57,988 nt of DNA. It comes from Chiloscyllium plagiosum (Eukaryota). Below the pieces are notes generated by a model. That model was not told the DNA's origin, ran no database searches, and saw only the letters and a list, made by a program, of their open reading frames with translations. Below are positions 1-57,988 of the stretch, piece by piece. Made by a program: the position numbers and the translations under genes. The stretch spans positions 26,788,231 to 26,846,218 of the forward strand of contig NC_057745.1 of assembly GCF_004010195.1 (NCBI RefSeq). Reading direction: 5' to 3'. Within the stretch, counting starts at the first letter, position 1. Each line of letters starts with the position of its first letter.

Positions 1-1360
1 CTCATGAGGAATTGGTAAAGCAAGTATTGGAATCCCTTTCATTGCCAAAGGAAATAGCAATAGTCCACATAAATGGACATCAGCAGGGAAATGATCCCGA
101 AGCAAAGGGAAATAGATTGGCGGATGAAGTCGCTAAGGAGGTAGCTCTGAACCCTCAACCCGCTACAATATATATATTTTGGTCCCTATGGTGCAGGAAC
201 CTGGGGGGAGATCGATATTTAGCGCTAAGGAAGAGAGAGAGTTAGAAGAACTGGGAGCTACGCAGACAGTAGAGGGGCGCTGGATGCTACCCGATGGGCG
301 GGAGATGCTAAATAAGATGATGGTGCGAGAAATTATGGCTGTCTTACACCAGGGGAGTCTCTGGGGAGTGCAAGCAATGTGTGATTTGGTCCTAAGGAAA
401 TATGGATGCAAAGGGATCTATACGATAGCCAAACAGATATGTGAGGGATGTATAACATGCAAGAAAGTCAACAAGAAGGTATTGAGGAAACAAGTCCCAG
501 GTGGGAGAGAACCTGGGCTCCGACCATTTCATTCAAGTAGATTATACCGAATTACCCCGAGTGGGAAGACTGAGGTATATGCTGGTAATGGTTGATCACC
601 AATCTGGATGGGTGGAGGCGTACCCTTTAGCCACTGCCACTGCAAGTGGGTCGTCCAAGATAATACTTGAACACATAATTCCCAGAGATGGGATAGTGGA
701 ATGCATGGATTCAGATCGGGGAATTCATTTTACTTCCAGGGTACTCCAGTGCGTAATGAAGGGTTAGGTATCTCCTGGGAGTTCCACACCCCTTGACACC
801 CACCTTCATCAGGTAAGGTTGAGAAAATGAACCAGACACTCAAGAAGCAGTTATCGAAATTAGTCGTAGAAACCAGACTCCCTTAGACTAAGTGTTTACC
901 TATAGCCCTTTTGCGAGTGCGGACAGCCCCAAGGAAAGATATGGGGCTGTCCCTTATGAGATATTGCTTGGCCTGCCCTATCTGGGAACGAAAGCAGAAC
1001 TGCCAACTCTGGAGACTAAAGATCTGTTCTTTAAAAGGTATATACTGGGCTTGTCCTCGTCTTTGTCTTTTCTTAGGAAGCAAGGATTACTGGCACAGAC
1101 TCCGCCCCTTAAATTCACCGTTCATCCCATCCGACTGGGAGATTGGGTCCTAATTAGGTTATAGACAAACTAAATTGCACCCAGATTGGGAGGGACCATA
1201 CCAGGCTTTTTTGACGACTGAAACGACGATACGCACGGCAGAGAAAGGCTGGACTCACTACACCAGGATTAAAGGACCAGGGGAATCCCCACTTAAGAAG
1301 GAAGTTCTGGACAGCCGAATCAACAGAAGAGCCACTGAAACTCAGACTCAAAAACTTTAA
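1..1360 (+). mobile_element. pol: Endogenous retrovirus (class I, gamma/epsilon-like) pol remnant: RNase H C-terminus plus integrase, with frameshifts and stops
   Basis: ORF fragments show RNase H (IAIVHINGHQQG..EAKGNRLADEVAK) and an integrase Zn finger (LHQGS..CEGCITC). The catalytic core reads IQVDYTELP..VMVDHQSGWVEAYP..SDRGIHFTS, and SSGKVEKMNQTLK is readable at ~805-845. The C-terminus is WEGPYQ..LTTETTIRTAEKGWTHYTRIK. The ORF is split across frames. Confidence 0.93.
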
Positions 1361-2218
1361 GTAACTGATTTTTATGCAGACACAGGATAGTTTCTTTTTG
1401 ATATCTGTATATTGTATTGCATGTTAATCTCTCGGTCCTTCAATACTATTGCAGGATGCTGGGGACGCTTAGGGTTACCATATTAGCCTACTTAGTATTG
1501 GGATCTTGTCAAATGATGCTGNNNNNNNNNNNNNNNNNNNNNNNNNNNNNNNNNNNNNNNNNNNNNNNNNNNNNNNNNNNNNNNNNNNNNNNNNNNNNNN
1601 NNNNNNNNNNNNNNNNNNNNNNNNNNNNNNNNNNNNNNNNNNNNNNNNNNNNNNNNNNNNNNNNNNNNNNNNNNNNNNNNNNNNNNNNNNNNNNNNNNNN
1701 NNNNNNNNNNNNNNNNNNNNNNNNNNNNNNNNNNNNNNNNNNNNNNNNNNNNNNNNNNNNNNNNNNNNNNNNNNNNNNNNNNNNNNNNNNNNNNNNNNNN
1801 NNNNNNNNNNNNNNNNNNNNNNNNNNNNNNNNNNNNNNNNNNNNNNNNNNNNNNNNNNNNNNNNNNNNNNNNNNNNNNNNNNNNNNNNNNNNNNNNNNNN
1901 NNNNNNNNNNNNNNNNNNNNNNNNNNNNNNNNNNNNNNNNNNNNNNNNNNNNNNNNNNNNNNNNNNNNNNNNNNNNNNNNNNNNNNNNNNNNNNNNNNNN
2001 NNNNNNNNNNNNNNNNNNNNNNNNNNNNNNNNNNNNNNNNNNNNNNNNNNNNNNNNNNNNNNNNNNNNNNNNNNNNNNNNNNNNNNNNNNNNNNNNNNNN
2101 NNNNNNNNNNNNNNNNNNNNNNNNNNNNNNNNNNNNNNNNNNNNNNNNNNNNNNNNNNNNNNNNNNNNNNNNNNNNNNNNNNNNNNNNNNNNNNNNNNNN
2201 NNNNNNNNNNNNNNNNNN

Positions 2219-2682
2219 GTCAAATCGGTCCAGAGACTTGGGGGGAGCTGAGGTCATGTATAGAAACTCAATGACACCAAAACGGATAAAGGAGGGAACT
2301 ACTCAGCACTCAGGGTTCCCCGGGCAGATCTCTGGTGATACTGTGGAGGCATAATATTGCAACCTACCTAGTCACATAAGGAATGAGATAAATAGAGTAA
2401 GGGCGACAGGCTTAGAGTAATGGGAGAAGTAAACAGAGGCAGAGAGAAGCTAGGCAAAGGTGGAGCAAAGCTAGAGTTGTGATTGGTTACTTTTACTGTA
2501 GCACGTAGCCTATGGGGTGAAAGGGGAGGACAGAGACGCAGCTGAACAGCATAAATCAGAATGTAACCCCCAGATCGGGGTGCTCATTAGGCACCCATTC
2601 TTGCAAGTACATATCAATAAAATTCGCTGCTTCAGAATTTGACTCGGACTGAAATTTATTAATATGTGAGTTTTGTTTCTCA
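2219..2682 (+). mobile_element. Probable 3' LTR of the same ERV
   Basis: Follows pol across a gap. It has a TATA-like ATAAAT at ~2550, a GGGTGC/GCACCC hairpin at 2578-2596 and AATAAA at 2616-2621, and ends in CA at 2681-2682. At 2683 the sequence switches to the ZP3-downstream unit (atactcttcctgctgttg), which is seen uninterrupted at ~34616. Confidence 0.65.
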
Positions 2683-3842
2683 ATACTCTTCCTGCTGTTG
2701 GAGTTGCAGGAGACACAATGTTTTGAGAGTTTGCCTTTCATCAAGGGGGTATTAATGGGAACTGACTGTTGGACCAGGAAGAGAGGGAGGACTGCAGGTG
2801 TGGAGGTCAGTCAAAACGTGGTGCTGGAAGAGCACAACTGCTCAGGCAGCATCTGAGGAACAGGAGAGTCAACATTTCAAGCATAAGCTTGGCATCAGGA
2901 ATGTGGGAGGGGTATCCAAGGGGAGGGGCTTGGACCAGGGTGAAAAGTAGCTGGGAATACAGGAGTTAGGAGGGATGGTGTTAGTGATACATCAAATACA
3001 TCCAAGGTGGTCTAAACTACTCACTGGAAGCAGCAAATATCTGCCATAACCCAATCATTCAGGAAACTCAGTTCATGGATTGGAGGGGTTAAACCCAGAG
3101 ATTGTACCCAGGAATAGTTTAAATTAAAGAAGGATGCAGAAACAAACCAGGTCCAGAGAGAAGACACCATGAATCACTGCTTTATTGACTATTCCAATCA
3201 CCAGTTGATGGGTGTTTGCTTGTGTCTCATGTACAGGAACAAGGCCAGCAATGAAGCAGAGATCAGACAGACAGCTGTCACAGTCAGGACTACCATCACA
3301 ACCAGCTCTGACTCCACACCTACAAAACAAGGAGAAACCACTGGTTACTGAGGGAAAACAGGGACAGAAAGGGAAACTAGCAGGCAGCCAACTCACCGCT
3401 TGGAGACCTCTCCTGCATCCTTCTGTCACCCTCAGTCAGGGGCTGAGTTGCCAGGTTGGTCAGCTCAGTATCCAGAATGATCAGGGGGCCAAGTGAGGCC
3501 TCCCCCTCCCACTTCAATCCAGCTTCCCTCTCTGCAAGATCAACATCCCAGTCAGGGAGGGGGAGTGGGAGTGAGGAGAGAGCCCCAATATCTAGAGGGT
3601 CAACATCCTACCAGCTTCAGAGTAAAGGTCTCTCCTTCCTCTGGAGGGGATCAGGATCTCCCTTGTGCTCCCACAGTTCCCCACATGGCAACAGGCACAA
3701 ATGTCACTGTCTGACTCCTCCAATGGGGTCCAGCTAAACAAACAGCCCATCAACCACATGTTGCATCACCTCTCCCAACAACATCCCTGAGGGACGGAGA
3801 GGGAACTTACATATTCTGCAGCTTCTGGAAAGTACAAGCTTT

Positions 3843-4187
3843 CAAAGTTTGGGAGAAGATTTGTAGCTCGGGTGCCCGTTATGGTTCTGTTCACCAAGCT
3901 GGGAATTTGTCAGTTGTCCGCTGCAGTGGTCGGTATATTGGGTCCAGGTCGATGTGCTTGTTGATGGAATCTGTGGATGAGCACAGATCGACCTGGACCC
4001 AATATACCGAGCACTGCAGCTACAGCTGGAACTGACAACCAGAAGCAGCAGATTCAAGCCACTATAAATGCCGGAGGAAGATCACAGAAGTGCTTCACAG
4101 GAGGCTCCCAAGCACTGAGGATGTCACCGAGACAGGGGACGAAATGTCTGCAACACAAATTCCAGCTCGGCAAACAGAACAACAGTC
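3843..4187. mobile_element. Penelope-like element fragment with inverted structure, inserted in exon 6 of ZP3 copy 1
   Basis: Flanked by an 8-bp direct repeat CAAGCTTT (3835-3842 and 4188-4195). It has an internal inverted repeat at 3921-4019. The minus strand reads SINKHIDLDPIYRPLQR, resembling a PLE ORF C-terminus. A hammerhead core CTGAGGA..GAAA lies at 4115-4144. Confidence 0.8.
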
Positions 4188-5756
4188 CAAGCTTTATTCC
4201 TGGAATCTCCCTGATCCACTGCAGCAACTCAGGTGACGGGTGATGAACATCTGAGGGAATGTCAGGGACAGTCACAAAAGTCAGTGTTTAGTGACTCCCT
4301 CCCCCGGGTGGAGAAGCACATCAGCAGATTCCTCGTACCAAGGATCGCTCATCTCCATAGAAACGGAAGGCATCCAGGTCAAACCGGAGTTTGTCCGGCT
4401 CACGCCCGTCTCTCGGCAACACAAAGGTTGAAAAGGAGTCCTCAGCTTTGCTGTCCAGGAGGCAACTGCAGATGGACAAAGGGCCATGAAGTGAATGGAG
4501 TGAAGCCATTGAGATGGGAGCAGCTGGAGAAAGCAGAGAGCTCCTTACCCATTGTAGTCAATGATGCTGTATCTCGGGGTGGAGTCCTTGTCTGGGCTCA
4601 GTGTAGCTACACAGCGATGTACAGCTTCAGGGGCACATGGTTGGCCATTGAAACCAATGCCTCAATGTGAATGAGGTCTCCCAGGGAGTAGACAGTGGAA
4701 GTGCGCTCTGTCAGCCAGTCACCTGAAGTACAGCAAGACAAGGGTTGGAGCCAATGGGTACAACTCCCAGAGAGAGAGACACCAGGAGATCCCTCCCCAG
4801 CCACCCATCACATACCATTCATTAGATGCAGGGAGAATGACAGATGCCCATGTTGCCCTTCCGGAGGTGGGGAAGGGAGGAAAGGGAGGGAAGAGAAGAG
4901 AGAAGGAGACAGGACAGCCATTTTGACAATCAAGTAAAGTTTCTCAGCTCAAATAACGACATGCAATGGGAACAACAGCACCACTGGTTCTCACAATGAC
5001 AGATCCAGGATAGTTTGGGATATGGGTCAGGAGGGTGGTGTAGATCAGGAAATCTCCAGTCATCTGAAAGACACCAGGTTAAGGAATGAGGGGCTAATGT
5101 GAAATGAGAAGGTTCTACACAGGGTTCACAATGACACCATCCCATTGGGACGATTCTTTCAGGGTGTGATAGGCTCAGGAGGCTGCTTCTACCAACAACC
5201 ACCAACTCCACCCCCACATTCCCAGAGCTGGAGAGACCACTGTTCAAGAGCAATAGGTCACAGGTCAAGGATTAGTCATTTAGGATCAGTTTAACAAGAT
5301 TGACATCATACCAAAGATCAGATTTGAATTCCTGATGCAAAAGTTAGTTTAAAGGAGGATGGGTGTTGGGCTTCCAGACAGTATTTGCAATAAATATTGA
5401 GGGAACAGGGACATTATTATTACAGAAAGAGGTTGCCAGGATCTTTTGGCCATCTAATTCCCAATGTAATCAGGAAACCTCTAGATTTGAGGAGAGATTA
5501 ATGATGCAATACCTGGAGATTAGCAGCAAGCTGAAACAATAAAAGCTGTGTCCAAGAGCTGAGAAAAGTAGAGAAAACAATAGGACACCAGAATGAAATC
5601 AAAACAGTTTTACCGACAGGCCAAGTGTGGAACCCCTCAAGTACAGAGCAGTCAGTTTATTTATACAATAACCCCCCCAGTCAGAAGGAGGTAAAGTCCA
5701 TTTACCTGATGAAATGGAAGATACTTTCCCCTCAAACTAAACACATCATGCTGCTA

Positions 5757-5848
5757 TCCTGATGAAGGGCTTCTGCCCAAAGTGTCAATTTTCCTGCTCC
5801 TCGGATGCTGACTGACCTGCTGTGCTTTTGCAGCATCACACTAATCTA
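5757..5848 (+). mobile_element. Short Penelope-associated repeat with a decayed hammerhead motif, in intron 1 of copy 1
   Basis: CTGATGAAGGGCTTCTGCCCAAAGTGTC followed by ctcctcggatgctg..acctgctgtgcttt. Absent from intron 1 of the other copies. Confidence 0.7.
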
Positions 5849-7504
5849 TGTTGCTAGATTAGTTGCATTCCTATAACATCTCTACAGCAAAACTACACAG
5901 TGGAATGATGCACTGTGGAAGGTCACTAAAACAATTCAGGAGAAAGTTCACAGTATCCAAACATTCACAAATCACCACATGATACCCAATTCATACTGAG
6001 AAAACATACATTGTTCTGTTACATGTATATAACCAGAAGCTTCCAAACCAGTGAACATGGCAGCACAAGACTAGAGAAGGAGAACAGTTAAGGCAGAGTC
6101 CAATCCAGGATAGGAACCTAGTCTGAGGTATTTGAGAAAGCAGGAGGAGAATGGTCCTTCCCAATATCAAAGATCTCAACCAGGAATCATTGACAGCCCT
6201 AACTTCCAGCAAGTGTAGACAACCCCCATTACCTGCAATCTGCTGCCGCACTCATGCAGCCCATAGTCAAAGAGGACAGTCTGGTTCTCAGGGTAGACCC
6301 TGGTTGGCCGACAACCTGCTGTCCCCAGGGTCAGGTCAGCAGCTTTAATCAGGTGCCTGGTTCCAAATAAACCAGCTGGGCCCTGACCAACAGGTTGTGC
6401 TCTCCACACTGCACCATCACAGTCTGCAGTGGGGACACACTCACAACCTCAGACATTCAGAAACTAGAACCAATAGGATGCCCATGAGGAGGCACTCTCT
6501 CAGGAACAGGGCTGGCTCTCACTATTGTCCGTGGAAACCTCTGGCTCAGAAACTGTTGCCATGTTTCAGAGCAACAAACAGCTCCAACTAACACCAACAA
6601 AGGGAACAAACCCCTCACTACAAAATCACCCATGATCACAAACAACACCACCATCCCCACACACCCCCAACCAGCTCCTTTTAGACACACAACCTGCTCT
6701 CACCTGACACCAATGTGACCAGAAGCAGCAACATTGAACCAATCAACCAGCCCCAATCTCTATAATTTCCACCAATGACTGAACTCATCGAGTTATTACC
6801 AGGAGGTAATATTTCGTTTGGACCAATAGGAGTGGCTGTGAGCTGCTGTGCTGTCACCTGACTGAATTCAGTTCCACAAGGTCTCATGGTGAAGGCCCCA
6901 TGGATACAATCATCAAACGTAGCTCATTGATCCAGGAGGGTGTCTGCTGGGTAATGCCCACCCTCACCCGAGGGACTGACAGTGAGACCCAAGGAGAGAA
7001 TATCTGAGGATGGGGTTTGGGTAGAACAAAGGGATTGACTTTATACTACACCTCCCCCTGGACGTGTTTGATGGAAGCAATATGGAAGAAGCTTTATTCT
7101 GTATCTAAACATGTCATGTCCTTGTCTGGGGAGTGTTTGATCGGCACAATGCAGGGAGAGCTCAACTTTCTGTTTATTTTTAATTCACAGCGTAGATGTG
7201 GTTTTACTCTGTATTTCACTGCGTGCTGTCTGTGTCCTGGGAGTCTTTGATGGGGACAGCATTCCTTCCAGTTTACAAGAATAGAGGAAGCTTTAGTTTC
7301 AGTTGCAGAGAGTAGAATCTTTTACTCTGTTTCTAACTCGGTGATGTCCCTGTATTGAAAGTGTTTGATGTAGACAGTGTAGCTATACATTTAGTTTAAA
7401 AGTGTAGAGACAGCTTTCTGTTCAGTGACAATGAGCAGAGGAAGCTCATGTTTCGAGTCCCACGCTGACCTTGCTCTGGCGGAGTTTCATGAGGATGGTA
7501 TTGT

Positions 7505-8215
7505 GGAAGAAAGTGAGTGCAGATGCTGGAGACCAGAGTCGAAACGTGTGGCACTGGAAAAGCACAACAGGTCATGCAGCATCCGAGGAGCATGAGAGTC
7601 CACTTTCCCAGTAGGAGCTGTTCATCAGGATTGTGGATTGGGAAAGGGGGCTGAGAGATAAATAGGAGGCTAGGGGTGGGGGCAAGTTAGCTGGGATGGC
7701 GATAGGTAGATGCAGGTGTGGGGTTTTGAGGGAACTGAAATGTCATTTTGAAAGGAAAGACGTGGTGTCACGTTTGCATATTGGTTAGCACTGCTGCCTC
7801 ACAGCGCCAGGGACATGGGTTCAATTCTCTTTTGAGGATTGTCCCAGGGTTAGGTCTGGGATAAACTGGGGAAGGGAAATCTACATGGATCCCATGTAGT
7901 TGGTGGGTGCCAAAGATGGAAGATGGTGCTCATCCTTCAGTTGTTGGTGGCTAGAATTTGGTGGCAGAGGCAGCAGAGGACATGCATGTCTGTGGCAAAG
8001 GGGGAAGTTGGAGTGTTCACCCACAGGGTGCTGGGGTTAAGTGTGTGTCCCAGAGATGTGCTACAGTTTGGTGAAACCCATTGGCAGAGCAAAGGGGTAA
8101 CTATGGGCACCTGCATGGCCCCATGCTCTGCCTCCCTTTGGCAGGTACAAACAGTTCATCTTCTGCAGCTATACTGACACCATTATACATCTTGCCCTCC
8201 ATTACTTGAAGATGC
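7505..8215. mobile_element. Composite of a Penelope-associated repeat, a SINE head (~7765-7828) and a degenerate Penelope RT fragment (~8060-8200)
   Basis: Contains the gcagatgctggaga..ctggaaaagcac..gcagcatccgaggagc repeat and a ggttagcactgctgcctcacagcgccagggac tRNA-like head. The translation QSKGVTMGTCMAP resembles the PLE RT motif B (GxxMG). Confidence 0.6.
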
Positions 8216-8930
8216 TATGGTTACCATCTTGTGATGCCACAAGGGGGGAGAACAGTTCAGTGTTTACTATGGTGGAGGATATGGAAGGTGTGGAATGTGG
8301 GAGAATAGACAGTGACATCTTCATAAATGTCCATATTAGAGGTGGTACTTGATTTCTTCAACCACATCCCCTGTCCAGGAGGGGTGAGTAGAGTTTACAT
8401 TCAACTCTGAACAAACGACTAGGGCCATCAATATTCAAAATTAGATTCCTACTCAGTCAAATGACCACAGCCCTTCAGGACTTGCCAACACAGCTTTATT
8501 GTTTAGGGGCATGATACTTTTCAGTCCAGTTTGAAATCCCAATACTGCAGAGGTCAGAAATCAGAGGGATAACAATTCACAAACACAACAGGACTGGCAG
8601 CATCTCAGGAGATGGTAACATTGGGAATCCACTTGGACACTTCTGAAGAGAATCAGAACAGACTGGAAACACCAGCTGTTCCTCCCTCAGACACTGCCAC
8701 ATCAGAGCCATTCCTCCTGCACATTCTGCAAACAGTGAGTTAATCAGAATGGAAAGCCCCTCTACTCACTGGGGTCGGTCGGTCGGTCAATCAACTCGAT
8801 CCCTAGATTGGAGGGGCTCAACCCAGGGATTGTACCCAGGAATATTTTAAAACTAAAAAAAAAGGAACATGAAACAAAACCAGCTCCAGACAGAAGAAAC
8901 CATGAATCACGGCTTTATTGACTATTTCAA

Positions 8931-11565
8931 TCACCAGTTGATGGGTGTTTGCTTGTGTCTCCTGTACAGGAACAAGGCCAGCAATGAAGCAGAGATCAGA
9001 CAGACAGCTGTCACAGTCAGGACCACCATCACAGCCAGCTCTGACTCCACACCTACAAAGCAAGGAGAAACCAATGGTTACTGAAGGAAAACAGGGACAG
9101 AAAGGGAAACTAGCAGGCAGCCAACTCACCGCTTGGAGACCTCTCCTGTATCCTTCCGTCACCCTCAGTCAGGGGCTGAGTTGGCAGGTTGGTCAGCTCA
9201 GTATCCAGAATGATCAGGGGGCCAAGTGAGGCCTCCCCCTCCCACTTCAATCCAGCTTCACTCTCTGCAAGATCAAACATCAGTCAGGAAGAGGGGGGGT
9301 GGGGAGGGGGGGGGGGTGGAGAGAGTGGGGTGGAGATACCCAGAGGGTCAATGTCCTACCAACTTCAGGGCCAAGGTCTCTCCTTCCTCTGAAAGGGAAG
9401 AGGATCTCCCTTGTGCTCCCACAGTTCCCCACATGGCAACAGGCACAAATGTCACTGTCTGACTCCTCCAATGGGGCCCAGCTAAACAAGAGAAACAACC
9501 CATCAACCACATGGTGCATCACCTCTCCCAACAACAACATCCCTGAGGGACAGGGAGAGGGAAACTCACATATTCTGCAGCTTCTGGAAAGTACAAGCTT
9601 TGTTCCTGGAATCTCCCTGATCCACTGCAGCAACTCTCAGGTAACAGGTGATGAACATCTGAGGGACACAGAACAAGACAGTGTTTAGTGACTCCCTCCC
9701 CAGGGTGGAGAACCACATCAGCAGTTTCCTCTTACCAAGGAACGCTCATCGCCATAGAAACGGAAGGCATCCAGGTCAAACCGGAGCTTGTCCAGCTCCC
9801 GCCCGTCTCTCAGCAACACAAAGGTTGAAAAGGAGTCCTCAGCTTTGCTGTCCAGGAGGCAACTGCAGATGGACAAAGGGCCATGAAGTGAATGGAGTGA
9901 AGCCATTGAGATGGGAGCAGCTGGAGAAAGCAGAGAGCTCCTTACCCATTGTAGTCAATGATGCTGTATCTCAGGGTGGAGTCCTTGTCTGGGCTCAGTG
10001 TAGCTACACAGCGATCAATGTACAGCTTCAGGGGCACATGGTTGGCCATTGAAACAGATGCCTCAATGTGAATGAGGTCTCCCAGGGAGTAGACAGTGGA
10101 AGTGCGCTCGGTCAGCCAGTCACCTGAAGTACAGCAAGACAAGGGTTGGAGACAATGGGTACAACTCCCAGAGAGACACCAGGAGATCCCTCCCCAGCCA
10201 CCCATCACGTGGATCATACTGATAATAGAGTAAAGATTCTCACCTCAAATAACGACATTCAATGGGAACAACAGCACCATTGGTTCTCACAATGAGAGAT
10301 CCAGGATAGTTTGGGATGTGGGTCAGGTGGGTGGTGTAGATCAGGAAATCTCCAGTCATCTGGAAGACACCAGGTTAAGGAATGAGGAGCTGGTCTGAAA
10401 TGAGAAGGTTCTACACAGGGTTCACAATGACATCATATTAGGACATTCTTTAGAGAGTGCAACAGGCCCAGGAGACTGCTTTCCCACACCCTGAGCTAGA
10501 GAGACCAGTATTCAAGGGCAATAGTTCACAGGTCAGTGGTTAGTTATTTAGGATCAATTTAACAGTGTAAGACATCATTCCAACTATCAGGATGGGAATT
10601 CCTGAACCAAAAGTTGTTTGAAAGGAGGGTGTTGGGCTCACAGACGAAGTGAGAGATAATATTGAGGGAACAGGGAGGTGGTGATGATTGTTATCACAGA
10701 GAAGAGGTTACAGGAATATTTTGGCCATCATCATCTCCCAGTGTAATCATGAAACCTTCAGATTATGAGCACAATATGGAGATTAATAGGAAGGTGAGGC
10801 AAGAAAACAGTGTTCATGAGATGGGAACAGAAAATAATTAGCCATAATAAAATCAAACGAGTTTGACCAACAGGCCAAATGTGGAGCTCCTCAAGTACAA
10901 GAGCAGTCAATTTATTCATAGACGAGCACCCCCAGTGGGAGGGAGTCAAGAAAATTTGCCTGATAGTTATGGAGCTACTTTCCATCCAACTAAACACAAA
11001 TCATGCTGCTAAGAGTTGTGTTCCTGTGACCTCACTATTGAGAATGTAATTATAATATAGAAAGCCACACTATAGTAGGTCACTAAACCAAGTCGGGAGA
11101 ACACTCAGCATCAAAACACCACCCACAAGTCAACCCATGATACTTAATTCATACTGATAAACATACATTGTAACAGAACAACCCCTCTAATCAGAGGCTT
11201 CTAAACCAATGAGAACAGGAGCACAAGGCTAGACTTGGAAAACAGTTCAGGGACAGACAATCCAGGAGGGGAACCTCGTCTGGTAATTTGAGAGTAGGAG
11301 ACAAGTCCTCAATATTATCACATTTAGGGTTACAGTCAGGAATCATCTACAGCCCAAGCTTCCAGCAAGTGTAGACAACCCCCATTACCTGCAATCTGCT
11401 GCCACACTCATGCAGCCCATAGTCAAAGAGGACAGTCTGGTTCTCAGGGTAGACCCTGGTTGGCTGACAACCTGCTGTCCCCAGGGTCAGGTCAGCAGCT
11501 TTAATCAGGTGCCTGGTTCCAAATAAATCCAGCTGAGCCCTGACCAGCAGGTTGTGCTCTCCACA
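8931..11565 (-). pseudogene. zp3: ZP3-like copy 2, 5'-truncated pseudogene
   Basis: Exons 4-9 and exon 2 (10244-10359) are present. Exon 3 is deleted entirely at ~10208. Exon 1 is retained only at 11389-11565. The start codon, signal peptide and core promoter are replaced by an insertion. The stop is at 8931-8933 and AATAAA at 8914-8919. Confidence 0.93.
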
Positions 11566-11977
11566 AGAGGTGGGCGCCGCAGGGAGTGGAGTGCATCATT
11601 TCTCCCTCCAATTCTATTTTGATTTAGTCCCTACCCTCCCCTTCACTGTTTTGATCACACAGCACTGCCCACTGATGTGAAGGGCAGTGTTTGTCACTGG
11701 CCACCCGGGTGTTTTCCTATCATCCTGGTGGTGGAAATTGAATAAAGATTCGTGCACTTTGTGTCTTACACTGTGTCTCACACCTGCGCACACACACACC
11801 ATGGGTGCTGAGGATAAAATAAGCACTACCGCACTTAGGTGGTAGTGTGGGGTTAAAAAAAGAAAGGGGGGAGGAAAAAAAAATACACAGGAGGGAGCAC
11901 TTTGTGTCTAAGAAAAAGAAAAAGAAAAAAAAGAAAAAAAAAAAAAAACACAGGAGGGAGCACTTTGTGAAAAAAAA
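11566..11977 (+). mobile_element. 3' end of a non-LTR retrotransposon (Tx1/L1-like) with poly(A) tails
   Basis: Reads RWAPQGVECIISPSNSILI* (stop 11625-11627), similar to Tx1-clade ORF2 C-termini. It has AATAAA at 11741-11746, stem-loops and several A-runs. There is no TSD, and ~480 bp of host sequence is missing. Confidence 0.7.
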
Positions 11978-12584
11978 GGCCCCATGGATACAAGTAGCTC
12001 ATTGATCCAGGGGGGTGTCTGCTGGGTCCTGCCTCCCTCCCTCACCCGAGGGACTGATAGTGAGACCCACGGAGAGATTGTCTGAGGATGGGGTTTGGGT
12101 AGAACAAAGGGATTGACCTTATACTACACCTCCTCCTGTAAGTGTTTGATGGAGTCAATATGGAAGATGCATTATTCTGTATGTTAACTTGTCATGTCCC
12201 TGTCTGGGGAGTGTTTGATCGGGACAATGCAGGGAGAGCTTTACTTTCACTTTCCTTTTCATTCATAGACTCGAGGCAGTTTTACTCTGTATTTCACTGC
12301 GTGCTGTCTCTGTCCTGGGAACCTTTGATGGGGACAGCTTTCCTTCCAGTTTTCAAGAAAGGAGGAAGATTTCGTTTCAGTTGGAAAGAGTAGAATCTTT
12401 TACTCTGTTTATAACTCAGGGATATCCCTGTATTGAAAGTGTTTGATGTAGACAGTGTAGCTGTACATTTAGTTTAAAAGTGTAGAGACAGCTTTCTGTT
12501 CAGTGACAATGAGCAGAGGAAGCTCATGTATCGCATCCCACACTGACCTTGCTCTGGTGGAGTTTGTTGGGGGATGGTGTTGAG

Positions 12585-12810
12585 GGAGAAAGTGAGGACT
12601 GCAGATTCTAGAGGTCACAGTCAAAGTGTATGGCCCTGGAAAAGCACAGCAGGTCATGCAGCATCTGAGGAGCATGAGAGTCAATGTTTCAGGTATAAGC
12701 CCTTCATCTGGATTGTGGATTGGGAAAGGGGGCTGAGAGATAAATCGGAGATTAGGAATGGGGGCAAGGGAGCTGGGATGGCGATAGGTAGATGCGCGTG
12801 TGGGGTGTTG
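12585..12810 (-). mobile_element. Penelope-associated hammerhead-bearing repeat (paralogous copies at ~23562-23830 on -, ~41340-41600 and ~51570-51795 on +)
   Basis: gagaaagtgaggactgcagat..gaaaagcacagcaggtcatgcagcatctgaggagc..tttcaggtataagcccttcatc. The reverse complement contains a C(T/A)GATGAAGGG..CC.GAAAC core. Confidence 0.7.
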
Positions 12811-12845
12811 AGAGAATTTTACATTCATTCTAAAAGGGAAGATGG

Positions 12846-13197
12846 GGCAGCACGGTGGCACAGTGGTTAGCATTGCTGCCTCACAGCACCAGGGACATGG
12901 GTTCGATTCCAGTCTCGGGCGACTCTCTATGAGGAGTTTGCACATTCTCCTTGTGTCTGTGTGGGATTACTCTGGGAGCTCTGGTTTCCTCCCTCTATCC
13001 GAAGATGTGCAGGTTAAGTGGATGAGCCGTGGTAAATTACCGTTCGTGTTCAGGGATGTGTAGGTTAGGTGCATTAGTCAGGGAACATGTAGAGTAATAG
13101 GGTAAGGGAATGGGTTTGGCTGGGTTACTCTTCAAAGGGTCAGGGTTGACTTGTTGGGCCAAATGGCCTGTTTCCACACTGTAGTCATTCTATGATT
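12846..13197 (+). mobile_element. tRNA-derived V-SINE (HE1-like), near full length
   Basis: A-box-like GGTGGCACAGTGGTTAGC and B-box GGTTCGATTCC, the V-domain-like core ggagtttgcacattctcc..ctggtttcctccc..gatgtgcaggtta, and the CR1-like tail ggcctgtttccacactgtag..ctatgattc. Confidence 0.85.
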
Positions 13198-13204
13198 CAA
13201 CATA

Positions 13205-15745
13205 AATGTGTATAAATCCCTACAGCCTGATCAGATCTACCCTGGAACTCTGTTGGAAGCTCGGAGAGTGATTGCTGGGCCTCTTGCTGAGAAATTTGTA
13301 TCATCAACATTTGCAGGTGAGGTACTGGAAGACTGGAGTTTGGCTAATGTGTTGTCACTATTTAGTAAAGGTGGTAAGGAAAAGCCAGGGAACTGCAGAC
13401 TAGTGAGCTTGACATTGGTGGTGGGCAAGTTGTTGGAGGGATTCCTGAGGGACAGGATTTACATGTATTTGGTAAGCCAAAGACTTATTAGGGATAGTCA
13501 GCATGGCTTTGTGCGTGAGAAATAATTTCTCATAAACTTGATTGAATTTGTTGAAGAAGTAACACAGATGATTGATGAGAGCAGTATGGTGGACGTGATC
13601 TATATGGACTTCAGCAAGGCATTCAACAAAGTTCCTCATGGGTGACTGGTTAGCAAGGTTNNNNNNNNNNNNNNNNNNNNNNNNNNNNNNNNNNNNNNNN
13701 NNNNNNNNNNNNNNNNNNNNNNNNNNNNNNNNNNNNNNNNNNNNNNNNNNNNNNNNNNNNNNNNNNNNNNNNNNNNNNNNNNNNNNNNNNNNNNNNNNNN
13801 NNNNNNNNNNNNNNNNNNNNNNNNNNNNNNNNNNNNNNNNNNNNNNNNNNNNNNNNNNNNNNNNNNNNNNNNNNNNNNNNNNNNNNNNNNNNNNNNNNNN
13901 NNNNNNNNNNNNNNNNNNNNNNNNNNNNNNNNNNNNNNNNNNNNNNNNNNNNNNNNNNNNNNNNNNNNNNNNNNNNNNNNNNNNNNNNNNNNNNNNNNNN
14001 NNNNNNNNNNNNNNNNNNNNNNNNNNNNNNNNNNNNNNNNNNNNNNNNNNNNNNNNNNNNNNNNNNNNNNNNNNNNNNNNNNNNNNNNNNNNNNNNNNNN
14101 NNNNNNNNNNNNNNNNNNNNNNNNNNNNNNNNNNNNNNNNNNNNNNNNNNNNNNNNNNNNNNNNNNNNNNNNNNNNNNNNNNNNNNNNNNNNNTTGTTGG
14201 AGGGAATCCTGAGGGACAGGATTTACATGTATTTGGTAAGCCAAAGACTTATTAGGGATAGTCAGCATAGATTTGTGCGTGAGAAATAATTTCTCATAAA
14301 CTTGATTGAATTTGTTGAAGAAGTAACACAGATGATTGATGAGAGCAGTATGGTGGACGTGATCTATATGGACTTCAGCAAGGCATTCAACAAAGTTCCT
14401 CATGGGTGACTGGTTAGCAAGGTTTGATCTCATGGAATACAGGGATGTGGATACAGAACTGGCTGGAAGGTAGAAGATACAGGGTAGCGGTGGAGGATTG
14501 CTTTTCACATTGGAGGGCTGTGAGCAGTGATGTGCCATAAGGATCGGTGCTTTTTGTCATTTGGATAAATGATTTGGATGTGGACATACAAGGTATTGTT
14601 AGTAAGTTTGCAGATAACACCAAAATTGGAGATGTAGTGGACAGTGAAGGAGGTTACCATGATCCCATGTGATTGGACCATGTCGATTTCACCAGTTTCC
14701 TTATTTCCCCTCCTCCCAGCCCCACCCCATCCCATTTATCTCTCAGGCATCCCCTCATTCCTGATGAAGAGCTTGTGCTTGAAGCATTGTCTCTCTTATT
14801 CCTCAGATGCTCCCTGACCAGCTGTACTTTACCAGCACCACACGTTTTGACTCTGATCTCCAGCATCTGCAGTCCTCACTTTCTCCCAACTGAGCACGTA
14901 AACCGAGAAATTGCAAATGGAGTTCAATGTAGATCAGTATGAGGTGTTACAATTTGGAAAGTCACATCAAGGTAGGAGTTTCATGATGAATGGTTGGGCC
15001 ATAAGGAGTGTAGTGGAACAGAGGGACCTTGGAGTTCAGGTGTATGGTTCTCTGAAAGTGGAGTCACAGGTAGACAGGGCAGTGAAGAACGCTATGGGCA
15101 CACTGGCCTTCATCAGTCAGGGCAGGGAGTACAGACGTTGCGAAGTTATGTTGCAGGTGTACAGAATGTTGTTGAGGATGTACTTGGAGTATTGTGTTCA
15201 GTTTTGGTCACCTTGCAATAGGAAAGATGCTATTAAACAGGATAGAGTGCAGAAGGAATTTACAAGGATGTTGCCAGGACTCAGGGTCTGAGTTGGAGGG
15301 AGAGGTTGCACAAGCTCAGATATTTTTCTTCATAGCAAAAGGAGATTTGGGGGAGGGGGAGGGGGGGAAGATGGTGAATTCTTAAGTAAGTCTATCAGAT
15401 CATGAAAGGCATGGATGGGGTGAATGTACTCAGTCTTTTTCCCAGTGAGGAGGAGTCAAGGACTAGAGAACATCAGTTTAAGGTTAAAGGGGAAAGAATA
15501 AAAGGGAACCGGAGGGTCAATGATTTCACACAGAGAGGGTGGGGTACGCATATGGAATAAGAAGCCAGCAGAAGTGTTTGTTTATGTACCTGCCTCAATG
15601 TTCAAAAATGTATTTAGAGAAATACATGGATAGGAAAGGATTAGAAGGCTGTGGCCCTATACAGGGAAATGGGGTTAGTGTGGAGGGACAGTGTGGTTGG
15701 CACAGACCAGTTTGGGCTGAAGGACCTCTGTGTGCTGTAGGAGTC
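13205..15745 (+). mobile_element. Degenerate CR1 (HER1-like) LINE ORF2/RT, interrupted by a gap and a Penelope-associated repeat (14655-14890)
   Basis: WSLANVLSLFSKGGKEKPGNCRLVSLT, SQHGF, VDVIYMDFSKAFNKVP, SKFADNTK, RDLGVQV, LEYCVQFWSP. Confidence 0.88.
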
Positions 15746-15769
15746 TGAATTTATAAATTGCCAAGGGGA

Positions 15770-16830
15770 GGCGGTTCCACAAATCTCCCCACCCTCAATG
15801 ATCGGGGAGTCCAGCACAAAGGATAAGGCTGAAACATTTGCAACAATGTGCAACCAGAAAGATCCAAAGGGACAATCCATTGTAGTCCCCAGCATCACCG
15901 ATACTTGTCTTCAGTCAGTACTATTGACTCCATGTGACAGAGAAACAGATGTAGACATTGGATACTGTGAAGCCAATGCACACTGACTAACATTGTGTGA
16001 ATAAGGTGAAAGAGCTGTGATCCTGAACGTGCCGTGTCCCTATCCATTCTGTTCCAGTACAGCTACAACTGCAGCTTCTACCTGGAAATGGAGAAAATTG
16101 CCCAGTCGTGTCCAGTTGAGAAAAAGTGGGACAAATCCACCCTTGCCAATTACTCCCACACCAATGTACTCTCAATCACAAGTGATGGATGGAAGATTTT
16201 GTCAACAGTGTTATCAAGGCACATGTCCTCCACACTAATCTGATCACTGATACTCAGTCTGTGATCTACCAGAGTTACTCACCTCCTGATCTCTGTACAG
16301 CTTAGTCCAAGTATGACTGAAAGAGCTGAACGTAAAGAGGGAAGTGAGGGTGACTGCTTTACGACCAAGGCAGAATTTGACTGAGCAATTTACCAAGGGG
16401 TCCGAGGAAAATTGGACTCAGATTAGAAAAACCTCTTTGCTGTTTGGAGTCATGTCCAGCACAAAGAAAGATGGTTCTAGTTATCAATGTTCAATCACCA
16501 CATTCCCAGGACATCTCTGCCAGAGTTCAAGGTACTCTCTTAGACACAACCATGTCAAGTGCTCCAAAGACCTTCCCTCCATCAGAAGGTCAGAAGTGGG
16601 GATGTTTGCTCATGATTGCCCAATGTTCAGCCCCATTGACAACGTCACAGATACTGAAACAGTCCCTGTTCAAATGCAGCAAGACCTGAACAACATTCAC
16701 ATTCAGAACACACAACTGTCAGGCAGTGACTGTCCCCAACAAGGGAAAATCTCACTATCACACCATGACATTCCCATTGCTGAATCCCTCACTATTAAAC
16801 ATCCTGTGGCTTCTCTGTCTCGGCTGGGAT
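15770..16830 (+). mobile_element. Old degenerate LINE RT remnant (CR1/L2-like); paralogous copies at ~28360-29345 and ~32915-33655 (+), ~48855-49730 and ~57310-57988 (-)
   Basis: DLPSIRRSEVGMFAHDC (a FADD-like RT motif) and QMQQDLNNI. The same decayed text recurs in each duplicated unit. Confidence 0.7.
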
Positions 16831-17234
16831 TTGTTGCTTGTCCCTAACTGCCCTTGATTGGATTGGTTTGCTCAGCTATTTCAGAATCAGCTGTGGGTCT
16901 GGTGTCACATTTAGGCCAGACCATGTCATGATGGTAGATTTCCTTCCCTAATGGGAATTGTGAAGGAGCTGGGATTTTATCAAAGATTAGTTTCACAGTC
17001 ACAATTACTGAGATTAGATATCTTCCCCCCCAAAAAACACAAAAATCCATTAGCAACGACAATAAAATTTGAGCCTCCAGCCTCAGATGATTAACCTGAC
17101 TCACTGAATTCCTGTCTCAGTAACACTACCATTATGCCACTTGTTCCACCCACCTGTAGACAGAAGCCTGAGTCTAAGACAGATGGCTCAGTGGTAGCCA
17201 TCAGTGTCAAAGAATCCTGAGTTTAATTCACATT

Positions 17235-17522
17235 GAATCTCTACAGTGTGGAAACAGGCCATTCAGTCCAACAGGTCCACACTGACCCTCTGAAAGGTCA
17301 GCCACCCAGACCTTAACTCTACACTGACCAGTGACACTCCATCTAACCTCCACATTGCAAAAAACTATGGTAAATTTAGTACAGCCAGCTCACCTCACCT
17401 GCACATATTTGGAGGAAACCCACACAGACAGGGAGAACTCCATGTAGATAAATTGCCCAAGGATCGAACCTAGGATGCTGCTGTGAAGGAGCAGTGCTAA
17501 CTACTGTGGCACCATGCTGCCC
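17235..17522 (-). mobile_element. Decayed HE1-like SINE (paralogues at ~33925-34213 on -, ~48320-48618 and ~56604-56886 on +)
   Basis: cagtgtggaaacaggcc tail and gcagtgctaac..gcaccatgctgccc head on the minus strand. Confidence 0.7.
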
Positions 17523-18109
17523 AAGAGACAGTAGGAAAAATCTTCGTAGAGTCTCTGGAAAGACAGTTCATGGTTTATGATAGATGTGACTCTTGAAAGA
17601 TGAGTAGTGTCTGTCCGCTGATGCAGCCTGACTACCTGAGTTTTCCCAGCATTCTGTGGTTTCAGATTTCCAGCCTGTGCAGGATTTTGCTTTTAGTCCT
17701 GAGTGCAAATTTATTCCACAGTCATCAGCATGTGACACTGCTATGGTTTTAAGAATTATATTTTGTCCTTGTTTTGATGAGACTTTGAGGCAAAGGTGGA
17801 GAACTATCTACTGAAAACCAGTAAAAATAAACAGCCTGAGGTCTTGGGTTATAGAGAAATTGGAACTATAGAAGTAGCCTGAATGTGTGTGGTCAAGCTC
17901 TCAGAACCAGAATGAGTAATTTTATCTTGCAGCAGTTGCTGCTGGGACCTTGAAATGGAAGATATTTCCACCCATCTTCCCACCCTGTTCACAGATAAAA
18001 TCTGGGGTGGGGAAGTACTCTGTCTCAGAGTTGCACAAGAGACAATGTATTTTTAAATTTGCCTTTTGTCAAGGGGGCGTTGTTGGGAACTGACTACAGC
18101 GGACCAGTG

Positions 18110-18760
18110 AGAAAGTGGGGACTGCAGATCAGAGTCAAAGTGTGTGGTATTGGAAAAGCACAGCCAGTCAGGCAGCATCCAAGGACAACAGTTAACATTT
18201 CAAGCAGATGCTTGACAGCAGGAGTGTGGGAGGAGGGGTTCCAGGGGATGAGAGGTAAATGGGACATGGCACGGCTGGAGGGAAAGGTAACTGGGAATAC
18301 AGTAGGTAGATGAAGGTGGGGTGTGATGGTGGTAAGTCACTGTGCAGATGTCAGAAAGACATGTTGGACAGTTCAGAAAGGGCAGTGCTGAGTTAGTGCA
18401 TTGGATCTGGGAATAAACTGAGGAAGGTGGTCAGAAGTGATGAAATCTACATGGATCCCATCAGTTTGGAGGGTGCCAAAGATGGAGCTCATCCTCCACT
18501 TGTTGGGTGGCTAGAGTTTGATGGCAGAGGCAACTGAGGACATGTCCTTGGCAGAGTGGGAGGGGAGTTGGTGTGTTCACCCACAGGGTGCTGGCATTAG
18601 TTACATGTCCCAGAGATATTCTGCAGGCTGGTGAAACCAGCTATCGGAGCAGGGGGGTAGCCATGGGTCCCAGCTCTGACTGCCTCCGTCAGGTACAACA
18701 AAGTTCATCTTCTGCAGCTACACTAATACCATTACACATCTTGCCCTCTATTGCACGATG
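18110..18760. mobile_element. Penelope-associated repeat plus a degenerate PLE RT fragment (mirrored at ~47095-47740)
   Basis: gagaaagtggggactgcagat..ggaaaagcacagcc..ggcagcatcc; translation RSRGVAMGPSSDCL. Confidence 0.55.
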
Positions 18761-19415
18761 ATTGTATTGTTACAATCTTGTGCTCCCACAAGGAGGGAGA
18801 ACAGTTCAGTGTTTACTGTAGGAGGAGGATATGGAAAGGTATTGAAAGTGGGGAAGTAGATAGTGAGACCTTCAAAAATGTCCATTTTCGAGGTGGTGTT
18901 TGATGTCTAAAACCACATCCCCTATGCAGGAGGGGTAAACACAGTTTAACGTCAACTCTGACTAGAACATCAGTGAAATCCCAATACTGGAGAGGTCAAA
19001 AATCAGAGGGATAACAGTCCACAAACACAACAGGACTGGCAGCATCTCATGAGATGGTAACATTAGGAATCCACCTGGATACTTGTCCAGAGAATCTGTA
19101 CTGACTAGAAACACCAGCTGTTCCTCCCTCAGACACTGCCACATCTGAGCAGTTCCTCCAGCACATTCTGCAAACAGTGATTTAATCAGAATGGAAAGCC
19201 CCTTTCCAAGGTGGTCATCAATCCCCTCTACTCACTGGAAACAGCAAACAATATCTTCCATAACCCAATCAATCATTCATGAAGCTCAGTTCATGGACCA
19301 GAGAGGCTAAACCCAGGGATTGTACCCAGGGATAGTTTAAACTAAGAAAGGATGCAGAAACAAACCAGCTCCAGAGAGAAGACACCATGAATCACTGCTT
19401 TATTGACTATTCCAA

Positions 19416-22400
19416 TCACCAGTTGATGGGTGTTTGCTCGTGTCTCCTGTACAGGAACAAGGCCAGCAATGAAGCAGAGATCAGACAGACAGCTGTCACA
19501 GTCAGGACCACAATCACACCCAGCTCTGACTCCACACCTACAAAACAAGGAGAAACCAATGGTTACTGAGAGAAAACAGGGACAGAAAGGGAAACTAGCA
19601 GGCAGCCAACTCACCGCTTGGAGACCTCGCCTGCATCCTTCCGTCACCCTCAGTCAGGGGCTGAGTTGCCACATTGTTCAGCTCAGTATCCAGAATGATC
19701 AGGGGGCCAAGTGAGGCCTCCCCCTCCCACTTCAATCCAGCTTCACTCTCTGCAAAAATCAAACATCCCAGTCAGAGAGGGGGGAGTGGGGTGGGGATCC
19801 CCAACATCTAGAGGGTCCATGTCCTACCAGCTTCAGTGCCAAGGTCTCTCCTTCCCCTGAAAGGGAACAGCATCTCCCTTGTGCTCCCACAGTTCCCCAC
19901 ATGGCAACAGGCACAAATGTCACTGTCTGACTCCTCCAATGGGGTCCAGCTAAACAAGAGAAACAGCCCATCAACCACATGGTGCATCACCTCTCCCAAC
20001 AACAACATCCCTGAGGGACAGGGAGAGGGAACTTACATATTCTGCAGCTTCTGGAAAGTACAAGCTTTGTTCCTGGAATCTCCCTGATCCACTGCAGCAA
20101 CTCTCAGGTGACAGGTGATGAACATCTGAGGGACATATTCAGAACAGGTCAGTGTTTAGTGACTCCCTCCCCATTGTGGAGAACCACATCATCAGCATCC
20201 TCTTACCAAGGATCGCTCATCTCCATAGAAACGGAAGGCATCCAGGTCAAACCGGAGCTTGTCCGGCTCCCGCCCGTCTCTCGGCAACACAAAGGTTGAA
20301 AAGGAATCCTCAGCTTTGCTGTCCAGGAGGCAACTGCAGATGGACAAAAGGCCATGAAGTGAATGGAGTGAAGCCATTGAGATGGGAGCAGTTGGAGAAA
20401 GCAGAGAGCTCCTTACCCATTGTAGTCAATGATGCTGTATCTCGGGGTGGAGTCCTTGTCTGGGCTCAGTGTAGCTACACAGCGTTCAATGTACAGCTTC
20501 AGGGGCACATGGTTGGCCATTGAAACAGATGCCTCAATGTGAATGAGGTCACCCAGGGAGTAGACAGTGGAAGTGCGCTCTGTCAGCCAGTCACCTGAAG
20601 TACAGCAAGACAAGGGTTGGAGCCAATGGGTACAACTCCCAGAGAGACACCAGGAGATCCCTCCCCAGCCACCCATCACATACCATTCATTAGACGCAGG
20701 GAGAATGACAGATGCCCTTCTCCAGACCTGGTGGAGCTGAATGGGATCCAGGTGGGCTTGATGGGATTGCTGCTCACATTACCCTTCCTGGGGGGAGGGA
20801 CAGGGGAAAAAGGAGACAGGGCAGCCATTTTAGGCTAGTGTCAGACAACAGTAGCAGGGGATCATATTGACAATCAAGTAAAGATTCTCACCTCAAATAA
20901 CGACATTGAATGGGAACAACAGCACCATTGGTTCTCACAATGACAGATCCAGGATAGTTTGGGATGTGGGTCAGGTGGGTTGTGTAGATCAGGAAATCTT
21001 CAGTCATCTGAAAGACACCAGGTTAAGGAATGAGAGGCTGATCTGAAATGGTAAGGGTCTAGTGTTTACAATGACACCGTCCCATTGTGACTATTCTTAA
21101 GGGAGCGTGACAGGCCCAGGGGACGGCTTTCCCACACCAAGCTGGAGAGACCAGTATTCAAGGGCAACAGGTCACAGGTCAGGGGTTACTCATTTAGGAT
21201 CAGCTTAATGTATTACATCATTCCAAAAATCAGGATGGAATTCCTGATGCAAATGTTAGTTAAAATGATGTGTTGGGCTCCCAGGCAGAGTTAGAGATAA
21301 ATATTGATGGAACAGGGACATGGTGGTCAGCACTGCTGCCTCGCAGCACCAGAGACCCGTGTTCAATTCCCACCTCAGGCGACTGAGGAGTTTGCACATT
21401 CTCCCGGTGTCTGTGTGGGTTTCCTCCGGGTGCTCTGGTTTCCTCCCACAATCCCAAAAATGTGCAGGTTAGGTGAATCGTCCATGCTAAATTGCCCATA
21501 GTGTTAGGTGACGGGGTAAATGTAGGGGAATGGGTCTGTGTGGGTCACCCTTCAACATGGACATGTTGGGCCGAAGGGCCTGTATCCACACTAATCTAAT
21601 TAAAAAATGGTGATTGTTAACACAGGAACAAGGCTGCAGGGATCTTTCCGACGTCAACTCTCCATGTTATCAGGAAACCTCCAGATTGTGATCAGAGCTT
21701 GCTAGCAGAATACCAAGAGATTAATAGCAAGGAGACAGAAGAGTAGAGGAAACAACAATTAACTAGTATTAAATAAAAATACTTTTACCAACAGGTCAAA
21801 TGTAGAGCTCCTCAAGGAGGAGAGAGTCAATTTATTCATAAAATAGCCCCCAGTGGAAGGGAATCAAGTCAATTTGTCCTATGGGAATGGAACTACTTTC
21901 CCTCAAACTAGCCACAGGCCATGCTGCGATGAGTGATGTTCCTGTGACCTCCCTATTGAGAAAAGAATCATTATCAAAAACCACACTTTAGAAGAAGGTC
22001 ACTGAACCAAATTTGGAGAAAGTCCTTAGTATCAAAACACCACCCACATATCACCACATGATACCCAATTCATACTGACAAAACATACATTGTAACAGAA
22101 CAACCCCTGTAATCAGGGGATTCTAAACCAGTGAGAATGGGAGCACAAGGCTAGGAGACAATCCAGGAGAGGAACCTGGACTGAGGATTTGAAAAAGCAG
22201 GAGAATGGTCCTTCTCAAGATCAACAATCTCTCAGCCAGGAACCTTCTGCAGCCCAAACTTCCAGCAAGTGTAGACAACCCCCATTACCTGCAATCTGCT
22301 GCCACACTCATGCAGCCCATAGTCAAAGAAGACAGTCTGGTTCTCAGGGTAGACCCTGGTTGGCCGACAACCTGCTGTCCCCAGGGTCAGGTCAGCAGCT

Positions 22401-22690
22401 TTAATCAGGTGCCTGGTTCCAAATAAATCCAGCTGAGCCCTGACCAGCAGATTGTGCTCTCCACACTGCACCATCACAGTCTGCAGTGAGGACACACTCC
22501 CAGCCTCAGACATTCGGAAACTGGAACCAATGGGACCCCCATGAGGAGGCACTCTCTCAGGAACAGGGCTGGCTCTCACTATTGTCCATGGAGACCTCTG
22601 GTTCAGAAACTGTTGCCATGTTTCAGAGCAACAAACAGCTCCAACTAACACCAACAAAGGGAACAAACCCCTCACTACACAATCACCCAT
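19416..22690 (-). CDS. zp3: Zona pellucida sperm-binding protein 3-like, copy 3, apparently intact (464 aa, 9 exons)
   Basis: Exons 22690-22289, 21007-20892, 20787-20684, 20594-20417, 20333-20207, 20125-20037, 19949-19828, 19749-19615 and 19537-19416 total 1395 nt, all GT-AG, with no internal stop. Motifs: signal peptide; VQCGE..DLFGT..LTLG..GC..LHECG; [23 protein letters not shown]; [24 protein letters not shown]; DAFRF; FITCHL..NKAC; DICACC..C; RGRR; LGPLIIL; C-terminal TM. Confidence 0.93.
21320..21600 (+). mobile_element. HE1-like SINE in intron 1 of copy 3 (same insertion at ~37680-37965 in copy 4 and ~43580-43867 in copy 5)
   Basis: agcactgctgcctc..gttcaattcccacctcaggcgactg..gagtttgcacattctccc..gggccgaagggcctgt. 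Absent from intron 1 of copies 1, 2 and 6. Confidence 0.85.
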
Positions 22691-22735
22691 GATCCGAAAC
22701 AACACAACCATCCCCACACACCCCCAACCAGCTCC

Positions 22736-22917
22736 TTTTATACACACAACTTGCACTCACCTGACACCAATGTGACCAGAAGCAGCAACATTGAACCAAT
22801 CAACCAGCCCCAATCTCTACAATTTCCACCAATGATTGAACTCATTGAGTTATTACCAGGAGGGCCTATTCCATTTGGACCAATAGGAGTGGCTGTGAGC
22901 TGCTGTGCTGTCACCTG
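22736..22917 (-). promoter_or_regulatory. ZP3 copy 3 core promoter (TATA, CCAAT cluster, E-boxes)
   Basis: TATAAAA at 22736-22742, several CCAAT motifs, and CAGGTG at 22912-22917. Conserved across copies. Confidence 0.7.
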
Positions 22918-23866
22918 ACTGAATTCAGCTCCACAAGGTCTCACAGTGAAGGCCCCATGGATACAATCATCAAACGTAGCTCAGTGATCCAGGAGGGTGT
23001 CTGCTGGGTCCTGCCTCCCTCACCCGAGGAACTGACAGTGAGACCCACGAAGGGATTGTCTGAGGGTGAGGTTTGGATAAAACAAAGGGATTGACCTTAT
23101 ACTACACCTCCCCCTGTAAGTGTTTGATAGAGTCAATATAGAAGAAGCTTTATTCTGTATGTTAACTTGTCATGTCCCTGTCAGGGGAGTGTTTGATCGG
23201 GATAATGCAGGGAGAACTTTATTTTCACTTTCCTTTGAATTCATAGACTCGAGGCAGTTTTACTTTGTATTTCACCACACGTTGTCTCTGTCCTGGGAAC
23301 CTTTGATGGGGACAGCTTTCCTTCCAGTTTTCAAGAAAAGTGGAAGATTTTGTTTCAGTTGGAAAGAGTAGAATCTTTTACTCTGTTTATAACTCAAGGA
23401 TGTCCCTGTATTGAAAGTGTTTGATGTAGACAGTGTAGCTATACATTTAGTTTAAAAGTGTAGAGACAGCAGTCTGTTCAGTGACAATGAGCAGAGGAAG
23501 CTCATGTATCGCGTCCCACACTGACCTTGCTCTGGTGGAGTTTGTTGGGGGATGGTGTTGAGGGAGAAAGTGAGGACTGCAGATTCTGGAGATCACAGTC
23601 AAAGTGTGTGGCCCTGGAAAAGCACAGCAGGTCATGCAGCATCTGAGGAGCAGGAGAGTCGGTTTTGGGTATAAGCCCTTCATCAGGATTGTGGATTGGG
23701 AAAGGGGGCTTAGAGATAAATAGAAGTTTAGGGGTGGGGGCAAGGTAGCTCGGATTGCGATAGATATATGCCTTGGGGATGGGGGCAAGGCAGCTGGGTT
23801 GGTGATGGGTAGATGCAGGTGTGGGGTGTTCAGAGAATTTTACATTCACTCTAAAAGGGAAGATGG

Positions 23867-24260
23867 GGCAGCATGGTGGCACATTGGTTAGCACTACACC
23901 AGGGACAGGGGTTTGATTCCAGTCTCAGGCACCTTGCTCTGGTGGAGTTTGTTGGGGGATGGTGTTGAGGGAGAAAGTGAGGACTGCAGAAAGTGTGGGG
24001 TTTGCACACTCTCCTTGTGTCTGTGTGGGATTACTCTGTGTGCTCTGGTTTCCTGCCACTGTCTAAAGATGTGCAGGTTCGGTGAATTGGCCATGCAAAC
24101 TTTCCTCAGGGATGTGTAAGTTAGATGCGTTAGTGAGGGGACATGGAGAGTAATAGGGGAGTAGGGGAGGGGAATGAGTCTGGGTGGGTTATCTTTCGGA
24201 AGGTCAGTGTGGACTTGTTGGGCCAAATGGCCTGTTTCCATTCTGTAGGGATTGTATGTT
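23867..24260 (+). mobile_element. HE1-like SINE containing a 60-bp locally templated insert (mirrored copy at ~40990-41297)
   Basis: The SINE head and tail match 12846-13197. Bases 23931-23990 are identical to 23524-23583. Confidence 0.75.
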
Positions 24261-24264
24261 TCTA

Positions 24265-25467
24265 GATAAAGATGGATAAATCCCTAGGAGCTAATCAGGT
24301 GTCCCCTCGCCCTCGGAGAAGTGAGGGAAATGATTGCTGGGCCCCTTATTGAGATATTTCTATCATTGATAGTTGCAAGTGAGGTGCTGGAAGATTGGAG
24401 GTTGGCTAACACGTTGTCATGATTTAAGAAAGGTGCTAAGGAAAAGCCAGGGAATATAGACCGGTGAGCCTGACATCAGTGGTGGGCAAGTTGTTGGAGG
24501 GACTCCTGAGGGACAGGATTTACATGTATTTGGTAAGCCAAAGACTGATTATGGATAGTTAGCATGGCTTTGTGCATGGGAAATCATGTCTCATGTACTT
24601 GATTGAGTTTTTTGAAGAAGTAACAAAGAGGATTGATGAGGGCAGAGTAGTGGACATGATTGATATGAACTTCAACAAGGTTCCTCATGGATGACTGGTC
24701 AGCAAGGTTAGATCTCATGGAATACAGAGATTTGGATACAGAACTGGCTGGAAAGTAGAAAACATAGGGTAGTGGTGGAGGATGGCTTTTCAGAGTAGAG
24801 GCCTGTGACCAGTGGTGTGCCATAAGGATCGGTGCTGGGTCCACTACTTTTCATCATTTGTATAAATGATTTGAATGTGAACATAGGAGGTATCGTTAGT
24901 AAGTTTGCAGATGACACCAAAATTGGTGGTGTAGTGGAGAGCGAAGGAGGTGACCATGATCCAATGTGATTGGGTCATGTCGATTTCACCAGTTTCCTCA
25001 TTTCCCCTCCTCCCAGCTCTACCCCATCCCATTTATCTTGAGGGCATCCCCTCATTCCTGATGAAGAGCTTGTGCATGAAGCATTGTCTCTCTTGTTCCT
25101 CAGATGCTGCCTGACCAGCTGTACCTTTCCAGCAACTCACTTTCTGACTCTGATCTCCAGCATCTGCAGTCCTCACTTTCTCCCAACTGAGCACGTGCAC
25201 GTGAAGAGGTTTTACGTATTGGGAAGTCACATCAAGGTAGGAGTTTCATGATGAATGTTCAGGCCTTAAGTAGTGTAGTGGAACAGAGGGACCTTGGAGT
25301 TCAGGTGTATGGTTCTCTGAAAGTGGAGTCACGGGTAGACAGGGCAGTGAAGGAGGCTTTTGACACACTGGCCTTCATCAGTCAGGGCATTGAGTAGAGA
25401 TGTTGGGAAGTTATGTTGCAATTATACAGAATGGTGACAAGGCCTGCACTTGGAGTATTGTGTTCAG
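24265..25467 (+). mobile_element. Degenerate CR1 LINE RT, paralogous to 13205-15200; its 3' part resumes at ~28030-28355
   Basis: gaagattggaggttggctaac, gcatggctttgtg, aagtttgcagatgacaccaaaattgg (KFADDTKIG). It has the same embedded Penelope-type repeat at ~24975-25190. Confidence 0.85.
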
Positions 25468-26234
25468 NNNNNNNNNNNNNNNNNNNNNNNNNNNNNNNNN
25501 NNNNNNNNNNNNNNNNNNNNNNNNNNNNNNNNNNNNNNNNNNNNNNNNNNNNNNNNNNNNNNNNNNNNNNNNNNNNNNNNNNNNNNNNNNNNNNNNNNNN
25601 NNNNNNNNNNNNNNNNNNNNNNNNNNNNNNNNNNNNNNNNNNNNNNNNNNNNNNNNNNNNNNNNNNNNNNNNNNNNNNNNNNNNNNNNNNNNNNNNNNNN
25701 NNNNNNNNNNNNNNNNNNNNNNNNNNNNNNNNNNNNNNNNNNNNNNNNNNNNNNNNNNNNNNNNNNNNNNNNNNNNNNNNNNNNNNNNNNNNNNNNNNNN
25801 NNNNNNNNNNNNNNNNNNNNNNNNNNNNNNNNNNNNNNNNNNNNNNNNNNNNNNNNNNNNNNNNNNNNNNNNNNNNNNNNNNNNNNNNNNNNNNNNNNNN
25901 NNNNNNNNNNNNNNNNNNNNNNNNNNNNNNNNNNNNNNNNNNNNNNNNNNNNNNNNNNNNNNNNNNNNNNNNNNNNNNNNNNNNNNNNNNNNNNNNNNNN
26001 NNNNNNNNNNNNNNNNNNNNNNNNNNNNNNNNNNNNNNNNNNNNNNNNNNNNNNNNNNNNNNNNNNNNNNNNNNNNNNNNNNNNNNNNNNNNNNNNNNNN
26101 NNNNNNNNNNNNNNNNNNNNNNNNNNNNNNNNNNNNNNNNNNNNNNNNNNNNNNNNNNNNNNNNNNNNNNNNNNNNNNNNNNNNNNNNNNNNNNNNNNNN
26201 NNNNNNNNNNNNNNNNNNNNNNNNNNNNNNNNNN

Positions 26235-28020
26235 TAATGTTATTGCTGATATCATCTTCTATATAGTTAACATATATTGTAAAAAGCTACGGTCCCAGCA
26301 CGGATCCCTGCGGTACCCCACTGGTTACTGCCTGCCATTCCGAAATGGAGCCGTTTATCACTACCCTTTGTTTCCTATCAGCCAACTAATTTTCAGTCCA
26401 AGTCAGTACGTTGCCCCCAATACCATGCACACTAATTTTGCTCACTATCCTCCTGTGTGGGACTTTATCAAAAGCTTTCTGGAAGTCCAGGTACACTACA
26501 TCTACTGGATCTCCCGCGTCCATATTCAGAGTTACATCCTTTGTTTCCTATCAGCCAACTAATTTTCAGTCCAAGTCAGTACGTTGCCCCCAATACCATG
26601 CACACTAATTTTGCTCACTATCCTCCTGTGTGGGACTTTATCAAAAGCTTTCTGGAAGTCCAGGTACACTACATCTACTGGATCTCCCGCGTCCATATTC
26701 AGAGTTACATCCTCAAGAAATTCAAGAAGATTAGTCAAGCATGATTCCCCCTTCATAAATCCATGCTGACTCTGTCCTATCCTGTTACTACTATCCAGAT
26801 GTGCCGTAATTTCAAGCTTTATAATAGACTCCAGCATCTTTCCCACCACGGAGGCCAGGCTAACTGGTCTATAATTTCCTCCTTTCTTAAAAAGTGGTAT
26901 AACATTAACCACCCTCCAATCCTCAGGAACCGACCCGGAATCTATCGAACTCTGGAAAATAATCCCCAACGCATCTACGATTTCCTGAGCCACCTCCTTC
27001 AGTACCCCGTTATGTAGACCATCAGGCCCCAGAGACTTATCAACCTTCAGACCTAACAGTCTCTTCAACACAAATCCTGGCAAATAGAAATTCCCTTAAG
27101 TTCAGGTCCTTCAGCCACTGTTACGTCAGGGAGATTGCTTGTCTTCCCCAGTGAACACAGATCTGAAGTCCCCATTTAATTCTGCCATTTCTTTGTTCTC
27201 TGGAATATATTCCCCTGTTTCTGTCTTCAAGGGCCCAATTTTAGTCCTAACCATTTTTTTGCCTTGCACATACTTAAAAAAGCTTTTACTATCCTCCTTT
27301 ATATTATTGGCCAGTTTACCTTCGTACCTCATTTTTCCTCTGCGTATTTCCTTCTTCGTAATCCTCTGTTGTTCTTTAAAAGCTTCCCAGTCCTCAGTTT
27401 TCCCACTTATCTTTGCTATGTTATACTTTTTCTCTTTTAACTTTATATGTTTCTTCACTTCCCTCGTCAGCCACGGCCGCCCATGCCTCCTGATGGGATC
27501 TTTCTTCCTTTTAGGAATGAACTGATCCTGCAACTTCTGCATTATACACAGAAATATCCGTCATTGTTTCCTCCACTGTCATCCCTGCTAAGGTATTGCA
27601 CCATTGAACTTTGGCCAGCTCCTCCCTCGTGGCTCCATAGTTCCCTTTATTCAGCAGAAGTACTGTCACTTCCGACTGTACCCTCTCCCTCTCAAATTGC
27701 AGATTGAAGCTTAATGTATTATGGTCACTACTTCCCAATGGCTCCTTCTCTTCGAGGTCACTGACCAATTCTGGTTCGTTACACAATACCAGATCCAGAA
27801 TTGCCTTCTCCCCGGTCGGCTCCAGCACCAGCTGCTCTAAGAATCCATCTCTGAGGCACTCTACAAAGTCTCTTTCCTGAGGTCCAATACCATCCTGATT
27901 CTCCCAGTCTACCTGCATGTTAAAATCCCCCATAACAACTGTAGTAACATCTTTGCGACAGGCCAACTTACATCCGACATCCAGACTACTGTTTGGGGGC
28001 CTGGAGATGACTCCTAGGAG
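26235..28020 (-). mobile_element. Younger CR1 LINE ORF2 (APE endonuclease end through RT) nested in the older CR1
   Basis: VVMGDFN, ILDLVLCN, LGSSDHN; PWLTREVK; GPDGLH..PEDWRVVNVIPLFKKGGNYRPVSL..SQHGF..SCLTNL..VYLDFQKAFDKVPH. Confidence 0.92.
26365..26713. repeat. Tandem duplication of 173 bp inside CR1
   Basis: cctttgtttcctatcagccaac... begins at 26365 and again at 26538. The units look identical. Confidence 0.85.
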
Positions 28021-29954
28021 GGTCTTTTGAAATCGTATGGAAGTGTACAATGTCAAGAAAGGTATGGATGGGATGAATGTGCTCAGTCTTTTTCCCAGGG
28101 TTGAGGAGTCAAGGACTAGAGGGCACCAGTTTAAGGTTAGAGGGAAGAGAATGAAAGGGAATTGAGGGGCAATGATTTCACACAGAGGGAGGTCCGCATA
28201 TGGAATAAGAAGCCAGCAGAGGTGGTTGAGGCAGGTACATAAACAACGTTCAAAGTGCATTTGGACAAATTCATGGATAGGAATGGATTTGAAGGCTGTG
28301 GACCATGTACAGGGAAATGGGGTTCGTGGGGATGGACATTTTCATAGGCAAGGACCAATTTGCCAAGGGGAGGAGGTTCCACAATTTCCCCACCCTCAAT
28401 GATGGGGGAACCCAGCACAAAGGATAAGGCTGAAGCATTTGCAACGACCTGCAGCCAGTAATCTCCAAAGGGACAATCGATTGTAGTCCCCAGCATCACT
28501 GATACCTGTCTTCAGTCAGTACTATTGACTCTACGTGACAGAGAAACAGCTGCAGATATTGGATACTGTGAAGCCAATGCACCCTGACTAACATTGTGGG
28601 AATAAGGTGAAAGAGCTGTGATCCTGAACATGCCGTGTCCCTATCCATTCTGTTCCAGTACAGATACAACTGCAGCATCTACCTGGAAATGGAGATAATT
28701 AACCAGTCGTGTCCTGTTGACAAAAAGTGCCAATTCCTCCCCTATCAATCCACTCTCAATCACAAGTGGAGGGATGTAAGCTATTGTCAATAGTGTTATC
28801 AAGGCACATGTCCTCCACACTAACCTGTTCACTGATGCTCAGTCTGTGTTCCACCTCCTGATCTCAGTACAGCTTGGTCCAAATGAGTAAAAGAGCTGAA
28901 CTTAAGAGGGGAAGTGAGGGTGACTGTTTTAAGACTAAGGCAGAACTTAATTGAACAATTTACCAAGGAGTCCTCAGAAAATTGGGCTCAATGGGATTAG
29001 AAAAATCTCTTTGCTGGTTGGAGTCATGTCCTGCTCAAAGAAAGATGGTTCTGGTTATCTCTTAGACACAACCATGTCAACTGCTCCATCAAAGACCTTC
29101 CCTCCATCAGAATGTCAGAAGTGGGGATGTTTGCTCATGATTGCCTAATGTTCAGCCCCATTGACAACGTCATAGATACTGAAACAGTCCCTGTTCAAAT
29201 GCAACAAGACCTGAACAACATTCGCATTCAGAACACACAACTGTCAGGCAATGACCGTCTCCAACAAGGGCAAATCTCACTATCACACCATGACAGTCTC
29301 TATGACATTCCCATTGCTCAATCCCTCACTATTAAACATCCTGTGGCTTCTCTGTCTCGGCTGGGATTTGTTGCCTGTCCCTAATTGCCCTTGATTTGGT
29401 TGGTTTGCTCAGCTATTTCAGAATCAGCGATATTGCTGTGGGTCTGGAGTCACATTTAGGCCAGACCAGGTCAAGATGGTAGATTCCCTTCCCTAATGGG
29501 AATTGTGAATGATAAAAGATTAGTTTCACAGTCACAATTACTAAGAGTAGATATTCGCAAAAAAGATAGAACACAAAAATCGCTCAGTGACTACAATGAG
29601 ATTTGAGAATTTTAGCCTCCAGCCTCAGATGATTAACCTGACTCACTGAATTCCTGTCTCAGTAACACTACCATTATGCCATTTGTTCCACCCACCTGTA
29701 GACAGAAGCCTGAGCCTGAGACAGATGGCTCAGTGATAGGCATCAGTGTCAAGGAATCAGGAGTTTAATTAACATCGAATCCCTGCAGTGTGGAAACAGG
29801 CCGTTCAGTCCAACAAGTCCACACTGACCCACTGAAAAGTAAGCCACCCAGACCCATCCCCTTACTCCACATTTACCCCTGACTAATGCACCTAACCTAA
29901 TCATCCCTGAACACAATGGTCCATTTAGGATTGCCAGTTAACTTAACCTGCACA

Positions 29955-32720
29955 TAGAATCATAGAGATGTACAGCACGGAAACAGATCCTTCGGTCCAA
30001 CCCGTCCATGCTGACCAGATATCCCAACCCAATCTAGTCCCACCTGCCAGCACCCAGCCCATATCCCTCCAAACCCTTCCTATTCATATACCCATCCAAA
30101 TGCCTCTTAAATGTTGTAATTGTACCAGCCTCCACCACTTCCTCTGGAGACAGGCAGGAGGCTGGGGGAACAGAACAAGGCAGGCAGCATCAGGAGGGAC
30201 AGGCAGGAGGCTGGAGGAACACAGCAAGGCAGGCAGCATCAGGAGGGACAGGCNNNNNNNNNNNNNNNNNNNNNNNNNNNNNNNNNNNNNNNNNNNNNNN
30301 NNNNNNNNNNNNNNNNNNNNNNNNNNNNNNNNNNNNNNNNNNNNNNNNNNNNNNNNNNNNNNNNNNNNNNNNNNNNNNNNNNNNNNNNNNNNNNNNNNNN
30401 NNNNNNNNNNNNNNNNNNNNNNNNNNNNNNNNNNNNNNNNNNNNNNNNNNNNNNNNNNNNNNNNNNNNNNNNNNNNNNNNNNNNNNNNNNNNNNNNNNNN
30501 NNNNNNNNNNNNNNNNNNNNNNNNNNNNNNNNNNNNNNNNNNNNNNNNNNNNNNNNNNNNNNNNNNNNNNNNNNNNNNNNNNNNNNNNNNNNNNNNNNNN
30601 NNNNNNNNNNNNNNNNNNNNNNNNNNNNNNNNNNNNNNNNNNNNNNNNNNNNNNNNNNNNNNNNNNNNNNNNNNNNNNNNNNNNNNNNNNNNNNNNNNNN
30701 NNNNNNNNNNNNNNNNNNNNNNNNNNNNNNNNNNNNNNNNNNNNNNNCCCATTGGCCCATCTGATCAAGATCCTGTTGTAATCTGAGGTAACCCTCTTTG
30801 CTGTCCACTACACCTCCAATTTTGGTGTCATCTGCAAACTTACTAACTATACCTCGTATGCTCACATTCAAATCATTTATATAAAAGTGACAAAAAAAAT
30901 AGAGGACCCACCACCGATCCTTGTGGCATTCCACTGGTCACAGGCCTCCAGTCTGAAAAACAACCCTCCACCACCCTCTGTCTTCTCCCTTTGAGCCAGT
31001 TCTGTATCCAAATGGCGAGTTCTCCCTGCATTCCATGAGATCTAACTTTGCTAACTAGTCTCCCATGGGGAGTCTTGTTGAACACCTCACTGAAGTCCAT
31101 CTCTATCACCATCTACTGCTCTGCCCTCATCAATCCTCTTTGTTACTTCTTCAAAAAACTCAATCAAGTTTGTGGGACATGATTTCCCACGCACAAAGCC
31201 ATGTTGACTATCCCGAATCAGTCCTTGCTTTTCCAAATACATGTACGTCCTGTCCCTTAGGATTCCCTCCAACAACTTGCCCACCACCGAGGTCAGGCTC
31301 ACTGGTCTATAGGTCCTTGGCTTGTCCTTACCACCCTTAAACAGTGGCACCACGATAGCCAACCTTCAGTCTTCCAGCAACTCACCTGTGACTATTGAGG
31401 TTACAAGGTGTCCAGCAACCGCTTTCTTATCTTCCCTCAAAATTCTGGGGAATACCTGATCAGGTCCTGGTGATTTATCCATTTCAAGACATCCAGCACA
31501 TCTTCCTCTGTAATATGGACGTTTTTCAAGATGTCACCATCCATTTCCCTACATTCTATATCATCCAAGTCCTTTTCCACAGTAAATACTGATGCAAAAT
31601 ATTCGTTTAGTATCTCCCCGGTCTCCTGCGGCTCCACACTAAGGTCGCCTTGCTGTACTTTGAGGGGCCAGTTCTCTCCCTAGTTACCCTTTTGTCCTTA
31701 ATATATTTGTAAAAACCATTTGGATTCTCCTTAATTCTATTTGCCAAAGCTAGTTCATGTCCCCTTTTTGCCCTCCTGATTTCTCTCAAGTATATTCCTA
31801 TCACCTTTATACTCTTCTAAGGAGTAATTGATCTATCCTGTCTATTTCTGACATAAGCTTCCTTATTTTTCTGAACCAAACCCTCAATTTCTTTAGTCAT
31901 CCAGCATTCCCTACACCTACCAGCCTTCCCTTTCACCCTGACTGGAATATACTTTCTCTGGATTCTCGATATCTCATTTCTGAAGGCTTCCCATTTTCCA
32001 GCCATCCCTTTACCTGCAAACATCTGCTCCCAATCGGCTTTTGAAAGTTCTTGCCTAATACTGTCAAAATTGGCCTATCTCCAATTCAGAACTTCAACAT
32101 TTAGATATGGTCTATCCTTTTCCATCACTATTAAAAAATTAATAGAATTATGGTCGCTGGCCCCAAAATGCTCCCGCACCTGCCCTGCCTTATTTCCCAA
32201 GAGTCGTCAAGCTTAGCAACCTCGAGTAGGTTCATCTGCATAATGAATCAACAAATTTTCTTGTACACACTTCACAAATTCCTCTCCATCTAAACCCTTA
32301 ACACTATGACAGTCTCAGTCTATGTTTGGCAAGTTAAAATCCCCTACCATAACTACCCTATTATTCTTACAGATAACTCAGATCTCCTTACAAGTTTGTT
32401 TCTCAATTTCCCTCTGACTATTGGGAGGGTCTATAATACAATCCCAATGAGGTGATCATCCCTTTCTTATTTCTCAGTTCAACCCAAAAAACTTCCCTGG
32501 ATGTATTCCCAAGAATACCCTCCCAGAGTACAGCTGCAACGATATCCCTCATCAAAAACATCACTCCCCCTCCTCTCTTGCCTCCCTTCCTGTCACGTTT
32601 GTATTGTGGAACTTCAAGCTGCCAGTCCAGTCTATCATTGACGCAGGTTTCTGTAATTGCTATGGTATCCCAGTCACATGTTCCTAACCACACCCTGAGT
32701 TCATCTGCTTTCCTGTTAGT
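29955..32720 (-). mobile_element. CR1/HER1-like LINE (endonuclease-RT-3' tail) inserted into an HE1-like SINE, gapped
   Basis: DTIAITET..RDRKGGKRGGGV..GLYYRP; YRPVSLTSVVGK..SQHGF; SKFADDTKIGG; 3' tail ..ctctatgattctatg at 29955. SINE halves lie at ~29775-29954 and ~32725-32852. Confidence 0.88.
30146..30253. repeat. 49-bp minisatellite running into a gap
   Basis: caggcaggaggctgg.ggaaca..caaggcaggcagcatcaggaggga recurs at 30151, 30200 and 30249. Confidence 0.8.
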
Positions 32721-35120
32721 TGTTGTATTGTGGGAGGAAACCCACTCAGATGGAGGGAGAACTCCACACAGATCATTGGCCAATGCTGGGATCGAACCCA
32801 GGTCCCTGGTGCGATGATGCAGTAATGCTAACCACTGCACTGCTATGCTGCCAGCGAGAATGCAAGAGAAATCTTCGCAGAGTGTGTGGAAACACAGTTC
32901 ATGTTTTGTGTTGAAATGGAGATAATTAACCAGTAGTGTCCTGTTGACAAAAAGTGAGATAAATCCAACCTTGCCAATTCCTCCCCCACCAACCCACTCT
33001 CAATCACAAGTGAAGTGATGGAAGGTTTTGTCAACAGTGTTATCAAGGCACATGTCCTCCACACTAACCTGTTCACTGATGTTCAGTCTGTGTTCCACCA
33101 GGGCTACCCAGCTCCTGATCTCAGTACAGATTGGTCCAAATGAGTAAAAGAGCTGAACTTAAGAGGGGAAGTGAGGGTGACTGTTTTAAGACCAAGGCAG
33201 AATTTGATTGCACAATTTACCAAGGAGTCCTCAGAAAATTGGACGCAGTGGGATTAGAAAATACCTCTTTGCTGGTTGGAGTCATGCCCAGCACAAAGAA
33301 AGATGGTTCTGGTTATCAATGTTCAATCACCACATTCTCAGGACATCTCTGCCAGAGTTCCTCAAGGTACTCACTTAGACACAACCATGTCAACTGCTGC
33401 ATCGAAGACCTTCCCTCCATCAGAATGTCATGAGTGGGGATGTTTGTTTATGATTACCCAATATTCAGCCCCAATGACAACATCACAGATACTGAAACAG
33501 TCTCTGTTCAAGTACAGCAAGACCTGAACAACATTCACATTCAGAACACACAACTGTCAGGCAATGACTGTCTGAAACAAGGGAAAATCTCACTATCACA
33601 CCATGACAGTCTCCATGACATTCCCATTGCTCAATCCCTCACTATTAACATCCTGTGGCTTCTCTGTCTTGGCTGGGAGTTGTTGCCAGTCCTTAATTTA
33701 TTTGGTTTGCTCAGCTGTTTACTACATCAAGTCAAGATGGTAGATTTCCTTCCCTGATGGGAATTGTGAACGAGATGGGCGCTTATAAAAGATTAGCTTC
33801 ACAGTCACTATTACCGAGAGTAGATATTGCAACCACCTGAGGACAGAAGCCTAATCCTCAGACAGATGGCTCAGCGATAGCCATTAGTGTCAAAGAATCC
33901 TAAGTTTAATTAATATAGAAACCCATCAGTGTGGAAACAGTCCATTCAACCCAACAAGTCCACACTGACCCTCTGAAAGGTAAGCCACCCAGACCTTTAT
34001 TCGACAAAGACGACTGACGCTCCACCTAACCTCTACATGAAAAACTATGGTCAATTTGGCTTAGCCAGCTCATCTAACCTGCACATCTTTGGACTGTGGG
34101 ACGAAACCCACACAGACACAGGGAGAACTCCACGGAGATAATTGCCCAAGGATCAAACCCAGGTCCCAGGGGCTGTGAAGGAGCAGTGCAAACCACTGTG
34201 GCATTATGCTGCCCAAGAGAGTGTAGGAAAAATCTCAGTAGAGTCTGGAGAGATAGTTCATGTTTATGATGGATGTGACTCTTGAAAGGTTAGCAGTGTC
34301 TGTCCACCGATGCAGCCAGACAACCTGAGTTTTCCCAGCATTCTGTGGTTTCAGATTTCCAGCCTGTGCAGTATTTTGCTTTTAGTCCTGAGTGTAGGTT
34401 CCTTCCAGAGTCTTCAGCCTGTGCCAATGCTATGGTTTTAAGAATTATATTTTGTCCTGGTTGGATGGAGAGAGTCTTTGAGGCAAAAGCAGGGAACTAC
34501 CTGTGGAAAACCAGGAAACACCTTTCAGCTGTTGCTGCTTCGGCCTTGACGTGGCAAATATTTTCTCCACTCCCCTCAGTCACAAAATCCAGGGTGGGGC
34601 AGGGGGGGGAAGAGGATACTCTTCCTGCTGTTGAGTTGCAGGAGACAATGTTTTGAGAGTTTGCCTCTCAGAGGAGGGTGGGGGGTGTTTATTGGAACAG
34701 ACTATATTGCACCAGGAAGAGAGGGAGGACTGCAGGTGTGGAGGTCAGTCAAAATATTGTGCTGGAAGAGCATAACTGCTCAGGCAGTATCTGAGGAACA
34801 GGAGAGTCAACATTTCAAGCATAAGCTTGGCATCAGGAATGTGGGAGGGGTATCCAAGGGGAAGGGCTTGGACCAGGGTGAAAAGTAACTGGGAATACGG
34901 GAGTTAGGAGGGATGGTGTTAGTGATACATCCAAGGTGGTCTAAACTGCTCACTGGAAGCAGCAAATATCTGCCATAACCCAATCATTCAGGAAACTCAG
35001 TTCATGGATTGGAGAGGCTAAACCTAGAGATTGTACCCAGGAATAGTTTGAAGGAAGGATGCAGAAACTAAACCAACTCGAGACAGAGGACATGAATCAC
35101 TGCTTTATTGACTATTCCAA

Positions 35121-38100
35121 TCACCAGTTGAAGGGTGTTTGCTTGTGTCTCCTGTACAGGAACAAGGCCAGTGAAGCAGAGATCAGACAGACAGCTGTCA
35201 CAGTCAAGACCACTATCACAACCAGCTCTGACTCCACACCTACAAAACAAGGAGAAACCAATCGTTACAGAGGGAAAACAGGGACAGAAAGGGAAACTAG
35301 CAGGCAGCCAACTCACCGCTTGGAGACCTCTCCTGCATACTTCCGTCACCCTCAGTCAGGGGCTGAGTTGCCAGGTTGTTCAGCTCAGTATCCAGAATGA
35401 TCAGGGGGCCAAGTGAGGCCTCCCCCTCCCACTTCAATCCAGCTTCACTCTCTGCAACATCAAACATTCCAGTCTGAGAGGGGGGAGTGGGGTGGGGATC
35501 CCCAACATCTAGAGGGTCAATGTCCTACCAGCTTCAGGGCCAAGGTCTCTCCTTCCTCTGAAAGGGAACAGCATCTCCCTTGTGCTCCCACAATTCCCCA
35601 CATGACAACAGGCACAAATGTCACTGTCTGACTCCTCCAATGGGGTCCAGCTAAACAAGAGAAACAGCCCATCAAACACATGATGCATCACCTCTCCCAA
35701 CAACATCCCTGAGGGACAGGGAGAGGGAACTTACATATTCTGCAGCTTCTGGAAAGTACAAGCTTTGTTCCTGGAATCTCCCTGATGCACTGCAGCAACT
35801 CTCAGGTAACAGGTGATGAACATCTGAGGGACACAGAACAAGTCAGTGTTTAGTGACTCCCTCCCCAGGGTGGAGAAGCACATCAGCAGCTTCCTCTTAC
35901 CAAGGATCGCACATCGCCATAGAAACGGAAGGCATCCAGGTCAAACCGGAGCTTGTCCGGCTCCCGCCCGTCTCTCGGCAACACAAAGGTTGAAAAGGAG
36001 TCCTCAGCTTTGCTGTCCAGGAGGCAACTGCAGATGGACAAAGGGCCATGAAGTGAATGGAGTGAAGCCATTGAGATGGGAGCAGCTGGAGAAAGCAGAG
36101 AGCTCCTTACCCCAAGGTCTCTCCTTCCTCTGGAGGGGGATCAGGATCTCCCTTGTGCTCCCACAGTTCCCCACATGGCAACAGGCACAAATGTCACTGT
36201 CTGACTCCTCCAATGGTGTCCAGCTAAACAAGAGAAACAGCCCATCAACCACATGGTGCATCACCTCTCCCAACAACAACATCCCTGAGGGACAGGGAGA
36301 GGGAACTTACATATTCTGCAGCTTCTGGAAAGTACAAGCCTTGTTCCTGGAATCTCCCTGATCCACTGCAGCAACTCTCAGGTGACAGGTGATGAACATC
36401 TGAGGGACACAGAACGAGTCAGTGTTTAGTGACTCCCTCCCCATTGTGGAGAATCACATCAGCAGCTTCCTCTTACCAAAGATCGCTCATCACCATAGAA
36501 ACGGAAGGCATCCAGGTCAAACCGGAGCTTGTCCGGCTCCTGCACGTCTCTCGGCAACACAAAGGTTGAAAAGGAGTCCTCAGCTTTGCTGTCCAGGAGG
36601 CAACTGCAGATGGACAAAGGGCCATGAAGTGAATGGAGTGAAGTCATTGAGATGGGAGCAGCTGGAGAAAGCAGAGAGCTCCTTACCCATTGTAGTCAAT
36701 GATGCTGTATCTCGGGGTGGTGTCCTTGTCTGGGCTCAGTGTAGCTACACAGCGATCAATGTACAGCTTCAGGGGCACATGGTTGGCCATTGAAACAGAT
36801 GCCTCAATGTGAATGAGGTCTCCCAGGAAGTAGACAGTGGAAGTGCGCTCTGTCAGCCAGTCACCTGAAGTACAGCAAGTCAAGGGTTGGAGCCAATGGG
36901 TACAACTCCCAGAGAGAGACACCAGGAGATCCCTCCCCAGCCACCCATCACATACCATTCATTAGACGCAGGGAGAATGACAGATGCCCTTCTCCAGACC
37001 TGGTGGAGCTGAATGGGATCCAGGTGGGTTTGATGGGATTGCTGCTCACATTGCCCTTCCTGGGGAAAGGAGACGGGGCAGCCATTTTAGGACAGTGTCA
37101 GACAATAGCAGCAGGGGATCATAGGGCTTGATGGGATTGCTGCTCACATTGCCCTTCCTGGGGGAAGGAGACAGGGCAGCCATTTTAGGACAGTGTTAGA
37201 CAACAACAGCAGGGGATCATATTGACAATTGATTAAAGATTCTCACCTCAAATAACGACATTCAATGGGAACAACAGCACCATTGGTTCTCACAATGGCA
37301 GATCCAGGATAGTTTGGGATGTGGGTCAGGTGGGTTGTGTAGATCAGGAAATCTTCAGTCATCTGAAAGACACCAGGTTAAAGAATGAGAGGCTGATCTG
37401 AAATGGTAAGGATCTACAGTGTTTACAATGAGACTGTCCCATTGTGACAATTATTTAGTGAGCGTGACAGGCCCAGGAGATTGCTTTCCCACACCAAGCT
37501 GGAGAGACCAGTATTCAAGGGCAAAAGGTCAGGGGGTTAGTCATTTAGGATCAACTTAATGTTTCTGGTTTCCTCCCATCATTCCAAAAATCAGGATGGA
37601 ATTCCTGATGCACATGTTGGTTAAAATGATGTGTTGGGCTCCCAGGCAGAGTTAGATATAAATATTGATGGAACAGGGACATGGTGGTTAGCACTGCTGC
37701 CTCAAAGCGCCAGAGACCCAGGTTCAATTCCCACCTCATGCGACTGACGAGTTTGCACATTCTCCCAGTGTCTGTGTGAGTTTCCTCCGGCTGCTCTGGT
37801 TTCCTCCCACAATCCCAAAAATGTGTAGCTTAGGTGAATTGGCCATGCTAAATTGCCCATTGTGTTAGGTGACAGGGTAAGTGCAGGGGAACGGGTCTGG
37901 GTGGGTCACCTTTCAACATGGACTTGTTGGGCCGAAGGGCCTGTTTCCACACTATGTAAATCTAATTTTAAAAAAAAAAGGTGATTGTTAACACAGGAAC
38001 AAGGCTGCAGGGATCGTTCCAACATCAACTCTCTATGTTCTCAGGAAACCTCCAGATTGTGAGCAGAGATTGCTAGCAGAATACCAAGAGATTAATAGCA

Positions 38101-39074
38101 AGAAGACAGAAGAGTAGAGGAAACAACAACTAACTAGTATTAAATAAAAGACTTTTACCAACAGGTCAAATGTAGAGCTCCTCAAGGAGGAGAGTCAATT
38201 TATTCATAAAATAGCCCCCAGTGGAAGGGAATCAAGTCAATTTGTCTTATTGGTATGGAACTACTTTCCCTCAAACTAGCCACAGGCCATGCTGCGTTCA
38301 GTTATGTTCCTGTGACCTCCCTATTGAGAAAAGAATCACTGTCAAAAACCACACTTTAGAAGGTCACTGAACCAAATTTGGAGAAAGTTCATAGTATCAA
38401 AACACCACCCACATATCACCACATGATATGTACTTCATACTGAAAACATACATTGTAACAGAACCACCCCTGTAATCAGGGGATTCTAAACCAATGAGAA
38501 TGCGAGCACAAGGCTCGAGATAGAGAACAGTTCAGGCACAGACAATCCAGGAGAAGAACCTGGACTGAGGATTTGAGAAAGCAGGAGAATGGTCCTTCTC
38601 AAGATCAACGATCTCTCAGCCAGGAACCTTCTGCAGCCCAAACTTCCAGCAAGTGTAGACAACCCCCATTACCTGCAATCTGCTACCGCACTCATGCAGT
38701 CCATAGTTAAAGAGGACAGTATGGTTCTCAGGGTAGACCATGGTTGGCCAACAACCTGCTGTCCCCAGGGTCAGGTCAGCAGCTTTAATCAGGTGCCTGG
38801 TTCCAAATAGATCCAGCTGGGCCCTGACCAGCAGGTTGTGCTCTCCACACTGTACCATCACAGTCTGCAGTGGGGACACACTCCCAACCTCAGACATTCG
38901 GAAACGAGAACCAATAGGATCCCCATGAGGAGGCACTCTCTCAGGAACAGGGCTGGCTCTCACTATTGTCCATGGAAACCTCTGGCTCAGAAACTGTTGC
39001 CATGTTTCAGAGCAACAAACAGCTCCAACTAACACCAACAAAGGGAACAAACCCCTCACTACACAATCACCCAT
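35121..39074 (-). CDS. zp3: ZP3-like copy 4: complete exon set plus internal duplications; functional status uncertain
   Basis: Exon 1 is 39074-38673, exon 2 37362-37247, exon 3 37059-36956, and exon 4 ends at 36687. Exons 5-7 are present twice. Exon 8 is 35451-35317 and exon 9 is 35239-35121 (in-frame 3-nt deletion). The TATA at 39120-39126 is intact. The extra exon 5-6-7' block and a 98-bp duplicated exon 3 acceptor are both out of frame if used. Confidence 0.7.
35541..36688. repeat. Intragenic tandem duplication (~575-bp unit: intron 4 through most of exon 7)
   Basis: The junction ccttacc|ccaaggtctctcc at ~36111 fuses exon 7 to the exon 4 donor. The two donors are 576 bp apart (36111 and 36687). 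Confidence 0.9.
37026..37221. repeat. 98-bp tandem duplication spanning the intron 2/exon 3 boundary of copy 4
   Basis: ggg(t/c)ttgatgggattgctgctcacattgcccttcctgg...ggggatcata at 37026-37123 and 37124-37221. Confidence 0.9.
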
Positions 39075-39798
39075 GGTCACAAAGAACTCAACCATCCCCA
39101 CACACCCCCAAACAGCTCCTTTTATACACACAACCAGCACTCACCTGACACCAATGTGACCAGAAGCAGCAACATTGAAGCAATCAACCAGCCCCAATCT
39201 CTACAATTTCCACCAATGATTGAACTCATTGAGTTATTACCAGGCGGGCCTATCTCATTTGGACCAATAGGAGTGGCTGTGAGCTGCTGTGCTGTCACTT
39301 GACTGAATTCAGCTCCACAAGGTCTCATGGTGAAGGCCCCATGGATACAATTATCAAACGTAGCTCATTGATCCAGGAGGGTGTCTGCTGGTTCCTGCCT
39401 CCCCCCCTCACCTGAGGGACTGATTGTGAGACCCACGGAGAGATTGTCTGACGGTGAGGTTTGGATAAAACAAAGGGATTGACCTTATACTATGGCTCCC
39501 CCTGTAAGTGTTTGATAGAGTCAATATAGAAGAAACTTTATTCTATATATTAACTTGTCATGTCCCTGTCTGGGGAGTGTTTTATCGGGACAATGCAGGG
39601 AGAGCTTTACTTTCACTTTCCTTTGAATTCGTAGACTCGAGGCAGTTTTACTCTGTATTTCACCACATGTTGTCTCTGTCCTGGGAACCTTTGATGGGGA
39701 CAGCTTTACTTCCAGTTTTCAACAAAAGTGGAAGATTTTGTTTCAGTTGGAAAGAGTAGAATCTATTACTCTGTTTCTAACTCAAGGATGTCCCTGTA

Positions 39799-40298
39799 NN
39801 NNNNNNNNNNNNNNNNNNNNNNNNNNNNNNNNNNNNNNNNNNNNNNNNNNNNNNNNNNNNNNNNNNNNNNNNNNNNNNNNNNNNNNNNNNNNNNNNNNNN
39901 NNNNNNNNNNNNNNNNNNNNNNNNNNNNNNNNNNNNNNNNNNNNNNNNNNNNNNNNNNNNNNNNNNNNNNNNNNNNNNNNNNNNNNNNNNNNNNNNNNNN
40001 NNNNNNNNNNNNNNNNNNNNNNNNNNNNNNNNNNNNNNNNNNNNNNNNNNNNNNNNNNNNNNNNNNNNNNNNNNNNNNNNNNNNNNNNNNNNNNNNNNNN
40101 NNNNNNNNNNNNNNNNNNNNNNNNNNNNNNNNNNNNNNNNNNNNNNNNNNNNNNNNNNNNNNNNNNNNNNNNNNNNNNNNNNNNNNNNNNNNNNNNNNNN
40201 NNNNNNNNNNNNNNNNNNNNNNNNNNNNNNNNNNNNNNNNNNNNNNNNNNNNNNNNNNNNNNNNNNNNNNNNNNNNNNNNNNNNNNNNNNNNNNNNNN
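39799..40298. other. Assembly gap at the strand-switch point (other gaps: 1522-2218, 13661-14193, 25468-26234, 30254-30747, 46395-46741)
   Basis: Runs of N. Confidence 0.99.
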
Positions 40299-40985
40299 TC
40301 ATGGTAGCCTCCTTCGCTGTCCACTTCACCACCAATTTTGGTGTCATCTGCAAACTTACTAACGATACCTCCTATGTTCACATTCAAATCATTTGCACAA
40401 ATGAAGAAAAGTATGGACCCAGCATCGATCCTTATGGCACACCACTGGTCACAGGCCTCCACTCTGAAAAGCAATCCTCCACCACTACCCTATGTCTTCT
40501 ACTTTCCAGCCAGTTCTGTATCCAAATCTCTGTATTCTATGAGATCTAACCTTGCTAACCAGTCACCCATGAGGAACCTTGTTGAATGCCTTACTGAAGT
40601 TCATATCAATCACGTCCACTAATCTGCCCTCATCAATCCTCTTTGTTACTTCTTCAACAAACTCAATCAAGGTCATGAGACACTATTTCCCATGCACAAA
40701 GCCATGCTAACTATCCCTAATCAGTCTATGGCTTACCAAATACATGTGAATCCTGTCCCTCAGGATTCCCTCCAACAACTTGCCCACCACTGATGTCAGG
40801 CTCACCGGTCTATATTCCCTGGCTTTTCCTTTGCAACTTTCTTAAATCATGACAATGTGTTAGCCAACCTCCAATCTTCCAGCACCTCACCTGCAACTCT
40901 CAGTAAGGGGCCCAGAAATCATTTCCCTCGCTTCTCCGAGGTCGAGGGGACACCTGATTAGCTCCTAGGGATTTATCCATCTTTA
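40299..40985 (-). mobile_element. Degenerate CR1 RT, mirror image of 24265-24960
   Basis: IVSKFADDTKIGG on the minus strand; reverse-complement similarity to 24265-24960. Confidence 0.85.
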
Positions 40986-42476
40986 TCTCGAATCATACAA
41001 TCCCTACAGAATGGAAACAGGCCATTTGGCCCAACAAGTCCACACTGACCTTCTGAAAGATAACCCACCCAGACTCAATCCCCTCCCCTGCTCCCCTATT
41101 ACGCTACATGTCCCCTCACTAACACATCCCTGAGGAAAATTTGCATGGCCAATCCACTGAACCTGCACATCTTTAGACAGTGGCAGGAAACCAGAGCACC
41201 CAGAGTAATCCCACACAGACACAAGGAGAGGTGCCCGAGACTGGAATCAAACCCCTGTCCCTGGTGTAGTGCTAACCAATGTGCCACCGTGCTGCCCCAT
41301 CTTCCCTTTTAGAGTGAATGTAAAATTCTCTGAACAAACCGCATCTGCATTTACCCATCACCAACCCAGCTGCCTTGCCCCCATCCCCAAGGCATCTATC
41401 TATCGCAATCCGAGCTTCCTTGCCCCCACCCCTAACCTTCTATTTATCTCTGAGGCCCCTTTCCCAATCCACAATCCTGATGAAGGGCTTATACCCGAAA
41501 CCAACTCTCCTGCTCCTCAGATGCTGCATGACCTGCTGTGCTTTTCCAGGGCCACACACTTTGACTGTGATCTCCAGAATCTGCAGTCCTCACTTTCTCC
41601 CTCAACACCATCCCCCAACAAACTCCACCAGAGCAAGGTCAGTGTGGGACGCGATACATGAGCTTCCTCTGCTCATTGTCACTGAACAGACAGCAGCCTC
41701 TTCACTTTTAAACTAAATGTACAGCTACACTGTCTACATCAAACACTTTCAATACAGGGACATTCTTGAGTTAGAAACAGAGTAAAAGATTCTATTCTTT
41801 CCAACTGAAACAAAATCTTCCACTTTTCTTGAAAACTGGAAGGAAAGCTGTCCCCATCAAAGGTTCCCAGGTCAGAGACAGCACACGGTGAAATACAAAG
41901 TAAAACTGCCTCGAGTCTGTGAATTAAAAGGAAAGTGAAAGTAAAGCTCTCCCTGCATTGTCCCGATCAAACACTCCCCAGACTGGGACATGACAAGTTA
42001 ACATACAGAATAAAGCTTCTTCTCTGTTGACTCTATCAAACACTTACAGGGGGAGGCATAGTATAAGGTCAGTCCCTTTGTTTTACCCAAACCTCACCCT
42101 CAGACAATCTCTCCGTGGGTCTCACTATCAGTCCCTCAGGTGAGGGAGGGAGGCAGGACCCAGCAGATACCCTCTTGGATCGATGAGTTACGTTTGATGA
42201 TTGTATCCATGGGGCCTTCACTGTGAGACCTTGTGGAGCTGAATTCAGTCAGGTGACAGCACAGCAGCTCACAGCCACTCCTATTGGTCCAAATGAGATA
42301 GGCCCTCCCGGTAATAACTCGATGAGTTCAATCATTGGTGGAAATTGTAGAGATTGAGGCTGGTTGATTGGTTCAATGTTGCTGCTTCTGGTCACATTGG
42401 TGTCAGGTGCGTGCAGGTTGTGTGTATAAAAGGAGCTGGTTGCGGGTTTGTGGGGATGGTTGAGTTGTTTGTGATC

Positions 42477-45400
42477 ATGGGTGATTTTGTAGTGAGGGGT
42501 TTGTTCCCTTTGTTGGTGTTAGTTGAAGCTGTTTGTTGCTCTGAAACATGGCAACAGTTTCTGAGCCAGAGGTTTCCATGGACAATAGTGAGAGCCAGCC
42601 CTGTTCCTGAGAGAGTGCCTCCTCATGGGGGTCCTATTGGTTCCAGTTTCCGAATGTCTGAGGTTGGGAGTGTGTCCCCACTGCAGACTGTGATGGTGCA
42701 GTGTGGAGAGCACAACCTGCTGGTCAGGGCCCAGCTGGATTTATTTGGAACCAGGCACCTGATTAAAGCTGCTGACCTGACCCTGGGGAGAGCAGGTTGT
42801 CGGCCAACCAGGGTCTACCCTGAGAACCAGACTGTCCTCTTTGACTATGGGTTGCATGAGTGTGGCAGTAGATTGCAGGTAATGGGGGTGGTCTACACTT
42901 GCTGGAAGTTTGGGCTACAGAAGGTTCCTGGCTGAGACCATTAATCTTGAGAAGGACCATTCTCCTGCTTTCTCAAATCCTCAGTCCAAGTTCTTCTCCT
43001 GGATTGTCTGTACCTGAGCTGTTCTCTCTAGCCTTGTGCTCCCATTCTCATTGGTTTAGAATCCCCTGATTACAGGGGTTGTTCTGTTACAATGTATGTT
43101 TTGTCAGTATGAATTGGGTATCATGTGGTGATATATAGGTGGTGTTTTGATACTATGGACTTTCTGCAAATTAGGTTCAGTGACCTTCTAAAGTGTGGTT
43201 TTTGACAGTGATTCTTTTCTCAATAGGGAGGTCACAGGAACATAACTCATCGCAGCATAGCCTGTGGCTAGTTTGAGGGAAAGTAGTTCCATTCCCATAA
43301 GACAAATTGACTTGATTCCCTCCCACTGGGAGCTATTTTATGAATAAATTGACTCTCTCCTCCTTGAGGAGCTCTACACTTGACCTGTTGGTAATAGTCA
43401 TTTTATTTAATACTAGTTAATTGTTGTTTCCTCTACTCTTCTGTCTCCTTGCTATTAATCTCACGGTATACTGCTAGCAATCTCTGCTCACAATCTGGAG
43501 GTTTCCTGATAACATCGAGAGTTGACGTCAGAAAGATCCCTGCAGCCTTGTTCCTGTGTTAACAATCACCATTTTTTAAAATTAGATTGCATAGTGTGGA
43601 AACAGGCCCTTCGGCCCAACAAGTCCATGTTGAAAGTTGACCCACCCAGACCCATTCCCCTACATTTACCCCTTCACCGAACATTACGGGCAATTTAGCA
43701 TAGCCAATTCATGTAACCTACACATTTTTGGGATTGTGGGTGGATACCAGAGCACCCGGAGGAAAGCCACATAGACACAGGGAGAATGTGCAAACTCCTC
43801 AGTCGCCTGAGGTGGGAATTGAACACGGGTCTCTGGGGCTGTGAGGCAGCAGTGCTGACCACCATGTCCCTATTCCATCAATATTTATCTCTAACTCTGC
43901 CTGGGAGCCCAACACCATTTTAACCAACACTTGCATCAGGAATTCCATCCTGATTTTTGGAATGATGTAATACATTAAGTTGATGCTAAATGACTAACCC
44001 CCTGACCTGTGACCTGTTGCCCTTGAATACTGGTCTCTCCAGCTTGGTGTGGGGAAAGCAGTCTCCTGGGCCTGTCAAGCTCCCTAAAGAATTGTCACAA
44101 AGGGACTGTGTCATTGTAAACACTATGTGGATCCTTACCATTTCAGATCAGCGCCTCATTCCTTAACCTGGTGTCTTTGAGATGACTGAAGATTTCCTGA
44201 TCTACACCACCCACCTGACCCACATCCCAAACTATCCGGGATCAATCATTGTGAGAACCAATGGTGCTGTTGTTCCCATTGAATGTCGTTATTTGAGGTG
44301 AGAATCTTTACTCGATTGTCAATATGATCCCTGCTGCTGTTGTCTAACACTATCTTAAAATGGCTGCCCTGTCTCCTTGGCCCAGGAAGGGTAATGTGAG
44401 CAGCAATCCCATCAAGCCCACCTGGATCCCATTCAGCTCCACCAGGTCTGGAGAAGGGAATCTGTCATTCTCCCTGCATCTAATGAATGGTATGTGATGG
44501 ATGGCTGGGGAGGGATCTCCTGGTGTCTCTCTCTGGGAGTTGTACCCATTGGCTCCAACCCTTGTCTTGCTGTACTTCGGGTGACTGGCTGACAGAGCGA
44601 ACTTCCACTGTCTACTCCCTGGGAGACCTCATTCACATTGAGGCATCTGTTTCAATGGCCAACCATGTGCCCTGAAGCTGTACATTGATCGCTGTGTAGC
44701 TACACTGAGCCCAGACAAGGACTCCACCCCGAGATACAGCATCATTGACTACAATGGGTAAGGAGCTCTCTGCTTTCTCCAGCTGCTCCCATCTCAATGA
44801 CTTCACTCCATTCACTTCATGGCCCTTTGTCCATCTGCAGTTGCCTCCTGGACAGCAAAGCTGAGGACTCCTTTTCAACCTTTGTGTTCCCGAGAGACGG
44901 GCGGGAACCGGACAAGCTCCGGTTTGACCTGGATGCCTTCCGTTTCTATGGAGATGAGCGATCCTTGGTAAGAGGAAGCTGCTGATGTGGTTCTCCACCC
45001 TGGGGAGGGAGTCACTAAACACTGACTTGTTCTGTGTCCCTCAGATGTTCATCCTGTCACCTGAGTTGCTGCAGTGGATCAGGGAGATTACAGGAACAAA
45101 GCTTGTACTTTCCAGAAACTGCAGAATACGTAAGCTCCCTTTCCCTGTCCCTCAGGGATGTTGTTGTTAGGAGAGGTGATGCACCATGTGGTTGATGGGC
45201 TGTTTCTCTTGTTTAGCTGGACCCCATTGGAGGAGTCAGACAGTGACATTTGTGCCTGTTGCCATGTGGGGAACTGTGGGAGCACAAGGGAGATGCTGTT
45301 CCCTTTCAGAGGAAGGAGAGACCTTGGCCCTGAAGCTGGTAGGACGTTGACCCTCTAGATGTTGGGGATCCCCACCCCACTCCCCCCTCCCTGACTGTGA

Positions 45401-45749
45401 TGTTTGATGTTGCAGAGAGTGATGCTGGATTGAAGTGGGAGGGGGAGGCCTCACTTGGCCCCCTGATCATTCTGGATACTGAGCTGACCAACCTGGCAAC
45501 TCAGCCCCTGACTGAGGGTGACAGAAGGATGCAGGAGAGGTCTTCAAGGGGTGAGTTGGCTGCCTGCTAGTTTCCCTTTCTGTCCCTGTTTTCCCTCAAT
45601 AACCATTGGTTTCTCCTTGTTTTGTAGGTATGGAATCAGAGCTGGGTGTGATGGTGGTCCTGACTGTGACAGCTGTCTGTCTGATCTCTGCTTCATTGCT
45701 GGCCTTGTTCCTGTACAGGCGACACAAGCAAACACCCATCAACTGGTGA
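42477..45749 (+). pseudogene. zp3: ZP3-like copy 5, pseudogene
   Basis: Exons 1-3 are open (42477-42878, 44182-44297, 44386-44489). The exon 4 acceptor is AG>GG (44579-44580). A 1-nt deletion in exon 4 gives HVP* (TGA 44673-44675), and exon 6 has two 2-nt deletions (~45052, ~45064). The exon 2 acceptor is a weak GAG. TATA is at 42425-42431, the stop at 45747-45749 and AATAAA at 45761-45766. Confidence 0.9.
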
Positions 45750-48700
45750 TTGAAATAGTTAATAAAGCAGTGATTCATGGTGTCTATCTGGACCTGGTTT
45801 GTTTCTGCATCCTTTCTTAGTTTAAACTATCCCTGGGTACAATCCCTGGGTTTAGCCTCTCCGGTCCATGAACTGAGCTTCCTGAATGATTGATTGGGTT
45901 ATGGAAGATATTGTTTGCTGTTTCCAGTGAGTAGAGGGGATTGATGACCACGTTGGAAAAGGGCTTTCCATTCACTGTTTGCAGAATGTGCTGGAGGAAT
46001 GGCTCTGATGTGGCAGTGTCTGAGGGAGGAACAGTTGGTGTTTCCAGTCAGTTCAGATTCGCTGGACAAGTATCCAGGTGGATTCCTAATGTTACCATCT
46101 CCTGAGTTGCTGCCAGTCCTGTTGTGTTTGTGGACTGTTATCCCTCTGATTTGTGACCTCTCCAGTATTGGGATTTCACTGATGTTCTAGTCAGAGTTGA
46201 CGTTAAACTGTGCTTAGCCCTCCGGGGTAGGGGATGTGGTTTTAGACATCAAACACCACCTCGAATATGGACATTTTTGAAGGTCTCACTATCTACTTCC
46301 CCACTTTCTCCACCTTCCATATCCTCCTTCGACAGTAAACACTGAACTGTTCTCCCTCCTTGTGGGAGCACAAGATTGTAACAATACAATCATCNNNNNN
46401 NNNNNNNNNNNNNNNNNNNNNNNNNNNNNNNNNNNNNNNNNNNNNNNNNNNNNNNNNNNNNNNNNNNNNNNNNNNNNNNNNNNNNNNNNNNNNNNNNNNN
46501 NNNNNNNNNNNNNNNNNNNNNNNNNNNNNNNNNNNNNNNNNNNNNNNNNNNNNNNNNNNNNNNNNNNNNNNNNNNNNNNNNNNNNNNNNNNNNNNNNNNN
46601 NNNNNNNNNNNNNNNNNNNNNNNNNNNNNNNNNNNNNNNNNNNNNNNNNNNNNNNNNNNNNNNNNNNNNNNNNNNNNNNNNNNNNNNNNNNNNNNNNNNN
46701 NNNNNNNNNNNNNNNNNNNNNNNNNNNNNNNNNNNNNNNNNAGTCAGTACAGATTCTCTGGACAAGTATCCAGGTGGATTCCTAATGTTACCATCTCCTG
46801 AGATGCTGCCAGTCCTGTTGTGTTTGTGGACTGTTATCCCTCTGATTTTTTTTACCTCTCCAGTATTGGGATTTCACTCTGTTCGAGTCAGAGTTGACGT
46901 TAAACTGTGCTTAGCCCTCCCGGGTAGGGGATGTGGTTTTAGACATCAAACACCACCTCAAATATGGACATTTTTGAAGGTCTCACTATCTACTTCCCCA
47001 CTTTCTCCACCCTCCATATCCTCCTTCTACAGTAAACACTGAACTGTTCTCCCTCCTTGTGGGAGCACAAGATAGTAACAATACAATCACATGCTATAGA
47101 GGGCAAGATGCGTAATGGTATTAGTGTAGCTGCAGAAGATGAACTTGGTTGTACCTGACGGAGGCAGTCAGAGCTGGGGCCCATGGCTACCCCCCCTGCT
47201 CAGACAGCTGGTTTCACCAGCCTGCAGAATATCTCTGGGACACAATTAATGCCAGCACCCTGTGGATGAACACACCAACTCCCCTCCCACTCTGCCAAGG
47301 ACATGTCCTCAATTGCTTCTGCTATCAAACTCTAGCCACCCAACAACTGGAGGATGAGCTCCATCTTTGTCACCCTCCAAACTGATGGGATCCATGTAGA
47401 TTTCATCACTTCTGACCTCCTTCCTCAGTTTATTCCCAGATCCAATGCTCTAACTCAGTACTGCCCTTTCTGAACTGTCCAACATGTCTTTCTGACATCT
47501 GCACAGTGACTTACCACCATCACACCCCAACTTCATCTACCTACTGTGTTCCCAGTTACCTTTCCCTCCAGCCGTACCATGTCCCATTTACCTCTCATCC
47601 TCTGGAACCCCTCCTTCCCAAGTTCCTGATTTCAAGCTTCTGCTTGAAATGTTGACTGTTCTCCTGGGATGCTGCCTGACTGGCTGTGCTTTTCCAACAC
47701 CACACACTTTGACTCTGATCTGCAGTCCCCACTTTCTCACTGGTCCACTGTAGTCAGTTCCCAACAACGCCCCCTTGACAAAAGGCAAATTTAAAAATAC
47801 ATTGTCTCTGGCAACTGAGAGACAGAGTACTTCCCCACTCGAGATTCTATCTGACTGGGGTGGGGAGATGGGTGAAAATAGCTTCCATTTCAAGGTCCCA
47901 GCAGCAACTGCTGCAAGATAAAACTACTCATTCTGGTTGAGAGCTTGACCACACACATTCAGGCTGCTTCTACAGTTCCAATTTCTCTATAACCCAAGAC
48001 CTCATGCTGTTTATTTTTACCGGTTTTCAGTAGATAGCTCTCCACCTTTGCCTCAAAGCCACATTAAAAAAAAGGACAAAATATAATTCTTAAAACCATA
48101 GCAGTGTCACATGCTGAAGACTGTGGAATGAATTTGCACTCAGGACTAAAAGCAAAATCCTGCACAGGCTAGAAATCTGAACCACAGAATGCTGGGAAAA
48201 CTCAGGTAGTCAGGCTGCATCAGCAGACAGACACTGCTAACCTTTCAAGAGTCACATCCATCATAAACCATGAACTGTCTTTCCAGAGACTCTACGAAGA
48301 TTTTTCCTACACTCTCTTGGGCAGCATGGTGCCGCACTCGTTAGCACTGCTCCTTCACAGCAGCATCCTAGGTTCGATCCTTGGGCAATTTATCTACATG
48401 GAGTTCTCCCTGTCTGTGTGTAGGTTTCCTCCCACAATCCAAATGTATGTAGGTGAGGTGAGCTGGCTATGCTAAATTGACCATAGTCTTTTGGAATGTG
48501 GAGGTTAGATGGAGTGTGAGTGGTCAGTGTAGTCTAAAGGTCTGGGTGGCTGACCTTTCAGAGGGTCAGTGTGGACTTGTTGGACTGAATGGCCTGTTTC
48601 CACACTGTAGGGATTCAATGTGAATTAAACTCAGGATTCCTTGACACTGATGGCTACCACTGAGCCATCTGTCCGAGACTCGGGCTTCTGTCTACAGGTG

Positions 48701-49729
48701 GGTGGAACAAGTGACATAATGGTAGTGTTACTGAGACAGGAATTCAGTGAGTTAGGTTAATCATCTGAGGCTGGAGGCTCAAATTTTATTGTAGTTGCTA
48801 ATGGATTTTTGTGTTCCATTTTTTTTTTGGAAAATATCTAATCTCAGTAATTGTGGAATGTTGTTCAGGTCTTGCTGCATTTGAACAGGGACTGTTTCAG
48901 TATCTGTGACGTTGTCAATGGGGCTGAACATTGGGCAACCATGAGCAAACATCCCCACTTCTGACATTCTGATGGAGGGAAGGTCTTTGATGGAGAAGTT
49001 GACATGGTTGTGTCTAAGAGAGTACCTTGAGGAACGCTTGCAGAGATGTCCTGGGAATGTGATTGAACATTGATAACCAGAACCATCTTTCTTTGTGCTG
49101 GACATGACTCCAAACAGCAATGAGGTTTTTCTACTGAGTCCAATTTTCCTCGGACCCCTTGGTAAATTGCTTAGTCAAATTCTGCCTTGGTCGTAAAGCA
49201 TTACATTCACCTCTTTACATTCACCTCTTTCAGTCATACTTGGACTCAGCTGTACTGAAATCAGGAGGTGAGTAACTCTGGAAGATCACAGACTGAGTAT
49301 CAGTGATCAGATTAGTGTGGAGGACATGTGCCTTGATAACACTGTTGACAAAATCTTCCATCACTTCACTTGTGATTGAGAGTAGATTCGGGGGGGTGGA
49401 ATTGGCAAGGTTGGATTTGTCCCACTTTTTGTCAACAGGTCACTACTGGGGGCAATTATCTCCATCTCCAGGTAGATGCTGTAGCTGTACTGGAACAGAA
49501 TGGATAGGGACATGGCATGTTCAGGATCACAGCTCATTCACCTTATTCCCACAATGTTAGTTAGGGTGCATTGGCTTCACAGTATCCAATATCTGCAGCT
49601 GTTTCTCGATGTCATGTGGAGTCAATAGTACTGACTGAAGACAGGTATCGGTGATGCTGGGGACTACAATGGATTGTCCCTTTGGATCTTTCTGGCTGCA
49701 GGTTGTTGCAAATGTTTCAGCCTTATCCT

Positions 49730-51180
49730 TTATTCTTTTCCCTCAAACCTTAAACTGGTGCCCTCTAGTCCCTGATTTCCCAACTCTGGGAAATCAACTG
49801 AACACATTCACCCCTTCCGTGCCTCTCATGATCTTATACATTTCCATAAGAACCCCATCCCCCAAGACCCTGAGTCCTGGCAGTATCCTTGTAAATTTCT
49901 TCTGCACCCTCTCCTGTTTAATAGCAGCCTTCCTGTAACAAGATGACCAAAACTGAATCCAATATTCCACATACAGTCTCAGCACCATAACTTCCCAACT
50001 TCTGTACTCCGTGCCCTGACTGATGAAGGCCAGTGTGCACATAGCCTTCTTCACTGCCCTGTCTACCTGTGACTCCACTTTCAGAGAACCATACACCTGA
50101 ACTTTGAGGTCCCTCTGTTCCCCGACACTCCTTAAGGCCCAACCATTCATCATGAAACTCCTACCTTCATATGACTTCCCAATATGTAACACCTCCATTG
50201 CATTGAACCACATTTGCAATTTCTCGGTGCACGTGCCCAGTTGGGAGAAAGTGAGGACTGCAGATGCTGGAGATCAGAGTCGGCAACTGTGGTGCTGGAA
50301 AAGCACAGTGGGTCAGGCAGCATCTGAGGAACAAGAGAGACATCGTTTCAAGCACAAGCTCTTCATTAGGAACAAGGGGGTTCCCCCAAGTGGGCTAAGA
50401 GATAAATGGGACATGAATGGGGCTGGGAGGAGGGGAAATAAGGAAACTGGTGAAATCAACATGGTCCAAACTCATGGGATCATGGTAACCTACTTCACTG
50501 TCCATTACACCTTCAAGTTTGGTGTCATCTGCAAATTTACTAATGATATCTTGTAGGTCCACATCCAAATCATTTATACAAATGACAAAAAGCAGTGGAC
50601 CCAGCACCGATCCTTATGGCACACCACTGGTCACAGGCCTCCACTCTGAAAAGCAATCCTCCACCACTACCCTGTGTCTCCTATGTTTGTGTATCCACAT
50701 CCCTGTATTTCATGAGATCTAACCTTGCCAACCAGGCCCCATGAGAAACCTTGTTGAACGCCTTTATGAAGTTCATATAGATCACGTCCACTGCTCTGTC
50801 CTCATCAATCCTCTTTGTTACTTAATCAAAAAACCCAATCAAGGTCATGAGACATGATTTCACACGCACAAAGCCATGCTGACTATCCCTAATCAGTCTT
50901 TGGCTTACAAATACATGTAAGTCCTCACACTCCGGATTCTCTCCAACAACTTTCCCACCACCGATGTCAGGCTCACCAGTCTATAGTTCCCTGGCATTTC
51001 CTTACCACCTTTCCTAAACAGTAGCAACACATTTGCCAAACCCCAATCTTTCAGCACCTCACCTGTGACTGTCGATGATACATAATATCTCAGCAACGGC
51101 CCAGCAATCACTTCCGGAGCTTCCCACAGAGTTCTCGGGGACACCTGATCAGGTCCGATGGATGTTTCCATCTTTATGTT
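49730..51180 (-). mobile_element. Degenerate CR1 RT with an embedded Penelope-type repeat, mirror image of 13205-15500
   Basis: DWGLANVLLLFRKGGKEMPGNYRLVSLTSVVGK; LGPLLFVICINDL..SKFADDTKL; RDLKVQV. Confidence 0.85.
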
Positions 51181-51530
51181 GAATCATAGAATCCCTGCAA
51201 TGTGGAAACCAGGCATTTGGCCCCCAAAGGACCACACTGACCATCTGAACAGTAACCCACCCAGACCCTTTCCCCTACCCTATTACTCTACATTCCCTTG
51301 AATGATGAACCTAACCTGCACATCCTAGAACACTGTGGGTAAATTCCCATTACCAGCCCACTGAATCTGCACATCGTTGAACAGTGGGAGGAGACGGGAA
51401 AACCCAGAATAATCCCATACAGACACGGGGAGAATGTGCAAAGTCCACACAAAGAGTCACCTGAGACAGGAATCAAACCCATGTCCCTGGCGCTGTGAGG
51501 CAGCAGTGCTAACCACTGTGCCAACATGCC
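51181..51530 (-). mobile_element. HE1-like SINE
   Basis: ccctggcgctgtgaggcagcagtgctaaccactgtgcca head and gaatcatagaatccctgcaatgtggaaac tail on the minus strand. Confidence 0.8.
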
Positions 51531-52438
51531 AGCCCATCATCCCTTCAAAATGAAATTTCAGTTCCCTCAAAACCCCACACATGCATCTACCTATTGCCAT
51601 CCTAGCTAACTTACCCCCACCCCGAGCCTCCTGTTTATCTCTCAGCCCCCTTTCCCAATCCACAATCCTGATGAACAGCTCCTACTGGGAAAGTGGACTC
51701 TCATGCTCCTCGGATGCTGCATGACCTGTTGTGCTTTTCCAGTGCCACACTTTTCGACTCTGGTCTCCAGCATCTGCACACCTCACTTTCTTCCACAACA
51801 CCATCCTCATGAAACTCCGCCAGAGCAAGGTCAGCGTGGGACTCGATACTTGAGCTTCCTCTGCTCATTGTCACTGAACAGAAAGCTGTCTCTACACTTT
51901 TAAACTAAAAGTACAGCGACAATGTCTACATCAAACACTTTCAATAAGGGACATCACCGAGTTAGAAACAGAGTAAAAGATTCTAATCTCTGCAACTGAA
52001 ACTAAATCTTCCTGTATTTTTGAAAACTGGAAGGAAAGCTGTCCCGATCAAAGGCTCCCAGGACACAGACAGCATGCAGTGAAATACAGAGTAAAACCAC
52101 ATCTACGCTGTGAATTAAAAATAAACAGAAAGTTGAGCTCTCCCTGCATTGTGCCGATCAAACACTCCCCTGACTGGGACATGACAAGTTTAGATACAGA
52201 ATAAAGCTTCTTCCATATTGCCTCCCTCAAACAATTCCAGGGGGAGGTATAGTATAAGGTCAATCCCTTTGTTCTACCCAAACCCCATTCTCAGACAATC
52301 TCTCCTTGGGTCTCACTGTCAGTGTCCTCGGGTGAGGGTGGGCAGGACCCAGCAGACACCCTCCTGAAACAATGAGCTACGTTTGATGATTGTATTCATG
52401 GGGCCTTCACCATGAGACCTTGTGGAGCTGAATTCAGT

Positions 52439-52620
52439 CAGGTGACAGCACAGCAGCTCACAACCACTCCTATTGGTCCAAATGAAATAGGCCATCCTGG
52501 TAATAACTCAATGAGTTCAGTCATTGGTGGAGATTGTAGAGATTGGGTCTGGTTGATTGGTTCAATGTTGCTGCTTCTGGTCACATTGGTGTCAGGTGAG
52601 AGCAGGTTGTGTGTATAAAA
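52439..52620 (+). promoter_or_regulatory. ZP3 copy 6 core promoter
   Basis: E-box CAGGTG at 52439-52444 and 52593-52598; ATTGG at 52472, 52523, 52542, 52556 and 52585; TATAAAA at 52614-52620, starting 52 bp before the ATG. Confidence 0.72.
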
Positions 52621-52665
52621 GGAGCTGGTTGGAGGTGTGTGGAGATGGTTGAGTTGTTTGTGATC

Positions 52666-55600
52666 ATGGGTGATTTTGTAGTGAGGGGTTTGTTCCCTTT
52701 GTTGGTGTTAGTTGGAGCTGTTTGTTGCTCTGAAACATGGCAACAGTTTCTGAGCCAGAGGTTTCCATGGACAATAGTGAGAGCCAGCCCTGTTCCTGAG
52801 AGAGTGCCTCCTCATGGGGATCCCATTGGTTCTAGTTTCCGAATGTCTGAGGTTGGGAGTGTGTGCCCACTGCAGACTGTGATGGTGCAGTGTGGAGAGC
52901 ACAACCTGCTGGTTAGGGCCCAGCTGGATTTATTTGGAACCAAGCACCTGATTAAAGCTGCTGACCTGACCCTGGGGACAGCAAGTTGTCAGCCAACCAG
53001 GGTCTACCCTGAGAACCAGACTGTCCTCTTTGACTATGGGCTGCATGAGTGTGGCAGCAGATTGCAGGTAATGGGGGTTGTCTACACTTGCTGGAAGTTT
53101 GGGCTGCAGAAGGTTCCTGACTATAACCCTTAATGTGATAATATTGAGGACTAACCTCCTACTCTCAAATCACCAGATGAGGTTCCTCTCCTGGATTGGT
53201 CTGTGCCTGAACTGTTCTCCATCTCTTGCCTTGTGCTCCTATTCTCATTGGTTTAGAAGCCTCTGATTACAGGAGTTGTTCTGTTACAGTGTATGTTGTG
53301 AGTTGGGTATCATGTGGTGGCTTGAGTGGTGTTTTGATACTGTGAATGTTCTCCTGACTTCAGTTAGTGACCTTCTATAGTGTGGCTTTCTCCATTATGA
53401 ATACTTTCCCAATAGTGAGGTCACAGAAACACAGCTCTTTGCAGCATGACTTCTTTATTTTGAAAGAAAGTAGCTCTGTAACCATCAGGCAAATTGTCTT
53501 GACTCCCTCCCACTGGGGGTGCTCGTCTATGAATAAATTGACTGTCCTTGTCCTTGAGGAGCTCCACATTCAGCCCATTGGTAAAACTGTTCTGGTTAAA
53601 TATTTCCTCTATTCTTCCCATCTCGTGCACACTGTTTTATTGCCTCACCTTGCTATTAATCTCTCTGCATTCTGCTGGTAATCTGTTTATAATCTGAAGG
53701 TTTCATGATTACACTGGGAGATGATGATGGCTAAAAGATTCCTGGAGCCTCTTCCCTGTGATAACAATCACAACATCCCTGTACCCTCAATATTATCTCT
53801 CATTCAGTCTGGGAGCCCAACACACAACCTCCTTTCGACCAACTTTTGGTTCAGGAATTCTCATCCTGATGTTTGGAACGATGTTATACATAGTTAAATT
53901 GATCCTAAATAACTAACCTGTGAACTATTGCAATTGAATACTGGTTTCTCCAGCTCAGGGTGTGGGAAAGCAGTCTCTTGGCCCTGAGCCTGTTGCACTC
54001 AATAAGGAATTGGTCTAACGGGATGGTGTCATTGCGAACCCTGTGTAGAACCTTCTCATTTCTGATCAGCTCCTCACTCCTTATCCTGGTGTCTTTCAGA
54101 TGACTGGAGATTTCCTGATCTACACCACCCACCTGACCCACATCCCAAACTATCCTGGATCTGTCATTGTGAGAACCAATGGTGCTGTTGTTCCCATTCA
54201 ATGTCGTTATTTGAGGTGAGAATCTTTACTTGATTGTCAATATGATCTCCTGCTGCTATTGTCTGACATTGTCCAAAAATGGCTGCCCTGTCTCCTTCCT
54301 CCAGGAAGGGCAATGTGAGCAGCAATCCCATCAAGCCCACCTGGATCCCATTCAGCTCCACCAGGTCTGGAGAAGGGCATCTGTCATTCTCCCTGCGTCT
54401 AATGAATGGTATGTGATGGGTGGCTGGGGAGGGATCTCCTGGTGTCTCTCTCTGAGTTGTACCCATTGGCTCCAACCCTTGTCTTGCTGTACTTCAGGTG
54501 ACTGGCTGACAGAGCGCACTTCCACTGTCTACTCCCTGGGAGACCTCATTCACATTGAGGCATCTGTATCAATGGCCAACTACGTGCCCCTGAAGCTGTA
54601 CATTGATGGCTGTGTAGCTACACTGAGCCCCGACAAGGACTCCACCCCAAGATACAGCATCATTGACTACAATGGGTAAGGAGCTCTCTGCTTTCTCCAG
54701 CTGCTCCCACCTCAATGGCTTCACTCCATTCACTTGGCCCTTTGTCCATCTGCAGTTGCCTCCTGGACAGCAAAGCTGAGGACTCCTTTTCAACCTTTGT
54801 GTTGCCGAGAGACGGGCGGGAGCCGGACAAGCTCCGGTTTGACCTGGATGCCTTCCGTTTCTATGGAGATGAGCGATCCTTGGTAAGAGGAAGCTGCTGA
54901 TGTGGTTCTCCACCCTGGGGAGGGAGTCACTAAACACTGACTTGTTCTGTGTCCCTCAGATGTTCATCACCTGTTACCTGAGAGTTGCTGCAGTGGATCA
55001 GGGAGATTCCAGGAACAAAGCTTGTACTTTCCAGAAGCTGCAGAATATGTAAGTTCCCTCTCCCTGTCCCTCAGGGATGTTGTTGTTGGGAGAGGTGATG
55101 CATCATGTGGTTGATGGGCTGTTTCTCTTGTTTAGGTGGACCCCATTGGAGGAGTCAGACAGTGACATTTGTGCCTGTTGCCATGTGGGTAACTGTGGGA
55201 GCACAAGGGAGATGCTGTTCCCTTTCAGAGGAAGGAGAGACCTTGTCCCTGAAGCTGGTAGGACATTGACCCTCTAGATGTTGGGAATCCCCACCCCACT
55301 CCCCCCTCTCTGACTGGAATGTTTGATCTTGCAGAGAGTGATGCTGGATTGAAGTGGGAGGGGGAGGCCTCACTTGGCCCCCTGATCATTCTGGATACTG
55401 AGCTGACCAATCTGGCAACTCAGCCCCTGACTGAGGGTGACGGAAGGATGCAGGAGTGGTCTCCAAGTGGTGAGTTGGCTGCCGCCTCGTTTCTCTTTCT
55501 GTCCCTGTTTTCCCTCAGTAACCAGTGGTTTCTCCTTGTTTTGTAGGTGTGGAGTCAGAGCTGGTTGTGATGGTGGTCCTGACTGTGACAGCTGTCTGTC

Positions 55601-55668
55601 TGATCTCTGCTTCATTGCTGGCCTTGTTCCTGTACAGGAGACACAAGCAAACACCCATCAACTGGTGA
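52666..55668 (+). CDS. zp3: Zona pellucida sperm-binding protein 3-like, copy 6, apparently intact (464 aa, 9 exons)
   Basis: Exons 52666-53067, 54100-54215, 54305-54408, 54498-54675, 54756-54882, 54960-55048, 55136-55257, 55335-55469 and 55547-55668 total 1395 nt, GT-AG, in an open frame. It has the 12 ZP3-type Cys, RGRR furin site, EHP (ASLGPLIIL) and TM ([25 protein letters not shown]). An alternative in-frame ATG lies at 52645. Confidence 0.94.
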
Positions 55669-55679
55669 TTGGAATAGTC

Positions 55680-55685
55680 AATAAA
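55680..55685 (+). terminator. Polyadenylation signal of copy 6
   Basis: AATAAA starts 12 nt after the stop, at the same position in all six copies. Confidence 0.8.
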
Positions 55686-55884
55686 GCAGTGATTCATGTC
55701 CTCTGTCTCGCGTTGGTTTAGTTTCTGCATCCTTCCTTAATTTAAACTATTCCTGGGTACAATCTCTAGGTTTAACCTCTCCAATCCGTGAACTGAGTAT
55801 CCTGAATGATTGATTGGGTTCTAGCAGATATTTGCTGTTTCCAGTGAGCAGTTTAGACCACCTTGGATGTATTTGATGTATCAC

Positions 55885-56080
55885 TAACACCATCCCTCTA
55901 ACTTTTGTATTCCCAGCTACTTTTCACCCTGGCCCAAGCCCTTCCCCTTGGATCCCCCTCCCACATTCCTGATGCCAAGCTTATGCTTGAAATGTTGACT
56001 CTCCTGTTCCTCAGATACTGCCTGAGCAGTTGTGCTCTTCCAGCACCATGTTTTGACGGACCTCCACACCTGCAGTCCTC
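55885..56080 (+). mobile_element. Decayed Penelope-associated repeat (paralogues at ~2780-2970 and ~34720-34920 on -)
   Basis: cctgatgccaagcttatgcttgaaatgttgactctcctgttcctcagat...cctgcagtcctc. Confidence 0.6.
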
Positions 56081-56160
56081 CCCCCTCCTTCCTGGTCCAA
56101 TACAGTCAGTTCCAATAAACACCACCCCCTTGATGTGTCTCCTCCAACTGCAACAGCAGG

Positions 56161-56234
56161 AAGAGTATCTTCGCCCCCCTGCCCCACCCTGGATTTTAAG
56201 AGTATCTTCGCCCCCCTGCCCCACCCTGGATTTT
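56161..56234. repeat. Perfect 37-bp tandem duplication
   Basis: aagagtatcttcgcccccctgccccaccctggatttt x2; single copy in the paralogous unit at ~34585-34623. Confidence 0.9.
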
Positions 56235-57988
56235 GTGACTGAGGAGGTGGAGAAAATAGTTGCCACGTCAAGGCCTAAGCAGCAACTGCTGAAAGGTGTT
56301 TCCTGGTTTTCCACAGGTAGCTCCCTGCCTTTGCCTCCACGACTCTCTCCAACCAACCAGGACAAAATATAATTCTTCAAACCATAGCATTGGCACAGGC
56401 TGAAGACTCTGGAAGGAACCTACACTCAGGACTAAAAGCAAAATACTGCACAGGCTGGAAATCTGAAACCACAGAATGCTGGGAAAACTCAGGTGGTCAA
56501 GCAGCATCTGTGGACAGACACTGCTAACTTTTCAAGAGTCACAATCAACATAAAATATGAACGGAGTTTCCACTGCCTCTAAGATTCCTTCCCATGTTAT
56601 CTCTGGCAGCATGGTGGCACAATGGTTAGTGATGGTTTTGATTCCAGCCTTGGATGACTTGGGCGGTTGTGTAGAGTTCTCCCTGTCTCTGTGGGTTTTC
56701 TCCTGCAATCTAAGGATGTGCAGGTTAGGTGAACTGGCTGTGCCAAATTGCCCATTGCATAGGGGTGTGTAGGTTAGGTGCATTAGTCAGGGGTAAATGT
56801 AGAGTAAGGGGGGTGGGTCTGGATGGCTGTTGTGAATGTGGACTTGTTGGACTGAATGGTCTGTTTCCACACTGCAGGGAGTCCATGTTAGTTAAACTCC
56901 TGATCCCTTGACAATAATGGCTATCACTGAGCTATCTGTCTGAGGTTCAGGCTTTTGTCTGCAGGTGGGTGTAACAAGTGACATAATGGTAGTGTTACTG
57001 AGACAGGAATTCAGTGAGTCAGGTTAATCATCTGAGGCTGGGGGCTCAAATCTCATTGTAGTCACTGATGGATTTTTGTGTTCTATCCTTTTTTGAAAAT
57101 ATCTTCTCTTGGTAATTGTGACTGTGTGAAATTAATCTTTTATCGTTCACAATTCCCATGAGGGAAGGAAATCTACCATCTTGACCTGGTCTGGCCTAAA
57201 TGTGACTCCAGACCCACAGCAATGTCACTGATTCTGAAATAGCTGAGCAAACCAATCAAATCAAGGGCAGCTAGGGACAGATTAAAAAAAATCCCAGCCA
57301 AGACAGAGAAGCCACAGCATGTTTAACAGTGAGGGATTGAGCAATGGGAATGTCATGAAGACTGTTATGGTGTGACAGTGAGATTTTCCCTTGTTGCAGA
57401 CAGTCATTGCCTGACAGTTGTGTTGTCTCCGAATGTGAATGTTGTTCAGGTCTTGCTGCATTTGAACAGGGACTGTTTCAGTATCTGTGACGTTGGCAAT
57501 GGGGCTGAACATTGGGCAATCATGAGCAAACATCCCCATTTCTGACATTCTGATGGAGGGAAGGTCTTTGATGGAGCACTTGACATGGTTGTGTCTAAGA
57601 GAGTAACTCTGGCAGAGATGTGCTGGGAATGTGGTGATTGAACATTGATAACTAGAACCATCTTTCTTTCTGCTGGTCATGACGCCAACCAGCAAAGAGG
57701 TTTTCTAATACCATTGAGCCCAATTTTCCTGACCCCTTGGTATATTGCTCAGTCAAATTCTGCCTTGGTCTTAAAGCAGTCACCCTCACTTCCCCTCTTC
57801 AAGTTCAGCTCTTTTATTCATACTTGGGCCAAGCTGTACTGAGATCAGGAGCTGGGTAGCTCTGGTGGAACACAGACTGAGCATCAGTGAACAGGTTAGT
57901 GTAGAGGACATGTGCCTTGATAACACTGTTGACAACACCTTCCATCACTTCGCTTGTGATTGAGTGGATTGGTGGGGGAGGAATTGGC

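Follow-up and report, generated by a model that had tools for sequence, protein, structure and literature searches.

A probably old and probably shark-shared array of ZP3 egg-coat genes in Chiloscyllium plagiosum, with exons more alike than the first intron

The stretch of Chiloscyllium plagiosum DNA analysed here (57,988 nucleotides, hereafter the window) carries six copies of a ZP3-like egg-coat gene, four on the minus and two on the plus strand (Table 1). They were located by aligning back the nine exons derived from the open frames of the last unit (423, 116, 104, 178, 127, 89, 122, 135 and 123 nt), and the exon identity of these matches across the window (91–100%) is far above chance. By self-comparison the window is made of repeated units, with 89% of its non-N bases finding a match elsewhere in it, in agreement with the claim of the first-pass annotation that the flanking repeats were duplicated along with the genes. 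The same annotation had the units continuing to both edges; this holds for the right edge, but on the left the unit stops at 2683, bases 1–2500 have no self-match, and an integrase fragment and a gap are found instead. The unit-flank sequence between copies 3 and 4 is possibly a deleted unit, and remains of LINEs similar to the one listed in Table 1 fill other spacers of the array. There are six N gaps in the window. Directly past one of them lies a 173-bp tandem duplicate with 100% identity (26365-26713), and a second pair of segments, 46046-46392 and 46742-47089 (95.7% alike), flanks a gap of 347 N; both are likely assembly artefacts. Rfam gave no RNA family in the window, and no flanking gene lies within it.

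Table 1. Features of the window (positions are counted from its first letter).
Feature	Position	Strand	Remarks
Decayed pol fragment of retroviral type, with integrase zinc-binding domain (PF17921)	1-1400		left end of array
ZP3 copy 1	3197-6654	-	pseudogene; from alignment of copy-6 exons to window
Copy 1 exon 6 insertion, 341 bp	3843..4183	.	same junction in contig of related organism B
ZP3 copy 2	8930-11565	-	pseudogene; from alignment of copy-6 exons to window
ZP3 copy 3	19415-22711	-	intact; equals XP_043533501.1
Copy 3 exons	22711-22289, 21007-20892, 20787-20684, 20594-20417, 20333-20207, 20125-20037, 19949-19828, 19749-19615, 19537-19415	-	
Copy 3 intron 1 insertion, about 250 bp	21320..21610	.	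limits approximate; missing in copy 6
LINE fragment	26559-28341	-	pieces of endonuclease PF14529 and reverse transcriptase PF00078
Unit-flank sequence without ZP3 gene body	28028..33830	.	between copies 3 and 4; LINE fragments mixed in
ZP3 copy 4	35120-39095	-	rearranged; 470-aa frame via exon skipping (XP_043533507.1)
Copy 4 internal duplication, about 575 bp	35540..36686	-	intron 4 to exon 7; halves 95.5% alike
Copy 4 tandem duplication, 98 bp	37026..37221	-	93% alike; decoy exon-3 acceptor
ZP3 copy 5	42456-45750	+	pseudogene; from alignment of copy-6 exons to window
Copy 6 promoter	52435..52644	+	TATA box about 30 nt before first ATG; three E-box hexamers in the 180 nt that precede the same ATG
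ZP3 copy 6	52645-55669	+	intact; equals XP_043533503.1
Copy 6 exons	52645-53067, 54100-54215, 54305-54408, 54498-54675, 54756-54882, 54960-55048, 55136-55257, 55335-55469, 55547-55669	+	
Copy 6 intron 1	53068..54099	+	appears to escape homogenisation; 12-19% diverged from other copies
Copy 6 polyadenylation signal	55680..55685	+	
Downstream unit flank	56168..57988	+	reaches right edge

In copies 3 and 6 all eight introns are bounded by GT and AG, and the exons join into frames of 471 amino acids, or 464 from the second ATG. Each product agrees at 471 of 471 residues with its C. plagiosum RefSeq protein (exon 1 of copy 6 taken separately is also a 100% match), so that both the intactness of these two copies and the shark origin of the DNA, proposed earlier from the letters alone, are confirmed. 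The second ATG would be the likelier start, because the first lies only about 30 nt past the TATA box; it is also the start used in the first-pass annotation, and in run X18 of a related organism, here called organism B, one spliced contig starts 3 nt ahead of the second ATG, the end of a fragment being no proof of a start. The promoter is conserved between the copies (4–8% divergence). Its E-boxes are candidate sites only and carry little weight; E-boxes are tied to FIGLA in the consulted sections of a study of catfish ZP3 genes (PMC13704971). The first introns of copies 4 and 5 are as long as that of copy 3.

The Pfam search with the proteins of copies 3, 4 and 6 returned PF23344 at residues 83–178, PF00100 at 203–339 and no other family, that is, a ZP-N and a ZP-C domain in tandem without an extra N-terminal domain, as in the ZP3 (ZPC) egg-coat proteins. 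Mammalian ZP3 differs in having eight exons, against nine here. Aligned with chicken ZP3, which is also the best PDB match (3NK3, E 1.5e-99), the cysteines comprise C83, 115, 136 and 176 in ZP-N, C253, 275, 321 and 338 in ZP-C, and a ZP3-type cluster of C358, 360, 361 and 366. A signal peptide and a membrane segment are predicted from hydropathy (hydrophobic windows starting at residues 4–11 and 432–443), and there are a basic furin motif at 377–380 and two N-glycosylation motifs. The domain pair, cysteine cluster, furin site and membrane anchor are all shared with vertebrate ZP3, including the chicken and mammalian proteins and ZP3.1 of Feng et al. 2018 (as far as covered in excerpts of PMC6262864). 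In two trees the chondrichthyan sequences fall together with ZP3 of lungfish, coelacanth and tetrapods, that of marmot included (FastTree 0.96, SH-aLRT 86), and the shark copies would likely belong to the ZP3.1 subfamily, in trees that took in no named ZP3.2 or ZP3.3 reference and that place the ray-finned fishes outside the clade, against the species tree. The copies are not one-to-one vertebrate orthologues; such orthology was what the first-pass annotation had named as refuting its reading.

Copies 1, 2 and 5 are broken, as had been noted. Copy 1 combines a stop and frameshifts with a lost exon-2 donor and a mostly deleted exon 3, its exon 6 carries the insert, and its TATA box is altered; copy 2 has had its promoter and the 5' 246 nt of exon 1 replaced and lacks exon 3 entirely; copy 5 has an exon-4 acceptor changed from AG to GG and three frameshifting deletions (one of 1 nt, two of 2 nt). 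The exon-6 insert of copy 1, which may resemble the 3' terminus of a Penelope-like element, has a 3' junction that recurs at the same position in organism B (loose end at 55017, about three differences in 29 letters), so that this lesion is likely older than the divergence of the two organisms. Faster decay of the broken copies was looked for through private codon changes in the window copies and was not found, the ratio of synonymous to non-synonymous changes being 14:13 in the broken copies and 15:14 in the others, on small numbers; without an amino-acid excess, the broken copies fit recent breakage as well as continued conversion. Copy 4 is indeed rearranged, with two internal duplications, but the comparison also indicates that it is not necessarily non-functional: with all exons read through a stop falls at codon 426, whereas three exon-skipping paths lead to a frame of 470 amino acids, and one of these paths is a RefSeq model.

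One may ask whether the six copies are real or could be haplotigs or mis-joins of a gapped short-read scaffold. The six N gaps and the perfectly identical 173-bp duplicate are what such a scaffold might yield, and neither the duplication junctions of copy 4 nor the deletion of copy 2 was found among the contigs of two other runs (X2 and X12), where absence is uninformative. On the other hand, the exons differ by 3–4% and intron 1 by up to 19%, there are private insertions, the copies stand in both orientations, assemblies of other species also hold many copies, and the copy-1 lesion recurs in organism B. Haplotigs or mis-assembly, which the first-pass annotation had named as grounds for refuting its reading, appear very improbable. 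Single junctions, such as those of copy 4, could be wrong in the assembly, although duplication halves that are 93% and 95.5% alike would argue against a simple assembly stutter there.

The RefSeq entries XP_043533500-508, named 'zona pellucida sperm-binding protein 3-like' in C. plagiosum, represent the same genes, copies 3, 4 and 6 being the annotated ones. Several isoforms among XP_043533500-506 are chimaeric and join exons 1–7 of one copy to exons 8–9 of neighbouring copies: isoform X1 at the copy-3 locus takes its final exons 8–9 from the pseudogene copy 2, and isoforms X2 and X3 at the copy-6 locus take theirs from copies outside the window. It follows that the annotation undercounts the copies. 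The exon 8–9 sets that end the two copy-6 isoforms find no exact match among the window copies, and neither does a 208-aa model on this chromosome that represents a 5' half-gene, which indicates further copies outside the window and bears out the expectation that the array is larger than what was analysed. Four more partial ZP3 models of C. plagiosum lie on small scaffolds, and one of them falls in a second subclade.

Sequencing runs from other sources allowed the exon structure to be compared with spliced contigs. In run X18 of organism B only exons are covered, and GT-AG joints were found at introns 1, 2, 3, 4, 5, 7 and 8 (seven of the eight); low coverage of intron 1 was left out of account, and the run records are filtered. 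The ZP3 family is spliced as predicted in this related species. One spliced contig of the same run, with a joint at 54213-54496, skips exon 3 in a way that resembles the copy-2 deletion, and could come from a transcribed pseudogene. In run X12, also of organism B and otherwise DNA-like, a contig with a joint at 54881-54959 lacks intron 5 exactly (GT-AG), which could reflect a processed copy, intron loss or RNA in the run. Contig depth is uneven, with single contigs at 275–416 against others at 15–47 in X12 and 245 against 15–20 in X2, and hints at many copies, depth here not being a copy number. The single-cell RNA run X23, which carries the label of the window's own species and of which 6% was read, gave 0 reads, a result that says nothing about expression.

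The age of the array is judged very differently from its coding and its non-coding DNA. Exons differ by 3.0–4.5% between copies, with dS of 0.04–0.07 in all 15 pairs, whereas intron 1 differs by 16.6–19.0% in 11 of the 15 pairs, by 11.7% between copies 2 and 6 and by 5.7–7.1% within the group of copies 3, 4 and 5. Introns 4, 5, 7 and 8 differ by 3.8–8.5% throughout; set against them (4.8–8.5%), intron 1 of the 11 pairs gives Fisher p 3e-3 to 7e-8, and against dS p is about 1e-9 in two pairs tested. Local identity served as a filter on the intron alignments, and the short introns may be constrained. The six copies and nine exons of the first-pass annotation stand, but near-identity is a property of the exons only and does not extend to intron 1 or the flanks. 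In a 150-bp profile against copy 6 there are two low blocks, promoter plus exon 1 and exons 2–9, with mostly 1–7% divergence, separated and flanked by sequence that is mostly 10–30% diverged. Moreover, the closest partner of copy 6 shifts along the unit, from copy 1 upstream to copy 2 in intron 1 and to copies 1 and 4 downstream. Copy 1 is near to copy 6 in both flanks (3–11%) and far in intron 1 (17–29%), while copy 4 is near in the 3' flank (4–8%) and far upstream (13–18%). At 59 informative sites (1978 of 5398 alignment columns kept), 53% of pairs are compatible, and neighbouring sites are more compatible than in shuffled order (p 0.0004).

Because intron 1 differs by 17–19% in most pairs against 4–7% at synonymous sites, and the flanks pair differently, the copies appear to be old, with exons homogenised by recombination; the mosaic likely reflects older duplicates that have exchanged sequence by gene conversion and unequal crossing-over. 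Coding divergence alone looks like a recent burst, and on the sequence comparison the non-coding DNA says otherwise. Part of the array does seem truly younger, as copies 3, 4 and 5 are 6–7% apart everywhere. Within-species homogeneity and recombination mosaics, both traits of concerted evolution, are present, and so is one trait of birth-and-death evolution, pseudogenes among functional copies (three of six are broken). The other trait of birth-and-death, clustering between species with even divergence, is absent: the shark copies group by species, and their exons are homogenised relative to intron 1. Birth-and-death, as first proposed for this locus, is therefore borne out by dead copies in a tandem array and is incomplete as an account of exons kept alike against a mosaic background.

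Protein searches and listings of 20 clusters gave at least 232 named chondrichthyan records, 15 having been dropped as isoforms or duplicates. These are counts of annotation records rather than true copy numbers, come from a search that depends on shared words, and may include haplotigs and partial models. Among the matches listed, nine shark species have at least 11–31 records each, with large sets in six shark orders: Heptranchias and Pristiophorus (at least 31 each), C. punctatum (at least 28), Mustelus (at least 22), Stegostoma (at least 21), Heterodontus (at least 14), Hemiscyllium and Carcharodon (at least 12 each) and S. torazame (at least 11). Four other sharks have few (Cetorhinus at least 6, S. 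canicula at least 5, Rhincodon at least 4, C. plagiosum itself at least 9), and each of nine batoid species has 1–4 and Callorhinchus 3, again among the matches listed. Clustering is implied by scaffold length, which is mostly the same for all records of a species (14 of 14 in Heterodontus, 12 of 12 in Carcharodon, 20 of 21 in Stegostoma). Some Mustelus proteins are spread over a number of small scaffolds, possibly as haplotigs. Whale shark, zebra shark, manta and electric ray also have divergent ZP3 paralogues that seem to be low-copy and fall outside the clade of the array (P0305, P0449, P0319 and P0411). Two shark-type ZP3 proteins on 1,415-bp contigs are filed under Salmonella enterica, MBS2599508.1 (P0008), which groups with Carcharodon in the tree, and MCY5961867.1 (P0509); they are probably cloned cDNA or contamination.

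On the tree of the 217 of 232 records that cover enough of the ZP module, the species label changes 34 times (minimum 22; shuffled mean 162; 0 of 200 shuffles as low). Two subclades are common to Chiloscyllium and Hemiscyllium, and ray copies pair between species (4 changes in 4 rows for Mobula birostris, 3 in 3 for Pristis). Species clustering is also expected if the lineages had expanded separately, and the tree cannot discriminate between the two. Copy number might then be near neutral at an unstable, repeat-rich locus that has expanded independently and repeatedly in shark lineages by ordinary birth-and-death. The grouping of copies by species or genus would fit this, as would the death of half of the window copies, the LINE fragments in the spacers and the uniform distance among copies 3, 4 and 5; yet duplication alone does not give an intron 1 that has diverged three to four times as far as synonymous sites, large sets occur in six shark orders with subclades common across genera, and the ZP module is under purifying selection. 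We regard repeated independent expansion as unlikely. The array is likely neither recent nor peculiar to C. plagiosum, and the recent, independent amplification suggested at first pass is not supported, given the intron 1 divergence and the multi-copy sets in most shark orders sampled. The shark copies do form a chondrichthyan clade apart from ray-finned fish sequences, which makes their expansion separate from that of teleosts.

We consider it fairly probable that the sharks share an old ZP3 array whose promoters and exons are homogenised by conversion or unequal crossing-over while copies die, and which is kept for dosage. The tandem duplicates would have a single origin early in shark history, repeated conversion and crossing-over would have kept promoter and exons alike, and the extra copies, presumably expressed in oocytes, would raise the output of one structural egg-coat protein. 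ZP precursors are secreted, anchored in the membrane, cut by furin and polymerised with ZP1/4- or ZP2-type partners, and the intact shark precursor would take the same course, through its C-terminal membrane anchor and furin site, into the envelope. The ZP module has dN/dS of 0.24–0.48, and this purifying selection favours dosage over recognition diversity, the other purpose offered at first pass, by which the copies would be retained because they vary how sperm recognise the egg coat. In favour of recognition diversity one could cite a dN/dS of about 1 outside the module (0.63–2.19, on 2–7 synonymous differences per pair) and the positively selected ZP3 sites across teleosts and across mammals described in the parts consulted of PMC8362008; most of the regions near 1, however, are signal and propeptide parts that, to judge from the furin site, would be cut off, the module itself is conserved, and homogenisation of the exons runs counter to any upkeep of diversity. 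The dN/dS values lend recognition diversity no support, and we hold it to be quite improbable.

Dosage as the reason for the copies is plausible, and it is also what has been proposed for teleosts. Excerpts of PMC13704971 describe catfish arrays of 20–22 tandem ZP3 genes with pseudogenes and oocyte-only expression, and 12–44 ZP3 genes per teleost genome in tables that, as consulted, have no shark row. The arrays of channel and blue catfish (chromosome 2), zebrafish, stickleback, carp and salmon share with the shark one their tandem copies, mixed orientation and interspersed pseudogenes; exon-limited homogenisation is seen in the shark array, whereas none is reported for the catfish arrays in those excerpts. 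The same source counts against dosage, as ZP copy number and envelope thickness in teleosts are not significantly related (rho 0.286, p 0.493), and it gives ZP3 as single copy in human and mouse, compared with tens of records in sharks. Lineage-specific ZP duplication is frequent, with 3–33 ZP genes per vertebrate, according to the consulted text of Feng et al. 2018 (PMC6262864), from whose main text the word 'shark' is absent, while its species table may list chondrichthyan counts. The portions consulted of PMC8455134, PMC1845163 and PMC13361971 contain nothing on shark ZP3 number, and our search, in a literature largely outside the subscription journals, turned up no account of a ZP3 array in sharks or of its copy number.

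The shark genes were already annotated automatically, and ZP3 arrays with pseudogenes were already published for teleosts; the shark array works like those, except that besides the birth and death of genes its exons evolve in concert. Both mechanism and gene family are familiar, and the lead of greatest interest is the apparent difference between sharks and rays. Sharks have internal fertilisation, unlike the teleosts of the comparison, and very large eggs, and their follicles have an unusually thick zona pellucida, in contrast with those of rays. More tentatively, then, it is possible that sharks, and not rays, have kept an array of tens of copies since their early history by exon-limited concerted evolution, and that its dosage builds this thick zona pellucida. 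If so, the split between sharks and rays would offer a natural way to test whether envelope thickness is set by ZP copy number, a matter left open by the teleost data. For those who use genome annotations, automated models merge neighbouring copies into false isoforms, and the contrast between intron 1 and exons warns that judging such arrays by coding identity greatly understates their age. ZP3 amplification has so far been treated as a teleost trait, and a large, apparently shark-wide, independent array, set against the few copies of rays and chimaeras, would provide a second case in which to ask what makes egg-coat genes amplify.
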